Below are positions 1 through 64,000 of a stretch of DNA of 64,000 nucleotides, piece after piece (within the stretch, counting starts at the first letter, position 1; the number at the start of each line of letters is the position of its first letter). Origin of the DNA: Blastocatellia bacterium. Its GTDB lineage: Bacteria > Acidobacteriota > Blastocatellia > Pyrinomonadales > Pyrinomonadaceae. The stretch covers positions 6,410-70,409 of the forward strand of contig CAWAZW010000003.1 of the NCBI GenBank assembly GCA_963786645.1, read 5' to 3'. The notes beneath the pieces are model-generated. The model did not search any database, had not been told where the DNA came from, and was given only the letters and a program-made list of their open reading frames with translations. The translations under genes were made by a program, and so were the position numbers.

Positions 1-183
1 CGTTTCGGCAACAAAGCTTAAAAAGCGTTTCTTCCTCTGCAACGTTCTCGTTCGAAAAGGTTATAGAACCGAGCCAAAGCGCCATATATGCGTTGGCTGA
101 ACAACCGCGAAAGGACCGAGGCTAACGACTTTACCTGGGAGGGTAAGGCTTTACCTTGGTTGTGTCGCATACAAGGATCTCCA

Positions 184-3100
184 ATGAAAAACCACCGGAC
201 GGTCGCAAATGCGTCAGGGCAACTGGCAGCCTTAATTCTGTTGATCGCTGCACTGGCAATTTCCACAGCAGCACAATCAAATAAGGGATCCATAACCGGG
301 ACTGTTAGGGACCAGCAAGGCGCTGCGATCGTGGGGGCCACGGTTGTCGTCACAAATACGGAGACGAACGCCGAACGCACGGTCACCACGAACGACGACG
401 GTGGTTACGACGTACCTCTCCTTGATCCGGGCAACTACCGCGTTGCCGTTAGCCAAACCAACTTCAGCCGCACGATTCAGGAAAACGTAACTGTAAACAC
501 GGATTCGAAGCAGTCAGTTGACGTGGTCCTTCAGGCCGGTGGCGTAGGCGCGGATGTTACGATCACTACTGGGCCGCAACTCATTGAAACTGAAAACAGC
601 GACCGTGGAAGTGTCGTGACGGGACGCGAAGTTACTGAGCTGCCACTTTCCGGCCGCAACTTTACACAGCTTGCGACCCTCACGCCGGGCGTTTCGCGCG
701 TCACTATAGGCACTCTCTCGGACGCTCGTGCGAACAACAACGGTGACCCAAATGCCGGCGGACAGGGACCGGGCGGCGGCGATTCCCGAGGGTCTACGGA
801 AGCGGCACGCTTTGCTCGCTCAGGTGGCGCGGTGCTTTCCGCCAACGGTCAGCGCCCAACCAACAACAACTTTTCAGTTGACGGCGTTGACAATAACGAG
901 CCGCAATTTGGCACTATCGGCGTCTTCGTAAACCCCGATGCTATCGCCGAGTTTAAAGTCACGACGAGCGTTCCTCCTGCGGAAATCGGTCGCGCGGGCG
1001 GCGCGGTGATCAATACGAGCTTTCGTTCGGGCACAAATGAATTTCACGGTTCGCTCTACTATTACGGACAAAATTCCGCGCTTAACGCTTACCATCCCGT
1101 GCTCAAGCGCAAGCGCGTTCGAGGCCCAGGCACGTAACGACCTTGTGATCCCTACTAAGGCCGTCCAGCAGATTCACGAATTCGGCGGAACCATCGGGGG
1201 TCCTATCGTAAAAGACCGATTATTCTTCTTCTTCGACTACCTGGGCGGGCGCAACAACCTGCCGACGCCGCTGTCTTCGACTGTTCCGACGGCGGATGTG
1301 CGCAACGGCATCTTTGGCACAACCTACACCAGCACGAGAGATTGTGGGCGGGGAATTTCTGGTGTCATATGCGACGCTACGACCGGGTTGCCCTTTCCGG
1401 GTGCCACGATTCCTGCGGGTCGCATCAGTCCTCAGACAAGAACGTTCTTTAATTTATTTCCGGACGCGACGGCCGTCAGACTAAATCCGGGCGAGTTTTC
1501 CAACAACTTTTTTTCACAGCGCGACGTTAAGGAAAAGATCGACAACTTTGACATCAAGCTCGATTACAAAGTGAGTGACAATAACTCGTTAAGTGGTCGT
1601 TTCAGCCGGCAAAACTTCTCCGCCATTCGGGGTTCATTCTTTCCACAGGTTCCAGCCGGGTTCGGAGCGGGCGACGAAATCGGGAACACGCGCCAAGTGG
1701 TCATCACCGACACGCATACATTCAGCCCGACAATTCTCAACGAGTTTCGATTTGGGTTTACCAAGATCAATATCGGGATTCTCAACTGCGGCGTTGGCGG
1801 CGCATGCGGTATCAGCGAAACCTTCTCGGCCGACGTGGGAATTCCCAACGTCAACGATGGAACCTTTGAGCAATCTGGCTCAATTTTGACTGGCGGCTTC
1901 GGCAACGGTTTCGTCGAGTTCGCAGGCGATGGTGGTCCATTTATCGTCAACAGCAAGAATCCGTACTTCGCAGATACTCTGACAATAATAAAAGGCAACC
2001 ACTCGATTAAGTTTGGCGGCGAGATGCGCCTTCGCTACCTGGAGACGATTGATGGCGGACGCACCGGCGGCTTAAAGGCTAATCTCGCTTACGCGGATAA
2101 TGGTCCTGCCACCGGTACCAATTTGGCCTGCCCAGTCGCCTCGCAGGGGCCGGCTTTCGTTCCCGCGACCGGGGCTGGATGCTTCGTTGATGTCAACGGG
2201 ATTGCCTTCGGCGGAACCGGACTGGCCATCGCTAACATGTTGGATGTTCGCGTTGCGTCGCTCCAAACTTTCCGTGGAAGTGTTCCTGGCGGAGCGTTCA
2301 ATCTTCGGGGACAAGAATATGGCTTTTTCGTCCAGGACGACTTCAAGGTGAGCGACAAGCTCACACTGAATCTTGGACTTCGTTATGATCTCTTCCCAGC
2401 AGCTACCGAAACTTCGGGACGGCTCGGAAATTACGATCCCGCTTCGCGGACAGTCATGCTGGCTTCCGGCAGTGACGACAGCCTGATCGAGACTGACAAA
2501 AACAATTTCGGCCCGCGTGTTGGTTTCGCCTACGCATTAGGCGCGGAGAGGAACATGGTGATTCGCGGCGGTTACGGATTGCTATACACTCTGGACGCGA
2601 CTGATCGCCCGCCTCTCGTCAATAATCCACCTTTCACCAATAGCATCACTTTTAACAACGCGTTCGATAGTTCGACGCCGCGCAGCGTGTTTAATCTGAC
2701 AACGGGCCCGCCGAACGTGCCCACCATAAGTCCGACCGCTTTGATATCGCCGGGTGGAGCTATCACGGTGTTTCGAATGGATCCTGAGCAGCAGACCGCT
2801 ATGGTCCATCAGTTTAATATTGGTTACCAGGTTCAATTGGGCCGCGACTATGCCTTCGACATAGGATACGTGGGTAACCGGACACGCAATTTGCTTCAAA
2901 CCCTGGACATAGGAGGCAGCGGCACGGCTGAGGCGCGCAACGCTGGTGGCGCTTTCCTTGCTGGTCGGTTCTACACGAACCGAGCTCGGGCGAATTACGA
3001 CGCAGTTCAGATGCAATTGCAGAAGCGTCTCTCTGGAAACATACAGGGCCAGATCTCCTACACCTTCAGTCGAAATCGCGACGACTCAACCGGCGTCTTC

Positions 3101-3743
3101 CAGGGAATTGGCGAGGGACGCGGATCGCAAGGTGGTCCACAAAACCCATTTGATCTTGACGCTGAATACGGAGTCTCTTCACTCGACGTACCGCATCTGC
3201 TTTCGGCTAATGCGATCATCGACGTGCCTTTTGGAAAGGGTCAGCGGTATCATGAATTCCAGTGCCGCAGCCGACAAGATTCTCGGCGGCATACAGTTGA
3301 ATTTCATAGTCAACGGACGTAGCGGCTTTCCGTTCACTGTGGTTGACGGCGATAACGGAAGTCGCCGAGCCAGCCTGATCGGCGACCCATTCGCCAGCGA
3401 CGAACGGGCGCTATCTTGAACCGAGCTGCTTTCGCCCCGGCTGGCGGCCCATGTCCGGGGCCTAACTGTGTTATCAACGCTGCCGGTACAGCCATCCGTT
3501 TCGGCGACCAGCCACGCAATACCTTTAGAGGGCCGGGATGGATTCGAACAGACTTCTCGGTATTCAAAAACACGGGCCTGACGGAGAGTCTGAAGATGCA
3601 GCTTGGGACTGGAGTTCTTTAACCTCTTCAATCAGGGAACTGACACGGTGCCGGACAATAACATCAGAAGCGGTAACTTCGGGTTATTTGACTCAGCGCT
3701 TCCAGCTCGTGTGATTCAATACCGCTTGAAGTTTCTTTTTTAA
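184..3743 (+). CDS. TonB-dependent outer-membrane receptor with N-terminal carboxypeptidase-regulatory-like domain (4 frameshifts as assembled)
   Basis: ORF fragments 88-1137, 1037-3322, 2946-3419 and 3416-3622, plus an unlisted tail ending at TAA 3741-3743, read as one protein. It has a signal peptide (MKNHRTVANASGQLAALILLIAALAISTAAQ) and a CarboxypepD_reg-like segment (GSITGTVRDQQGAAIVGATVVVTNTET). A plug motif (LPLSGRNFTQLATLTPGV) and a C-terminal ...VIQYRLKFLF typical of TBDR barrels follow. The ATG is at 184. Confidence 0.85.
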
Positions 3744-3833
3744 GGTGTGACTGGAGCGGCGCACTCTTCGCCGCGAACCTGGATTTTCGGAAGCGATAGA
3801 GCGGTTGGCTATCGCTTCCCGCGCTTCAACAAA

Positions 3834-3870
3834 ACGACCGGGCCCTACGATGCGAGGACGGTCGTTTTTT
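3834..3870 (+). terminator. Rho-independent terminator after TBDR
   Basis: Stem acgaccg (3834-3840) pairs with cggtcgt (3859-3865) and is followed by a T-run to 3870. A perfect 10-bp hairpin gaagcgatag/ctatcgcttc lies just upstream at 3790-3818. Confidence 0.55.
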
Positions 3871-3886
3871 ATTACAATTGATTCGC

Positions 3887-5473
3887 ATGCCGCCGGCATC
3901 GTTTCCCTCCATGAGAGTTCGTACGCTTAAATTTGTCGTAGTCTGCTTCTGTTTTAGCGGAGCGTCTGTATTCGGCCAGTCCACTGCGTCGCCTTCAGCG
4001 TCCGCGGGCGCCGCGCCGCGTTCCCATGTTGAGCGTTTTAGCAGTCAACAATCGCGGGCGGAGCGGGCTGAGATTGACGCCTCGGCGAAACTCAAAGCCA
4101 ATCCCAACGACGCTGAAACATTGAACGCTCGAGCTTATGCGCGTATGGGCCTGGGCCGTTATCTCGAAGCCGTGGAGGATTTGCGTCGCAGCGTCGCAAT
4201 CAATCCGAAAAATGCCGATTACTACGCTAATCTGGGGTACGCACTTTGGAAGACAGGGAAACATGAGGAGGCTATCGCCGCCGAACGCACTGCTCTCAAG
4301 CTCGATGAAAAACATTTCGCGGCTAACTACCAACTGGGACGCTTCGTTCTACTAAGTGGAGATTCAGGCCAACTGCAAGAAGCGGCTCGCCACTTGCGAA
4401 GGGCGATCGAGATTGATCCACGCCGTTCTGAAGTCCGGTTTGATCTGTTAACGGTCTATCGCAAATTGGAGGATCAGCCCAACGCGATTTCACAATTGAA
4501 TCTTTTGCAGGACGCGCGCCCATCCGACCCGCGCGTTCTTTATGCCGATGGCCTGCTGGCATCTGATCGCGGCGATTTGAATAGCGCGATCACCAGCTTC
4601 AGAGAGGCTTTGCGACTTGACCAGTCACTATACGGAGCCTGGCAGGATCTCGGTCTGGCATTGCTACGACAGCAGAAATGGCCCGAAGCAATTGAGTCGT
4701 TTTCTGAATTGGCGAGAAGACAGGCCGATTCAGTTGAAGGTGCATACCTGCACGCGCTGGCCTTGTTTAATGCGGGTCGCACCTCGGAAGCAGAAAAGGA
4801 AGCAAGGCGAGCACTCCGACTCGACGCGGGGGCTGCCGCTGCCCACACACTTCTCGGAATAATCCTTGCAGCCCGTCGCGGACATGATGCCGAGGCGGCC
4901 GAATCACTTAGCCAGGCCGTCGCGTTGGATCCGAAGAGTTTTGACGCGCATTTTTATCTCGGGCGCGTTCAGTATGCGTTGCAGGATTACTCTGCTGCGG
5001 CAAAGACTTTGAAGGTCGCCACTCAACTGAATAGCAAGCACGCTGAAGCCAGGTTCTTTCTCGGCACGGTGCTCGAAGCGGCTGGAGAAAACTCCGCGGC
5101 GCTTCTGCAATACCAGGAGCTGGCAAAAATCGACCCGCAATCTGCAATCGGTCAGGTAGGTTTGGGGGCGGGCCTGGTAAAGCAGGGCAAGATTGAGGAA
5201 GCGATTGCCGCGCTCCGTCGCGCCGTTTCTCTTGACCCGAAGATATTCGAGGCACACTGGGCGATGGGCCGGGCTTTATTCCTGTCTGAGCGTTTTCCTG
5301 AGGCTGTTGACGCTCTTAAGTCGGCGATTGCTCTGGAACCGAATCGCTCCGACGCACATTACCAATTGGGGCTGGCGCTTAAACGACTGGGCCGTAATGA
5401 AGAAGCTCAACGCGAGTTTGATGTGGTTAAGACTATCAACGCGGAGTTTCGTTCCCGCACGCTGCCAGACTAG
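3887..5473 (+). CDS. secreted tetratricopeptide (TPR) repeat protein
   Basis: Intact ORF 3878-5473. It has a signal peptide (MRVRTLKFVVVCFCFSGASVFGQ; ATG candidates at 3887 and 3911). Many 34-residue TPR units carry the recurring A..Y.LG....G...EA...... A(L/I)..DP pattern. Confidence 0.8.
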   Translation: MPPASFPSMRVRTLKFVVVCFCFSGASVFGQSTASPSASAGAAPRSHVERFSSQQSRAERAEIDASAKLKANPNDAETLNARAYARMGLGRYLEAVEDLRRSVAINPKNADYYANLGYALWKTGKHEEAIAAERTALKLDEKHFAANYQLGRFVLLSGDSGQLQEAARHLRRAIEIDPRRSEVRFDLLTVYRKLEDQPNAISQLNLLQDARPSDPRVLYADGLLASDRGDLNSAITSFREALRLDQSLYGAWQDLGLALLRQQKWPEAIESFSELARRQADSVEGAYLHALALFNAGRTSEAEKEARRALRLDAGAAAAHTLLGIILAARRGHDAEAAESLSQAVALDPKSFDAHFYLGRVQYALQDYSAAAKTLKVATQLNSKHAEARFFLGTVLEAAGENSAALLQYQELAKIDPQSAIGQVGLGAGLVKQGKIEEAIAALRRAVSLDPKIFEAHWAMGRALFLSERFPEAVDALKSAIALEPNRSDAHYQLGLALKRLGRNEEAQREFDVVKTINAEFRSRTLPD

Positions 5474-5492
5474 AAGAGCATTCGATCTGCAG

Positions 5493-7179
5493 ATGACTAG
5501 AAGAGAATCCATCCACAGGCTGGAGTGCCGGGTCAGCGTCGTGACGCGCTTTGCGCGTCATTTGATTTGCTTTGCCATCGTAATTTGTCTTTTCACTTCG
5601 GTTGCCGCCCAACGACGACAAGCTGGCAGCAAGGCCGCCACCTCTCGCGGAGATGGCGGCGTCGCATTGAATGCTACGACGCGGGCCGCGCTTGATTCGG
5701 CCATCGCTGCTTTAGAGGCTAATGATTTAGAGAGCGCCGAACGGGCTGCTCGCCAGGCAGTCAAGTCTGCTCCCCGGTCTCCAATTCCACGTAACGTGCT
5801 CGGCGTCATCCTGGACAAGAAAGGCAGATCAGACGAAGCGCTGGTGGAAATTAACGCAGCGATCCAATTGGACCCCAAGTTTGTCAGCGCCCGAAACAAT
5901 CTCGGACGAATATTGGCGCAGAGTGGCAAGACCCAGGCCGCAATTGCCGAGTTTGAGCGCGTCCTGGCCCTCGACCCAACGCACATCCAGGCCCATTACA
6001 ATCTGGGCGCGTTATATGGAGATGCTGGAGACTTTATTAAAGCCGCCGAACACCTGGCGCGTGCTCGTGCAAGCAACCCGGATGATCCTCAATTGGGACT
6101 GGCATTTTTGAATGTGGCTTACCGGCGCAAACCGAACTACCGAGGCAAAAGCAGCTGCGGACCTGATCGAAAGACAGTATGCCTCCCAGCCGAAAGGTCT
6201 CTTCACTCTGGGAACAGTATTAGCGCAAAACCAACAATACGAACACGCAGTGCGGGTTTTTGAACGCGCAAACAAAGCAATGCCCCACACATTCGAGGTC
6301 CTTTACAACCTTGGAGTGGCGCTCTTTAACCTGGACCGAAATGATGAAGCGGCGAGCGCTTTGGCCGAAGCTGCAGATATCGATACAACCGAGCCGGCAA
6401 CCCACTTCCGTCTTGGGTTGATCGCCAGCACCCGAAACGACCATGCTAATGCCATTGAAGAGTTCAGGCATGCAACTGAGAGAGACGCGAAGAATGCGAC
6501 CTATCATTACATGCTGGGGCGCGAGTATTTTCGGGTCGGTTTTTGGGAAGGGGCCATCAATGAGTATTCGGCGGCAATAAGTCTTGAGCCGAAACAGGCG
6601 GCGTACGTTCTGGCGCGAGCCAACGCGAATTATCGGAAGGGCGAATGGACCGCCTCGGCGATTGATTTCGATTTGGCGGCCGTCCTGGATCCGAAAATAG
6701 AAAACATTGAATACCTTCAGGGCTATGCCCAGAGAGCGGCCGGAAATTTTGATCGGGCTCGCCAACTATTGGAATCTTTTCTCGCTACTAAGCCGGACCA
6801 CCTGGACGCGTTGGCAAGTTTAGGTTATGTCGCCATCGAACAGGGACGACTTGACGAAGCCGAGGCGCCGTTAAAACGCGCGCTAGCTTTGCAGCCCGAC
6901 AGTGTTCCTGTCTTGTATGACTATGCGCGCCTTGCTCTCAAGCGACGCGACTTTGCGGAAGCTGCTGCACGTCTGCAACGAGTAGTCGAACGAAATCCAA
7001 CTCATACACAAGCGCGTTACCAGCTTTTTCTTGTTTATTCACGGATGAAGCAACCTGAGAAAGCCCAGGTTCAATTAGTAGAATTCAAACGGCTTGAGGC
7101 GTTAGAGAGACAAGTAAAGCAGGAGCGCATTCTGGACGAGAAGTTGCGCGCCCAGCAAATGATCGGTCAAGGCCAGTAG
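5493..7179 (+). CDS. TPR repeat protein with N-terminal signal/anchor (1 frameshift near 6120)
   Basis: Fragments 5193-6263 and 6112-7179 are both TPR-rich. The real start is ATG 5493 (MTRRESIH...LICFAIVICLFTSVAAQ), just after the stop of the previous gene. Confidence 0.75.
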
Positions 7180-7192
7180 TAAAGTCGAACTC

Positions 7193-7987
7193 TTGGTGGT
7201 GAATTCCCCGGGTATCACATTTCGGAAGGCTTCCGTTGTTGCGGTCATAGTACTCCTGGCCTGCGCGCCCCATATGGCCCAGCAGGACGTGCTTAAGAAG
7301 CCTTTCCGGCAGTGGACAGAAGCGGAAGTCACAAAGATCCTAAATGATTCGCCTTGGGCCAAAACGCAGGCAATCCGCGTATTGCGCCGCAAGCAAATGC
7401 GCTCCGTGGCGGGCCAGGTTAGCGAGGTGCCCACCGCTTCCTCTCCTGACGGGCATGTTGCTTTAGGAGGCGCCGAGGATGCTGTTGATTACAGGTTCAC
7501 TCTTCGCTTGCGTTCTGCCCGGCCGGTTCGAGAGGCGATTGTGAGGCTGGTCCAACTCGAATCGAAGTATGACCAATTGCCGCCTGAACAGCGGAAGTCA
7601 ATCGATGAGCAAACAAAGCAATTATTAGAATGTAACGAATGCCGGGACAATTATATCGTTAGCGTTGGTTTCGGCTCCCTTAATAGTCAGAACGTCGATT
7701 TGGTTTACGACTGGTTCAAAGGGCAAACAGTCGCCTCTTTGAAAGGATATATTTATCTCGCAAATGAACTTGGTGAGCGACGGGATCTATTCAATTTTAT
7801 TGCGCCCAAAGTTCCGGGCGACGAAGTGTTCTTCTTTTTCGCGCGGCTCGACGAGAATGGAAAGGCCTTAATCACCTCGCGTAGCAAAAAGTTGCTCTTT
7901 CGCATGAGCGACAAGAATGCAGGCTCAGTAACCAATTTCAATCTGGACGTCGCCAAAATGATCCTGGACGATGAGCCAGAGTTCTAA
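7193..7987 (+). CDS. hypothetical secreted protein
   Basis: Intact 264-aa ORF, 13 nt after the previous stop and co-directional with it. It has a signal peptide (VVAVIVLLACAPHMAQQ). I recognise no family. Confidence 0.6.
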   Translation: MVVNSPGITFRKASVVAVIVLLACAPHMAQQDVLKKPFRQWTEAEVTKILNDSPWAKTQAIRVLRRKQMRSVAGQVSEVPTASSPDGHVALGGAEDAVDYRFTLRLRSARPVREAIVRLVQLESKYDQLPPEQRKSIDEQTKQLLECNECRDNYIVSVGFGSLNSQNVDLVYDWFKGQTVASLKGYIYLANELGERRDLFNFIAPKVPGDEVFFFFARLDENGKALITSRSKKLLFRMSDKNAGSVTNFNLDVAKMILDDEPEF

Positions 7988-8022
7988 GGCCCGAAGATTC
8001 GTCATAGCGATTGAAGCGCCTG

Positions 8023-9929
8023 ATGCGAACGTCAAAAAATCCGTCAGCAGTGAATCTCGCGGGCGCCGTCATACTTATTCTTGCCGTTGCCGGCGTATGC
8101 GCGTCTCAACAGCCGGGACCACCCAAAATCATAAAGGTTGAACCCCCTTCATGGTGGGCTGGCCACACAATCAACCCGGTAAGGCTGCTCGTTCGTGGGC
8201 AGAACCTCTCGGGTGCGCGCGTCCGCGCCACCACGCCGACATTGCAAACGTCAGGACTCCGCATTAATGACCGGGGGACTTATCTCTTCGTTAATGTGAG
8301 AGTCAATGCCAATGCCAGGCCTGGGGCCTACCCACTCATCGTGGAAACCGCGACGGGCCGAGCAACAATCTCTTTTCAGGTTGAGCCGCCTCTTAACCCG
8401 CGAACACGGTTCCAGGGAATCAGCGCCGATGACGTGATTTACCTGATCATGCCGGACCGCTTTGCGAATGGCGATCCGTCAAACGACAAACCTGCTGACT
8501 CTCCGCCCGAGGCCAACGATCGTAAGAACGCTCGCGCTTATCACGGCGGCGACCTGCGGGGCATCATCAATCGTCTGCCATATCTGAAAGCACTCGGTGT
8601 CACAGCGCTCTGGTTAACGCCCTGGTATGACAATTGGAACGGCGTAAACAAGTGCGATAAGCCGTGGTGTCCAAACACCTACTACCATGGCTACCACGCT
8701 ATCGATTATTACGCGGTCGAGGATCGCTTCGGCGACATGGCGACGCTACGCGAGCTGGTCGACAAGGCACACGCCTCCGGCATCAAGGTGATTCAGGACC
8801 AGGTGGCGAATCACGTGGGATCGCGCCATCCATGGGTCCACGATCCGCCGCTCGACGATTGGTTTCATGGAACGCTCGCAAAACATTCGCTGAACAAGTT
8901 TCAGAACAGCACTCTCCTCTCGCCACACGCCAATCGCGATGAATTCAGAAACACACTCGACGGGTGGTTCAATGACGATCTGCCTGACATGAACCAGGAA
9001 CAACCTGAGGTTGCACGTTACGAAATTCAAAACTCGTTGTGGTGGATTGGAATCACCGGGCATAGACGGCGTGAGGCAGGACACGATCCAGTACATGCCG
9101 CGGTTTTTTATACGCGATCTGTCAGATGCGCTCCATCGCCAGTATCCGCGAATGTGGATGGTGGGTGAAGTATTTGAACGTGATGCCGCGCAGACCGCGT
9201 TTTTTATCGGGGGGACATAGAGGGTGGGACGGGATAGATACCAGGCTCGATTCAGTGTTCGATTTCTCGTTATGGAATACGTCTTTACAAGTCTTTACCA
9301 ACAAGTTACCCGTGCGGGCGTTGCGTGATCAATTGAAGTATGACGCTCTTTACCCTGAGCCCTTGCGCGTAACTACACTACAGAACAACCACGACACGGA
9401 CCGTTTCATGTCTTTGGAAGGCGCAACACTCGAAGGCGCAATGCTGCACCTCGCGTTTACTCTGAGCGTACGTGGGATTCCGCAACTCTACTACGGCGAA
9501 GAGATCGCGATGGAAGGCGGCCACGATCCCGATAACCGTCGCGACTTTCCGGGCGGGTTCCCCGGCGATGATCGCAACGCTTTCGATTCTGGCGGCCGCA
9601 GAGCGAAAGAGCAAAAGATGTATGAGTGGACGCGCGCGTGGATACGTCTGCGCGCGGAGCATCCGGCGCTGAGGCAAGGAAAATTGATCGACCTCTTTTA
9701 CGACGACGATACGTATGTCTTCGCGCGACAGGTTCAAACTGAAACCATCATCGTTGCTTTTAATCGAGCGGATAAGAAGAGGGAAATAACCATTCCGGCA
9801 GCGGCTATTGGGATACGCAGTGGTGCCACACTGGCCCCGCTTTTGAGAACGAGTGTGGCTGTTCCAATCGTGAACGGTAGCGCCACGCTAACAGTTGCTG
9901 CTCGAACGGCAGCCGCGTTCAAGTATTAA
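8023..9929 (+). CDS. GH13 alpha-amylase family enzyme with cyclomaltodextrinase-type N-terminal domain (2 frameshifts)
   Basis: Fragments 8011-9168, 9011-9220 and 9126-9929. The N-domain reads KVEPPSWWAGHTINPVRLLVRGQNL. GH13 regions are DRFANGDPSND, GVTALWLTPW, GIKVIQDQVANH, GIDGVRQDT, MVGEVF and NHDTDRF. The junctions lie at GGG 9058-9060 and G6 9209-9214. Confidence 0.85.
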
Positions 9930-9951
9930 ACTATCCGTCCGACCGACGAAT

Positions 9952-11508
9952 ATGAAATTTCCTCGAGCCAGCGGCATCCTGCTTCATCCCACCTCTCTGC
10001 CAGGTTCTTTCGGCATTGGAGATCTTGGTCCGGAAGCTTATTCCTTTGTCGATTTTCTTGCCGCGGCCGGGCAGAGCCTGTGGCAGGTACTGCCGCTTGG
10101 ACCGACGGGTTATGGCGACTCGCCTTATGCCTGCTACTCCGCTTTTGCCGGCAACACTCTGCTTGTAAGTCCTGAAAAGTTGGTTGATGAGGGCTTACTG
10201 GAGTCGACAGATTTAGAACCTTTGCCCGTCTTGCCTGAACACGAAGTGGATTTTGAAAAGGCGCATGCTTACAAGGACGCGATCCTACAAAAGGCATACG
10301 ATCGCTATCAGCATTCGACTGATACTGCTTTAAGAGTCGGCTTTGAGACTTTCGTGCAGGAGAACGCATCGTGGCTGGACGACTACGCGCTATTTCGCGC
10401 ACTGAAAACTGCGAATGGTGGTGTTGCATGGCACGAATGGGAACAATCGCTCGTAAAGCGTGAGCCTGTTGCCCTGTCGCGCGCGCGCGAAGACTTTCGG
10501 GAGCAAATCAACGCGCACAAGTTTTTTCAATTTCTTTTCTTCAAACAATGGTTTGAACTCAAAGATTACTGCAATCAGCTCGGCGTAAGTCTCGTTGGCG
10601 ACATTCCTATCTTTGTGGCCCACGATTCGGCCGATGTTTGGACTAATCCCGAGCAGTTCAAGTTAGACGCTAAAGGAATACCGCTCGTCGTAGCCGGTGT
10701 GCCCCCTGATTATTTCAGTGCGACCGGTCAATACTGGGGTAACCCGCTATACAACTGGGAACGAATGTTGTTCGACGGTTTCAAGTGGTGGATTGGCCGC
10801 GTGCGCGCCAGCTTGCAAATGGTCGACATAGTTCGAATCGACCATTTCCGAGGCTTTGCGGCTTGCTGGGAAATTCCGGGGGGCGACAACACTGCGGAGC
10901 GAGGACGTTGGGTCGAAGCGCCTGGTCGAGAATTGTTTGAGGCCGTGAAGAGGGAACTGGGCGACTTACCAATCATTGCAGAAGACCTGGGCGTGATCAC
11001 TCCCGACGTGGAACGATTGCGCGACGATTCTGGTTTTCCTGGGATGCGAATACTGCAGTTTGCTTTCAGCAGCGATACTAAGAATATCGATCTCCCCCAC
11101 AACTACCATCAGAACGTAGTAGTTTACACGGGCACTCACGACAACGATACAACGGTGGGATGGTTCAATAGCGCGGCAGGTGAAGGTTCGACACGTACCG
11201 CTGCGCAGATTGCTCACGAACACGATTTCTCCAAGAAGTATCTCAATACCGAGGGCCGCGAAATTCACTGGGATTTTATCCGCGCCGTGTTGGCGTCAGT
11301 TGCAAATACCGCAATTATCCCACTACAGGATTTGCTCGGGCTGGGCACTGAAGCACGAATGAATCTTCCAAACAGCACGAAAGGAAATTGGAGTTGGCGA
11401 TTCAGGCAGGGAGCACTATCAAGCTCGGACGGTACGCGGCTACGTGAGATGACGGAAACTTATGGGCGTATTCCGAAGCGTGAAGTTGAGAGTATGAAGT
11501 TGGACTAG
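9952..11508 (+). CDS. malQ: 4-alpha-glucanotransferase (amylomaltase, GH77)
   Basis: Intact ORF with its start at ATG 9952. The N-terminus MKFPRASGILLHPTSLPGSFGIGDLG is typical of MalQ. GDIPIFVAHDSADVW, RIDHFRGF and the full length also fit. Confidence 0.9.
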   Translation: MKFPRASGILLHPTSLPGSFGIGDLGPEAYSFVDFLAAAGQSLWQVLPLGPTGYGDSPYACYSAFAGNTLLVSPEKLVDEGLLESTDLEPLPVLPEHEVDFEKAHAYKDAILQKAYDRYQHSTDTALRVGFETFVQENASWLDDYALFRALKTANGGVAWHEWEQSLVKREPVALSRAREDFREQINAHKFFQFLFFKQWFELKDYCNQLGVSLVGDIPIFVAHDSADVWTNPEQFKLDAKGIPLVVAGVPPDYFSATGQYWGNPLYNWERMLFDGFKWWIGRVRASLQMVDIVRIDHFRGFAACWEIPGGDNTAERGRWVEAPGRELFEAVKRELGDLPIIAEDLGVITPDVERLRDDSGFPGMRILQFAFSSDTKNIDLPHNYHQNVVVYTGTHDNDTTVGWFNSAAGEGSTRTAAQIAHEHDFSKKYLNTEGREIHWDFIRAVLASVANTAIIPLQDLLGLGTEARMNLPNSTKGNWSWRFRQGALSSSDGTRLREMTETYGRIPKREVESMKLD

Positions 11509-11572
11509 TGGGCTGCCGGAGGCCTTGAAAAGACTTAGAACGGATCCACGAAATTACACGAACGGGCAACGC

Positions 11573-13470
11573 ATGCATAACTTCTTTTTAAAATTCCTGT
11601 TCTCCGCCACGCTCCTCCCCTTCTGCGTTGCGCCGCTTGCCGCACAGGCTCCGGAGATCCTCAAAATTGATCCGCCGAGTTGGTGGGTGCAGAGTTCGGT
11701 GAATCCCGTGCGCGTCCTCATCAAAGGTCGTCATCTTAATGGGGCCCGGCTGCAGGCGTTGGGCAGTGGATTACGCATTGTGGGCCAGCCAAAGATCAAT
11801 CAGGCCGGTACATACGTCTTTGCCGACTTTTCGATTGCCCCTACTGCACGTGCAGGTAAACGGCGAATCAGAGTTACAACTCCGGCCGGGGCTACCGAAG
11901 CGGGCTTTGATGTTCTACCGACCCTGAATCGTGCCGGTCGTTTTCAGGGGTTCTCGCCTGACGATGTGATGTATCTGATCATGATCGATCGTTTCAGTGA
12001 CGGCGATCAGACGAACAACGATCCTCCTGATTCACGCGGTATCTACGACCGCGATAACAAGTTTTACTACCACGGCGGAGATCTTCAGGGCGTCATAGAT
12101 CGTTTGCCTTATCTCAAGGACCTTGGGGTGACGGCGCTCTGGTTAACGCCCTGGTATGACAACTACAACGGTCTGAATCGTATTGAACTGAAAGAAGACA
12201 AGCCCAGCACGGGCTTTCACGGTTACAACCCCCAGGACTTCTATGGGGTCGAAGAACACTTCGGCACGCTTGCGAAGCTTCAGGAGCTGGTGGAAGCCGC
12301 GCACAAGGTTGGGATCAAAATCATTCAGGACCAGGTGGTGAACCATACCGGCCCTTATCATCCCTGGGTAGATGATTCGCCCACGCTCACCTGGTTTAAC
12401 GGCACCAGGAAGAACCATCTTAAGAACGTTTTCCAAACGTGGGTGTTACACGATCCACGACCCGTTGAGGATTTGAAGCGCGAAACAATGGAAGGTTGGT
12501 TCCTCGACTTTCTCCCGATCTGAACCAGAACGACAGGGAAGTTTCACGTTATCTGATTCAGAATACTTTGTGGTGGATCGGCACGACAGGCCTCGACGGC
12601 ATTCGCATGGATACCTGGCAGTATGTGCCAAACAGTTTCTGGCGCGATTGGACCAGGACTGTTAGACGCGAGTTTCCACGGTTCACTGTAGTTGGCGAAG
12701 TCAAAGATGGAGAGGTGGTCCATACCTCTTTTTTCCAGGGCGGCAGGGTCCGTTTTGACGGCGTGGATTCGGGCCTTGACTCGTTGCTCGACTTCCCACT
12801 CTTTTATCCGATTCGCCACGCCTTCGCGGAAGGTAAGACGCTGGATGATGTACCTAAGACTCTGGCGAAGGATTATCTCTATACAAATCCTGAAATTCTG
12901 GTGACGTTGCTGGGTGGCCACGACGACGGGAGGTTTATGAGCGAGAAAGGCGCCACCTTGGAAGGACTGAAGTTGGCGAATACTCTTGTGCTGACTACGC
13001 GTGGAGTGCCGCAGCTTTATTACGGCGACGAAATCGCGATGACTGGCCCAGACGAACCGACCACACGGAAGGATTTTCCTGGAGGCTTCCGCGGCGACAA
13101 GCGCAACGCTTTTACTCATGAGGGACGGACGCGAGAAGAGAACGACGTTTTCAACCACATTCGCAGACTGACCCTGCTGCGCAAGGATTTTGAGCCACTG
13201 CGTCGCGGAGAATTGATTAATCTCCATGCCACCGGCCAGCAGTATGCCTATGCGCGGAAGACAAGGGAGCAGCTTGCCATCATTGTCATCAACAACGATA
13301 AGACAGGCGCGACCATCGAGTTTGACGTTTCGCGTTTAGGCCTCCCAAACGGCACTTTGCTAAACGATCGTTTACTTCGCATCCGTACGGTTGAGGTTCG
13401 AGATGGAAAATTACGTGTCGCGCTTCCGCAGAGGGCGGCGGCTATACTCAGTTGTAATGCAAACTGTTAG
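11573..13470 (+). CDS. GH13 alpha-amylase family enzyme, paralog of 8023-9929 (1 frameshift at CCC 12514-12516)
   Basis: Fragments 11525-12523 and 12496-13470 align by eye along the whole length with the 8023-9929 protein. Shared segments include KIDPPSWWVQSSVNPVRVLIKG, GVTALWLTPWYDN, IKIIQDQVVNH, GLDGIRMDT and VVGEV. The signal peptide starts at ATG 11573. Confidence 0.85.
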
Positions 13471-13538
13471 TTGGCCCGAAGGTAAGTTGTAATCAGCGGT
13501 GGGCCAACTAGAAGTTTGCGTTACCACGAAAGTCGACG

Positions 13539-14258
13539 ATGAAGACAAAACCCTTATCCGAGCAGGTCGCTATCGTAACCGGCGGAGGCAGTGGGATAGG
13601 CCGAGCCTTCACCGAGGGGCTCGCCACAGCCGGCGTTAGAGTCGTGATTGCTTCGCGACGAACTGACGTCTTACGCCGGACGGCAGACGAGTTGAATCAG
13701 AAACTAAATACTGAGCTGGTGTTTCCATACGAGTTTGACATTCGCGATCCAGAGCGCGTGGACTTGCTCGTTAGTGATGTCTTCGCGCGGTGGAAAAGTA
13801 TTGATGTGCTGGTAAACAACTCCGGTCTCGCTGTGCCAGAGACGGCCGAGAAGATCACGGACGAAGGTTGGGACACAGTCATAGAGACTAACCTGCGCGG
13901 TGCTATGCAACTCGTCAGGGCTGTGCTGCCGCACATGACTGCTAATGACTTTGGCGACATCGTGAACGTCTCCTCGCAGGCTGGGAAGCATGGGTACGCA
14001 GACGTGCCTTCTTACTGCGCATCGAAGTTTGGACTGCTTGGTTACGCTGAAGCAGTGCGCGACCACGTTCGCAAAACGGGAGCAAACGTGCGGGTGTTCA
14101 ATTTCTGCCCTGGGTTGGTGGATGTTGTAAACACTCAACTAGAGCAAGCGCCTCACGATGGATTCATTCATGTTGAAAACCTGGCGAAGACATTGATGTA
14201 TGTTCTATCGCTTGAGCGCAATGTGGTGTTGGAAGATATCAACATGTATGCGCGCTAG
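13539..14258 (+). CDS. short-chain dehydrogenase/reductase (SDR) family oxidoreductase
   Basis: It has the TGGGSGIG cofactor motif, NNSG, and the catalytic S...YCASK. Confidence 0.85.
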   Translation: MKTKPLSEQVAIVTGGGSGIGRAFTEGLATAGVRVVIASRRTDVLRRTADELNQKLNTELVFPYEFDIRDPERVDLLVSDVFARWKSIDVLVNNSGLAVPETAEKITDEGWDTVIETNLRGAMQLVRAVLPHMTANDFGDIVNVSSQAGKHGYADVPSYCASKFGLLGYAEAVRDHVRKTGANVRVFNFCPGLVDVVNTQLEQAPHDGFIHVENLAKTLMYVLSLERNVVLEDINMYAR

Positions 14259-14371
14259 GGAACGGTCGCGGCTTTCCCGCCTGATGTGCGGCGGCCGTTT
14301 TCGCCCTGCCGAGCCTGGCCTTAAAATTTTAGGGCTACGCCCGTTCGGGGGGCAGCCCGAATGTCAAGATA

Positions 14372-14424
14372 GCGGCCTTGCCGGAAGGGCATAGCCACTT
14401 CCGCACATCAAGCGGCATAGCCGC
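14372..14424. repeat. REP-like hairpin element (GCGGC-N3-GCCGC family, degenerate copy)
   Basis: Left arm gcggccttgccgg (14372-14384) and right arm gcggcatagccgc (14412-14424). The preceding gatagcggc is shared with the copy at 49311-49351. Confidence 0.4.
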
Positions 14425-14458
14425 GATCCTATTTGCAAGTTCACATTCTGGAAGGACC

Positions 14459-15865
14459 ATGCCAATGCAAAAACCACGCTTAAGTTTCTGGCAGATTTGG
14501 AACATGAGTTTTGGTTTCCTCGGCATCCAGTTTGGGTGGGGCTTACAAATTGCCAACATGAGCCCGATCTACAAATACCTGGGGGCCGAAGAAAGCACGC
14601 TTCCCTATCTTTGGCTTGCCGGTCCGATCACAGGTCTGATCGTGCAGCCCATAGTAGGAGCAATGAGTGACCGAACGTGGAACCGCTTCGGACGGCGTCG
14701 CCCTTACTTTCTTGCCGGTGCGATCCTCGCCAGTATCGCGCTTTTCTTCATGCCCAACTCCGGCGCGATATGGATGGCTGCCGGTCTGCTCTGGATTCTC
14801 GACGCCAGTATCAACATCACTATGGAGCCCTTCCGGGCCTTCGTCGCCGATAAGCTACCCGAGGAACAGCGCACACTCGGCTTCGTCATGCAAAGCTTCT
14901 TCATCGGCATCGGTCAGACGCTTGCAAATGCGTTGCCGATTATCCTTACGGCGGTCGGTGTGACGGGCGTGCTGGCTAGCGGCATTCCGGTAACGACCGA
15001 GTACGCTTTTAAGATTGGAGCGGTCGTCTTCCTGCTGGCTGTATTGTGGACAGTGGTGACCACTAAAGAGTACCCGCCCGATGACATAGCCGCATTTGAG
15101 CGGATGAAACGTGAACGCCGTGGAGTGCTTGGTGGTTTTGTCGAGATCTTTTCATCGATCAAGGAAATGCCGAAGACGATGAAGCAGCTCGCCGTCGTGC
15201 AGTTCTTTACCTGGTTTGCGTTGCCATGCATGTGGCAGTTTTTCGGCTTGGCTGTCGCGCGACAAGCATTCGGTGCCACCGATTCAAACACGCCGGGATT
15301 CAAAGAGGGAACGGAATGGGGCGGTCTTTGCTTTGCGGTCTATAACATTGTTTGCTTTGCGATTGCCTTCCTGCTGCCGGCTCTTGCTAAAGCAACGAGC
15401 CGTAAGACCGTTCACGCAATCGCCCTTTTTTGCGGTGGCCTTGGCCTTATTTCGGTCTATTTTATCCAGAATAAGTACGGGTTTTGGCTTTCAATGGCCG
15501 GCGTTGGTATTGCCTGGGCTTCAATCCTCTCGATGCCTTACGTCATGCTATCTACTGCCGTGCCGCCGATGCGTATGGGGATATATATGGGTGTCTTCAA
15601 CCTTTTCATAGTAATTCCTCAAGTGGTCATGTCGTTCGTCATGCCGCCGCTCATCAATAACGTTATTGGTGACGATCCGGTCAGGGTAGTAATGATCGGC
15701 GGGGCGAGCCTTCTGGTGGCAGCGCTCTCAGTCTTCATTGTTGATGATTCAAACAAAGCTGTCCCTGTCAGTAGCGTTCTGGAAGCCGACGAACATGAAC
15801 TACTGACGACTGTGGGCACAGCGCAACCGGTACCCAGCACCGGGCTGATCGACAAGGAAGGTTAG
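14459..15865 (+). CDS. MFS/GPH-type glycoside transporter (SLC45 / sucrose-maltose symporter-like)
   Basis: Twelve hydrophobic segments. [15 protein letters not shown] and [16 protein letters not shown] are typical of sucrose/maltose H+ symporters. The start is ATG 14459. Confidence 0.8.
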
Positions 15866-15887
15866 GGCGTTTGCCGGAGGAAGAAAC

Positions 15888-17297
15888 ATGAATCGCGCTT
15901 TGAAATTGTTTCTCGGGACCTTGGTACTGCTGGTTGGATCAACAGGAGACGCTCGGGCTTGCGTTTGCGGTATGAGCTTTCTTCAGTGGCAGCCCTGTTC
16001 TGCTTATTGGAACGCAGATGTGGTCTTCGCCGGCACGGTTACTGAAGTTGGACCAATGATTCCGGTCAAGGGCAGCGATGGTAAGTCATTTTCTGCAAAC
16101 GGGCGCTTCACTCGCTTCAGGGTAGACGACGCGTTTCGCGGCGTAACCGGAGTTGTAGTTGAGACCTACGAACACGGAACCTCATGCGACTACCATTTCA
16201 AACAGGGCGAACAATACTTTGTTTACGGCAACCGCGATCCTAAAGACGGACGGATCTATGTAGGCAGTTGCACCGCAACTAAGTCCCTGGCTCATTCAGC
16301 GGCGGATCTTGATTTTGCTCGGGGCGCAGCGCGTGGCGATTCAATGCCCAGCCTTATAGGCGCAATAAATCGCGAGATACGGCAGGACGCCGCTTCGTAT
16401 CGCAGCCAAAAACCGATGGAGAGCGTCGAAGTGGCCGTGGAAGGAAATGGACGATCGTTGACAGCAAAAACGGATGCTGAAGGTCGCTTTAGATTTTATG
16501 GGCTCGCCGCCGGGAAATATCGCGTCACAGCGAGGACATCTCGTGAGCTCCGTAGTCTTTATGGGCCTGAATCCGTCGAAGTGACCATTCGCGATGGACG
16601 CTGCAGCGGGGCAAGCTTCACAATTACTTCCTTGTCCCCTGTCACCGGTACCGTGTTGGACCATACGGGCAAACCCGCGCAGGTCCGTTTGAATCTGGTG
16701 CTCCTGGATGAAGCGGGTGAGGAGACGCAGATGGCGGAAGGCAGTGTCGAATCCTACTCAACGCCTGATGGGGTTTATAAGTTTGATTGGGTGGCCCCCG
16801 GCCGCTACCGGCTGGCAGTTAACGCCAAAAGCCAGCCCGGAAGTTCTGACCCTCCTTACCCACGTGCGTACCTGCCTGGAGTCATCGATCCATCACAAGC
16901 AATCATCATCGAGATAACAGAAAGACAGGGATACGAAGCGCCGGAGTTTCGACTGCCGCCCCCGCTTGCGGAGGCGACCGTTGAGGGTATTGTGTTTCTT
17001 CCCGACGGTTCGCCAGCAATCGGAGCATTAATCTCACTCGAATTCACTGAGCGTGAGTGGTTTGAAACGTTTAGTACCGATAGCCAGGGGCGTTTCAATC
17101 TCAAAGTTTTCGCCGGTTACAAGTACCTGATATCAGCAGAACTCCGCAAAGAAGTTGCCGGCAAGTGGATCGCCACGCACTCTGCCCCAATTGAAGTGGT
17201 CGCCGGAGACACTACCGAACAGTTGAAACTAACAGTAAACCGAACGGGTTTCTATAGGCCCGCATTTGTGAGGCAGAAGCGCGAGGTGCCCAAATGA
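15888..17297 (+). CDS. secreted protein: N-terminal TIMP/NTR-like domain followed by carboxypeptidase-regulatory-like beta-sandwich repeats
   Basis: Intact 469-aa ORF. The signal peptide ends ...GDARA, then CVCGMSFLQWQPCSAYWNADVVF. Repeats such as TDAEGRFRFYGLAAGKYRV, TPDGVYKFDWVAPGRYRL and TDSQGRFNLKVFAGYKY follow. The stop overlaps the next start as ATGA. Confidence 0.7.
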   Translation: MNRALKLFLGTLVLLVGSTGDARACVCGMSFLQWQPCSAYWNADVVFAGTVTEVGPMIPVKGSDGKSFSANGRFTRFRVDDAFRGVTGVVVETYEHGTSCDYHFKQGEQYFVYGNRDPKDGRIYVGSCTATKSLAHSAADLDFARGAARGDSMPSLIGAINREIRQDAASYRSQKPMESVEVAVEGNGRSLTAKTDAEGRFRFYGLAAGKYRVTARTSRELRSLYGPESVEVTIRDGRCSGASFTITSLSPVTGTVLDHTGKPAQVRLNLVLLDEAGEETQMAEGSVESYSTPDGVYKFDWVAPGRYRLAVNAKSQPGSSDPPYPRAYLPGVIDPSQAIIIEITERQGYEAPEFRLPPPLAEATVEGIVFLPDGSPAIGALISLEFTEREWFETFSTDSQGRFNLKVFAGYKYLISAELRKEVAGKWIATHSAPIEVVAGDTTEQLKLTVNRTGFYRPAFVRQKREVPK

Positions 17298-18721
17298 GGA
17301 TCCTGCCGCTCAACAGACTAGCCGTTTCGCTCGCGTTAGTTTTTTCTCTAAGTCTAACTACGCCGCCACAGTCCCGCCCTGCGGATGACGTTTCGAAAAA
17401 GTCCGCCAGGACCGCCCGCGAATGGGTGCGCGACGGCGTCATTTACGAAATCTATCCGCGTGCTTTTTCGCAGCAGGGAAACTTCAACGGGATTACCGCT
17501 CGGCTTGATGACTTGAAGGAACACGGCGTGACTATCCTTTGGTTGATGCCCATACATCCAATTGGCCAACTAAAGAAGAAGGGAACCATCGGTAGCCCGT
17601 ACGCAGTGCGCGACTATTACGGAATCAATCCTGACTACGGCTCGAAAGAAGATCTTAAGCGTTTAATCTCCGAGTCTCACAAGCGCGGTATGAAGGTGAT
17701 CATTGATATCGTCGCCAATCACACCTCCTGGGACAGTGTGTTGATGAAGCATCCGGAATTCTACAAGCGCGACGCGAAAGGCAACATCACCTTTCCCTAC
17801 GATTGGTATGACATCGCCGCCCTTGACTACAGCAACGCGCAGTTGCGTCGTTATATGATCGACATGTTGAAGTACTGGATTCGTGAGTTTGACCTGGATG
17901 GTTTTCGTTGTGACGTCGCCGGCGAAGTCCCAACGGATTTTTGGGAAAACGCGCGCGCCGAATTGGACCAAATCAAACCCGACATTTTCTTGCTGGCCGA
18001 AGCACACAAAGCTGAGTTACTGGTGAAGGCGTTTGAGCTGGACTACTCCTGGCCGATGCACAGCGCGTTAACCGATGTGTTGCAGGGACGTAAGAGTGCC
18101 GGTGAGATTCGCGCGGCGTGGGAAGACGAAGTCAAGAAGTGGCCGCGGAATTCCCTGCACATGCGGTTTTCGGATAATCACGACGAGCGTCGTGCGATTG
18201 CGCGTTTCGGCGAACGTGGCGCATTGGCGGCCTCGGCGTTGGTATTTACTTTGGATGGCGTGCCGCTCATTTACAACGGAATGGAGGCGGGCGACACGAC
18301 TGAATCAGGCGCGCCGGCGCTATTTGAAAAGCTGCCAATCTTCTGGCCTTTTGCGGAACGCCGGCCGGAGTTTCCGAGATTCTACAAGCAGATGACTGCG
18401 TTGCGACGTTCGAGCAATGCGCTGAGGCGTGGTTCGCTCGAGTGGTTACATAATTCCGACGAGACGCGCATCGTTAGTTACCTGCGGCGCACACGGAATG
18501 AAGAAGTGTTGGTTGCTATCAACCTCTCGAGTCAACGGTTTGTGGGCTCGATTGAAGTACCGGCTCAGCCGGGCTTTAAGGACGTCACTCCCGACGTGGG
18601 CGCGCCGTTACCGCCTGACGTGTTCAATCCGGATCGTACCGCGAGAAACCGGACAGTAGGCTTGCCGGCGCTGGCCTTAGAAGCGTGGGGTTACCGCATC
18701 TTCCGTCGAGAGATAAAGTAG
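17294..18721 (+). CDS. secreted GH13 alpha-amylase family enzyme
   Basis: Intact ORF with a signal peptide. GH13 regions are GVIYEIYPRAF, VTILWLMPIHP, VIIDIVANHTS, GFRCDVAGEVP, LLAEA and SDNHDE. Confidence 0.85.
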   Translation: MRILPLNRLAVSLALVFSLSLTTPPQSRPADDVSKKSARTAREWVRDGVIYEIYPRAFSQQGNFNGITARLDDLKEHGVTILWLMPIHPIGQLKKKGTIGSPYAVRDYYGINPDYGSKEDLKRLISESHKRGMKVIIDIVANHTSWDSVLMKHPEFYKRDAKGNITFPYDWYDIAALDYSNAQLRRYMIDMLKYWIREFDLDGFRCDVAGEVPTDFWENARAELDQIKPDIFLLAEAHKAELLVKAFELDYSWPMHSALTDVLQGRKSAGEIRAAWEDEVKKWPRNSLHMRFSDNHDERRAIARFGERGALAASALVFTLDGVPLIYNGMEAGDTTESGAPALFEKLPIFWPFAERRPEFPRFYKQMTALRRSSNALRRGSLEWLHNSDETRIVSYLRRTRNEEVLVAINLSSQRFVGSIEVPAQPGFKDVTPDVGAPLPPDVFNPDRTARNRTVGLPALALEAWGYRIFRREIK

Positions 18722-18760
18722 GTTTTAGCTGTTGCCAGGGATGTAAAGAACAAGACCACA

Positions 18761-20893
18761 TTGTCTAGACCTCTTTTTATTTTCGTGATGTTGTCAGCAG
18801 CTCTGTTCGGACAAGCAGCCAACCGGCAAGCGCCGGGCGCTCCCGGACAGGATGCTCATTGGCCCAGCGCAGCCAAAAACGGTTTCGGTACATCCGATAC
18901 GATCGCCTCAAAAGTATGGTTCACACTTAATAACGGGGTAATGACCGAGGTGTTTTACCCAAGACTTGATGTGCCCAATTCGCAAACTCTCCAGTTGATT
19001 ATCTGCAACCAACGAGGATGTCAGATTGAGGCAGAAGACTCGGTACACGAAATTCGAGTCCTTGATTCGCGGTCCCTTTCCTTTCAGCAAATCAATAAGG
19101 CAAAGGATGGCTCCTATGTCATCACCAAGACCTACGCCACTGATCCTGAGCGCGCTACTATTCTGATCCAAGTTGACATCGCTTCCGCGCCGGGCGGTGA
19201 TATCTATGTCTTCTTCGACCCATCGCTTAATAACAGCGGGATGCATGACACGGGTTGGACAAAGAGCAGTGCCTTGCTTGCTGTAGATGCAAATGTCGCA
19301 TCAGCGCTGATTTCCAGCAGTGGTTTTTCGGAGACGGCCAATGGCTTCCTGGGTAGCAGCGATGGTTTGACCCAGCTAAAACAAAAAGGCGTTATCACAG
19401 ACAAGTATGAACGAGCGGAAAATGGAAACGTCGTTCAGGTCGCGCGAGTAGCCCGAGCGAGAAGCTTCACACTCGCGCTTGGATTTGGTGCCAAGCCAGA
19501 GGAAGCCTTGATGAACGCGCAAGCTTCACTGGCTAAAGGTTTCGCGCGGGTAAGTAGCGACTACGACGCCGGGTGGCACGCCTATCTGCGATCCTTGCGG
19601 CGGGTGGAGCCAAGGTATGAGCGGCAGTTCAACATGTCGGCAATGGTTTTGAAAGCTCTGGAAGACAAAACCTATCGTGGCGCGATGGCTGCTTCACCCT
19701 CGGTTCCGTGGGGTGGTGGACCAAACGCTAATGAAGCAACGGTCAGCGGCTATCATGCGGTTTGGTCGCGCGACCTTTATCACGTCAGCACTGCTTTCCT
19801 GGCAATGGGCGATCGGGCTACGGCAGATCGCGCGCTCAACTATCTCTTCAGGACACAGCAAAAGCGCGACGGTAGTTTTCCGCAGAATTCGTGGATTGAT
19901 GGCAGGACAATTGGCAACGGAATTCAGATGGACCAGGTGGCGTTTCCTATATTGCTTGCCCACCAACTCGGTCGCAACGAGCGCGACACCTGGGTGAAAC
20001 ACATTAAGCCTGCGGCAGATTTCATAGTTCGCAGCGGCCCAACCACAGAACAGGACCGCTGGGAAGAGGAATCGGGATATTCACCGGCCACCATTGCCGC
20101 GCAGATTGCGGGGCTCGTTTGTGCGGCCCGCATCGCGATGGTGAATGGCGATGCCGCGTCGGCCACCACCTATCTTAATAAGGCCGATGAATGGGCGATT
20201 GGCCTGGATAGTTGGACTGTTACTACGACTGGCCCACATATGAAGGGAAAATACTACCTTCGCATAACTCAAGGCGATCCAAACGCATCGGCGGCGCTCG
20301 AAATAAACAGCGGCGGCGGCCTTTATGACCAGCGACTAATTGTCGATGCAGGGTTTCTGGAACTGGTCCGGTTAGGAATCAGAAAAGCGTCCGACACGAC
20401 GATTGTTGGTTCGTTAAGGGTAGTCGACGAATTGATTAAGGTGAACACACCCAACGGCCCGGCCTGGTATCGCTATAACCACGACGCGTATGGCGAAGGC
20501 CCGGATGGCCGGGACTATGACGCTCGCACCGGCAAAGGACGCCTGTGGACGTTGCTTACCGGCGAAAGAGGCGAGTATGAGTTGGCGCGGGGGAACTTTG
20601 GCGCTGCACATCGCAGTCTCGACGCCATGATGAAGTTTGCAAACGATGGGCTTATGATTCCCGAGCAGGTCTGGGACCAGCGGGAATCGCCGCGGCCAGA
20701 CCTTCGAATTGGTGAAGGGACAGGCTCCGCGACGCCCTTGGCCTGGTCCATGGCACAGTTTGTTCGGCTCGCACTAAACGTTCGTGCTAAACGTAATCTC
20801 GAAACACCCGCAGTTGTGCGCGCGCGTTATTTGCACGCACCAGGCAACAAACCCGATCGACTGCGCTTTCGAAAATCTTCTCCAAACAGGTAA
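18761..20893 (+). CDS. GH15 glucoamylase (glucan 1,4-alpha-glucosidase) with bacterial N-terminal domain
   Basis: Intact 710-aa ORF with a TTG start and a signal peptide. It has GYHAVWSRDLY, DRWEEESGYSPATIAAQIAGL and LMIPEQVWD. Confidence 0.85.
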   Translation: MSRPLFIFVMLSAALFGQAANRQAPGAPGQDAHWPSAAKNGFGTSDTIASKVWFTLNNGVMTEVFYPRLDVPNSQTLQLIICNQRGCQIEAEDSVHEIRVLDSRSLSFQQINKAKDGSYVITKTYATDPERATILIQVDIASAPGGDIYVFFDPSLNNSGMHDTGWTKSSALLAVDANVASALISSSGFSETANGFLGSSDGLTQLKQKGVITDKYERAENGNVVQVARVARARSFTLALGFGAKPEEALMNAQASLAKGFARVSSDYDAGWHAYLRSLRRVEPRYERQFNMSAMVLKALEDKTYRGAMAASPSVPWGGGPNANEATVSGYHAVWSRDLYHVSTAFLAMGDRATADRALNYLFRTQQKRDGSFPQNSWIDGRTIGNGIQMDQVAFPILLAHQLGRNERDTWVKHIKPAADFIVRSGPTTEQDRWEEESGYSPATIAAQIAGLVCAARIAMVNGDAASATTYLNKADEWAIGLDSWTVTTTGPHMKGKYYLRITQGDPNASAALEINSGGGLYDQRLIVDAGFLELVRLGIRKASDTTIVGSLRVVDELIKVNTPNGPAWYRYNHDAYGEGPDGRDYDARTGKGRLWTLLTGERGEYELARGNFGAAHRSLDAMMKFANDGLMIPEQVWDQRESPRPDLRIGEGTGSATPLAWSMAQFVRLALNVRAKRNLETPAVVRARYLHAPGNKPDRLRFRKSSPNR

Positions 20894-20898
20894 AGCAC

Positions 20899-23390
20899 TT
20901 GAACCAAACAATTCGCCTATTATGTCTTGCCGCACTTCTGGTGCTGACAACTGCTTCGGCAAAGTCAGTTCTGGCCCAGGACATCACCACGCTCGAAAAA
21001 ATTGGACCGGTTGCAAGCTTTACCAAAACAGAACGTGGTGTCACATTCAATTGCCGCGACAATTCCCAGGTGCAAGTCTCGGTTTTAGCCGCTGATTTAA
21101 TTCGCGTTCGAGTGTCTTTCGCCAAGCCCATTCCAACGAAAGACCACTCCTGGGCAATTGCCAGGAACGATTGGTCGCCGACGCGTTGGAGCATCACCGA
21201 AACTGCCGAGGCAGTCGTCATAAGCACCGATGAAATCGAGGTCTTAGTGCGTCGCATGCCGTTGCTGATTGAATTTCGCGACGCCAAGACACATGCGCCG
21301 ATCAATTCCGACGAGCAGCCAATGGCTTACGATGCGAAAGGGCTGCTGAAGAATATGTTGTTTGACCCCAGTGCGGGAATGTTTGTGGCGGCATCGAAGA
21401 AACTTGGCTTCGATGAACATTTTTACGGACTCGGTGAAAAAGCTGCGCGACTCGACAAGCGTCGTAGCTCTTTCATTAACTGGAATTCCGACACGCCGGG
21501 ATACACCGAAGGCAAAGATCCGATTTACCAAACCATTCCGTTCTACATCGGACTCACGGGACCGCACTGCCTACGGAATTTTCTTTGACAACAGCTACCG
21601 GAGTTATTTTGACTTCGGAAAATCTTCGCAGCAGCGCGCGTGGTTTGGAGCTGAGGGCGGCGAGCTAAACTACTACTTTTTCTATGGGCCATCGATAAAG
21701 AAGATTCTAAGCCGCTACGCTGACCTGACTGGTCACATGCCGATGCCACCTTTGTGGGCGCTGGGCCACCAGCAGAGCCGTTGGAGTTATTACCCCGACA
21801 CGATGGTCGAGGAAGTTGTGAGGCAATATCGCCAGCGAGATTTACCGCTTGATGTGGTGCACCTCGACATCGATTACATGCAAGGCTACCGGGTGTTCAC
21901 CTGGGACAGAAGTCGCTTTCCAAGTCCCAAATCGTTAGCTGAGAAACTCGGCAGGCAGGGGGTGAAGTTAGTAACGATCGTCGATCCGGGAGTCAAGCAT
22001 CAACCTGTTCCACCGAGTACTGGGCGCGTTACTTCCATAACTCCGGAACTGGAGCCTCAGGAGCAGCGCTATTACGTCTTCGACCAGGGACTCGAGCGCA
22101 AGTACTTTCAACGTCGGAAGAATGGCGACTTGTTTGTCCCCAGGGTGTGGCCCGGCGAAAGCGTATTCGTGGACTACACATTGCCCGACGCTCGCTCATG
22201 GTGGGGCGCTCTGCACCGCGCTTACCTTGACCACGGCGTCGCCGGTATTTGGACCGACATGAACGAGCCGTCTGACTTTGTCGATCAAACCGGCAAGAAT
22301 CAAATTGACGTGGTGAGTCATGACGAAGGGGAAAAGTCGACGCACGCAAAAAACCGGAACGTGTTTGCCCTTCTGATGGCCCGAGTCAACCTACGAGGGG
22401 CTGCAGAAACTTCGGCCGAACGAGCGTCCTTACGTCATCACGCGCGCCGGGTATGCCGGCATTCAGCGGTATTCGACCATGTGGACCGGCGACACCAATA
22501 GCACATGGGAATCGCTGCAGCTCAGTGTTCCGATGTTTGCAACGCTTGGACTTTCGGGGGAACCATTTGTCGGCGGCGATGTCGGCGGATTTATTGGCCG
22601 CGGCAACGGCGAGTTGCTGGTGCGTTCGTATCAGGTGAGTTTTCTCGCGCCCTTTTGTCGCAATCACAAGGTGATCGACGGTTACGATCAGGAGCCGTGG
22701 CGCTTTGGAAAACACTACGAAGACATCATTCGCAAGTATCTGAAGTTGCGGTATCAGTTGCTGCCCTTTCTCTACACCACCCTGGAGGAGGCACACCGGA
22801 CTGGGGTGCCGCCGTTTCGCCCGCTGGTGCTGAACTACCAGGACGATCCCAATACTTACAATCTCGACGATCAGTTCATGATCGGAAACGATCTGCTGGC
22901 GGCGCCTGTGTTGAAGCCAGACGTGACCAGGCGGTTGGTCTATTTGCCGAAAGGTGTTTGGTACGATTACTGGACCAACAAGAAGTATGAAGGCGGCACG
23001 ACAATAACCGTCGACGCTCCACTGGAGACCGTGCCGCTGTTCGTGCGAGGTGGCGCCATTATTCCGAGCGGCCCCCGATTGAATTTTGTGAACGAAAAGC
23101 CGGTCGACCCGATCACATTCAGCATCTATCCTGACAGTAATGGCGCCGCGTCAACTTTACTCTACGAAGATGACGGGATCAGTCCGGCTTATGAACAGCA
23201 GGGCTTTCGCAGAACAACCATCAACGTCGAACGGTCTGCAACCGGCTACACGGTGACGATGGGAGCTCCATCAGGTCTTTATAAACCTGGCCCACGAAAT
23301 TTTGCCTTTGTAATAAAGTCAGAAAGCAGGGTGCCCCGGGTGACGACGGTTCCGGATGATGGCACTCCCCGCAAACTTACGATCAGATAA
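20899..23390 (+). CDS. GH31 alpha-glucosidase (2 frameshifts)
   Basis: Fragments 20899-21588, 21362-22501 and 22479-23390. Motifs are WNSDTPGY, DVVHLDIDYM, GIWTDMNEPS, WTGDTNSTWESL and FCRNH. Confidence 0.85.
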
Positions 23391-23411
23391 CTTACTGAAG
23401 CAGTCCAGTCT

Positions 23412-23603
23412 CCTCTCCCTTTGGGAGAGGGCAGGGGAGAGGGCTTGGGAGCGAACAAGACTCTTGTAATTTGTAGGTAGCGTCAACTCCTGTTAGGTTG
23501 CGCATTATGCAAACGTGACCCGGACTGCGAACGTTGACGCTTCCTACAGGACAAAAAGGTATGTCGTCGCAAGCCCTCCCCTAACCCCTCCCAAAGGGAG
23601 GGG
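23412..23603. repeat. Inverted pair of a ~38-bp G/C-rich unit flanking a nested inverted repeat (MITE-like element or convergent terminators)
   Basis: Left unit cctctccctttgggagagggcaggggagagggcttg (23412-23447). The reverse complement of 23568-23603 is cccctccctttgggaggggttaggggagggcttgcg. Each unit contains a triloop hairpin: cctctccc-ttt-gggagagg and cccctccc-aaa-gggagggg. The inner inverted repeat is tgtaggtagcgtcaac (23472-23487) with gttgacgcttcctaca (23533-23548). Confidence 0.5.
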
Positions 23604-23675
23604 AACTCTCGTTTCCTCCACAGCGATGCAGTGTAACTCGTTGCACTTCCATGTTGAATTCGCGATCACCATCTG

Positions 23676-25113
23676 TTACGAAGCTTTTCTTAGGCGTCGG
23701 TTTGTCACGCGCACGGGTTTAGCATATTTGACCAGGCCGACGTATCCCATCGCCCGCGGAATCTCTCCGTTTTGCATGAACCAGCGCCAAACATTTCCGG
23801 TTCGCATATTCTCCGCACTCAGAAGAATTATTCCGACATTGATCCCAATCGCATCGCTGTCTACCCAACCAGTATTGGGATTGAATGCGTCGACGAAGCC
23901 ATACTTCCCGTAGATCTGCTTGCCATACTGATCGTGCATGGCGCGCAGAGCACTAACTGAGATTTCAGGAGTAAACATCAGCGAGCCGCCCGCGGCAGAA
24001 GGTACTACCGTACCGTCAATTGCCGGGTCGCGGGGCGGGCCACCCCACGCCAAATAACCTTTAGCGCTATCCGAGGCAGTGATACCCCAAACATTTGGTC
24101 CGATACCCGGGAAATTCGTGAGACAGGATTATGCAGAACGCGCGATGGGCCAACGTGGCGCTCTTCGAATTCTCAAAATAGTCGATGCGATCGCCTCTCG
24201 TCTCCCGACGATTTCGATAATCGATCCAGGCATGCGCGTACTGGTGCATAAACAATGGAACGCCAATAGTTGTGAAGTAAGCGTGACCTTCATAGCGATA
24301 GCGATCACGCCACAACGCGTACCAGGCATTCGGCGAAATCGGATGTGTCGGCGACCCGATTGCGAGCAAATAAAGAATGGTGTCTTCGCTATAAGTGTCC
24401 CATCGAGGTTTTAGAAAGCCTGTCTCCGGTTTCCACCCATGGGACAATAACGTTGCGTGCCCGTTAAGCATCCAGCGGAAATCGGTGCGTTCATAGATCT
24501 TTGTTGCCAGTCGAACTATCTCGGCATCGTTTCGATAATACTGTCGCGCCGTAAGGATTCCGCCGAGTAATAAAGCAGTGTCAATAGAAGAGACCTCGCT
24601 TTGCCAGCGCCTTTCGCCCGTTTTCGCATCCAGCCAATGGTAGAACCAGCCGTGTTTCTGGAAGGCCTTGTCCGCAAAAAAGCGCAGTGTATTGCGCACA
24701 CGTTCACGGGCCTGTTCGGAAGTGATCCATTTTCGCTCGGCGGCAATGCAAAGAGCAGTCAAACCAAAACCCGTAGCTGCGATACTCGCAACATTGCGGT
24801 GACTTTCCTGTAAAGGCGAACCATCCATCCGGGCGCGGTCGGGAACCAAACCGGTGTTGGGATCGGCTTGCTCCCAGAAGTATTGAAACGACCGGCGCGA
24901 AAGGTCTTCAAGAAAAGCCTCATCGCGTTGGTCAATACGCGCGGTCTGGATAGGTTTTGTTCTGAAACCTTCCGCCGGACGCTGCTGCGCTATGTTGTAT
25001 TGAGCGAGGGAGATCAATAGCAAGAAAACTGCTACCAATCTGGAAAGAAGTTTGGGAAATGCCGCTATTGGATTCAAGGTTTGCTGTGACTGAGCGGATT
25101 CTTCGAGGCTCAC
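23676..25113 (-). CDS. GH144-like 'glucoamylase family' glycosidase (putative endo-beta-1,2-glucanase family; 1 frameshift)
   Basis: Fragments 24067-25113 and 23676-24053. It has a signal peptide. FWEQADPNTGLVPDR, SIAATGFGLTAL, HGWFYHWLDAKTGER, SSIDTALLLGGIL and GFVDAFNPNTGW match my memory of the PF10091/GH144 family. GTG start at 25113. Confidence 0.65.
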
Positions 25114-25116
25114 AAT

Positions 25117-25335
25117 CTATCCATTCTTAATGCGTGTCTGGTTGCGGCTCTTATAAAACACTGCAGCCGAGATCAAAAAAATCGCGGCAGCAGCGAATTG
25201 CATCGCAATATCGAACGTGCTCTTCACTGGCAGGCTCATATTCAAGAACGAGGGGGCGAAAATGTCCCGAAGACCGGCCATTAACATCACCAGCCCGGTA
25301 GCCAGAAGAAGCATAATTACAGTTCTTAAATTCAT
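25117..25335 (-). CDS. small 2-TM membrane protein (paralog B), unknown function
   Basis: 72 aa with two hydrophobic helices. It shares GLRDIFAPxF..MS and DI..QF..AA.FL..AA with the upstream 74-aa ORF. Its stop is 3 nt before the GH144-like start. Confidence 0.6.
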   Translation of the reverse strand: MNLRTVIMLLLATGLVMLMAGLRDIFAPSFLNMSLPVKSTFDIAMQFAAAAIFLISAAVFYKSRNQTRIKNG

Positions 25336-25372
25336 TTTATTCTTTGCATCTGCGGAGCTTATCTTTGCCTAC

Positions 25373-25597
25373 TTAAACCTTCTCTTTATTGCGCAGCCCA
25401 CGTTCAAAGCCACCTCTGCTTGCGAATGCGGCCAAAAGAAGGAACGCTGCCGCCGACACAAACTGCAGGACGATGTCAGTTCGGCCAGGTATTCGCGGAC
25501 TCATACTGAAAAAGCCTGGAGCAAAGATGTCGCGCAGACCACTAATGACTCCGAGCACTCCCGCAATCAGAAAGCCCCATACTGCTATTCGTTTCAT
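25373..25597 (-). CDS. small 2-TM membrane protein (paralog A), unknown function
   Basis: 74 aa. The ATG at 25597 lies 1 nt after the GH3 stop (TGA 25601-25599). A GGGAGG Shine-Dalgarno sequence sits inside the GH3 3' end. Confidence 0.6.
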   Translation of the reverse strand: MKRIAVWGFLIAGVLGVISGLRDIFAPGFFSMSPRIPGRTDIVLQFVSAAAFLLLAAFASRGGFERGLRNKEKV

Positions 25598-25598
25598 T

Positions 25599-27839
25599 TC
25601 ACCTCCCTACGTTCTCACTGTCCAGTAACTTGAAAAGTTGTCTCAACGAGTCTTGTGAGTTTGCTCCTACCATTACTTTAAATTCACCTGGCTCTACCAC
25701 AAACTTCATCTCACGATTATAGAAGCCAAGATGTCAGGAGTTAGCTCGAAACTGAACCTGCGTTTTCTGTCCCGGTTGAAGGCTGACCCGACGAAAACCC
25801 TTCAGTTCTTTTACCGGGCGAGTTACGCTCGCCGCCATGTCGCGAATGTAGAGTTGAACCACTTCATCGCCCGCGCGTTTGCCGACGTTCTCCACTTCCA
25901 CTGTTACCGTCAAACTACCGTTAGTGCCCACGCGTTGAGCGCTCAGTTGCGGGTTAGTAAATCTTGAACTTCGTGTAGCTGAGTCCAAAACCAAAAGGGA
26001 ATTGCGGCGTCCAGGGCACATCAAGATACTTGGAAGTGTATTTATTTTTCGCATCCGGCGGCCGGCCAGTATTTTTGTGGTTGTAGTAAAGCGGCACCTG
26101 TCCGACGGCTCGCGGAAACGTTACCGGCAACTTCCCGCCGGGATTCACATCACCAAACAACACATCAGCAATCGCATGCCCTGCTTGTGTGCCTGCAAAC
26201 CACGTCTCAAGAATCGCCGGCGAATTCTCAGCCGCCCAGTTGATCGTGAGTGGACGACCGTTCATTAAAACAACTGCATACGGTTTCCCGGTCGCATGAA
26301 TAGCTTTGATCAACTGCATTTGCGTGCCCGGTAAATCAAGCGAGCTGCGCGACGCCGCTTCACCGCTCATCTCCGCGGATTCGCCGACAGCAACTATTAC
26401 AACGTCGGATTCGCGAGCGATGCGAACGGCTTCATCGAATCCGGCAGTCGAATCGTCGTTAAGTTCGCAACCTTTGGCATATTTGATGATCGTTTGTGGC
26501 GATACTTTTGATTTAACTCCGGCCAGCAGCGTGACTGCATCCTCCGGTTTGCCGTCGCCTGTCCACGAGCCAATCATGTCCTTCTGGCTATCCGCTAATG
26601 GGCCAATGATCGCAATTGTCTTAAGTGTCTTGCTCAGCGGCAGCACATCACCTTCATTCTTCAGAAGCACAAGCGAGCGAGCGGCAATTTCGCGCGCAGC
26701 GGCGAGATGTTCGGGTGTGAATATCGAGCTGGCTTCTCGCGTTTCGTCGGCGTAAGGTTTCTCAAAAAGTCCGAGTCGAAACTTAATGCGCAGAATGCGG
26801 CGCACTGCTTCGTCGATCCTGGCCAGTGAGAGTTTTCGCTCCTTGAGAAGTTCCGCTCCATGCTTGTTGTAAAGCCGGCTGACCATCTCCATGTCAGTAC
26901 CGGCGTTGAGCCCTGCTTCGGCTGCTTCTTTCTCGGTTGCGGCGAGTCCGTGATTCATGAGCTCTCTGACGGATTCGTAATCACTTACAACCATGCCATC
27001 AAACTTCCATTCGTTGCGCGAGCACCTGCGTCAACGTGAACGGGTTGGCCGAAGTAGGCACGCCATTGAGATCATTGAAGGCACTCATGAATGTGCCGAC
27101 TCCCGCATCCACCGCTGCCTTGAAAGGAGGAAAATAAACTTCGCGCAGAGTGCGTTCGGACATATCTGTGGTGTTGTAGTCGCGTCCTGCTTCAGCTGCT
27201 CCATAAGCCACCCAATGCTTTGCGCAGGCGACGACCTTGTCATGTGCGCTGTAGTTATTGCCCTGGAAACCCAGCACGCGGGCGCGAGCCATTGCCGAGC
27301 CAAGAAATGGATCCTCACCTGAGCCTTCAGCGATTCTTCCCCAGCGTGCATCGCGGGCGATGTCGACCATCGGCGCGAATGTCCAGTGGACTCCTGCCGC
27401 CCTTGCTTCTTTCGCTGCAATCGAGGCACTCCGCTCCACGGCTGCCGGATCCCAGGTTGCGGCTTCGCCGAGCGGGAATTGGAAAGACAGTGCGATAGCC
27501 GTGAATCACATCGAAACCAAATAAGATTGGTATCTTCAGGCGCGACTCATTCATCGCCACCCGCTGTAGCTGATTGGTTCGTGCTGCACCGCGCACATTC
27601 AGCGTGGATCCCAGAAGCCCTTTGCGGACCATCTCCACGTGCTCGGGGCGAAAGTTTCCGTTGGCTTCGCCGTCGAGTTGCTGCAGCTGGCCCAGCTTCT
27701 CTTCCAGCGTCATGCGTGCGAGCAATGAATTGATCCGCTGCTCAATGCGATCCTGCGGAGAACTCTCGACGGGGCTGGTGAAAGTGAAGTGAGGACCGCG
27801 AGGACCACTAGCAGGCAACTTAACTTCACTGACTTCATC
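25599..27839 (-). CDS. GH3 beta-glucosidase (BglX type, with Fn3-like C-terminal domain; at least 5 frameshifts)
   Basis: Fragments 27327-27818, 26999-27439, 25954-26994 and 25734-26054. An unlisted signal-peptide piece starts at ATG 27839 (MKSVKLSCLLVVLAVL). An unlisted tail reads ...FYNREMKFVVEPGEFKVMVGANSQD. Motifs are MTLEEKLGQLQQ, DVIHGYRT, GFQG and VVSDYES. Confidence 0.85.
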
Positions 27840-27882
27840 TAGATTTTTCCTCCGGCGTACAGTAATGAACAGAGTTAGACCT

Positions 27883-28024
27883 GGCTCCGTAGGAGCCGAA
27901 TGTTTATAGACAAAGGCTAGGTTTAGAACATGCGCTCCAGCGGAGCGCTATGTTCATGGGGATGCACGTTACGTTTCGCTCCATGGGCAGGATAATTGCG
28001 AAATCGCTGGTTCTATAAACATTG
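27883..28024. repeat. cluster of degenerate REP/MITE-like units (GCTCC-N3-GGAGC hairpin + ATGTTTATAG)
   Basis: The units are ggctccgtaggagcc+gaatgtttatagac (27883-27911) and gcgctccagcggagcgc+tatgttcatgg (27932-27958). An inverted degenerate copy, ttctataaacattg, lies at 28011-28024. Confidence 0.4.
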
Positions 28025-28050
28025 TCTACGGAAAACGGGCAAATGCAAAT

Positions 28051-28071
28051 GGATGGGCTACACGCCCATCC
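28051..28071 (-). terminator. hairpin terminator downstream of the minus-strand TBDR
   Basis: ggatgggc-tacac-gcccatcc, an 8-bp perfect stem. It starts 25 nt after the TBDR stop and is followed on the minus strand by ATTTGCATTT. Confidence 0.45.
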
Positions 28072-28095
28072 ATTGCCTGGATTCCGTGCGCGAGA

Positions 28096-31000
28096 TCAGA
28101 AGCTGAATCGAAATTGCAGCTCTGTGACTCGTCCAGCAAGGGCGCTTAAAGCGCGCCCGAAGTCTCCCCGTATTAGTGAAATCGGTATTGCTCCGCCCGC
28201 CGGTTTGGAACGGAGGAAGGTTGAGAATATTGAAGACGTTGAAGAAGTTGGCCCGAACTTCAAGGTTCGCGGCTTCACCGAGATGAAGAAAACTCGGCAG
28301 TCTCGTCTGCTTGACGACGCTGAGATCCACTGACCGGTAGTTTGGCCCTCGGAAAGAATTCCGCCCGACACCCGCAGGACCGCGCAGAAGCGTCGTCACA
28401 CAGTGGACCGGAAAGTTGTTGCAATCTTCGATAACGCCAAACGCGTTGCGTCCGCCATTTGGGAAAAGACCGTTGATAAAGTCCTGATTCGTCGGGTTCG
28501 CAATCGCGCCGCCAAAGTATTGCGTCGGAAAGTCGTTACCTTTGCCATCGCCGTTAGCATCGTTGGCTGCGTCGCCGGGACGATCAAAGAAGCAGCAACC
28601 CTGCTGAGGCGTCCAGGGGAAACCTGAATGGAGCTGAAGAATGCCGTTGATCTGGAATCCGCCAAACGCTTTGCCGACAAAATCTGAGCGATTGCGGAAG
28701 AGCGGAATGTCCCACAGTCCGGTCAGAATGAAGTTGTGACGAACATCGAAATCCGATGGCCCACGATTGAGTCGCTGATCGCTTGGATCGGTTTGTTGTG
28801 CGCCGCGACCAAACGAGCTGGTATCAATGCTCTTAGCCCATCGATAAACGCCCTCCATCTGGAAGCCGCCGGTGTATCGTCGCGTTGCACGCAGGATCAT
28901 CGCGTTGTAGCTCGAATTCACGTCGGGCAGCGGAAAGAAGATGCGATCAAAGTTCGGGTTCCCCGTCAGTCGCGGCGTGATCGGAGTGCCATTAGCTGTC
29001 GCCTCCTGCACTTCATCTTTCTGGTTGACGCAACCGATGCAGTTGAAAGAGTCGCCAGGATAGTAGCGATTAAGGTCAACGGTGCGAATGAGCTTTCGAC
29101 CCATGCTCCCCTGATATCCGAGCGAGGTGGCAATTGCCGTATGGAAGTTGATATTGAAAATCCAGCGAGTAACTGTACACATAGGCGTTCGGCAGGTCCC
29201 TGGGCGCTCCATTGATCTCGATGGGAATGTCACGCCGGATAAAGCCGCCGGGCAGTGTCACCGGGCCACCCGGAATAAGTAGCCCACCCGTTATCGGATC
29301 GATACCACCGCGCAGGGCCGGGTTGGCCGGATACGACAATGGGTTACTGGGCGAACCGAAAGAATAGAGAATCTGACCCGTTCCATCCGGGTCGGTTGGG
29401 GTGCCGCAACAGAGGCCTACACCTGCTGCCGAGAACGGAGTATTGAAACCGCGAGTTGTTGAAGAGATTTGTGAAGTGGCGATCATAGAAGATGCCGAAC
29501 CCGGCGCGAATGACTAGTTTGTCCTCGCCAAGAAGATTCCTCAGCGTTCCCTCATTAAAACGCGGACTCCAGGCGATACCGAGACGCGGCGCGAAGTTGT
29601 TTAAATCGCTATCGTACAGCTTATCGACTCGGACTACGCGACCATCAATCACGCCGTTCGGGCCAAATTCGTAGTTGCTCAGTCGCCCTTGAGTTTCGGT
29701 AAGCGGCGATTGGTATTCCCATCGCATTCCCAGATTAACAGTTAGGTTTGGTCGGAACTTCCAGTCGTCCTGCACAAACAAACCAACTGAACCCGTGCGG
29801 AAATAGCGCTGGCTGTCGGGCGGCGCACCTGTTAACGGATCAATGTCCTGTGTGTTTTCAAAGAAGGGCGCGTCGTTGGCCAGAGAGAGTATGTTGTCGA
29901 AAGAATACTCGGGCCGCGAGCGTATGCGCCGGTTGCTGTTGTCCTGCTCGCGGCGAACTTCGCCACCGAACTTGAACGCCTGATTGCCGCGCACCCAGGT
30001 CAGAGTATCGCGAACTTCGAACGTGTTTTGAGTTAGGACTTTCGGAAGTGCTGAATCAATGCCGTAGTTCAAACCGCCACCGCCGGGAATGCCCAAGCCA
30101 GGCCCACCGGTGAAGTTGAAGCCGTTGGTATTCAGCGCCGGGATGACTAGATTCGCTGCACCCAGACTCTTCACTTCGTCATCATGAAAGCGGGTGAAGT
30201 TGAAGCGTGCCTCGTTGAGAAGCGTCGGCGAAATCGTGCGTATCCAGGTTGCGGTTGCAGCCGTGTTAACGGGCTCAAACAATATGTCCTGGAAAGGACG
30301 TCCCGACCGGGAGGCCGCAAAATCGCTAAGTTTAGTTATGTAGGTGCTAACTGCGAACTGGTTATCGCCGTGATTGTAGTCGATGCGCGTGTTGTACTGG
30401 TTGCCCTTAGTGCTGTTGGGAAATGCCACGCGCGCGAATGTCACGTCGGGTATTCCGTCGAGGGTTTGTATCGCGCCGATCTTTTGACCTTGTGGTCGGT
30501 TTATTGAGCCAATGTCGTAGCTCAAGCCTGCCGCACCGATAATGGGCGTTCCGTTTGGTGGCGCACCTGGTGTCAATCCCTGAGTGACGATACGGGGCGC
30601 AATGCCGGAAACGCTGAAGAGCTGTGCCGCCAGACTATTGGGCCGTACGTTCTGTACGTATTGACGAAACTCGGGCGTCTCGACAAACAGGTCTTGAAAG
30701 GTGGTGCTGCTTCGGCGGAGACCCTCGTAGGAAAAGAAGAAGAACAACCTGTTCTTACCACTGAAATAGCTGGGACCACCCTCGCCAAATCGTGGCAAAT
30801 AGATTGGCCCACCCAGGCTGCCGGCGAACTTTCTTTCCCAAATGTCCACCTTCTCCGGACAGCGGCTGGCGGTGAACGCCTTACCCTGGCAGATGAGATT
30901 GGTGGCAGGGATATTGTCTGGGCCACGATACTTATTAAATGCGTTCAGTTTCGGCGAGCCATAATTGAAAACTGCGCTGCCGTGAAAATCGTTGGTACCG

Positions 31001-31812
31001 TTCTGCGAAACGACCTTCACCTGGGCGCCTGTGTTGCGCCCGTCCTCCGCACTGTAGCTGCTTGAAACGACCGAGACTTCCTTAACCGACTCTTGATTCG
31101 GTGTCACAACAGCTGCTCCGCCCAGGCCTAGACTGTTGACGCTTACGCCATCAACCATGAAGTTGTTGCTCGACACGCGTTGGCCGTTCGAGCTGATCTG
31201 CACCTGGTTCTCCGTCTGAAAGACGCCCGTGTTGGAACCTCCGCCAACCTCTTCGGTGCCAGGAAGAAAAGTGGCCCTGTTGCCGGGTCCGCCTCGCGCC
31301 GTGTCACCTAAGACGCCGGGTGCGGTGCGGACAAGCGAGTAAGGATCGCGGCCGACCTGCGGTAGACGCTGAATTTCCTGCGCCGTGATCGCGCCGCCGA
31401 CGTTCGCGTTTTCCGTTTCAACTTGTGACGATGCTTCGTCGGTGACGGTGACGGTTGCGGTGACGTCACCAGTCTCAAGAAGAACATCGATACCCTGGAC
31501 ATTCTCAGCGCCAATCGTGACTGTCTCGAGGACGGACTTCTTATAGCCTGGCTTCTCAGTTGTGAGTGAATACTTGCCCGGAGCTAAGCCGGAGAAACGG
31601 TAAAAGCCCTCGGAGCTGGTTGTAGTTTCCTGGGATGTACTAGTTTCGGTATTCGTTAGCGTTACTGTGGCTTCGGGTACTAAGCCCACCTGCAGTGTCC
31701 GTAACCGTTCCCTGAACCCCAGCCTTGAATTGAGCTTGCACTGCCGGTATTGCAGACAGAAGATAAGGGTAAGCAAAAACGTTCGCATAAAAGCACTCGT
31801 GCTTCGATTCAT
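28096..31812 (-). CDS. TonB-dependent receptor with carboxypeptidase-regulatory-like N-domain (at least 5 frameshifts)
   Basis: Fragments 29344-32091, 29076-29486 and 28058-29233, with the true C-terminus ...VTELQFRFSF in ORF 28096-28371. The start is ATG 31812, with GAGGAGG 7 nt upstream. The N-terminus reads ...GVQGTVTDTAGG/LVPEATVTLTNTET once a compensated double frameshift is allowed. Confidence 0.85.
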
Positions 31813-32227
31813 AGTGGGCCTCCTCAGGCTAATCGATCGGTTTGCCAGATCTCCTTTGCCCAAAACCGTGCGTTTAGCACTACGCCAGGGCTCGGGGCCG
31901 GGAAGCCGGTTCTTAAAGATGGACAGGGGGAATTGAAAAATTAGACGCTTGCAACTGAGTAGACTGCATACAAAATACATCCGATACAGGATATAGTCGA
32001 TAAGATTATTCGCCTGCGGCACAAAACATTCTTCCCAGAATACAAACTCGCGAATGTAATTCAGCCGAGACTCTGATAAGCTTGCGGCCACCGGCAGTTG
32101 GATTTCAGCTTTATCGCTACGAGTACTTGGTGCTTCCCCCTGATCAAGCGACCTTGTTTCTCAAGGGTTGCGCGCTTGTCTCGAGTGGACTTGGTTCGCG
32201 GTGGAGGATTTCTATTCTACTAAAAAC

Positions 32228-33348
32228 ATGGAGAAAAAAATGTTTTCAATGCAACGTTCAGTTTTAACGTCTCTCCTGATAGTTTTCGCGACTGATTGCC
32301 GGCGCATGTGTATCCGGTTCGATAAACAAATAGCGGCGGAACCACGATCGACGGCCCGAAAGAAGAAAGGACCAAACGACCCCATTAGCATCGGCTTTTC
32401 GATGGACACTCTTAAGGAAGAACGCTGGCAGCGTGACAAAGATCTGGTGGAGAAGCGCGCGAAGGAATTGGGCCACCAGATATCGGTGCAGGTAGCGAAT
32501 GGGGATGACAGCTTGCAGATCAAGCAAGCCGAGAACCTGTTGACGCAGGGCGTCGATGTGCTTGATCGTGGCGCCGCACAACGGTGAGGTAGCGGCTTCA
32601 ATCGTAGAAGCCGCACACCGGCAGGGCGTGCCTGTTATTTCTTACGACCGTTTGATTAAGAACTCCGACGTCGATCTGTACCTGTCGCACCAGGTCGTGA
32701 AGATGGGTGAGATGCAGGCGCAGTACCTTGCTCGATCACGTTAATAAGAAACCAGCAAACTTTGTGATAGTTGGCGGCTCTCCTACGGACAACAACGCAC
32801 TGTTGTTGCATCAGGGACAGATGAATGTGTTAAAGCCAGCGGTTGATCGCGGCGATGTGAAGATCGTGGCTGATCAGTACGCCAAGGAGTGGCAGCCCAA
32901 CGAAGCGCTGAAAATTGTGGAGAACGCTCTGACGCTCGTAAACAATCAGGTCGACGCAGTCGTCTGCTCGAATGACGGCACCGCGCGCGGGGCGGTGCAG
33001 GCGCTGGAAGGCCAGAACCTTGCCGGCAAAGTGTTGGTCTCCGGACAGGATGCGGATCTCCCGTCTTTGAAACTAATCATGGAAGGTAAGCAGACCATGA
33101 CGGTTTACAAATCCATTCAGCCCCTGGCATATGGCGCGGTGGACGCAGCTGTAAAGATGGCACGCGGCGAACAGGTGGCGACGACAGAAACAATCGACAA
33201 CGGGTTTAAGAAAGTGCCCGCGATTTTGCTTGAGCCTGTGGCAGTCGATCGCAACAACATGCTAAGCACCATCGTGAAGGATGGTTATCACAAGCTTGAG
33301 GATATATGCTCCGGCATTCCTCCGGAAAAATGTCCGAAGCCGGAGTGA
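32228..33348 (+). CDS. xylF: CUT2 ABC sugar transporter substrate-binding protein, XylF-like (2 frameshifts)
   Basis: Fragments 32168-32587, 32556-32744 and 32707-33348. Long stretches align by eye with E. coli XylF: EERWQRDKDLVEKRAKELG, GGSPTDNNALLLHQGQMNVLKP, DAVVCSNDGTARGAVQAL and SGQDADLPSLKLIMEGKQTMTVYK. Confidence 0.8.
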
Positions 33349-33409
33349 GATAGGAATCTGAAGCTACGGTGTCCACCGATTCCATGTTTAAGGGGTCGGA
33401 TCTCATTAG

Positions 33410-33510
33410 CACCGGGCTTTAGCCCGTGTCTACGAAACCATGAACAGAGCGAAACCGTTAAACGGTTTCCTTGTATGAATCCCTTTGCTTCACCGGGCTG
33501 AAGCTCGGTG
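33410..33510. repeat. REP-like hairpin cluster (CACCGGGC-N4-GC(C/T)CGGTG type)
   Basis: Three hairpins: caccgggctttagcccgtg (33410-33428), gaaaccgttaaacggtttc (33451-33469) and caccgggctgaagctcggtg (33491-33510). The cluster lies between xylF and xylG. Confidence 0.45.
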
Positions 33511-33573
33511 TTAATAAGAGAAGAAAAAGCGAAGTTTTGCTCCGTACGGCCTTCTGACGATCAACTCGAAAAC

Positions 33574-35115
33574 ATGGCTGAACCTTCCCATTCTGCCTTC
33601 CTCGAAATGCGGGACATCACCAAGAGTTTCCCCGGTGTTCGCGCACTTGATGGTGTTAGCTTTGATTTACATCGCGGCGAAGTTCACGCGCTGGTAGGCG
33701 AGAACGGAGCGGGCAAATCCACTCTGATTAAAATACTCGGTGGAGTTTATCCTCACGGGGAATATGGTGGCGAGATCCTCATCGAAGGAACCGCGCAACG
33801 TTTTGCAGGAGTTCGAGAAGCTGAGAAGGCCGGCATAGCTGTTATTTATCAGGAGTTGTCTCTCGTCAGAGAGATGACTGTGGGACAGAACATCTTTCTC
33901 GGTCGAGAGCCAACCAGGCTGGGCGTTATTCGCTGGGATGAACTCTACCGTCGCGCGCAAGGCCTACTCGCCGATCTGCACCTTTCAATCGATCCCCTAA
34001 CACCAGTTCGCGGCCTGGGCATCGGCCAACAACAACTCGTGGAAATCGCCAAGGCTCTTTCTCACAATGCTCAGGTGCTGGTTCTTGACGAGCCAACTGC
34101 CGCCTTGACGGACAGTGAAGTTGAAACGCTCTTCGGCATTTTGCAGAAACTTCGAGAGCGCGGTGTTGGGATGATCTACATTTCTCACAAGCTCGACGAA
34201 GTGTTTCGAATCAGTGATCGAATAACTGTTCTGCGCGACGGAAAAACGGTTGGCACGAACGTAACGCCTGAATGGACTGAGTCTCAGGTAATCGCGCGAA
34301 TGGTGGGCAGGGAAGTCGGCGACATCTTCCCGACGTTTGAGCATGTGAAGGGCGATGTGATGTTCGAGGCGGCTGGAATGACGGTCAGTGACCCGGATAT
34401 TCCTCAAAAGAAATTGGTTGACAATGTGTCGTTTTCGGTTAGACAAGGCGAGGTCCTGGGCATCGCGGGTTTGATGGGTGCCGGCCGCAGTGATCTGCTG
34501 ATGGCGATATTCGGCGCGCACGCTGGGCTCGTTTCAGGAGAAATCAGAGTTGAAGGAAAACGCGTTGAAATAAAAAGTCCGGCCGATGCAATTAAACAGG
34601 GAATTGGTTTTGTAACAGAGGACCGGAAGCGTTTCGGACTCGTCCTGGATCAGACAATTCTGAACAACATGACTCTCGCCGGTTTACGTCAAATCTCCGG
34701 CCGGTTCATTACCAGCGTCGATGCTGAGTCAGCTGCAGGTGAGCGGGCGATGAATAACCTGCGTGTGAAAGCCAAATCGGTGTTCACCGTAGCGGGAACG
34801 TTGTCAGGTGGCAATCAGCAGAAGGTGGTTTTGGCGAAATGGCTTTTGACTGAGCCCCGCGTTCTGTTTCTCGATGAACCCACGCGCGGCATCGATGTAG
34901 GAGCCAAGCAGGAAATTTATGCCCAGATAAATGCGCTGGCGAAGTCGGGACTTGCTATCGTGCTCGTATCATCTGAGTTACCGGAAGTACTTGGTCTTTC
35001 TGATCGAATCGTCGTCTTGCATGAAGGTAAACAGACCGGCGAATTCACTCGATTCACTGCAACCCCCGAAGCTGTTATGGCTTGTGCGACAGGTCACACT
35101 CGAGTCGCAGCCTGA
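33574..35115 (+). CDS. xylG: CUT2 ABC sugar transporter ATP-binding protein (two ABC domains), XylG-like
   Basis: Intact ORF with its start at ATG 33574. It has Walker A GENGAGKST, GVYPHGEYGGEILIEG (compare XylG GIYPHGSYEGEIIF), LGIGQQQLVEIAKAL, and a second domain with LSGGNQQK. Confidence 0.9.
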   Translation: MAEPSHSAFLEMRDITKSFPGVRALDGVSFDLHRGEVHALVGENGAGKSTLIKILGGVYPHGEYGGEILIEGTAQRFAGVREAEKAGIAVIYQELSLVREMTVGQNIFLGREPTRLGVIRWDELYRRAQGLLADLHLSIDPLTPVRGLGIGQQQLVEIAKALSHNAQVLVLDEPTAALTDSEVETLFGILQKLRERGVGMIYISHKLDEVFRISDRITVLRDGKTVGTNVTPEWTESQVIARMVGREVGDIFPTFEHVKGDVMFEAAGMTVSDPDIPQKKLVDNVSFSVRQGEVLGIAGLMGAGRSDLLMAIFGAHAGLVSGEIRVEGKRVEIKSPADAIKQGIGFVTEDRKRFGLVLDQTILNNMTLAGLRQISGRFITSVDAESAAGERAMNNLRVKAKSVFTVAGTLSGGNQQKVVLAKWLLTEPRVLFLDEPTRGIDVGAKQEIYAQINALAKSGLAIVLVSSELPEVLGLSDRIVVLHEGKQTGEFTRFTATPEAVMACATGHTRVAA

Positions 35116-35134
35116 AAGGAAAGTGAGAGGCGGA

Positions 35135-36388
35135 ATGAACGATTCAGCTAACCAGCCTGAGACTGAACGACCTCCTGCCACATCCGATTTCACCCCCGTG
35201 AAAGAAGTTGATCAGCTTACGCGGCAAACGACTATCGGATCGCTCAAGATTTCAACGGATGTGCTCCGGGCATACACGATGGTTTTCGCGTTGGTGGCGA
35301 TCTGGATCTTCTTTCACTATTCGACTGATCAACTCTTTCTCGATCCAAGAAACTTCTCAAACCTGATGCGGCAGACCGCCGTCACCGGCGTCCTGGCGGT
35401 TGGCATGCTGATGGTAATCATTACCGGCCAAATCGATCTATCGGTCGGTTCGGTAGTGGGACTCGCGGGTGGCATCGCGGCCATAGCGCAGGGATGGTTG
35501 GGATGGGGACTCATCCCATCAATCAGCGCCGGGATTGCGGTTGCAATTCTGATTGGAGGAATCCAGGGTTCGTTGACCGCATATGTCAATGTTCCCGCGT
35601 TCATTGTGACGCTCGGTGGGCTTCTCGCCTGGCGTGGCGTAATCCTGGGGTTAAGCCGCGGCGAGACTATTCCCATACGGCTGCAATCATTCAAGGCAAT
35701 CGGACAGGATTATGTTGGCCCAATGATTGGTTGGGCCATCGCAGCAATCGCTGTGGCTGCCATTGTTTGGCTGAACTTCTCTCGGGCTCGTTCGCGGAAG
35801 AAACACGGCCTGACGGCGTCAGGTCCAGGGATGTTGCTGCTCCGAATTCTCGGGCCGTCACTGGCGGTTGTCGGGTTCATCTACATGATGAACGCTTATG
35901 AGATTGCCCCGGGGCGTTACGCCGGAATTCCTGTTCCGGTAATAATTTTCCTGGCGATCGCTCTCGCAGGAGCGTTTCTAACTCAGAACACGACGTTCGG
36001 TCGATACCTCTACGCAATAGGAGGAAACCCGGATGCAGCGCGTCTGTCCGGCATAAATATCCGACGCCATCTGTTGGCAGTGTTCTGCATCATGGGCGCC
36101 CTGTCAGGTGTGTCCGCAATTATTTATACGGCGCGGGTTGGCAGCGCATCGCCTGACGCGGGCCAATTGTTGGAACTCGACGCGATTGCGGCTTGCGTAA
36201 TCGGCGGCACAAGTTTGATGGGAGGTCGCGGCACCGTGTTTGGTGCTGTGCTCGGTGCGCTCATTATGGCGAGTCTGGATAACGGAATGTCTTTGAAGAA
36301 TGTAGAGCCTTACATGCAGAACATTATCAAGGGAGCGATCCTGGTCGCTGCCGTTGGTCTGGATATGGCGGGGCGCAAGCGCAGTTGA
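35135..36388 (+). CDS. xylH: CUT2 ABC sugar transporter permease, XylH-like
   Basis: Intact ORF with its start at ATG 35135. It is polytopic. NLMRQTAVTGVLAVGMLMVIITGQIDLSVGS resembles XylH. Confidence 0.85.
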   Translation: MNDSANQPETERPPATSDFTPVKEVDQLTRQTTIGSLKISTDVLRAYTMVFALVAIWIFFHYSTDQLFLDPRNFSNLMRQTAVTGVLAVGMLMVIITGQIDLSVGSVVGLAGGIAAIAQGWLGWGLIPSISAGIAVAILIGGIQGSLTAYVNVPAFIVTLGGLLAWRGVILGLSRGETIPIRLQSFKAIGQDYVGPMIGWAIAAIAVAAIVWLNFSRARSRKKHGLTASGPGMLLLRILGPSLAVVGFIYMMNAYEIAPGRYAGIPVPVIIFLAIALAGAFLTQNTTFGRYLYAIGGNPDAARLSGINIRRHLLAVFCIMGALSGVSAIIYTARVGSASPDAGQLLELDAIAACVIGGTSLMGGRGTVFGAVLGALIMASLDNGMSLKNVEPYMQNIIKGAILVAAVGLDMAGRKRS

Positions 36389-36417
36389 AACCTGCAGAGA
36401 CTCGTTAGCGCAATCTA

Positions 36418-37413
36418 ATGGCCCATCCGCAATCGAACGAAACGAAACTCGTATTTGCAGCAGACCTCGGCGGCACACACCTTCGGGCCGCTGCGATTGA
36501 TGAGAACGGATGCGTCTATCATCGGTTGAAGAAGCCTACGCCTCGATGGTCGGAGGCAAAGGACATAGTGGGCGCGTTAGTTGAGATGGCGCGTGAGTGT
36601 GAAAGCCAAACTCGCGAACGCGGCGTCATCGTTAGATCATGCGTAGCAGTACCTGGAACGATCGACGTAGAGGAAGGCGTCGTTGAAACCGCGCCAAACA
36701 TTCCCTGCCTGGCGAGCTTTCGTCTCGCTGACGCGCTTCAGAGCGAACTTCGCCGTCCCGCCTTAATTGAGAACGACGCGAATGCCGCCGCAGTAGGTGA
36801 AATGTGGCAAGGCGCGGCTCGCGGCGCGGGAACGATCACCTGTCTAACACTGGGCACAGGCGTGGGTGGCGGGATCATACTCGATGGCAAATTGTGGCGA
36901 GGAGCTGATGGTTCTGCCGGCGAGATCGGTCACATGGCCATTGACCCGTTTGGAGGGGTCGTATGCGGGTGTGGCGCCGAAGGCTGTCTTGAAGTTTATG
37001 CATCCGCGACAGCGATCGTTCGCATGACGATCGATGCCTTGCCGGGTTATCCAATTTCAACTCTACATAAGGACGAGGAGTTGACTGCTGAGAAGGTCTA
37101 CCGCGCGGCTCAGGAAGGTGATGAACTCGCTTTGGAGATTTTCCGTCGCATGGGCACCTACCTGGGAGTCGGACTGGCGAATCTGGTCAACGTCCTCAAC
37201 CCGGAAATGATTGTCATCGCAGGCGGCGTTGCCAACGCCTGGGATCTATTCGCAGAACACGCAATTCAACAGATGCGCGAACGAGCGTTTCCATTGCCGG
37301 CAGCCAATGTCAAGGTCAGGCAAGGTGAGTGTGGAGACAACGCTGGATTGCTTGGCGCAGCGAGTCTTGGCTTCAGTAGATCCTTCTTAGAAGTACCAGG
37401 TTTCCAATTGTAG
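36418..37413 (+). CDS. ROK family sugar kinase (glucokinase-like; no N-terminal HTH)
   Basis: It has the ATP-binding DLGGTHLR, GTGVGGGI and the ROK zinc motif VCGCGAEGCLE. The 331-aa length fits a kinase rather than a repressor. Confidence 0.8.
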   Translation: MAHPQSNETKLVFAADLGGTHLRAAAIDENGCVYHRLKKPTPRWSEAKDIVGALVEMARECESQTRERGVIVRSCVAVPGTIDVEEGVVETAPNIPCLASFRLADALQSELRRPALIENDANAAAVGEMWQGAARGAGTITCLTLGTGVGGGIILDGKLWRGADGSAGEIGHMAIDPFGGVVCGCGAEGCLEVYASATAIVRMTIDALPGYPISTLHKDEELTAEKVYRAAQEGDELALEIFRRMGTYLGVGLANLVNVLNPEMIVIAGGVANAWDLFAEHAIQQMRERAFPLPAANVKVRQGECGDNAGLLGAASLGFSRSFLEVPGFQL

Positions 37414-37583
37414 ACAGAAATTGAAGCACCCGATTCGATTCATCCAACCTGTGCGGCCATCTTTAAAACCAATTACCAAAATTCGGATTACTTTTTCACG
37501 GACCGTCGTTGTCAGCGACCGTCGCGTGTACGATATGGTGCTATTTACATAACGAATTTTATTAAGGAGTATTTTAGGTTCCA

Positions 37584-38702
37584 ATGAGTCAGGCAAAACG
37601 GATCGGTGTGTTGACGGGAGGCGGCGACGCGCCAGGTCTGAACCCCGCTATCAAGGGTTTGGTCTATCGTGCCTCAGAACGTGGGATTGAAACAGTGGGC
37701 CTCAGCGACGGTTGGCTAAGCTTGCTCGACCCTCCATTCGACGTCGTAACGCTTGAGCGCGCAACTGTCCGTCGCTGGGATCGCGACGGCGGGACTAATC
37801 TCGGTTCGTCCCGAACCAATCCTTTTCAAACAGCCAATGAGTTCGGAGAACGAATTGACCGGTCGTCAGAGGTGATCGCCAACATTAAAAAGTTCGAACT
37901 CGACGCTATCGTCGTCTGCGGTGGGGAAGACACGCTGGGCGTTGCCGCACGCCTATCAGAAATGGCGGTGCCTATCGTCGGTATTCCCAAAACTATCGAT
38001 AAAGATCTGGCAGGAACAGATTACACGCTGGGCTTTGACACGGCGCTAAGAAACGTAACTGAAGTCATCGAAAGGTCACGCACGCCCGCCGGCTCGCACG
38101 GCTGGGTTCAGGTGATCGAAGTAATGGGGCGCCACTCGGGCCACCTGGCTCTTTGGTCGGGCCTTGCGGGTCAGGCCGACATTATCCTGATTCCCGAACA
38201 CCCGTTTCGGTACGAAAAGGTCTACCGCCTGTTGAAGGATAAGCTCGGAGATTCAACCTCGCATCCACGCGACCCGCAGCGCCCGCGTTACTCGGTAATC
38301 GTCGTTGCTGAAGGCGCCTACGCGGAAGACGGCGAGCTGATAATCATGGACGACCGACATGACGCATTCGGCCACGCGCGGCTTGGTGGCATTGCCGAAG
38401 TCCTGGCCCGAAGAATTTTGAGTGATACGTCCTACGAGGCGCGTTCGGTAATTCTTGGTCACCCGCAGCGTGGTGGTCCACCTTCGCCGGTGGACCGTAT
38501 CATGGGGTTGTTATTCGGCGCGCGGGCGGCGGACGCAGTTGCCGACGGCGACTTCGGCAAGATGGTGTCGTCTCGCGGAATTGCACCGGCTTGCGATCTA
38601 TCGCTGATAGACATTTCTACGGTGCTGGGAAAGATCGACACGGTCGATGTTGACCGCCACTACGACACGCAACGTTATCATCTAAAGGGGATTGGGATGT
38701 GA
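37584..38702 (+). CDS. pfkA: 6-phosphofructokinase (PfkA family; phosphoryl donor ATP or PPi not assignable)
   Basis: It has GVLTGGGDAPGLNPAIKG, CGGEDTLG, IPKTIDKDLAGTDYTLGFDTA, MGRHSG and GHPQRGG. Confidence 0.85.
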   Translation: MSQAKRIGVLTGGGDAPGLNPAIKGLVYRASERGIETVGLSDGWLSLLDPPFDVVTLERATVRRWDRDGGTNLGSSRTNPFQTANEFGERIDRSSEVIANIKKFELDAIVVCGGEDTLGVAARLSEMAVPIVGIPKTIDKDLAGTDYTLGFDTALRNVTEVIERSRTPAGSHGWVQVIEVMGRHSGHLALWSGLAGQADIILIPEHPFRYEKVYRLLKDKLGDSTSHPRDPQRPRYSVIVVAEGAYAEDGELIIMDDRHDAFGHARLGGIAEVLARRILSDTSYEARSVILGHPQRGGPPSPVDRIMGLLFGARAADAVADGDFGKMVSSRGIAPACDLSLIDISTVLGKIDTVDVDRHYDTQRYHLKGIGM

Positions 38703-38739
38703 ACAGGAAGTGAGGACAGGATTCAGACAAGAGAAATCG

Positions 38740-38770
38740 TTGACTTCGGTTTCACCCGCCAAGTTAGTAT
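38740..38770 (+). promoter_or_regulatory. candidate sigma70-type promoter
   Basis: TTGACT (38740-38745), an 18-nt spacer, then TTAGTAT (38764-38770). It lies upstream of AAAGGAGA and ATG 38808. Confidence 0.3.
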
Positions 38771-38807
38771 CTTATACTGAGTCCCTCACAGTGAAAGGAG
38801 ATCGGCT

Positions 38808-39446
38808 ATGGAAAACCATCGAGCGCTTTCGGCGACAAGTCAGATCGCATTTGTGGCGGCGGTTTGCTTGCTCACTCTCGCCCCCAACGCGGCTAGGGGC
38901 CAGGGGAATATTCCTACTGCTCCGGCAGTGAAAGATCCATTCGGCGAAGTACGCGAGAGGCAGCAAAGGGAGGCGCAACTGCGCAGCGCCGAGATGAGGG
39001 GCCCTAGAAAGGCGGATGCGCCAGACTTTGAGGCTGGGGCCAAACAGATGCGGGAGGACTTCAAGGCCATCCAGGTTAGGCGCAACAACGTCGCGCGCCA
39101 CCTGTTGTCAGAGAAGCCGCTGGATTATAAATTCATCACCGCCGAGACCGAGGAAATCAGTAAGCGAGCCAGTAGGCTTAAGGCGCACCTTACCCACGAA
39201 TCCGGTCAGGGCGAAAAGAAGGAAGAAACCAAACCGGTTGAGCTTGGGGAAAACCAAATGAAGGGCGCACTGGTGACGATTTGTAAGCGGATTGACAGCT
39301 TTACCGAAAATCCCCTCTTTAAGCAGCCCGACGTTGTCGATCTGCCACAGTCCGAACGAGCCCGCCGGGACCTGCGAGATATCGTCTTGCTGAGCGGTGG
39401 CATTTTGAAGTTAGCCGAGAAGCTGAATAAGACGCCGCATAAATAA
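38808..39446 (+). CDS. hypothetical secreted protein
   Basis: Intact 212-aa ORF with a good SD (AAAGGAGA). It has a signal peptide (IAFVAAVCLLTLAPNAARGQ) and a charged, helical-looking body. I recognise no family. Confidence 0.55.
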   Translation: MENHRALSATSQIAFVAAVCLLTLAPNAARGQGNIPTAPAVKDPFGEVRERQQREAQLRSAEMRGPRKADAPDFEAGAKQMREDFKAIQVRRNNVARHLLSEKPLDYKFITAETEEISKRASRLKAHLTHESGQGEKKEETKPVELGENQMKGALVTICKRIDSFTENPLFKQPDVVDLPQSERARRDLRDIVLLSGGILKLAEKLNKTPHK

Positions 39447-39625
39447 ACCGAATAAACCCCTACCGGCTGTCGATGGCGGACGGCGGGGCAACTTGCTTCT
39501 TTTTAAAACTGAAGAGGTGAGTAATGGCCGGCGGTTGGTGGTGAAACTCAGCCTAACGCGATAACGCCGTAAACCCGAATCGCGAATGAGGGAATTGGAT
39601 TTCTGACGAGCTTACCAATCACAAT

Positions 39626-41002
39626 TTAGCTGCCACCTGCAAGTGCGCGGAGAGAAAGAAGAGTGATGGTAGTCGGCGTGCCGTTCTCAACCTCGACCTT
39701 GAGAAGCGCCTGATAGTACTTCGGAGGCGCATTCTTTCCGCCGAGTTGGCGAAGACGCTGCCCCAAAAGATTCAAGTGATTCCGCGTGGTTACGAATTCG
39801 GCCGCCGCTTCAGTCCCCTCACTAAAGATCCCCGCAAGCGTCATGACTGCGTGCTCGCCCGAGACATTCGGCTTGACAGTGATCAACGCATAGTCAACTG
39901 ACATCTCTCCCGTCTGTTCATTAAACTGTGGCTTATATTCTCGCTCCTCGCCGGGAAGTGGATCGCGATTCTCGATGGTCGCAGAGAATGTGTACACGAA
40001 GTTCTCGACGGTCGGGAGTCTGCGCGACCATTCGTTGACGTAGATACTGCCGAGCAGGATCACGTTGCGATACTTCAGTTCGGCGGCGCTAACCTGACGA
40101 CTTTGCCTTAGCAGTATGGTTTTATTCGATGCGCGCAGGAGGTCTGTAAGGCGGTACACGCCGACGGCTTCACCCATTCCGGTGTACATCCCCAGCGACG
40201 GAATAAGTCGTGGCGACTCGCCTCCAGTGTATTGACCCTTGAACTCAGGCGCGTCAAGAAGTGAGCGTGTCTGCTCTGGAGTAAGTTGGATCGCGCGGCG
40301 TGCCAAAGAGCTGGGGTCGGCTTCGTTCACGAAGCGGTAGACGGTCGGATTGCTCAAGACGAGCAGCGGCGACTCCGCGTCATCTACGAACGGACCCCAA
40401 ACGGCCTTGAAGTCTTCGGTGCTGAGCGAGGGGTCGAGAGTCCGAGCTTGGCTCCTCAGTTGCTGGTTTGATGAATATAGCGCCACCACCGCGACGGTCA
40501 GCAGAACGACGAGCCCAGCCAAGCCTAGCGCGACCACCCTGGCTCGAGACCCCTCTGCAACTCTCTCGACATCAGCCTGGCCTTCTGCTGCTGGTACTAT
40601 CGCATGTCCGTTATCACTGAGCGCATCTACCATGAGGGCGCCCGGTGCAGAAATTTCTTTCGGCTCAACATGAGGGCAGCTAAACACAGGATGATAGTGG
40701 CCCTTGGGAAGGTCAATTACGATCTGGTCGTTCTTACCTTCGGCGGTGTAATACTCCTGTAGTTTCGTCCGCAACCTTCCCGCCTGAACTCGGACTACCG
40801 AATCGATGCGCGGGTCATAGTCGCTCCTGCGTCCAAACACTTCAGTGGCGATAGTGTACTCCTTGAGCTGCACATGCTCATCGGCCAAAGTCTTTTCCAC
40901 AACGAAGCGCAGAAAAGCCTTGAGGTTCTCGGAGTTTTGCAGAGTGCGGCTATGAAGTACCCTTTCCAACTGCTCAATTTTTTGTTCCTTACCCAGTTCC
41001 AT
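39626..41002 (-). CDS. membrane-anchored one-component regulator (ToxR/CadC-like): cytoplasmic winged-helix-like N-domain, one TM helix, periplasmic domain
   Basis: The N-terminal ~100 aa read LKAFLRFVVEKTL...LKEYTIATEVFGRRSDYDPRIDSVVRVQAGRLRTKLQEYY...IDLPKGHYHPVF, which resembles an OmpR/CadC-type wHTH. The single TM is VVALGLAGLVVLLTVAVVALY. About 270 aa of unknown fold follow. Confidence 0.55.
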   Translation of the reverse strand: MELGKEQKIEQLERVLHSRTLQNSENLKAFLRFVVEKTLADEHVQLKEYTIATEVFGRRSDYDPRIDSVVRVQAGRLRTKLQEYYTAEGKNDQIVIDLPKGHYHPVFSCPHVEPKEISAPGALMVDALSDNGHAIVPAAEGQADVERVAEGSRARVVALGLAGLVVLLTVAVVALYSSNQQLRSQARTLDPSLSTEDFKAVWGPFVDDAESPLLVLSNPTVYRFVNEADPSSLARRAIQLTPEQTRSLLDAPEFKGQYTGGESPRLIPSLGMYTGMGEAVGVYRLTDLLRASNKTILLRQSRQVSAAELKYRNVILLGSIYVNEWSRRLPTVENFVYTFSATIENRDPLPGEEREYKPQFNEQTGEMSVDYALITVKPNVSGEHAVMTLAGIFSEGTEAAAEFVTTRNHLNLLGQRLRQLGGKNAPPKYYQALLKVEVENGTPTTITLLSLRALAGGS

Positions 41003-41426
41003 TTTTTCCCCAGTAAGCCCGAATGAGCACGCTCGAGAATTTCAGCTTTAGGAGACGCGTCAACTGAGCACGCGTTATCTAAGCGTGACGGGCTAGTCGA
41101 GAGTTAAAGGGAGACGCGATGAGAGAAGTTTGCGATGAATGAATGGTCCCAACACAATCCACATTCAAGCGCTAGACTTCTGGAATTCAAGTATTGCGAC
41201 AAGCCAGCGTGTGCCGACGAGTGTCGTGTTTCAGCGACCGAAGGTCGCAGATAGCCCGCTCTTCTTGCGAGTCCTTTGACCTCTCCGGATCTCGATCGTC
41301 AACGACGTCCAAGACGGATGCTTCTCAATATTGTGCGGTGTAGCAAAAAACGCGCAAATCGCAAATAGCGGTTGGCCCGAATTATAGGCTCGGTCGGTGC
41401 TTTTCAACAACCCAAAAACGATCTGC

Positions 41427-41444
41427 GATGTAACAGGTTACATC
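41427..41444. promoter_or_regulatory. perfect 8-bp inverted repeat, candidate operator
   Basis: GATGTAAC-AG-GTTACATC, followed by a third GTAAC at 41451-41455. It lies in the 815-bp AT-rich ORF-free region between the regulator and the TBDR. Confidence 0.3.
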
Positions 41445-41817
41445 CGAACTGTAACGCTCGACATTCTCAATAAATATGCGCCTGAACTTGCTATTCCTGG
41501 TATTATCACCGTATCTTACAGGTAGTAACTTCTCCAGATGGCTAATAACACATAGAGTATATTTAAGAACTAGCCTATCCGTTAGCCAAGTAGGACGATA
41601 GAACTCTTAAATTGTTTGTGCGGCTCACCAACAAAGGTAGGGGATGAGAACTGGGGCAGTCCCATGATTCATGCTTCTCACCTTTGATGGAGCGAACCGA
41701 GCAACAAGAAGGCTTACCAAGCTCTGCTACAGTAATCGTTTTGAGCATTCCGTGGGATTGACAGTCTTAATATCCAATCGCTGGGACGAGGTCCGAATGC
41801 GTCAGGAGAAACAAATC

Positions 41818-44800
41818 ATGAAAAAGAAGTTTGGTCTTTGCGTCGTATTAATTCTGCTTGGCATCGGTTTGTCAGGTGGTGTCAATGCGCAGACGAGCAC
41901 GGTAGGGAGCATCAGTGGCACCGTGCGCGACCCGCAGGGTGGCGCCGTTCCAAAGGCTGAGGTCCTTATTACGGAAGAGACGACTGGCCAAACGCGTACG
42001 GTGAGGACCGACGAAGACGGAGCTTACTCGGCTCAGAGTTTACCGGTCGGCCGATATAGCGTGAGCGTAGCCCCGCAGGGTTTTAAGAACACCGTGGCCA
42101 CGGGGATAGAGGTGCACGTAGGTGACAAAGTCGGCGTGGACCTAAACCTTGAAATTGGTCAGGTCAGTGAGACGGTGACCGTCACTGGGTTGGCGCAACT
42201 CGTCGAGACGGAAAGCGGCAGGGTGAGTAGCCTCGTCTCAGAGAAGCAGGTAACAGAACTTCCGTTGAACGGACGCAACTACGCCGCGCTCGTAACACTT
42301 GTTCCTGGTTTGTCGACGCCCAATGAGGGCGGCGCTTTCGGCACGCGCGGCACCGGGCTTGACTCCCACGTCGACGTTTCCGTTAACGGCAACCAGTCGA
42401 ACGCGAACATGTGGACGGTCGATGGCGTCAATAATATGGACGTTGGCTCGAACGCCACTCTGCTGGTCTTCCCTTCAATCGATTCCATCGCGGAGTTCCG
42501 CGTCGAGCGGAATAGCTTCAGCGCGGAGTATGGGCAGGCGCAGGGAGCGGTGATCAACCTCGTCACCAAGGGTGGCAGCAACCAATTCCACGGCACTGTT
42601 TTCGAATTCATGCGTCACAACAAACTGAACGCCAACGATTGGTTCTCCAATCAGGCGGGCATAAAACGGGCGCCGCTGACCTACCACAATTTCGGCGGCA
42701 ACTTTAGCGGGCCCATCATCAAAGATCAGAGTCTTCTTCTTCTGGTCGGAAGAGTGGCGCCGCGAGCGGCGCGGCACCGGTCCGCTTCGCGCCCTGGTTC
42801 CGACAGCACAGGAGAGAGCCGGAAACTTCAGCGGCCCTCTCACTGGCGGCTTGCCGTTTGATCCGTTTACCTGTCCCAGAAATGCGGCTGGGGCAGTCAT
42901 TGCATTTAACGCTACCGTTTGTGCGCCGTTTCCGGGCAACACAATCCCAACAGCGCGCCTGAGCCCAGCCGGTCTCGCGTTGATGGGGATCTTCCCACTT
43001 CCTAACAACGCGGCCGATCCGACGGGGCGTCTGACCGGCGCCAACTGGATATCGACCCCTCTGCAGCCGGTAGACACTCGTCAGGATCTCATCCGCGGCG
43101 ATGTGGCGATAACCGACAGCATGAACCTGATGGTGCGTTACATTAATGAGACCTGGGTTCACGGCGAGGCGGCGGGCAACTTCTGGGGCGATACCCCGTT
43201 CCCGACGCTTTCCTCCGACTGGGAGCAACCCAGCCGGAGCTTCGCAGTCAAGCTAACGAACACGCTAAGTTCCACGGCGGTTAACGAGTTTCAGTTCTCG
43301 CGTGCCGGCAACGACATCTTTGTCACAACGAGTGAAGCGGGTCAGGCGACTCAACTCCGCGGTTGCAGCCGCCTTCCCGACCGTCTTCCCGCGCGTGGAA
43401 GGCACAGGAGTTCCGACTGTCGGCTGGGGAGCTGGCGGTTATGGAAATCTGTGGCACCAGGCGCCGTGGAACAATCACCAGGATCTTTTCATCTGGAAGG
43501 ATGACTTCTCGAAGGTGATCGGATCCCACGCTGCCAAATTCGGTGTGCTTTTCAGCCACAACATCAAAGACGAGCAACCGAGCGGCGGCAGCGGCGTCTA
43601 CACGATTCAGACGGACGGCAGTCGCACCGGGAGCTTGATTACCGATCTGTTGCTTAGAGATCTGGTAATCCTGCAGTACACCGAATTGCAGCGTCAGGAC
43701 ACGACCTTTGGTCGGTGGCACGACTTTGAACTCTATGCGAACGATACGTGGAAGGTTACGTCCAAACCTGACGCTCACGTTGGGCCTGCGGTACTCGTAT
43801 TATCCGCCCGCCTACGCCGATGACGACCGCCTCACTAACTGGATTCCGGAACGCTTTAACGGCGTCGATATCGACAGCGGCTATGTCCGGGCCGATCAGG
43901 CCGAAGCGGCGGGATTGCCTCGCGCTCTGGTGAACCCATACAAGTGGGGCTTCCAACCGCGCGTGGGTCTGGCATGGGACATTTCCGGTAACGGCAAGAC
44001 CGCTTTGCGGATTGGGGCCGGACGCTACATGAGCCGTTCGAATGTGATCGCTTCCGTGCTCAGGATGGCGCTTAATCCGCCCTGGACCACACAGGTCGAT
44101 ACGGGTTGGAACTCAGGCGCTGTGAGTCTGGCTGACTGCCCGACCTGTCGCACCTTGGATAACGCCAACGCTGCCGTGCTGGCAGCTCGAGCGGCGAATG
44201 TGGGAGGCCTCAATTCGGTTGATACTAACTTCCGCCCGCCTGAGAGTTGGCAGTGGAACGTGACCGTCTCGCACGAGGTGATGAAGAACACCGTGGCGGA
44301 AGTCTCTTATGTCGGGAACCACGGCCTGCACATCTGGCGCCTTATCAACGGTGGCTACAACGCTGTGAAGCCGCAGTATCCGCGCTGCAGTAGCCGCAGG
44401 GGCGGACGCGAACACCCCGGGGTTCCGCCGGTTCGGTTTCTCCAACGGCGTGACGAGGGATGAGTCCACAGGTGATTCCAATTATCACGCATTGCAAGTC
44501 TGGGTCGATCGCCGGTTTACTGACAGGTTCGCTTTCCAGACCGCTTACACCTTGTCGCGTACCATCAGCAACGTCCCAACCCAGTCGTACATCAGCGCGA
44601 CGACTGACGTGTTCAACTACGACCTCGACAAGGGCTACGCCGATCTTGACCGCCGGCACGCCCTCGTCTTCAACGCGGTTTACTCCCTGCCTACCTTCAA
44701 GGAACGGGGCGCCTTGTTCAGCAACATTCTGGGTGACTGGCAGTTCAACACCATTGCCTCTTTCTATAGTGGCACGCCTCTGAACATCATTCTGGGCACA

Positions 44801-45205
44801 GACAGGGCCGGTCTCGGCGGCTCGACCACCCAGCGTCCCGATCTCGTTCCGGGCGTTCCCATTTACCTCGACAACCCGAGTGATCGCTCCTTGCTTATCA
44901 ACAGGGCGGCGTTCGCGAACCCGCTTTGGGTACTTTCGGCAACCTTAAACGTGGTGACGTCCGAGGGCCCGGCATCAAGAACATAGATTTCTCCCTGGCC
45001 AAGAACTGGAGGATGCGCTGAGCGCTATGGTCTACAGTTCCGTGCTGAGATGTTCAACGTCTTCAACATGGTGAACTTCAGAGCACATAATGCCAGCGTC
45101 GCCGGCGGCGGCATTGAGAACAATCTGGCCAACGGCGGTTTTGGTAGAGCTGGCTCAACCCGCGGGCCGCGTGAAATTCAGTTCGGTCTGAAATTCACTT
45201 TCTGA
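41818..45205 (+). CDS. TonB-dependent receptor with carboxypeptidase-regulatory-like N-domain (about 7 frameshifts)
   Basis: Fragments 41671-42861, 42851-43504, 43302-43823, 43708-44463 and 44450-44986, plus unlisted tail pieces ending ...REIQFGLKFTF at TGA 45203-45205. The start is ATG 41818, with AGGAGA 9 nt upstream. Motifs are GSISGTVRDPQGGAVPKAEVLITEETT and the plug LPLNGRNYAALVTLVPGL. Confidence 0.85.
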
Positions 45206-45232
45206 TATAGTTCGCCCAGCCAAATCGGAACG

Positions 45233-45260
45233 GAGGGTTGAGTTAATCACTCAGCCCTCC
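45233..45260 (+). terminator. hairpin after TBDR (terminator or attenuator)
   Basis: ggagggttgag (45233-45243) pairs with ctcagccctcc (45250-45260), 10 of 11 positions. It is followed by gttcacgtttt. Confidence 0.45.
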
Positions 45261-45301
45261 GTTCACGTTTTACCGAATCCACTTACGTCGTAGCGTTAGC
45301 A

Positions 45302-47517
45302 ATGTATTTCCCCTCGATTTTCGTCCCGCTGCTGCTCCTGATTACCCCCTTTCAAACTCCAGGCGATTCATTTCGGAAGCAGTACGAAGTGGCGGAGGCG
45401 CACCGGCGCGCCGGCAATCTTGCGGCCGCGGAGGCTGAGTACATCGCCATACTGAATGCGGCATATCCGGCGCTCGGGAAAATCTACACGGCCCAGTCCA
45501 ACTACCCCGGGGCTGTCGCTGTACTTGAGGCTGCTGCCGCGCACGGGACCGACTCGCCGCAGACGCTCGTCGAGTTGGCCATCGCATATTTCCATGCCGG
45601 GCAGTATGAGAAGGCCGCAGAGCCTTTGCGTCGTGCGCTCGCACGCGATCCACGTAGTGCGCCCGCGCACCACATGATGGGCAAGACCCACTTCATGATG
45701 GGTGCGTACGAGCAGGCCGCGCGCGAACTGGAAGCGGCCCTCGCGTTGACGCCGAACGATCATGACGTGGCTTATACACTGGGCCTGGCTTATCTCAAGC
45801 AGCGGAAAGTCGCCGACGCTCGGCGCATTTATGAAGGCATGGTCACGCAACTTGGCGACGGACCGCACCTTCGCGTGCTCATCGGTCGCGCGTATCGTGA
45901 AACAGGTTTTCTGTCGGAGGCTATCGAGGAGTTTAAGAAGGCAGCTGCTCTCGATCCGCGCTTTCCGCGCGTCCACTATTATCTGGGCCACACATACCTG
46001 CTTAAGGACGGAGCGGCACGGCTCGGCGACGCGATGAAGGAGTTGCAGTTGGAGTTGGCCGCTCACCCAGACGAATTCTTGGCCAACTATTATCTGGGTG
46101 TGATCCACATGACCGAAGGTAGGTGGCTGCCGGCAGTGCCGCTCATGGAGAAGGCCTCCCGACTTCAACCGAACAACCCCGACCCATACTTCTTCCTCGG
46201 TCAGGCTTACCAGAGTTTGCAAAAGTACGAGCAGGCAATTGAGGCGCTCAGGAAGGCCATCGATTTGAATCCTCGTCTTGATCACAATGACTATCAGGTG
46301 ACGAACGCGCATTACCGGCTTGGGCAGTCGCTGATTAAGGTGGGTCAAACGAAGGAGGGCGAGCGTGAGCTCCAGATCGCCTCCGACCTCAAATCAAAAG
46401 CCTTCAAGACGGATGCGGCCAAACTGGACGCCTACCTCCGAACCCCCGACAAGGACGAGCAGAACAAACTTCCGGACAACGTCTCGTCGCAGGGCGTCAT
46501 CACCGCCTCCAGTGCGATGGATGCGCGGACGGGAGAGGCGTTGAAAGCGGACGCGGCCTTTTACGAGAAAGTGATTGCGGCTGCTCACAACAACATCGGC
46601 CTCCTGCGAGCGGAGCGACAGGACTTTAGCGCCGCCGCCGCGCACTTCAGCTCCGCCGCGAAATGGAACCCCCTTCACGAGGGGCTCGATTACAATTTGG
46701 GTCTGGCCCTTTTCAAGTCTGAGTCCTTCAAAGAGGCAGTTGCGCCGCTGGAGAGAGAGTTGAAGGCGCGCCCAACCAATCTACAAGTTAAGCAGTTGTT
46801 GGGTCTGAGTTTTTTCATGATAGAGGAGTACCCCAAAGCCTCCGTGCTGTTGACCGAAGTCGTGGCTGCCAAGCCAAATGATGTGACCCTCTACTACCCG
46901 CTGGCGCTTTCACTTTCCAAGGAGGGTAAGACAGAGGCGGCTGATCGCGTCACACGGCAGATGGTAGCTTTGGGCGGCGACAGTCCACAGGTTCATATCC
47001 TGCTCGGCATGGCCCATTATGAACAGAACGAAACCGCCAAGGCACTAGGATGAACTGCGTACAGCAATCTCACTCGATCCCAAAGTGCGCCTCGCACACT
47101 TCTATGCCGGAATGATCTACGTGAGGACGGGTAAACTCGACGAGGCGGCTCGTGAGTTTGAAGCAGAGTTGGCACTGAACCCCCGCGACGTTCAGGCAAG
47201 GTATCATCTCGGTTACGTTGCGCTCGCGCGCCAGGATACAGATCGGGGCATTAAATTAATGCAAGAGGTCATCACGTGAACGCCCCGACTTCGCCAATGC
47301 GCGCTTCGAGCTGGGTAACGCTCTACTTAAGCGAGGGGATGTTCGCGGTGCGGTCGAGAACCTTGAGGCTGCCGTGAAACTTGCTCCCGGGGAGACCCAC
47401 ATTCATTATCAACTCGGCCGCGCCTACATCGCTGCGGGTCGTCAGGCGGACGGCGAGGGTCAACTCGAAATCGCCCGGCAGTTAAAAGAGAAAGCTCTGC
47501 GCCAGGCGAATCAATGA
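45302..47517 (+). CDS. secreted TPR repeat protein (2 frameshifts near the 3' end)
   Basis: ORF 45302-47053, ORF 47085-47279 and an unlisted tail ending ...[17 protein letters not shown] at TGA 47515-47517. TPR units run throughout, and the N-terminus is hydrophobic. Confidence 0.75.
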
Positions 47518-47524
47518 AGAAATT

Positions 47525-49303
47525 TTGATCTCTGATTGTCGATTATTTATTGTGATACAAAAGCGACTACCTGCACTTCTAAGAAGAAATCAAAAATCAA
47601 AAATCAAAAGATTGTTCCTGATTGCGTTACTGGTTTTGCCACTTTCAGTCCCTTCGGATGCGCTCGGCAATCAATCCACCGGCGTCCGCTTCACCGATGT
47701 TACGGAGCGAGCGGGCATCACCTTCAGGCACGTCTCTACGCCCGAGAAGAGGTACATCGTCGAGTCGATGAGCGGCGGGGTGGCGCTCATCGACTATGAC
47801 AACGACGGTCTGCCGGACATCTACTTCGTCAACTCTTTGACCGTCGATCTGGTTAAGTCGAAGGGGAAAACGAAAAGCGCGCTATATCGCAACCGGGGCG
47901 ATGGCACTTTCAGTGACGTGACGGACAAGGCGGGAGTGGGCGACATAGGCTGGGGCATGGGGGTGGCCGTAGGTGACTACAACAACGACGGCTTCCAGGA
48001 CATTTACGTCACGTGCGTTGGGCCAAACCACCTCCTCAAGAATAACGGCGACGGCACCTTCGCGGACGTGACGGAGAAGGCTGGAGTGGGAGATCCGCGC
48101 TGGTCCACCGGAGCATCGTTCGTAGATTACGACGCGGACGGATACCTCGACCTCTTCGTCTCCAACTACGTGGCCTTCGACTTCAACAACCTACCCGAGT
48201 TCGGCAAGGACAAGACCTGCCAGTTCAAGGGTGTGGCCGTCCAGTGCGGACCCAGGGGAATGCCCGGCGACGGCGACTCGCTTTACCACAACAATGGCGA
48301 CGGGACCTTCACCGATGTCACGCAGAAAGCCGGGGTCTCAGATCCGAACGGTTATTACGGGATGGGTGTCATCAGTAGTGACTTCGACGAGGATGGCCTC
48401 ATCGACATTTTTGTCGCCAACGACTCAACGCCGAACTTTCTATATAGGAACAACGGAGACGGCACATTCAAGGAGATTGCTTTTCTCTCCGGCACCGCGC
48501 TCAACGAGAACGGCGCGGCGCAAGGTTGCATGGGAGTGACGGTAGGTGACTACAATCACGACGGGAGGTTGGATCTCTTCATCACCAACTTCGACGACGA
48601 TTACAACGTCCTCTATCGCAACGACGGTCGCAACTCCTTTTCCGACGTCTCCTACGCGGCCAAAGTCGCCGCTGTGAGTTTCCCTTATGTCGGATGGGGC
48701 ACCAAGTTTTTCGACTACGACAGCGACGGGTGGGTCGACCTGTTCGTGGCCAATGGCCATGTCTACCCGCAGATAAAAAACTTTCACCAGCGCAACTTCG
48801 TCCACCGAAATAACCGAGATGGGACGTTTACTGAGTTGGCTGAGCAACTCGGCGCGCCGTTCGCGGACAAGCGAGCGGGGCGCGGGGCAGCCTTCGGCGA
48901 CATTGATAACGACGGTGATATTGACATCGTCCTAAATAACCTCGATGGTTCGGCCCAACTCCTGCGCAACGATGGCGGCAACGCCAATAATTCCGTGCTC
49001 ATCAAGACAGTCGGCGTAAAGAGTAACCGGGATGGTGTCGGGGCGCGGGTGAAGGTGGTCTCCGGCGATCTCGTGCAGAAGGACGAAGTCCGAAGCGGCG
49101 ACAGCTATATTTCGCAGAGTGATCTGAGACTACATTTCGGCCTTGAGCGGCGCAAAAAGATCGATCTCATTGAGATTCGGTGGCCCAGCGGCGCAGTTGA
49201 TAAAGTGACCAACGTGAAGGTGAACAGCATGATTACGGTTAAGGAAGGTAAGGGCCTGGTCGAGCAGAAAGAAATCAAATCCAGGGCCATCCCCCGAAAG
49301 TAA
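47525..49303 (+). CDS. CRTAC1-family protein: seven FG-GAP/VCBS repeats plus C-terminal ASPIC/UnbV domain
   Basis: Intact ORF. Seven Ca-binding-like loops: [54 protein letters not shown] and DIDNDGDID. The UnbV_ASPIC tail reads [11 protein letters not shown]...[15 protein letters not shown]...IEIRWPSG. The start codon is uncertain (TTG 47525, or GTG about 47551). Confidence 0.85.
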
Positions 49304-49314
49304 TTTGAACGATA

Positions 49315-49351
49315 GCGGCTCTGCCGCGCCCACGTGCGGCGGCAAAGCCGC
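49315..49351. repeat. REP-like hairpin (GCGGC-N3-GCCGC family, compact copy)
   Basis: gcggctctgccgc (49315-49327), an 11-nt spacer, then gcggcaaagccgc (49339-49351). Each arm is itself a triloop hairpin, and the two arms are complementary at 12 of 13 positions. Confidence 0.5.
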
Positions 49352-49377
49352 AGTTTCGAAACGCTCTTGTCAATAAC

Positions 49378-50758
49378 ATGCGTAACGCGCCACTCTATTT
49401 TAGTGTTCGCCAGCCAGTGATTGTGATCACGGTCCTCTACGCGCTTCTCGCACCGGCGGTCGTCGCGACGCAGGTGAAAACCAGCGCCGAACGGTTGGAG
49501 CGAGTGGCGGCTCTCATCAGTAGCAACCAACTTGTAGAAGCCGAGCAGCAATTAAACCAAATCCTAAGAGTCGCGCCGAATGAAGCGACGGCGCTCAACT
49601 TTTTCGGAACGATACGCGCTAAGCAAGGACGACTGAGGGAGGCAGAAGGTTTTTTCTTACGCGCCATCCGCGCCGACAATAGTCTGCTCGGGGCGCGTAT
49701 GAATCTGGCCTATCTTTATCTGCTCAAGGGCGAGCCGGATAAGAGTGCGGCGGAGCTGAAGAAGGTTCTAGGTCTTGATCCGGCCAACGCTGATGCTGCC
49801 TACAGACTCGCTTGGGTGTTGTTTTCCCAGGGGCGATTCGATGAATGCATTGCCGTTGTTGACAAGTTTAAGCAATCGCAGACGCTTTCAGCTCCGATGC
49901 TGGCAGTGCTCGGTGATGCGTACCTGAGGAAAGGTGACGCGATAAAGGCGGAGGAGAGCTATCTTCTGGCGCTCGATCTGCAGAGCACCAACGCTGACGC
50001 GCTGCTCGGCCTGGCCCAGTTATGGCAGACAAAAGGCGACACAACAAGGGCGGTCGAATATGTCGAACGCGCAAGTAGTCTGACAAACTCGCCTGAACTC
50101 CTCTACAAGCTTGCCCGGGTTTCCCTAAACCTGAACTTGAAGGACAAAGGCGTGGTTGCGCTGAAGCGAGCCGTTCTACTCAGACCCGATGAACCGTCAT
50201 ACCACTTTGCCCTGGGCACCGCGTGGCTCAAGCAACCACCCGACCTTCAGGGGGCCGAACAATCCTTCAGGCAATTCTTAAAACTCAAACCCGACGACGC
50301 GCAGGGCCTGGTGCACCTCGGCTACGTGCTGCTCAAACAGAAGAAGACAGGCTGAATCACGGGAGTGGCTCTTGAAGAGTATTCGGAACGGCGTGGGCAC
50401 GCCCGAAGCTTTCTATTACCTGGGACTGATCGCTCAAGCTCAGAACGAGGATGCGCAAGCGATACAACTGTTTCGGAAGTCCGTTCAACTAGCGCCTTCG
50501 TTTGCCAGCGCTCACGTGGCGCTGGGTTCAATCTACCTGAAGCTGAAAGATTACTCGGGCGCGCAGCACGCGCTTGAGACCGCCGTGAAGCTGAATCCCG
50601 GCGATTCAAAGGCGCACTACAATCTCGCCATGCTTTACTCCCGACTTAAAAATCCGGAGAAGGCACAGGAAGAGATGCGCATAGTCGCAACGCTAGAGAG
50701 CCAGGGAAAGGGACGACAGGATGAGAGCGACTCGCTCGCGCCACCACCCCCGCGTTAG
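49378..50758 (+). CDS. secreted TPR repeat protein (1 frameshift near 50355)
   Basis: Fragments 49378-50355 and 50372-50758 are both TPR. The N-terminal signal is [19 protein letters not shown]. Confidence 0.75.
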
Positions 50759-50772
50759 GCCCGCCTACTACT

Positions 50773-52587
50773 TTGCGGCGCCTGGTTTTATCACTCGTTA
50801 TGAAGAAGATCCCCCGGAGCCACACCGAAATCACCGCAGAGCAACAAGTTGTCTTGCGCGTTTTCCGTGATTTCGTGGATCCTTTCTCTTTTTCTCATAT
50901 CGGATATGTGATTCTCACAGCAATGTTCGTTATCACTCTGGTTCTTAACGCGCCGTTTGACTCCCACGCGCAACGGGCGAACGATAGAGTTAAACCAGTC
51001 ATAACTTTCGCAGAGGTCTCGGCTAAGGAGAGCGGGATCGGTTGGGTTCATACTAACGCGCACTCGCCCGAACGCTTCCTGCCAGAGACGGTCGGTGCGG
51101 GGTGCGCTTTCCTGGATTACGACAACGACGGGTGGATGGATATCTACCTGGTCAACAGCGGCCCTGCGGATTTCTACACGCCCACCAGTCCGCTCAAGAA
51201 TGCGCTGTTTCGGAACAACCGCGACGGCACTTTCACTGATGTTACGGATAAAGCCGGCGTGGCCGGCGGCAGGTTCGGGATGGGCGTGGCCGCGAGCGAT
51301 TACGACGGCGATGGTTGGCAGGACCTTTTCGTCACCAACTATGGACCAGACATCCTTTATCGGAACAATGGCAACGGGACTTTTACCGACGTCACAGAGA
51401 AGGCAGGTGTCGCCGTCGCGGGTTGGTCCACCTGCGCCGTTTGGTTCGACTATGACTCGGATGGCAAGCTCGATCTATTCGTGTCAAGCTTCATTCAGTT
51501 TGATAGATCGCAACACCGCCTGTGTGTTGATAAGACCGCGACGCAAAACTACTACTGCATTCCGCGTATCTTCAAGCCGCGTCCAAGTCATCTCTTCCGC
51601 AATAACGGCAACGGCACGTTCACTGACGTGAGCCGAGAATCCGGTATCGCCGGCTCGCCCGGAAAGTCGTTTGGCGCGGTTGCGACTGACGTCAACAATG
51701 ATGGCATGATGGACCTTTTCGTCGCTAACGACACGATGCCTAACTTTTTATTCATCAACAAAGGCAAAGGCAAGTTCGAAGAGTCGGGGCTTGGCGCTGG
51801 CGTGGCTTACGGCGAGGCCGGGACGCCGCGGTCGGGAATGGGCGTGGACGCGGAAGACTACGATGGCGATGGGTGGCAGGACCTGTTCGTCGCGAACATC
51901 GATCAGGAATTCTTCAGCCTCTATCACAACCAGAAGGACCTGACCTTTACGGATGAGCCGGGCGAAATCGCGCCGAGCACACAATTGCTGAGTGGCTGGG
52001 GGCTGAAGTTTTTTGATTACGACAACGACGGCGACCCCGATCTATTACTCGCTAACGGCCACCCGGACGATATGGTCGAGACCAAGTCAGCTCGTGTGAA
52101 GTACAAAGAGCCACTTCTGATGTTCGAAAATACAGGCAAGCGATATCGAGACGTGAGTGCGCTTTCAGGTGCGGTGTTCGCTAAGAGCTTTCCGGCGCGT
52201 GGCATGGCGGTCGGAGACTTCGACAACGACGGAGATGTGGATGTGCTCGTTTCAAACAATGGCGAGGCGCCATTGCTGTTGCGCAACGAGGGCGGAAATC
52301 GCAACAACTGGCTCGGCCTCCAACTCGTCTCAACGAAAAGCAACTCGTCGGCTGTTGGCGCTGTTATTACCTGGCAGGCGGGTGGGGTTAGACGTAGTCG
52401 CCTTAAGACAAGTGGTGGGAGCTATCTCGCCTCACACGATCCGCGCGAAGTGCTTGGCCTGAGATCCTCACCCATCGTTGAGAGTGTCGAGATTCGCTGG
52501 CCGAGCGGTGTAGTTGATAAGCTCGCGCGCCTTCCAGTGAACACCTACCTCAAAGTGGTCGAGGGACGCGGCGTTGTTAAGAATTAG
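50773..52587 (+). CDS. CRTAC1-family protein (seven FG-GAP repeats + ASPIC/UnbV), paralog of 47525-49303
   Basis: Intact ORF. The loops are [54 protein letters not shown] and DFDNDGDVD. The C-terminus reads [10 protein letters not shown]...[10 protein letters not shown]...VEIRWPSG. An alternative start is ATG 50800. Confidence 0.85.
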
Positions 52588-52597
52588 CCAGTTCGCG

Positions 52598-54740
52598 CTA
52601 TCTGCCTGCCTGCTTCTGTGGCGCTGCCAGAGTCTTGACTTGTGCCTTCCACGCCGCTGGGGTCATATGTTTAAGCCCGTGTAATTCGGAGGCCGCGATC
52701 ACGAGTTGTCGGACGGTCGGGATGATTGGGAATTCCAGCCCGCCTTTGGGATTGGCGGCCTGATCGAGAGCAGCGAGTCTTGCGTTGCGCCACTCAGGCG
52801 CCGGAGATACGCCCCGAGAAATGTAGGACAGCGCTTCCAGTCCAATCGTTCCCAACTCACTTAAGTCTTTCGCCAGTGGCCTCGCTTCGTGCAGAGCCGG
52901 TGACCTGTCGATCATCGCTTCCAATTCGGGGCCCGCGTTGCGCCACTGCGTGAGGGTATTTCTGAACCTGTTGCGAGTGAGCCTCGAAACGTGGAGCGTC
53001 CGAGAGCAGACCATCAACGGTCGCGGCGAAGCGTCGCGCTACGTCGCTGTCCGGGCGCGCCGCGTCGATGAGGCCAGTAAGCGGGCTGAGCATAGTTTGC
53101 GGTCTCTGCTGGTTGCGCCTGTATTCCTTGACTGGCTCGACGACGGACACCAGCGTTTGAAGCGGGCCGATTTCTCTGCCCTGGGCCAACCGTCTGAGCA
53201 GCATCGCCTGGTTCTTCTCGTGTGTCAGACCAACTTCCTCGAGCCGCAAGCTCGTTACGGCGAGACGCCGGTACATATCGTCAATGTCCGTGACTGTGCG
53301 CGGCGACCAGAGGCGCTCTGCAATCGCTGCGGTGCGCGGCCATATACGAGAGTCTATCGTGTCAGGAGTAACCCACTCGCTCCACATCGTCGCCTCGCCC
53401 CCGAGAACGTGCGCGGCCTCGGCTGCGGTCAGTGTGCTGTCGGCCGGAATGGGATCAACGACGTAGTGCTGCGAGGTGGGGAAGATCAGATCAATGTAAT
53501 ACCCGGCAGAGAGAACACCTTTGTAGCCTTTCTTCGCTGCCTCCGCGAGTGCGCCCGGGCCGCGCCATGAGTGAATGACGACCTCTTGCGGCAAATCGGG
53601 CTGAAAGATTTCGTCCCAGCCCATCATGATCTTTCCGTGCTTCTTGAGAATCTGCAGCACACGCTTGTTGAAGTAAGTTTGAAGTGCGTGATTGTCTTTG
53701 ATGCCCTTCGACTTCATGAAGGCCTGGATTTGCGGGTTGCGGTCCCACTGCTTGCCCTCGTTCTCATCGCCACCGATGTGCAGGTAAGCGTCGGGGAAGA
53801 GCGCTGCCATCTCGCCAAAAAACGTGTCGAGAAATTTGTAGACTTCTTCGCGAGTGGGGTCTAGCGCCGGCTCGAAGATTCCGGGCTTACGTTCAATCGT
53901 GTAGGGACCGGGCGCACTACCGAGCTCGGGATGAGCGACAAGCCAACTCGTAGCATGGCCGGGGAGGTCAAACTCAGGGACTACGCGGATGCCGCGCTCT
54001 CGTGCGTAAGCGATGATCTCTCTCACTTGATCCTGCGTGTAGAACAGGCCATCGGAGCCAAGCTGGTGGAGGCGTGGGAATTTTTTGCTTTCGATGCGGA
54101 AGCCCTGGTCTTCCGTCAGGTGCCAGTGAAAGACATTGAGTTTCACTGCGGCCATCCCATCGAGATTGCGCTTCAAAACCTCCATCGGTTGAAAATGGCG
54201 AGCAACGTCGATCAGCAGGCCACGCCAGGGGAAGCGCGGGCGATCCTGAATCTGAACGGCGGGGACGAAATAGCCGTCACGATCACTATCGAGTAGTTGC
54301 AGGAACGTCTCGAGCCCACGCAGAACGCCGACGCTGGTTGGGGCCTTCAAAACTGCCTGCGTGTGCGCCACTTCGAGCGTGTAGGATTCGTCTTCATTGA
54401 CCGAAGGCACTGCCTTTCCCGGCCCGCCGGATTCCACCACTAGCGTGGCTGTTGTGGTATCGGCTGCCAGACCACGCGCCAATTCCATGACAGTGCGAGC
54501 TTCAATGCGTCGCACTGCACGGTCTATCCCAGCCTGAAGGCGAGGATCGACCTGACCTCTGACGGCAACCGTGAAAGATTTGCTTATAGGAAGTTTACCG
54601 GGGTTAAAACGCGCCGACAGGGGTACCGGCATCAGGTTGTGCTGAGGGGGAGCCGGTGTGGTCGCGGCCCCGGACTGAGCGTAAGCACTACTTGCGCAAA
54701 ATAAAGACAGAATAAGTGAAAGGTAATTTCTTGCTCTCAT
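52598..54740 (-). CDS. GH20 beta-N-acetylhexosaminidase (1 frameshift near 52950)
   Basis: Fragments 52857-54740 and 52598-53017. It has a signal peptide. Motifs are RGLLIDVARHF, NVFHWHLTEDQGFRIE and the catalytic LHIGGDENEG. Confidence 0.85.
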
Positions 54741-54811
54741 GTGTTCCTCGATAAAAGCGGGGGTTGGATGCGGTTCCAGTGGCGTTTTGAGCGTGCAGTT
54801 TCGCCTATCAT

Positions 54812-54853
54812 GTTACTGATACGGCGTAAGTTACCGTGTCATACTTAAGTTAC
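54812..54853. promoter_or_regulatory. direct GTTAC/TAAGTTAC repeats upstream of the GH20 gene (candidate regulator site)
   Basis: atGTTAC (54810-54816), TAAGTTACcg (54827-54836) and TAAGTTACtg (54846-54855). The spacing is 18-19 bp. The sites lie 72-113 bp upstream of the GH20 start at 54740. Confidence 0.25.
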
Positions 54854-55144
54854 TGAAATGAACATCGGCAAAAGCTAACGTGCTAGTCAAAACAACTCAA
54901 ATTATATGCACATCGAGATTGAGGCCGACCTTGCACAACCAGCCTCTTAAGCTCGACACACCTCAGCGCCGAAAGACTTTTCCGATTTGGAGCCCTCTTG
55001 CCGAACGTCATGATCAAGTCACTTTTAGGGATTTTTTCGCCATGCTGGAGCCGAGAGTAGCTGCGGCAGGATATCGCCTACGCATCGATCCAGCCCCTCG
55101 CGGACAGGCTAATGTCGCGCTTCTGGACTGAGAATGCGCCAGCT

Positions 55145-57572
55145 TCACTTCAATTCGAACTTATCCTTCAGTCCGCCAATCATCACCTCGAATTCGCCTG
55201 GCTCGACAACGGGTTTGTTATTAGCGCCGATGAATGAGAGATCATCCCGGCGCAACTTGAAGGTCAACGTTCGACTCTGGCCCGGCTCCAAATAAACCTT
55301 GGCGAAACGCTTCAACCTTTTTCCCGAGGGCGATAGGGAAGCGACCAAATCACTCACATACAGATGGATAACTTCCTTGCCAGCACGACGACCGCTGTTT
55401 GCGACAGTAATACTGACTGAAACCTCCTGGTTTCCGGTTATCTCCTTTTGGCTCAGTCGCAGATCGCTATAGGCGAACGTTGTGTAGCTCAATCCCTGGC
55501 CGAATTCGAACTGCGGCTTGAAGGCCATGTTGCCAAAGGCCGTTTGCTCTGTTTCGAAAGGTTTGTGATCGTAGGTAATCAAACCATTTGGCGTGCGCGG
55601 GTAGGTAAAGGGAAGTTTTCCCGAAGGATTCACGTCGCCAAATAGAACATCGGCAACCGCCTGTCCTCCCTCATTGCCCGGGTTGTACGCCATCAACACA
55701 GCGCCGGCTTTATCGACAATGCGATTGATGATTCGAGGGCGTCCCTCCACTAGCACGAGCACTACCGGTTTGCCTGTGGCTTCAATGGCTTCGGCAAGCC
55801 TCAGTTGTGGTTCACCAAGGGTCAAGTCAGTAACATTGCCCGGAGTCTCAGTGTAGGATCCTTCGCCTAAACAGATCACGACTACATCTGCGGAGCCGGC
55901 GGCGCGCACGGCCGCCGGTATATCGACTTCCGCTTCGACGTCAGTCGGAGTGCTATTTGACGGAGATCCCGCGAGGACGCGTTATCTTCGTGCCCGGTAC
56001 GTACGTAACGTTTGGTTTCCCGACCTTCGCTTCGATTGCGGCCCGAATAGTCGGGCGGTCTTTCGGGTAAAGCGATTCTTCGGAACCCTGCCAGACATAG
56101 CTCCAGCCGTTATTGAGGGAGATCATTGAGTCAGCCGTTGGACCAGTGACGAGCACCTTTCGATCTTTTGCCAGCGGCAACAGGTTGTTTGTATTTTTCA
56201 GCAGCGTCATCGATTCATGGGCTGCCTGCAAGCTGGCCTGTCGCGATGCGGGTAACCCGATCTTTGACTTGAGGGCTGGATCGGGTGTTGGCTTCTCAAA
56301 AAGTCCTAACTCAAATTTCACTCTCAAAATTCGCCGTACGGCTTCATCAATTCGCGATTGCGGCACTGCGCCTTCCTTAACCAACGCGATCAGATGGTCA
56401 GCGAAACTGTAATCGAGCGGCACCATACTCATGTCGTTGCCGGCCATCACGGCCATCCGAGTCGCTTCCTTCTCAGTGGCCGCGACGCGCCAGATGGTTA
56501 CTAGTTTCTTGATGTCTTCCCAGTCAGTAACTACGAATCCCTTGAAGCCGAGTTCATCGCGCAGAATGCCTGTCAACAGATGATGATTAATGTGCCCAGG
56601 AACGCCGTTGATCTCCCCGGAGTTGACCATCACGGTGCGCGCGCCAGCTTTGACGGCAGCATCGAATGGCGGAAGAAAATATTCGCGCAGGTAGTTTTCC
56701 GGGATCCAGGCAGGAGTCCGATCTCTTCCGGTTAGTGGGAAACTGTAGCCCATGTAGTGTTTCAGACTTGAAGCTACGTGGTCCTGCGAAGAAATGTCCA
56801 TCCCTTCTAAACCTCGAACGAAGGCAACGCCCAGGACCCTGGCAAGGTAAGGATCTTCGCCGAACGTTTCCCAGAAACGTGGCCAAAGGGGACTGCGACC
56901 TACATCGAGTACCGGCGAAAAACTCCAGGGAATACCGACAGCGCGCGTTTCCATCGCGGCGATCTCAGAGCCGCGCTTCATTAACTCAGGATTCCAGGTT
57001 GCGGCCATCCCGATCTCCTGCGGAAAGAGAGTTGCGCCCTGTACGTAGGTTGCGCCGTGAATCGAGTCGATCCCGTAGATAACCGGAATACCGAGCCGGG
57101 TCTTTTTTGTGGCGGCCTCTTGAATTTGCCCGATTACCTCATGCCACTTGTCGGGCGTGAGTGCTTGATCGGCGACGTTAAGAATGGATCCCACGCCATA
57201 GCGCACGATCGCCTTGTCGAGTTTTGCCGGGTCGATCTGAATATTCTGATCTTGCCCGGTGACAATCATACTGAGCGTTAGCTGAGTCATCTGGCCCACC
57301 TTCTCTTCAAGCGTCATGCGCTTAATGAGGGCCTCGATTTTTTGCGAATTGTCGCGCTCCGGTCCGGTCTTAATGGCGTTCCGAAAGAATTCGTCACTGT
57401 CGTTTATGTCTGCGGAAACCGGCCCGCGACCGTCTGCCGCTGGGCCTTGTCCGGCCGCCCCGTTCATACTCGTTTGCTTCGCATCAGCGGTGGAAGTGTC
57501 GGCCTTTTGAACCGGCAGACCGAGGCATATAGAAAGCGTAACAACCGCCAAAGCAATTGCAGTTTTTCTCAT
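55145..57572 (-). CDS. GH3 beta-glucosidase (BglX type; 1 frameshift near 55950)
   Basis: Fragments 55953-57572 and 55145-55909. It has a signal peptide. Motifs are MTLEEKVGQMTQL, GIDSIHG, KHYMGYS, GFVVTDWEDI and an Fn3-like C-terminus ending EPGEFEVMIGG. Confidence 0.85.
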
Positions 57573-57729
57573 GGATTTGTTTTTCCTTCGGGATTGGATC
57601 AGCGGAGCGGGCGTATTCTAGCATCCGGACTATGAACTCGGGGTAGCGGGTCGGTTTTTATTAGCCAGCAGGTTCAGCTAGTCAGAACATAGACCCACCC
57701 GCTACCGCAGGTGGTACTGACATAACTGC

Positions 57730-57765
57730 TGCCACACAGCACCTCAATTGCCACACAGCACCTCA
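57730..57765. repeat. perfect 17-bp direct repeat, 19-bp period
   Basis: tgccacacagcacctca occurs at 57730-57746 and again at 57749-57765. It sits between the YdjC-like stop and the GH3 start. Confidence 0.5.
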
Positions 57766-57776
57766 TCGCATGCGCG

Positions 57777-58749
57777 CTACCGCGACGGATCGGGTTTATG
57801 TATTCGCTTACTGATTTCGCGCCAGGTAACCAGCTTAACGTTGTTCTCTTGAAGCAGCTTGCGGAAAGCCTCACTGGTAACAAACTGGAAATCGCGTTGC
57901 CGCCATTCAGAACCCCAATCGGGATGTTCAAATGCCAACCCTCTCATTTCTTCATCGTCATATGCGAGATGCACGATCATTTCCGTGATACCAGGCTGAA
58001 TCTTTCTTATTGCGTCGGCGTAGAACTTCGGCCAGCCCTCGGCGGAGACTCCGGGTTCGATGCTAATGATGCTGTTCATCACCACATCATCAGGGCCCAG
58101 CAACGAAGGGAGAAAGGGTGCCGAGGCAAACCATTCTTTCGAGACTCTAATCAAGTAACTTGTTGTCCCTTGATACTCGGAAGAAGGTCTCAAACAACGC
58201 TTGAGTTTGGTAAAGCGTACCCATGTGAGAATCGAGGTGAGTAGGTTCGATACCCAAAGCTTTGGCGCGCGCAATTTGTGCACGAATCTCAGCTTCGGCT
58301 TCCTTGGGGTCAATGTGGGCGGCAGCTTCTGTTTCCGTCGGGTACAAGTAACCGCTGCTATCCAGAAGAGAAGGGACTCGCTCTTTTGCCAGAACGGGAC
58401 CCCAACGGTAATGTTTCCATTCGCTGGTGAGCGTCAGGTGCAATCCCAGGTCGGCTTCAGGATGGGTTCGCGCGTAAGCAGCTATTTCGGGTAGCCAGGG
58501 GCATGGAATCATGATGCTGGCGGAACTAACCAATCGGCTTTCCAATCCTTTGATCGAAGCCGCGTTAATGGAGTGGGCCATTCCCAGGTCGTCCGCATGC
58601 ACGATGAGCAGTTTTGCATCCTGTGGGTAACCCAGTCGTTCTAAGAGAGTCTTCACGTCCGCGGGAAACGCAGGTCGTGAAGGTTGTGCTGAGGTAGGCG
58701 CTGCAAAAAGCAGGCACGCGAGAATTGCGATTGAGGCTTTTATTTTCAT
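57777..58749 (-). CDS. YdjC/ChbG-family carbohydrate deacetylase, secreted (1 frameshift near 58150)
   Basis: Fragments 58147-58776 and 57777-58313. Motifs are LIVHADDLGMAHSIN, DLGLHLTLTSEW and THLDSHMG. The start is ATG 58749 after AAGGTGAG. The signal peptide is MKIKASIAILACLLFAAPTSAQ. Confidence 0.8.
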
Positions 58750-58799
58750 GGTTCTCACCTTGCCGACGCGGTTCACAAGAAGTCTTAAAAAATAAATAG

Positions 58800-58980
58800 G
58801 CGGCTCTGCCGCTTCCGATGCGGTAAGCCTATGGCTTACCGGAAAAGGCCTTGTGCCTCCGAGGCTATGCCTCCACGTTTATGCTGAAACCTATAGTTAA
58901 GCGGCGGAGGCGAAGCCTCAAAGAGCGATACCGTCTTTCGGTAGGCCATAGGCTTACCGCACCAAACGCGGCAAAGCCGC
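58800..58980. repeat. 181-bp nested palindromic element built from triloop hairpins (expanded copy of the GCGGC-N3-GCCGC REP family)
   Basis: The terminal arms are gcggctctgccgc (58800-58812) and gcggcaaagccgc (58968-58980), identical to the arms at 49315-49351. The interior hairpins are cggtaagcc-tat-ggcttaccg (58821-58841), gaggc-tat-gcctc (58861-58873), gaggc-gaa-gcctc (58907-58919) and ggtaggcc-ata-ggcttacc (58940-58958). Confidence 0.55.
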
Positions 58981-58990
58981 CGCTGCCGGG

Positions 58991-61541
58991 TTACTGCCCC
59001 GTTGCAGCTTGAGAGAAATTGAGTTTCCCGCGCAGTGCAATCTGTGCGGAAGACGGGCCCACGAGCACCTCAAAATCTCCAGGCTCAACGCGCCATTGCT
59101 TTGCGTCTACATCGTAATACGAAAGGGCGCGTTGGTTTAGCATTACCTTCACCCGTTTCGTCTCACCTGGTTTCAATTCAACCTTTGCAAAGCCCCGTAG
59201 TTCCTTTGCCGGGCGTGACACTTTTGAGTGGACGTCGCCGACATAAACTTGAGCTACTTCGGCGCCGGCCCGTTTCCCCGTGTTGCTAACATCAAACGAC
59301 ACTTCAGCCCACCAAAATTCGGGACTGCCGCCTTTGGTGGTCCCCTGTGTGATCGACAGGTTGCGGTAGTCAAAACTTGTGTAAGAAAGACCGTGCCCGA
59401 AAGGGAATTGGGGCTTCGTGCCTTTCTTTTCGTAGCCGCGGTAACCAACGAAAACCCCTTCCTTGTATACGACCTTGTTCGTGCCTGCGGGCGGATAATA
59501 ATTGTCGCTGACTGGATTGTCTTCCCAGCGGCGTTCAAAAGTAACCGGCAAACGACCTGAGGGGTTTACGTCGCCGAAGACAACCTCGGGTAACGCGGTC
59601 CCGCCTTCCTGTCCCGGATACCAAGTCTGGATGACGGCCGGCACACGAGCAAGCCAACCATTCATGTCGACGTTACCGCCAGCAGTAAGAACGACAATCG
59701 TATTTTTGTTTGCCGCGGCGATTGCCTTTATCAATTCGTCCTGTCCTGGCGGAAGCGCAAACGTCCTGTCGGCGCCTTCGCTTTCGGTCTCAGGATCGAA
59801 ACCCGCCGCAACTACCACCACGTCGGCTTTGGCTGCGAGTTTCTTCGCTTCCTCACTTACGACGGTTCCGTGACGCACGATTCCGAATTGCATACGCGTG
59901 CCAAGCCACCTGCGATCTCCCGTGCTGCTCCAGCACGACTTTATGGGGAGTTGGGCCGAGTGAGAGCCTGGTCTGGCCCACTGCTGCCCTGGACGTGGTC
60001 CAATTGTCGGAGATGAGTTTGTCGTCGAGGTAGAGACGATAAAACCCGCCGTCTTCTCCGGTGGAGGCGACAAAGATGTCGTAGTCGCCGGCCTCTTTCG
60101 GCACATAGTAACCAGTCCATCGCGTGGAGAGCGTTCCGGCTGGGTAGTCGGCGCGAGTCCCGGCTCTGAAGTTCACATGCTCATCAGTGCGCATCACCGA
60201 CGGCGTTCCTTGTAGGTCCTTGCTGCTAAAATATTCCGCAATAAGACCCGGCTTTCCTCCAGTCTTAGCCGTAGAAAAATTTGTCGCCTCGGCCATCTCA
60301 CTCAGGGAAGGTAGTCCACGCGCGTAATACACAGGAATCGACGTGCCCAGATAATTACTTAAGCCTTGCAGATAGCTGGTTGCGACAAATGGTTCAACGC
60401 GGCCACTGCCGCCGCCGACGGGAACCGCTGGGTGGGCGTCAGGACCAATGAGGGCGACGGATCTGATCCTGGCCTTACTTAGAGGTAACAAACCGCCTTC
60501 ATTCTTCAACAGCACCTGGCTCTCACGCGCAGCTTCGAGCGCCACGCTGCGGCCGTGCTGGTTGTAACGCGGGATAGATATGTCTGTCTGTTCGCGGTCG
60601 AGCCAGCCGAATCGAATTGCCGTCCGCAGGATGCGGCGCACCTTTTCATCAATGGTGGCAACCGCGACTTTGCCCTGCTGAATCGCAGGAAGGAGCGTCT
60701 CCCGATTCATGTGCGCGCCTGAGGGCATCTCGAGATCCAAGCCGCCGTTCGCTGCCGCCACACCGTCGTAGGTCCCGAACCAGTCGGACATCATGATTCC
60801 TGAGAAGTCCCAATCTTTCCGGGCCACGTCTGTGTTTAAGTATCCGCTTTGACTAACGTGCGTGCCATTGGTGAGGTTGTAGGAATTCATGATCGCGCCC
60901 ACCTGCGCTTCCTTAACCGCCGCCTCGAATACGGGCAGATAGATCTCGCGCATGGTGCGCTCGTCAATTACGGAGTCCGTGTTGTGGCGGTCAAACTCGG
61001 AGTTGTTGCCGATGAAATGTTTGATAGTGGCGCTGACACCCTGGCTTTGCACGCCTTTGATGTATCCGACGGCAATGCGCGAAGCGAGAAACGGATCTTC
61101 GCCAAAGTATTCGAAATTCCGGCCATTCATCGGCGCACGATAGATATTCACGCCGGGGCCCAGCAGGAAGTGGACGCCTTTGGCCCTCGCATCTCGTCCG
61201 AGTTGGATTCCCACCTGCTCTGCCAGGGCTGGATTCCAGGTAGCCGCCAGTGCGATTCCTGCGGCCATGGCGGTCGCTGGTCCATAGTTACGCACGCCGA
61301 GTGGACCATCGGCCATTTTCAATTTCGGCAGCCCAAGCCGCGGCATGCCGCGGATGGAAAAGCCTTCAACGCCTCCCAGCATGTCGATCTTTTCCTCAAG
61401 CGTCATTTGCTTGAGCAGCGACTCGACGCGGCGTTCAATTGCGGACGACGAATTTCGTGGCGGCGATGTTTGCGCTATCCCCGAAACGACATTCAGGCAG
61501 AGAATTAAGAGAACAGCAAAAGCCGAACAGCGGTTTGGCAT
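58991..61541 (-). CDS. GH3 beta-glucosidase with inserted PA14 domain (1 frameshift at about 59915)
   Basis: Fragments 59853-61697 and 58991-60106. The start is ATG 61541 (MPNRCSAFAVLLILCLNVVSGIAQ). Motifs are MTLEEKIDMLGG, KHFIGNN and IMMSDW. The PA14-like segment reads GLIAEYFSSKDLQGTP...WTGYYVPKEAGDYDIFV...YRLYLDDKLISDNW. The C-terminal domain is Fn3-like. Confidence 0.85.
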
Positions 61542-61776
61542 AGCGTTTTGAAGGTCTGCCGCGCCAGTGTTAGTGCTGGCGCTGGATGGCGGCCGGGCAA
61601 ACGGCCCTTCCTTCTCTTGTGGATTAAAAACCCTTTGCGGAGTGGAGAAATTGTATGATGCTGCTTTATTGTGGTCAATCTTCAAGAGCTGAGGCATGAG
61701 CTATAACAATCTTGCTCGTCTGGAGCAACGATAGAACAGTCGCAGCTCGGATTCAGCTGGTTTTTCTTTCCAAAAT

Positions 61777-63124
61777 ATGAAGCCGCTAAAAATTGGGATC
61801 ACAGGTGTGCGCGGTATTGTCGGCCAGACCTTCACACCTGAAGTTGCAGTAGGGTTCTCGCAGGCGTTCGGCACTTATCTCGATGGCGGACGCATCCTGG
61901 TTGGTCGCGACACCCGCGCCTCCGGGCCCATGGTTCGTGCGGCAGTCATCTCCGGATTGCTTGCCGCGGGTTGTGAAGTGATCGATGTGGGAGTTTCTCC
62001 GACACCAAGCCTGCAGCTAGCAGTTAAATGGCTCAAAGCAGATGGTGGCATTGCAATCACCGCCGGTCACAATCCCTCCCAGTGGAACGCGCTGAAATTT
62101 GTGCGCGATGACGGACTTTACTTAAATCCCACCGAGGCCGAAGAACTCCTGGACATATTTCACCAGGGCGAGTTTGCTAAGGCGACCTGGGACCAGATAG
62201 ACCCTAAGATCCACCTTCAGGATCCCATAGACCACCATATCGAATTACTCAATGCTGTTTTTGACGTTGAGTCGATCAGGCGTCGCCGTTTGAAGGTGGC
62301 GGTCGATTGCTGTAACGGTGCGTGTTCTCGATTGATTCCTCGTTGGCTACAGCAGATCGGTTGCGAGGTGTTGGCGATAAATGACGATCCCACAGCACCG
62401 TTTCCTCATCCGCCCGAACCAAAACCGGAGACCATGGCGCAACTCAGCGCGGTTGTTAAGGCGGGCGGCGCGGACGTTGGTTTCGCCCATGATGCTGACG
62501 GCGAGAGACTGGGAATTGTTACCGAGTCCGGCGAATCACTTTCAGAGGAGTTGACCTTCGCCCTGGCAACCCGGATTCGTCTTGAGCAGAAGACAGGAAC
62601 TGTCGTGACGAATGTTTCGACCACGAGCGCCATCGAGCAGATTGCTGCAGCTTATGGTGGCACCGTTGTACGCACGCCGGTCGGACAAACCTACATCTCT
62701 CAGGGTATGACCGAACTCAACGGTGTTATCGGCGGGGAAGGCAGTGGTGGTGTCACTGTTCCCGAAATACATTCGACTCATGATAGTGCCGCCGCTGTCG
62801 GTCTGATTCTCGAAGGACTTGCGCGCAGCGGCGCCCCCGTCTCCCGATATCGTTCAAGATCTGCCCAGGATGACGATGCTGAAGTACAACCTTCCCGTCG
62901 AACCTAATCGACTCTATTCAGTGTTGCAGAGTTTCCGCGTGGCCATCGAGCGTGAGCAGGTAGCATATGACTTAACTGACGGTATTCGAGTGGTGTTACC
63001 GCAGGGCTGGATACACGTGAGGGCCTCCAACACAGAATCCATGATTCGCGTCATTGTAGAAGCTGAGGATGCGAAGGACGCGCAAAACCTGCTCGACTGG
63101 GTGCGGGATCGATTGAATAGGTGA
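61777..63124 (+). CDS. alpha-D-phosphohexomutase family protein, non-canonical active site TAGHNP (1 frameshift at C5 62834-62838)
   Basis: Fragments 61777-62907 and 62819-63124. It has GVRGIVG and GIAITAGHNP, where the usual phosphoserine is Gly (codon GGT 62065-62067). The metal loop reads HDADGERLG. Confidence 0.8.
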
Positions 63125-63154
63125 TTAACAGAACGGCAAAGACGGACTAAATTC

Positions 63155-64000
63155 ATGCGAGCTATCCCAACGCTCAAGATCAGCATTTCAGGTGTGCGCG
63201 GAGTTGTCGGCGAGTCGCTGACGCCTCTCCTATTAACGCGCTTCGCACAAGCCTTCGGCACTTACGTCGGCTCTGCCACGATTGTGATTGGACATGATCC
63301 TCGCACCTCAAGCGAGATGGTTAAGCAGGCTGTCATCGCAGGGCTTCTGTCCAGCGGATGTCGCGTGATCGATATCGGAATGTGCCCGGTGCCGACAGTT
63401 CAACTGCTCGTGCGCCATCATCGTGCCCATGGAGGCATTGCGATTACCGCCAGCCATAATCCAGCCGAATGGAACGCTCTGAAATTTATCGGCGCCGACG
63501 GACTGTTCCTGAATAGCGGTCAGGCGCGTGAGATGCTCGACATCTATCATCAGGGCGAATATACGAAAGTCGCCGGTTCGGAAATGAGGGAAGTTGAAGA
63601 GATTTCAGGAGCTACTGATCTGCACATTAAGAAAATCTTTGAGGTTCTTGGACCACTGCCGTCGAGGGCCAAACCGCTACGAGTAGTGCTGGATGCTTGC
63701 AATGGCGCTGGTTCACTGGTCGGCCCAAAGTTACTCGAGGCTTTGGGCGTCGAAGTCATTCCGATTAACGTAACTCCAAACGGATTGTTTCCGCGTCCAG
63801 CTGAGCCAGTGGCCGAGAATTTGGGCGACCTTTCCAAGGCCGTCATAGAGCACGGCGCCGATATAGGGTTCGCACAGGATATGGATGCAGACCGGCTGGC
63901 GATCGTCTCGGAGCAGGGAAAAGCGATCGGAGAGGATTACACACTCCTCCTGGCAACACTCTATGTTCTCGGCAAGCAGTTGGGACCAATAGTGGCAAAT
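63155..64000 (+). CDS. alpha-D-phosphohexomutase (phosphomannomutase/phosphoglucomutase-like), canonical; 3' end beyond window
   Basis: The reading frame is open from ATG 63155 to the window edge, so it is absent from the ORF track. It has SGVRGVVG, the canonical GIAITASHNP and the metal loop QDMDADRLA. It is a paralog of the preceding gene. Confidence 0.8.
   Translation, partial: MRAIPTLKISISGVRGVVGESLTPLLLTRFAQAFGTYVGSATIVIGHDPRTSSEMVKQAVIAGLLSSGCRVIDIGMCPVPTVQLLVRHHRAHGGIAITASHNPAEWNALKFIGADGLFLNSGQAREMLDIYHQGEYTKVAGSEMREVEEISGATDLHIKKIFEVLGPLPSRAKPLRVVLDACNGAGSLVGPKLLEALGVEVIPINVTPNGLFPRPAEPVAENLGDLSKAVIEHGADIGFAQDMDADRLAIVSEQGKAIGEDYTLLLATLYVLGKQLGPIVAN

Follow-up and report, generated by a model that had tools for sequence, protein, structure and literature searches.

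Among described systems, the starch utilization locus of Bacteroides (sus; susRABCDEFG) and other SusC/SusD PULs are close counterparts of the alpha-glucan locus presented here. In both cases, a TonB-dependent receptor-type transporter (TBDR) with a CarboxypepD_reg-like N-terminal extension heads a co-directional alpha-glucan locus, GH13 and GH31-type enzymes are found or predicted in the periplasm, and a helical-repeat protein that co-evolves with the transporter is encoded directly after it. In Bacteroides this protein is SusD, the scaffold of which is formed by TPR-like helices (PMC2954216). The present starch locus differs from sus in several respects. It lacks a SusD/RagB homologue, the partner has the fold of a canonical 13-repeat TPR solenoid instead of that of SusD, there are two such proteins rather than one, and neither appears to be a lipoprotein. 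Further, the TBDR gene is set apart from the TPR genes by a terminator-like hairpin whereas SusC/SusD genes are tightly coupled, the pairing is seen in about 10% of the class instead of being near-obligate, and the regulator is of the ROK type and not SusR.

Clusters without SusD are reportedly known from Xanthomonas, where the CUT loci, said to have been described by Blanvillain in 2007, combine a TonB-dependent transporter, CAZymes, an inner-membrane transporter and a regulator, and from Caulobacter, where MalA is said to transport maltodextrins (reportedly Neugebauer, 2005). The locus described here is likewise SusD-less, with maltodextrin, as for MalA, the likely substrate. However, we know of no conserved TPR accessory genes in CUT or MalA systems, whereas the present locus has them, encodes an Oar/OMP_b-brl_4-class TBDR and provides almost every hydrolase with an export signal. 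Long canonical TPR solenoids acting in the periplasm together with an outer-membrane barrel and a polysaccharide are found in PgaA, BcsC, AlgK and PelB. There, the TPR part is fused with or dedicated to a porin through which the polysaccharide is exported, while the starch-locus proteins are separate entities in an import/catabolic locus and resemble these exporters no more than generic TPR proteins do.

The transporter itself resembles the subclass represented by Myxococcus xanthus Oar, which consists of a signal peptide, a PF13620 N-terminal extension, a plug and a large barrel and has been implicated in protein export (PMC6434023). The starch-locus TBDR has a similar architecture, with the Plug weakly detected, but is encoded in a catabolic glycan locus. 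No TPR partner has been described for Oar, the term 'TPR' occurring 0 times in PMC6434023. More generally, no paper on a TBDR-TPR partnership was found in the literature, in agreement with the original prediction, which had called such a role undescribed. Acidobacteriota rank among the most abundant bacteria in soil, and each genome encodes dozens of Oar-type TBDRs. This poses the question of how, in the absence of SusD, such transporters capture polysaccharides and pass them on. A conserved and co-inherited module of one TBDR and two TPR proteins on a tractable substrate (starch/maltodextrin) represents a testable entry point to this question.

Gene content of the alpha-glucan locus

The host is a soil acidobacterium of the Pyrinomonadaceae (Blastocatellia) with a 75% complete genome. 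The locus spans positions 184-23390 of the window, meaning the whole 64,000-nucleotide stretch of DNA analysed, and all of its genes are encoded on the + strand. Family assignments by Pfam and NCBIfam agree with the gene content and order originally proposed. Gene-to-gene gaps, which had been called short, are indeed so at most junctions, with the exception of the 167 nt separating the TBDR from the first TPR gene (TPR1). Packing is tight, with gaps of 13-23 nt, from TPR1 through the first GH13 gene (GH13a).

The TBDR (184-3743) carries a signal peptide, a CarboxypepD_reg N-terminal extension (PF13620, 71-73 bits), an OMP_b-brl_4 barrel (620 bits over residues 280-1179) and the C-terminal residues LKFLF. 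Its Plug match is weak (14 bits, E 0.065), and no PDB sequence relative was found at E<0.01. A terminator-like stem-loop with a T-run follows at 3831-3872, located upstream of TPR1 (3911-5473) and TPR2 (5493-7179; about 560 aa), both with signal peptides. Next come a 264-aa exported protein of unknown fold family (7193-7987), GH13a with Cyc-maltodext_N and alpha-amylase domains (8011-9929), a GH77 4-alpha-glucanotransferase (MalQ, 9952-11508), a second GH13 of the Cyc-maltodext_N type (11525-13470), a short-chain dehydrogenase (SDR, 13539-14258) and an MFS/GPH-type sugar symporter of the inner membrane (14378-15865). The protein encoded at 15888-17297, previously thought to be TIMP-like, is instead an exported protein with three CarboxypepD_reg-like beta-sandwich repeats. 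The remaining genes encode a third GH13 similar to alpha-amylases and cyclomaltodextrinases (17294-18721), a GH15 glucan 1,4-alpha-glucosidase or glucoamylase (18761-20893; TIGR01535, 751 bits vs a cut-off of 742) and a GH31 alpha-glucosidase (20899-23390). Signal peptides are present on every hydrolase of the locus but GH77. The 264-aa protein is encoded in only some of the orthologous loci, and a paralogue of it adjoins another TBDR.

A ROK/NagC-like HTH regulator is encoded directly upstream of the window (contig C3:5131-6250), an arrangement also seen in the related locus L004. The clustering of a TBDR with an MFS/GPH symporter, an upstream ROK regulator and co-directional, closely spaced CAZymes (three GH13, GH77, GH15 and GH31) fits a SusD-less locus of the CUT type. 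Neither SusD_RagB (PF07980) nor SusD-like_3 (PF14322) had any match in the whole, 75% complete genome, while both profiles matched in B. thetaiotaomicron, which served as positive control. The original prediction of an alpha-glucan cluster anchored by a TBDR without a SusD/RagB homologue is supported by these searches.

Conservation and co-variation of the TBDR and TPR genes

The order TBDR-TPR1-TPR2-GH13 was found in about 20 loci from Pyrinomonadaceae, other Blastocatellia and one further class (among them L001-L008, L024-L026, L028, L029, L031, L033 and L034), making the two TPR genes a conserved part of the locus. Pairwise identities across nine loci are strongly correlated between TBDR and TPR1 (r = 0.93), TBDR and TPR2 (r = 0.89) and TPR1 and TPR2 (r = 0.98), whereas TBDR identities are not correlated with those of GH13a (r = 0.04) or GH77 (r = 0.01), and TPR and GH13 identities only slightly so (r about 0.2). 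The two enzymes, in turn, follow each other (GH13a vs GH77, r = 0.78). It should be noted that this pattern essentially reflects one deep split between two variants, A and B, and corresponds to one or two events and not to 36 independent pairs. The two deep variants of the TBDR and TPR module are about 38% identical to each other and occur on the same enzyme set, which is 60-75% identical. As the TBDR and both TPR proteins co-vary and the enzymes do not, the three genes can be regarded as one uptake module, and their co-variation points to a functional partnership of the TPR proteins with the transporter. One related locus, L032, encodes a third TBDR type (33% identical) without any TPR protein, so that TPR presence tracks the type of TBDR and not the enzymes. 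Another, L030, has one TPR gene and two GH13 genes.

The terminator-like hairpin and its T-run are kept in L003, L004 and, with an altered loop, L001. Judging by this hairpin after the TBDR and the close packing of TPR1, TPR2 and the enzyme genes, the TPR genes group transcriptionally with the enzymes.

Beyond orthologous loci, a TPR gene lies directly downstream on the same strand of 9 of 93 TBDRs of this class in six genomes, whereas upstream the count is 1 of 93 and the expected number about 1.3; TBDR-TPR adjacency exceeds chance. Four of the nine are among about 18 TBDRs of the source genome and five among 75 in the other five genomes. About 90% of class TBDRs have no TPR neighbour, and other downstream genes are heterogeneous. 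The conserved adjacency in related genomes on which the original prediction hinged was thereby recovered, both in the orthologous loci and as a downstream enrichment. Its second instance within the window is likewise real, a 583-aa TPR protein being encoded after a TBDR at 41671-47053. This second Oar-type TBDR (41671-45290, + strand, end approximate) is distributed over about five frames and has a Plug match of 24.6 bits, barely above the Pfam cut-off. The cassette that follows (45302-52587, + strand) encodes the 583-aa TPR protein, a CRTAC1-like FG-GAP/UnbV_ASPIC propeller, a 325-aa TPR protein and a second CRTAC1-like propeller, with a propeller gene, and not the TBDR, as the partner of each TPR gene.

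The TPR proteins and their possible roles

TPR1 consists of 13 canonical repeats of 34 residues (two of 35-37) with the expected L7, G8 and A20 positions, preceded by an invariant RSHVERF motif at the mature N-terminus. Pfam models TPR_11, TPR_2 and TPR_16 match with E-values of 1e-47 to 1e-59. The AF2 model (pLDDT 90) contains 27 helices in one unbroken superhelix, is all-helical to residue 527 and lacks a loop-rich domain for ligands. Within the PDB, it is most similar to the TPR domain of OGT (TM 0.68), SPINDLY, APC/C subunits and consensus TPR proteins; SusD was absent from the 50 best Foldseek and the 60 best PDB profile matches. Conserved residues cluster on helix A, i.e. the concave face. 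TPR2 is also a TPR array and ends in a long C-terminal helix. Neither protein matched any Pfam or NCBIfam family except TPR, the PgaA and BcsC models of NCBIfam staying below threshold. Weak Pfam similarity to TPR_Slam and BepA-type models was seen among many generic TPR matches. Slam itself was considered and rejected, the TPR_Slam match (61 bits) being one of more than 30 generic TPR matches and a C-terminal DUF560 barrel being absent.

The N-termini of 66 aligned TPR1 orthologues show a hydrophobic core ending in A|Q, typical of SPase-I signals, and have no cysteine that is conserved or in lipobox context. TPR2 and its orthologues likewise carry SPase-I type signals without a conserved lipobox cysteine. 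Because of these features, both proteins are probably periplasmic by default and not surface lipoproteins. A signal peptide alone is also compatible with onward export, e.g. via type II secretion.

We hypothesize, with about even confidence and on the basis of gene identities, conserved order, co-variation, fold and signal type, that this is a SusD-less, TBDR-anchored locus for alpha-glucans (maltodextrin, starch or glycogen) in which the TPR proteins are periplasmic accessories of the transporter with a role in substrate handling. The Oar-type TBDR would move alpha-glucan oligosaccharides through the outer membrane, the five enzymes with signal peptides (three GH13, the GH15 glucoamylase and the GH31 alpha-glucosidase) would degrade them outside the cytoplasm, the MFS symporter would take in the products and cytoplasmic MalQ (GH77) would then process them, probably under control of the upstream ROK-family regulator. 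TPR1 and TPR2, exported via Sec as canonical superhelices with SPase-I signals and inherited with the TBDR as a three-gene module, would most likely assist this subtype of TBDR from within the periplasm. Docked on the periplasmic face of the transporter or on its N-terminal extension, they may pass the chain to periplasmic enzymes or, alternatively, scaffold those enzymes there, loosely the reverse of what the periplasmic TPR domains of PgaA, BcsC, AlgK and PelB do in export. Weighing against this reading are the hairpin after the TBDR, the pairing of TPR with CRTAC1-like genes at the second locus, the large majority of class TBDRs without a TPR neighbour, the weak Plug match and the single deep split behind most of the co-variation. 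Only tentatively do we extend this proposal to a subclass of acidobacterial Oar-type TBDRs, which might be three-protein units with two dedicated TPR proteins that bind the transporter and either the incoming glycan or periplasmic enzymes, filling the role of SusD or of a periplasmic binding protein and recurring in glycan loci of differing specificity.

The original prediction suggested that the TPR proteins may be glycan-binding partners of the SusD-less TBDR. A link to the transporter is supported by the co-variation and the order kept in about 20 loci, while a specific equivalence to SusD is not supported. Surface-exposed proteins capping the TBDR as functional SusD analogues would agree with the conserved gene position directly after the TBDR, co-variation like that of SusD with SusC, the genome without a SusD family match and the TPR-like helices of the SusD scaffold. 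We nevertheless consider this improbable: the signals are of SPase-I type without a conserved lipobox, no route to the cell surface is evident, the pure TPR solenoid lacks the loop-rich, ligand-binding half of SusD, a hairpin separates TBDR and TPR1, and the pairing is facultative (found for 9 of 93 TBDRs, with a single TPR in L030 and none in L032). Similarly improbable is a function in secretion, in which the Oar-type TBDR would also export exoproteins encoded in the locus, as Myxococcus Oar exports PopC, with the TPR proteins as periplasmic chaperones or adaptors bringing GH13 or, at the second locus, CRTAC1-like cargo to the barrel. The Oar-like architecture with its PF13620 extension, the nature of canonical TPRs as protein-protein modules, the twofold TPR and CRTAC1 cassette and the match of two TPR proteins to two Cyc-maltodext_N GH13s with signal peptides are in line with this idea. 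However, TPR and GH13 identities hardly correlate, the two GH13s of L030 share a single TPR, no TPR is encoded in L032, PopC is a special case without a signal peptide, and export by acidobacterial Oar-like TBDRs is purely hypothetical.

A role in scaffolding or chaperoning the exported enzymes in the periplasm, or a general one in the envelope, with no specific link to the TBDR and adjacency to it merely through operon organisation, would explain the 13-23 nt gaps from TPR1 to GH13a, as opposed to 167 nt and a hairpin after the TBDR, as well as the pairing of TPR and CRTAC1 genes elsewhere. Yet it is the TBDR, and not the enzymes, with which the TPR proteins co-vary, their presence follows TBDR type and TPR genes are enriched directly downstream of TBDRs, so that we regard this explanation as unlikely. 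TPR proteins of the periplasm are commonly involved in the biogenesis of outer-membrane proteins, and this, together with co-inheritance with a TBDR subtype and the weak similarity to TPR_Slam and BepA-type models, would suit assembly or stability factors for a large barrel (cf. BamD, BepA, pilotins) or modulators of TonB coupling. Such a role seems very improbable, as most paralogous TBDRs of equal size have no such partner, no specific family cut-off was reached and the need for two different TPR proteins would go unexplained. If, as we favor, the TPR proteins are partners of the transporter, they would constitute a new class of accessory protein for TonB-dependent transporters and improve prediction of PUL-like loci outside Bacteroidota; otherwise, the locus would be an ordinary SusD-less alpha-glucan cluster.

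Interrupted reading frames

Five of the 14 locus genes are not open in the assembly due to single-base indels, a point that the original prediction had not noticed. The TBDR contains at least three frame changes, with indels around 1120, 3250 and 3386-3414, and one extra base near 6122 divides TPR2 into the pieces 5493-6263 and 6112-7179. The GH13 genes starting at 8011 and 11525 have one frameshift each, near 9130 and 12500, respectively, and GH31 has two frame changes and extends over three frames. The upstream ROK and CRTAC1-like genes are split as well. Since about 11 of 18 TBDR loci genome-wide are also split, the breaks are likely the result of genome-wide indel error in the assembly and not of decay of the starch locus. 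In the related locus L004 (84% DNA identity) the counterparts of all five split starch-locus genes are intact, including a TBDR orthologue of 1186 aa that is 85-91% identical, and intact TPR2 orthologues are represented by P0121 and P0122.

Organisation of the alpha-glucan locus

The starch locus (window 184-23390, + strand) is most likely a SusD-less, TBDT-anchored alpha-glucan utilisation cluster. Judged by its nearest relatives, the window (contig C3:6410-70409) belongs to the Pyrinomonadaceae in the class Blastocatellia. The gene list of the original prediction was borne out by the ORF listing together with Pfam and NCBIfam scans. The locus is headed by a TonB-dependent receptor (TBDR) that combines a CarboxypepD_reg N-terminal extension with an OMP_b-brl_4 barrel. 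Behind it lie two signal-peptide TPR proteins, TPR1 (3911-5473) and TPR2 (5493-7179), and a 264-aa protein without a family match (7193-7987). These are followed by a GH13 enzyme (8011-9929), GH77 (MalQ), a further GH13 enzyme (11525-13470), a short-chain dehydrogenase (SDR), an MFS/GPH symporter, an exported protein with three CarboxypepD_reg repeats, a third GH13 enzyme, a GH15 glucoamylase whose TIGR01535 score exceeds its cut-off and a GH31 alpha-glucosidase that closes the locus. In architecture the TBDR resembles Oar, with the Plug detected weakly, and no sequence relative was found in the PDB. Its end lies at 3743, with the usual ..LKFLF C-terminus, beyond the reach of the longest open frame.

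Signal peptides start all three GH13 enzymes, GH15 and GH31 (8011-23390), GH77 being the sole hydrolase without one and, together with the SDR, the only cytoplasmic protein in this stretch. Since all hydrolases except GH77 carry signal peptides, depolymerisation is predicted outside the cytoplasm, implying near-complete periplasmic or extracellular breakdown to glucose or maltose and subsequent MFS uptake. Two CRTAC1-like (FG-GAP/UnbV_ASPIC) genes and a ROK/NagC-like HTH regulator are found just upstream of the window (contig C3:1200-6250) and likewise in L004, the corresponding locus of a close relative; the ROK gene is likely the regulator of the starch locus. In the proposed mechanism, oligosaccharides would enter via the Oar-type TBDR and be degraded by the exported GH13, GH15 and GH31 enzymes, the products would be imported by the MFS symporter and MalQ would act in the cytoplasm, all under control of the ROK regulator. 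TPR1 and TPR2 would be periplasmic accessories of this TBDR subtype, and may either dock on the periplasmic side of the receptor and hand on the glucan chain, or organise the enzymes there. In outline the locus resembles the Bacteroides Sus system, but of the five features of a SusC/SusD-type PUL that were tested it lacks four; it can be placed in the wider class of SusD-less CUT-type loci.

The TBDR and TPR1 genes are separated by 167 nt containing a terminator-like stem-loop with TTTTTT (3831-3872). Stem and T-run are kept in the related loci L003, L004 and L001, the last with a different loop and a TBDR that is only 56% identical. From TPR1 onward, gaps measure 13-70 nt, except before the MFS gene. 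Whereas Bacteroides susC and susD are tightly coupled, a hairpin-bearing gap separates the TBDR from TPR1 here, suggesting that TBDR expression may differ in level from that of the genes that follow; the stem-loop may act as an attenuator that tunes the TBDR relative to these downstream genes.

Association of TPR proteins with TonB-dependent receptors

More than 500 TPR1 orthologues of about 515 aa were identified at 55-89% identity, a degree of conservation that is unusually high for a TPR protein. The loci compared comprised two contexts from encoding contigs, six further orthologous loci and twelve loci from family- and phylum-level genomes. Wherever the contig was long enough, the common order was TBDR, TPR1, TPR2 and GH13, usually followed by GH77, GH13, SDR and MFS; L033, with the same gene order, belongs to another class of the phylum. 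The 264-aa gene is missing from a number of loci and occupies another position in L026. The starch locus is accessory: of 16 family genomes sampled, 4 have a TPR1 orthologue, and two genomes of the same genus, 98-99% complete, yielded none. In two relatives the starch locus has an insertion ahead of a GH13 gene, a multihaem cytochrome (c554-like) fused to TPRs, which lies behind the 264-aa gene in L004 (14079-16322) and behind the first GH13 in L002 (11557-13857).

Co-variation was analysed using all pairwise identities of proteins extracted from nine loci. TBDR identities correlate strongly with those of TPR1 (r = 0.93) and TPR2 (r = 0.89), and those of TPR1 with TPR2 (r = 0.98). The first GH13 and GH77 correlate with each other (r = 0.78), while the TBDR shows essentially no correlation with either (r = 0.04 and 0.01, respectively). 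This pattern is caused by a deep split into variant A (L001, L004 and L024-L026) and variant B (L028-L031), across which TBDR, TPR1 and TPR2 are each about 38% identical and the enzymes 60-75%. L030 retains a TPR2-like gene alone, and L032 encodes a third TBDR type (33% identical) with GH13 directly behind it and no TPR within 15 kb. Taken together, the module split and these two loci indicate that TPR presence and sequence track the transporter, not the enzymes. Although it goes back to one or two evolutionary events, the co-variation is the strongest indication we have that TBDR and TPR proteins are functional partners.

The generality of the adjacency was assessed by a census of TBDRs of the OMP_b-brl_4 class, using a TPR HMM built from the TPR1 alignment at a score of at least 30 bits; a phylum-wide census at E<=1e-80 recovered too few TBDRs for use. 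In the window's genome, which encodes about 45 TPR genes, a same-strand TPR gene lies behind 4 of about 18 such TBDR loci, with about 0.25 expected. Across five further near-complete genomes (three of the same family, one of the same class and one of the same phylum), a downstream same-strand TPR was found at 5 of 75 TBDRs, all five in one genome, a TPR upstream of one TBDR and a convergent TPR downstream of three. Pooled, a same-strand TPR gene lies downstream of 9 of the 93 TBDRs, against a TPR gene upstream of 1 (p ~0.02), about 1.3 being expected (P ~1e-5). The genes behind other TBDRs are heterogeneous, with TPR as the largest recurring group at just 4 of 60. The TBDR-TPR association is real but concerns roughly one in ten TBDRs, whereas essentially every SusC comes with a SusD. 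The idea that CarboxypepD_reg TBDRs universally have a TPR partner was rejected on the census of the five genomes. A TBDR directly followed by a TPR gene does recur, as had been noted, in the second locus of the window (TBDR 41671-45290, following genes 45302-52587), where the order is TBDR, TPR, CRTAC1-like, TPR, CRTAC1-like, each TPR being paired with a propeller gene. Convergent (tail-to-tail) TPR genes were also seen just downstream of several TBDRs (L068, L074, L084, C1:67966-68961 and C14:23066-25099). A literature search on TBDR-TPR pairing in Acidobacteriota found nothing.

Structure of the TPR proteins and alternative roles

Searching the PDB with the TPR1 family profile returned canonical TPR proteins only. 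The AlphaFold2 model of TPR1 (mean pLDDT 90, pTM 0.79) forms one unbroken superhelix from residue 57 to 527, its 27 helices making up 13 TPRs plus capping helices. Foldseek placed the TPR domain of OGT at the top (TM 0.68); SPINDLY, APC/C subunits and designed consensus TPRs ranked next, with no SusD among the best 50 matches. In 66 TPR1 orthologues the N-terminus is a Sec signal with a ..A|Q end, without a lipobox or a conserved cysteine, and TPR2 and the 264-aa protein likewise lack a conserved lipobox cysteine. Neither SusD Pfam family matches anywhere in the 75%-complete genome, in agreement with the original prediction that a SusD homologue is absent.

The same prediction proposed that the TPR proteins may be glycan binders in the SusD position. 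SusD homology or analogy was rejected on Pfam, the PDB profile search, the fold search and the missing lipobox. Of the readings tied to the transporter, surface SusD-like binders are the least favoured, with signal type, fold and non-obligate pairing counting against them. Other, less likely rivals are that the TPR proteins may be secretion adaptors, enzyme scaffolds unrelated to the TBDR, or barrel assembly factors.

The conserved residues of TPR1 cluster on helix A, at the concave face. They were rejected as a ligand clue, being mostly generic TPR consensus (D/E2, aromatic 5, Q/N6, L7, G8, R9), and so do not distinguish a peptide from a glycan ligand. The motif RSHVERF is nearly invariant in variant-A TPR1, where it follows the cleavage site and a short variable linker and precedes the first repeat (window 3911-4070, residues 1-54), a region of low confidence in the model. 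It may serve as a docking peptide; a role as general docking signal was rejected, since the motif is confined to variant-A TPR1 (with a degenerate form in L033) and missing in variant B and other TBDR-adjacent TPRs.

The 264-aa exported protein has no match in Pfam or NCBIfam, and its confident model, a mixed alpha/beta fold, has no significant PDB neighbour (best E-value 0.017). Lacking a lipobox as well and missing from many orthologous loci, it was rejected as a SusE/F-like binder. The family is limited to Pyrinomonadaceae-like genomes, and its only paralogue in the genome (C14:22235-23041) is also directly downstream of a TBDR (C14:18757-21861).

Frameshifts in the assembled genome

In the assembly (3.6 Mb, 19 contigs, 75% complete), five of the 14 genes of the locus are not open, namely TPR2, two GH13 genes, the TBDR, which is spread over at least three frames, and GH31, which is spread over three. 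Alignment of the first 8 kb with L004, which stems from a short-read MAG and is 84% identical, located uncompensated single-base indels at about 1120, 3250, 3386-3414 and 6122, and the split genes are all intact in L004 and other relatives. About 11 of the 18 TBDR loci of the genome and the upstream ROK and CRTAC1-like genes are split as well. A pseudogenised locus was judged unlikely because the splits occur genome-wide, and genome-wide indel error appears much more likely than decay of the starch locus. The likely source is long-read indel error, which may also lower the completeness estimate. Over the whole genome a single-base frameshift is seen about every 2 kb, with many further genes split; examples in the window are located at 1037-1137, 6112-6263, 9126-9168, 12496-12523, 21362-21588, 22479-22501 and 41671-44986.

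Follow-up and report, generated by a model that had tools for sequence, protein, structure and literature searches.

Many modules with the NTR fold are not inhibitors. The serralysin inhibitors (APRin of Pseudomonas, Inh of Erwinia and Serratia; MEROPS I38) are periplasmic proteins that use their N-terminal residue as a ligand of a metzincin's catalytic zinc; they fold into an eight-stranded β-barrel, contain no CxC motif, and are encoded beside their own protease. A TIMP-like mode of interaction has been noted for them (PMC8235301). TIMPs proper count as a metazoan family (PMC9409782, PMC10755359), with Ser or Thr at residue 2, the S1′ determinant, in TIMP-1 to TIMP-4 (PMC9409782). For Listeria monocytogenes, an exported "TIMP-like" lipoprotein, Tim (LMRG_00714), has been reported together with its partner metzincin, Mtz; its TIMP-like fold comes from fold prediction only, what has been shown is its cleavage by the metzincin, not an inhibition of it, its gene adjoins the protease gene, and the authors of that study were unable to find bacterial TIMP-like proteins on record (PMC8235301). 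Our own literature search for bacterial TIMPs with a CxC N-terminus returned no paper. The statement in an earlier, sequence-only reading of this DNA that no characterized bacterial TIMP was known has to be qualified by the Listeria lipoprotein and by a protein of Paenibacillus contaminans (A0A329M7M0, WP_113035477), which is automatically named "Tissue inhibitor of metalloproteinase" in UniProt and is a hypothetical protein at NCBI.

The gene described here lies in a 64-kb stretch of DNA, which was analyzed as a whole and is referred to as the window. It starts 22 nt past the stop codon of an upstream MFS gene, and its features are listed in Table 1. Behind the N-terminal domain, Pfam shows CarboxypepD_reg (PF13620) in three stretches between residues ~170 and 460, with 76.1 bits versus a cut-off of 32.3 bits, in line with the roughly three carboxypeptidase-regulatory-like repeats that had been read from the sequence. 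Neither a CBM-type match nor a match to the serralysin-inhibitor family was found in the window protein by Pfam search. The ATGA overlap with the GH13 α-amylase gene, also noted in that reading, is real and is kept in an orthologous locus (L001).

Table 1. Coordinates of the TIMP-like gene, its signals, domains, and cysteine codons, and of its two neighbors (positions in the window; Cys numbers refer to the predicted mature chain unless given as full-length residues)
Feature	Position	Strand	Basis or remark
MFS sugar transporter	14378..15865	+	upstream partner kept in four loci
Shine-Dalgarno-like GGAGG	15876..15880	+	7 nt 5′ of ATG, read in sequence
TIMP-like ORF, 469 aa, protein beginning MNRALKLFLGTLVLLVGSTGDARA and then CVCGMSFLQWQPCSAYWNADVVFAG	15888..17297	+	
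Sec-type signal peptide, 24 aa, MNRALKLFLGTLVLLVGSTGDARA	15888..15959	+	A-R-A signal-peptidase-I site
TIMP-like OB-fold N-domain, mature residues 1-128	15960..16343	+	profile, model, Foldseek
Cys1 (C25)	15960-62	+	codon read
Cys3 (C27)	15966-68	+	codon read
Cys13 (C37)	15996-98	+	codon read
Cys76 (C100; GTSCDYHF)	16185-87	+	codon read
Cys104 (C128; YVGSCTA)	16269-71	+	codon read
CarboxypepD_reg-type β-sandwich 1	16344..16637	+	Pfam; holds sixth conserved Cys
Cys215 (residue 239), sixth conserved Cys, in first β-sandwich	16602-16604	+	
CarboxypepD_reg-type β-sandwich 2	16638..16967	+	Pfam; boundaries approximate
CarboxypepD_reg-type β-sandwich 3, short basic tail, stop codon	16968..17297	+	Pfam; boundaries approximate
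ATGA overlap: TGA stop of TIMP-like gene and ATG start of GH13 amylase	17294..17297	+	
GH13 α-amylase, 475 aa, hydrophobic N-terminus	17294..18721	+	downstream partner kept in four loci

The mature chain is predicted to begin at Cys25, i.e., with a free α-amino group on Cys1. In the window protein, the signal peptide ends in A-R-A and is followed by CVCG (D-A-R-A-C context), in agreement with the AxA cleavage site proposed beforehand, and the same arrangement characterizes the bacterial family to which the protein belongs. Among the 150 best family representatives, 140 have the CxC motif right behind the signal peptide; of these 140, 138 carry A or G at position −1 and 132 carry A, V, S, or T at position −3. 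Among complete N-termini, 216 of 229 (94%) carry a signal-peptidase-I site obeying the (−3, −1) rule directly before Cys1, and the median presequence length across the family is 25 residues. A cysteine directly past a signal peptide could also be the lipidated +1 residue of a signal-peptidase-II site, Listeria Tim being a lipoprotein (PMC8235301), and an acylated N-terminus would make zinc chelation impossible; this assignment of Cys25 is nevertheless highly improbable in view of the A-R-A site preceding it, of the preponderance of Ala at −3 (97/140 representatives) and of R, E, L, D, or N at −2, and of the scarcity of the lipobox [LVI][ASTVI][GAS]C, which occurs in only 6 of 229 presequences (2.6%) and not in that of the window protein. 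At residue 2, 172 of 237 members (73%) have Ser or Thr; the window protein has Val.

Taken alone, the window sequence is only suggestive of a TIMP. BLASTP against TIMP-2 gave an E value of 0.32, the Pfam TIMP profile (PF00965) was matched with E = 0.13 and 12.4 to 12.8 bits (gathering cut-off, 23.1 bits) over profile positions 10 to 109 of 183 only, and phmmer of the single sequence against the PDB returned nothing relevant. These nonsignificant scores are what speaks for chance or convergence, that is, for an unrelated OB-fold domain sharing the TIMP cysteine spacing; we give this explanation hardly any credence, because the profile alignments, which start in register at residue 1, reach significance and because an independent fold prediction agrees. 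At the family level, as judged by profile comparison, the link to TIMPs is significant. When a profile of 80 bacterial homologs was run against the PDB with hmmsearch, N-TIMP-2 came out on top (E = 1.5e-5), with TIMP-2 at E = 3.5e-5 and the next matches after it in the noise (E ~0.08); profile positions 1 to 102 aligned with TIMP-2 residues 1 to 102, with four cysteines in register. The N-terminal sequence of TIMP-2 quoted in the sequence-only reading was correct over these residues, according to the PDB alignments. The hhalign comparison of family and TIMP yielded a probability of 96% (E = 4.3e-9), and PF00965 was touched individually by 52 of the 80 members (best E value, 3e-7), versus a single member for NTR PF01759 (E = 0.21) and no more than one for every other Pfam family.

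The family was assembled by exhaustive HMMER search, a word-indexed search with the N-domain having given only one match. At 50% identity it falls into ~2,160 clusters, for the most part of soil-metagenome origin, and the sole related genome is a metagenome-assembled genome of Pyrinomonadaceae (Acidobacteriota), the single-protein genome scan having given just one relative. No paralog of the TIMP-like gene is present in the 64-kb window, and an exact look-up of the window protein among public assemblies gave no match. One family member, from locus L025, has 840 residues and a polytopic membrane C-terminus, possibly as a result of a fusion or a frameshift artefact.

AlphaFold2 without templates modeled the TIMP-like domain with a pLDDT of 89.3 and a pTM of 0.83, the N-terminal 10 residues being less confident (pLDDT 73); a single-sequence AlphaFold run on the full-length protein was uninformative (pLDDT 35). 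The top ~38 Foldseek matches of the domain in the PDB consisted only of TIMP-1, -2, and -3, the PCOLCE NTR module, agrin NtA, the C345C modules of C3, C4, and C5, and the meteorin NTR module, with TM values of 0.69/0.75 for N-TIMP-1 (3ma2_C). Against viral structures, Foldseek returned generic OB folds only, none at E ≤ 1e-3. The domain thus has the OB fold of the TIMP/NTR type, as had been expected, and we conclude that it is a true relative of the animal TIMP metalloprotease inhibitors.

Cys1, Cys3, Cys76, and Cys104 lie on TIMP-2 Cys1, Cys3, Cys72, and Cys101 column for column in both hmmsearch and hhalign, confirming the cysteine pattern first noticed in the sequence, and each of the four is 98 to 100% conserved in the family (among representatives, 98% for Cys76 and 99% for Cys104). 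From this exact alignment with the TIMP pairs Cys1-Cys72 and Cys3-Cys101, we infer the pairs Cys1-Cys76 and Cys3-Cys104. The further notion that Cys13 precedes NADVV as in TIMP-2 held in part: NADVV aligns with NADVV, but the placement of Cys13 is off by ~4 positions, as the window protein has SAYW between Cys13 and NADVV (residues 18 to 22). In the family alignment, no conserved cysteine occurs past Cys104 inside the N-domain, and the third TIMP disulfide, Cys13-Cys124/126, is not kept. Cys13 is conserved in 95% of the representatives and the sixth cysteine, Cys215, in 92%; because the two covary (co-occurrence 149/4/1/0; Fisher p = 2e-7), the third disulfide appears to be rewired to the first sandwich as Cys13-Cys215. 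A CxC motif at the mature N-terminus and six invariant cysteines in an exported protein might also be thought to denote free thiols that bind Zn, Cu, or Fe or engage in thiol-disulfide exchange. Such a metal-binding or redox function is improbable, as the cysteines coincide exactly with TIMP disulfide partners, the fold is that of TIMP/NTR rather than of a thioredoxin or metallochaperone, and the cysteines are even in number, Cys13 and Cys215 being gained or lost jointly, as expected of a disulfide.

The ~24 kb around the gene form an α-glucan cluster with GH77, three GH13 genes, GH15, and GH31. The cassette of MFS transporter, TIMP-like protein, and GH13 amylase is kept in four loci, with the stop/start overlap in at least two. 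Between orthologous loci, the TIMP-like gene shows 28 to 31% identity versus 61 to 79% for its syntenic neighbors; it evolves much faster than the MFS and GH13 genes, and this rapid divergence fits an arms-race protein. In a promoter and terminator scan of positions 9500 to 24000, sites were no more common than in shuffled sequence, so that operon boundaries could not be drawn. With α-glucan utilization as the only conserved context, seen in the four loci, the arrangement hints at a carbohydrate-related role. Among the real ORFs of the 64-kb window, none contains an HExxH motif, i.e., no linked metalloprotease was detected there, and a metzincin motif was found in 0 of 295 neighbor genes within ±3 genes at 84 loci. 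The surroundings of three stand-alone relatives were uninformative.

The cassette, the cluster, and the lack of a linked protease in the window and among these neighbors are in keeping with a noninhibitory binding or scaffold module of the NTR type (compare agrin NtA, the PCOLCE NTR module, or the netrin C-domain), in which the N-terminal cysteines would be purely structural and the protein would serve the α-glucan machinery, e.g., as a tether or stabilizer of the co-translated GH13 amylase or through an affinity for glucan or the cell envelope; noninhibitory NTR modules are, moreover, among the Foldseek matches. We consider this rather unlikely. In 80 soil loci, no carbohydrate-related gene is a conserved neighbor of the family, the commonest neighbor being UvrC (9 of ~70 loci), with a thioesterase, an α/β-hydrolase, ParE, FecR, and NtrC-type regulators as other recurrent, unrelated neighbors. 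The family is also nearer to TIMP than to NTR in the Pfam comparison above, Cys1 strictly at +1 and Ser/Thr at residue 2 are traits of inhibitory TIMPs that internal NTR modules do not have, and a CBM-type domain was not among the Pfam matches.

With a probability of about one half, we regard the protein as a Sec-exported, soluble, four-domain bacterial protein with an N-domain that is homologous to the inhibitory one of animal TIMPs and is a putative zinc-metalloprotease inhibitor. Signal peptidase I would cut past A-R-A, leaving Cys1 as the first residue with its α-amino group free, and three disulfides would form in the periplasm, of which Cys1-Cys76 and Cys3-Cys104 would build a rigid N-terminal ridge and Cys13-Cys215 would tie the N-domain to the first β-sandwich. 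By analogy with TIMPs, the ridge would slot into a zinc metalloprotease at its active-site cleft, with the α-amino and carbonyl groups of Cys1 chelating the catalytic zinc and residue 2 filling S1′. The three CarboxypepD_reg sandwiches may serve as a stalk or an exosite platform in lieu of the TIMP C-domain. The gene would be co-transcribed, and probably translationally coupled, with the signal-peptide-bearing GH13 amylase, and a plausible role would be to shield exported α-glucan-degrading enzymes or the periplasm from the organism's own or competitors' metalloproteases.

Extended to the whole family, the same analogy would make its members putative metalloprotease inhibitors; they keep the defining warhead, Cys1-x-Cys3 at the predicted mature N-terminus together with what would be both anchoring disulfides. 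More tentatively, they might be true bacterial TIMPs, a very large, ancient, and fast-evolving group of exported inhibitors that block zinc metalloproteases through the free amino group of Cys1 in the manner of animal TIMPs; in that case the warhead would be a bacterial invention, with metazoan TIMPs and perhaps NTR modules descending from it, and would serve inter-microbial protease warfare of soil Acidobacteria, guarding the exported amylase system in the present case, while the disulfide-locked sandwich stalk would be a new architecture. If true, this would move the origin of the TIMP inhibitory mechanism into bacteria, give inhibitor engineers hundreds of natural scaffolds resembling N-TIMP in which residue 2 and the loops vary in chemistry, and point to an unrecognized layer of protease/anti-protease conflict in soil communities.

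Compared with the described systems, the serralysin inhibitors are functional analogs at most, being structurally unrelated to the TIMP-like protein. Listeria Tim, unlike the family, carries the lipobox LTAC and lacks an N-terminal CxC (PMC8235301). The Paenibacillus protein A0A329M7M0 falls into the same bacterial superfamily, matching the family profile with E = 1.6e-19, and shares with the family a signal peptide followed by F-A and CSC, as well as two cysteine pairs; unlike the window protein, it consists of this domain alone plus a C-terminal transmembrane anchor and has only 4 cysteines, lacking Cys13 and the sandwiches. With the NTR/C345C modules (PF01759; netrins, complement C3/C4/C5, PCOLCE, sFRPs, and meteorin) and agrin NtA, the domain has in common an OB-type fold (Foldseek E values of 1e-6 to 1e-3) and a conserved cysteine framework, but these modules are internal or C-terminal, without a free Cys1, and mostly noninhibitory, whereas the bacterial domain is N-terminal. 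From the metazoan TIMPs (TIMP-1 to -4; PF00965, MEROPS I35), it is set apart by its bacterial source (a Pyrinomonadaceae/Acidobacteriota relative and soil metagenomes), by three CarboxypepD_reg sandwiches in place of a C-domain of ~65 residues with three disulfides, by a third disulfide that apparently leads to the first sandwich instead of to a Cys126 equivalent, with Cys13 shifted by ~4 residues, and by a usually glycine-rich loop before Cys76 (GGGDCGY). Common to both are the OB-fold N-domain, the predicted mature start Cys1-x-Cys3 directly past the signal peptide, the partner cysteines in register with TIMP-2 Cys72 and Cys101, the predominance of Ser or Thr at residue 2, and the core motifs A-D-x-V-[FI] and [YF]-L-[IV]-x-[AG].

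The 469-residue product of the target ORF begins with MNRALKLFLGTLVLLVGSTGDARA/CVCGMSFLQWQPCSAYWNADVVFAG, the slash marking the predicted cleavage site. GGAGG lies 7 nt 5′ of its ATG, 22 nt separate its start from the stop of the MFS transporter gene, and its TGA overlaps the ATG of the GH13 α-amylase gene at 17294-17297, confirming the overlap proposed by the sequence-only reading. All sequence features quoted there were found in place in the window sequence, and the roughly three carboxypeptidase-regulatory-like repeats correspond to three CarboxypepD_reg β-sandwich stretches (residues ~170 to 460; Pfam, 76 bits). Residues 25 to 160 of the full-length protein received no Pfam assignment, and an NCBIfam scan gave no relevant match. 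By itself, the protein encoded in the window only hints at a link to TIMP: BLASTP aligned it collinearly with TIMP-2 at E = 0.32 (mature Cys76 on Cys72, Cys104 on Cys101), the sole Pfam match of the isolated N-domain was PF00965 (TIMP; E = 0.13, 12.4 bits, below the 23.1-bit cut-off), and phmmer found nothing in the PDB.

The proposed resemblance becomes significant at the level of the family profile. Residues 1 to 164 served as query in an exhaustive HMMER search covering 1.84 billion cluster representatives. It retrieved 2,160 proteins with E ≤ 1e-3, of which 325 reached E ≤ 1e-10, and many had a length of 430 to 480 residues. We then built a profile from 80 mature N-domains; among all PDB sequences, its top matches were N-TIMP-2 (2tmp, E = 1.5e-5), human TIMP-2 (1br9, 3.5e-5), and bovine TIMP-2 (8e-4), with all others at E ≥ 0.08. 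The alignment with TIMP-2 spans positions 1 to 102 in both and places Cys1, Cys3, Cys76, and Cys104 on TIMP-2 Cys1, Cys3, Cys72, and Cys101, so that the last two pairs, previously described as close, share the same columns; hhalign gave 96% probability (E = 4.3e-9, 102 columns). Scanned singly, 52 of the 80 members matched PF00965 (best 3e-7) and one the NTR profile PF01759, no Pfam family besides PF00965 being matched by more than one; judged by these profiles, the N-domain sequence lies closer to the TIMPs themselves than to other modules of the NTR type.

AlphaFold2, run on the 80-member alignment with no templates, modeled the N-domain with a pLDDT of 89.3 and a pTM of 0.83, whereas a single-sequence run was uninformative. 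The first ~38 Foldseek matches in the PDB were all of the TIMP/NTR kind (best E = 8e-7; TM 0.69/0.75 against N-TIMP-1 in 3ma2), namely TIMP-1, TIMP-2, TIMP-3, PCOLCE NTR, agrin NtA, complement C3/C4/C5 C345C, and meteorin NTR; generic OB folds (ribosomal protein S12, cold-shock domains) ranked only below them. By this ranking the modeled fold is TIMP/NTR, as the sequence-only reading had anticipated. Homology to the TIMP inhibitory domain is thus well supported and very probable; chance resemblance is unlikely given the profile-level E of 1.5e-5 and the fold model.

Of the 150 best representatives, 140 carry a C-x-C directly behind the hydrophobic presequence. The exceptions are four N-terminally incomplete sequences and six with a different pattern (for example CxxC, CC, CxS, or one lone Cys); the expected conservation is therefore borne out. 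Within these 140, position −1 holds Ala or Gly 138 times and position −3 holds Ala, Val, Ser, or Thr 132 times, while Arg, Glu, Leu, Asp, and Asn predominate at −2. Among 229 distinct complete N-termini (median presequence 25 residues), the (−3,−1) rule holds for 216, and a hydrophobic core is present in 219. A lipobox occurs in only six, which makes a lipoprotein unlikely, and these statistics together predict signal-peptidase-I cleavage leaving the amino group of Cys1 free. In TIMPs, this free group allows coordination of the protease zinc, and residue 2 enters the S1′ pocket (PMC9409782). At residue 2, 123 of 237 family sequences carry Ser and 49 carry Thr; the Val of the window protein is less common.

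Besides Cys1 and Cys3, the N-domain conserves Cys13 (95%), Cys76 (98%), and Cys104 (99%). The family alignment contains no counterpart within the domain of the sixth TIMP N-domain cysteine, Cys126 in TIMP-2. Six is the commonest count per mature protein, the sixth being residue 239 (mature 215) in the first sandwich (92% conserved). Of the sequences long enough to judge, 149 have both Cys13 and Cys215, 4 have neither, and 1 and 0 are discordant (Fisher p = 2e-7, sequences taken as independent despite kinship), and stand-alone relatives lacking the sandwiches, the Paenibacillus contaminans protein among them, have only four cysteines. We infer disulfides Cys1-Cys76 and Cys3-Cys104 as in TIMPs and, from the co-occurrence and the four-Cys relatives, an inter-domain Cys13-Cys215 bond to the first sandwich in place of the third TIMP disulfide, Cys13-Cys126. 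NADVV follows Cys13 in TIMP-2 as had been noted, but in the window protein SAYW intervenes, and in the profile alignments the two Cys13 residues are offset by about 4 positions. A metal or redox role for these cysteines is unlikely. Strict conservation of the junction between cleavage site and Cys1, of both predicted ridge-forming disulfides, and of Ser or Thr as residue 2 is difficult to account for if the free N-terminus has no function. We therefore favor a TIMP-like zinc-chelating inhibitor, to which we assign a probability of about one half. The free Cys1-x-Cys3 terminus itself is a well-supported prediction.

Stand-alone TIMP-like proteins also occur outside Acidobacteria (in P. contaminans, QMFB01000031, and as P0158, P0166, P0167, and P0171). 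Each has a signal peptide, Ala followed directly by CSC, the four-Cys domain, and, at the C-terminus, a TM helix and then a basic tail. This layout suggests that here the same warhead is tethered to the membrane. Near the P. contaminans gene, no protease was found.

Coordinates of the target gene and of features in the window and at related loci
Feature	Location	Coordinates	Strand	Remark
Target ORF	window	15888-17297	+
Sandwiches with MG matches	window	16344-17294		residues 169-221, 372-406
MFS/TIMP-like/GH13 amylase cassette	window	14378-18721
Same cassette	L001 (Pyrinomonadaceae MAG)	3661-7985
Same cassette	L055 (soil)	338-4594
Same cassette	L020 (soil)	1502-5829
Split-gene regions	window	88-3322, 3878-7179, 8011-9929, 11525-13470, 20899-23390, 24067-26994, 28058-32091
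ORF, 264 aa	window	7193-7987	+	no Pfam match at E ≤ 1e-5; in carbohydrate-utilization region
ORF, 458 aa	window	39626-41002	-	no Pfam match at E ≤ 1e-5; in carbohydrate-utilization region
Sugar transport and catabolism genes	window	32707-38702		after glucan cluster
Tandem family paralogs	L017 (soil contig)	7834-9183, 9929-11230		450 aa, 434 aa
840-aa ORF	L025	855-3374
Stand-alone gene	L002 (P. contaminans)	8001-8567

The target gene lies within a large α-glucan cluster comprising TonB-receptor-like genes, TPR proteins, three GH13, GH77, SDR, MFS, GH15, GH31, a glucoamylase-like gene, and GH3. In the Pyrinomonadaceae (Acidobacteriota) MAG that carries its closest genome relative (73% identity), the order GH77, GH13, MFS, TIMP-like, GH13 amylase and the ATGA overlap are the same. 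At the two soil cassettes the neighbors are 61 to 79% identical to those of the window, whereas the TIMP-like proteins reach only 28 to 31%, with divergence across all domains, which implies either unusually fast evolution or in-situ paralog replacement. Many window genes (two OMPs, one of them TonB-receptor-like, a TPR protein, two GH13, GH31, glucoamylase-like, and GH3) are each broken up over two or three ORFs that overlap; their MAG orthologs are intact (e.g., GH13, 632 aa; GH3, 694 aa), which points to indel errors of a noisy assembly or to pseudogenization. The target ORF is unbroken and has 469 aa in both. Beyond the glucan cluster lie genes for a sugar ABC transporter (periplasmic binding protein, ATPase, permease), a ROK-family kinase/regulator, and a phosphofructokinase, so the window as a whole looks like a single island for the uptake and catabolism of carbohydrates.

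The cassette lends support to the main rival, in which a protein without inhibitory activity would serve α-glucan utilization by binding or as a scaffold, but family contexts are otherwise scattered, and we consider this role rather doubtful. Across 84 loci, 80 of them from soil metagenomes, no conserved partner was found outside the cassette lineage; the commonest neighbor, UvrC, occurred at 9 of ~70 loci, the remainder being unrelated. As to the inhibitor reading, a metzincin motif was absent from all 295 genes within ±3 genes at these loci, and the 64-kb window contains neither an HExxH protease ORF nor a paralog of the target gene. Tandem full-length paralogs occur on one soil contig, the sole locus analyzed with more than one family copy. 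At another locus, a complete family protein is continued within a single 840-aa ORF by a polytopic membrane region of ~370 aa containing His-rich motifs (e.g., HNLQYHRLIWFHNH); this may be either a genuine fusion or an artifact of a frameshift.

The statement that no bacterial TIMP-type inhibitor is characterized holds in that no description of a CxC type was found in the open literature, where evolutionary studies treat TIMPs as metazoan (PMC9409782, PMC10755359). It needs qualifying for Listeria Tim, a lipoprotein recognized by fold prediction only, whose authors could trace no previous report of TIMP-like proteins in bacteria (PMC8235301), and for a Paenibacillus relative auto-named 'Tissue inhibitor of metalloproteinase' in UniProt. 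With this name and a precomputed PF00965 match on one JGI homolog, databases are slightly ahead of the literature; all multidomain members looked up are 'hypothetical' or unnamed. New here would be a TIMP warhead domain in bacteria, its architecture, and a putatively rewired third disulfide.

Internal, non-inhibitory NTR modules lack the free N-terminal Cys that the bacterial family is predicted to possess. The sandwiches gave weak Pfam matches to bacterial α2-macroglobulin MG3 (E = 1.8e-4) and MG4 (E = 0.11), probably just generic β-sandwich similarity; the combination of MG-type sandwiches with an NTR-fold domain is reminiscent of the domain architecture of complement C3/C4/C5.
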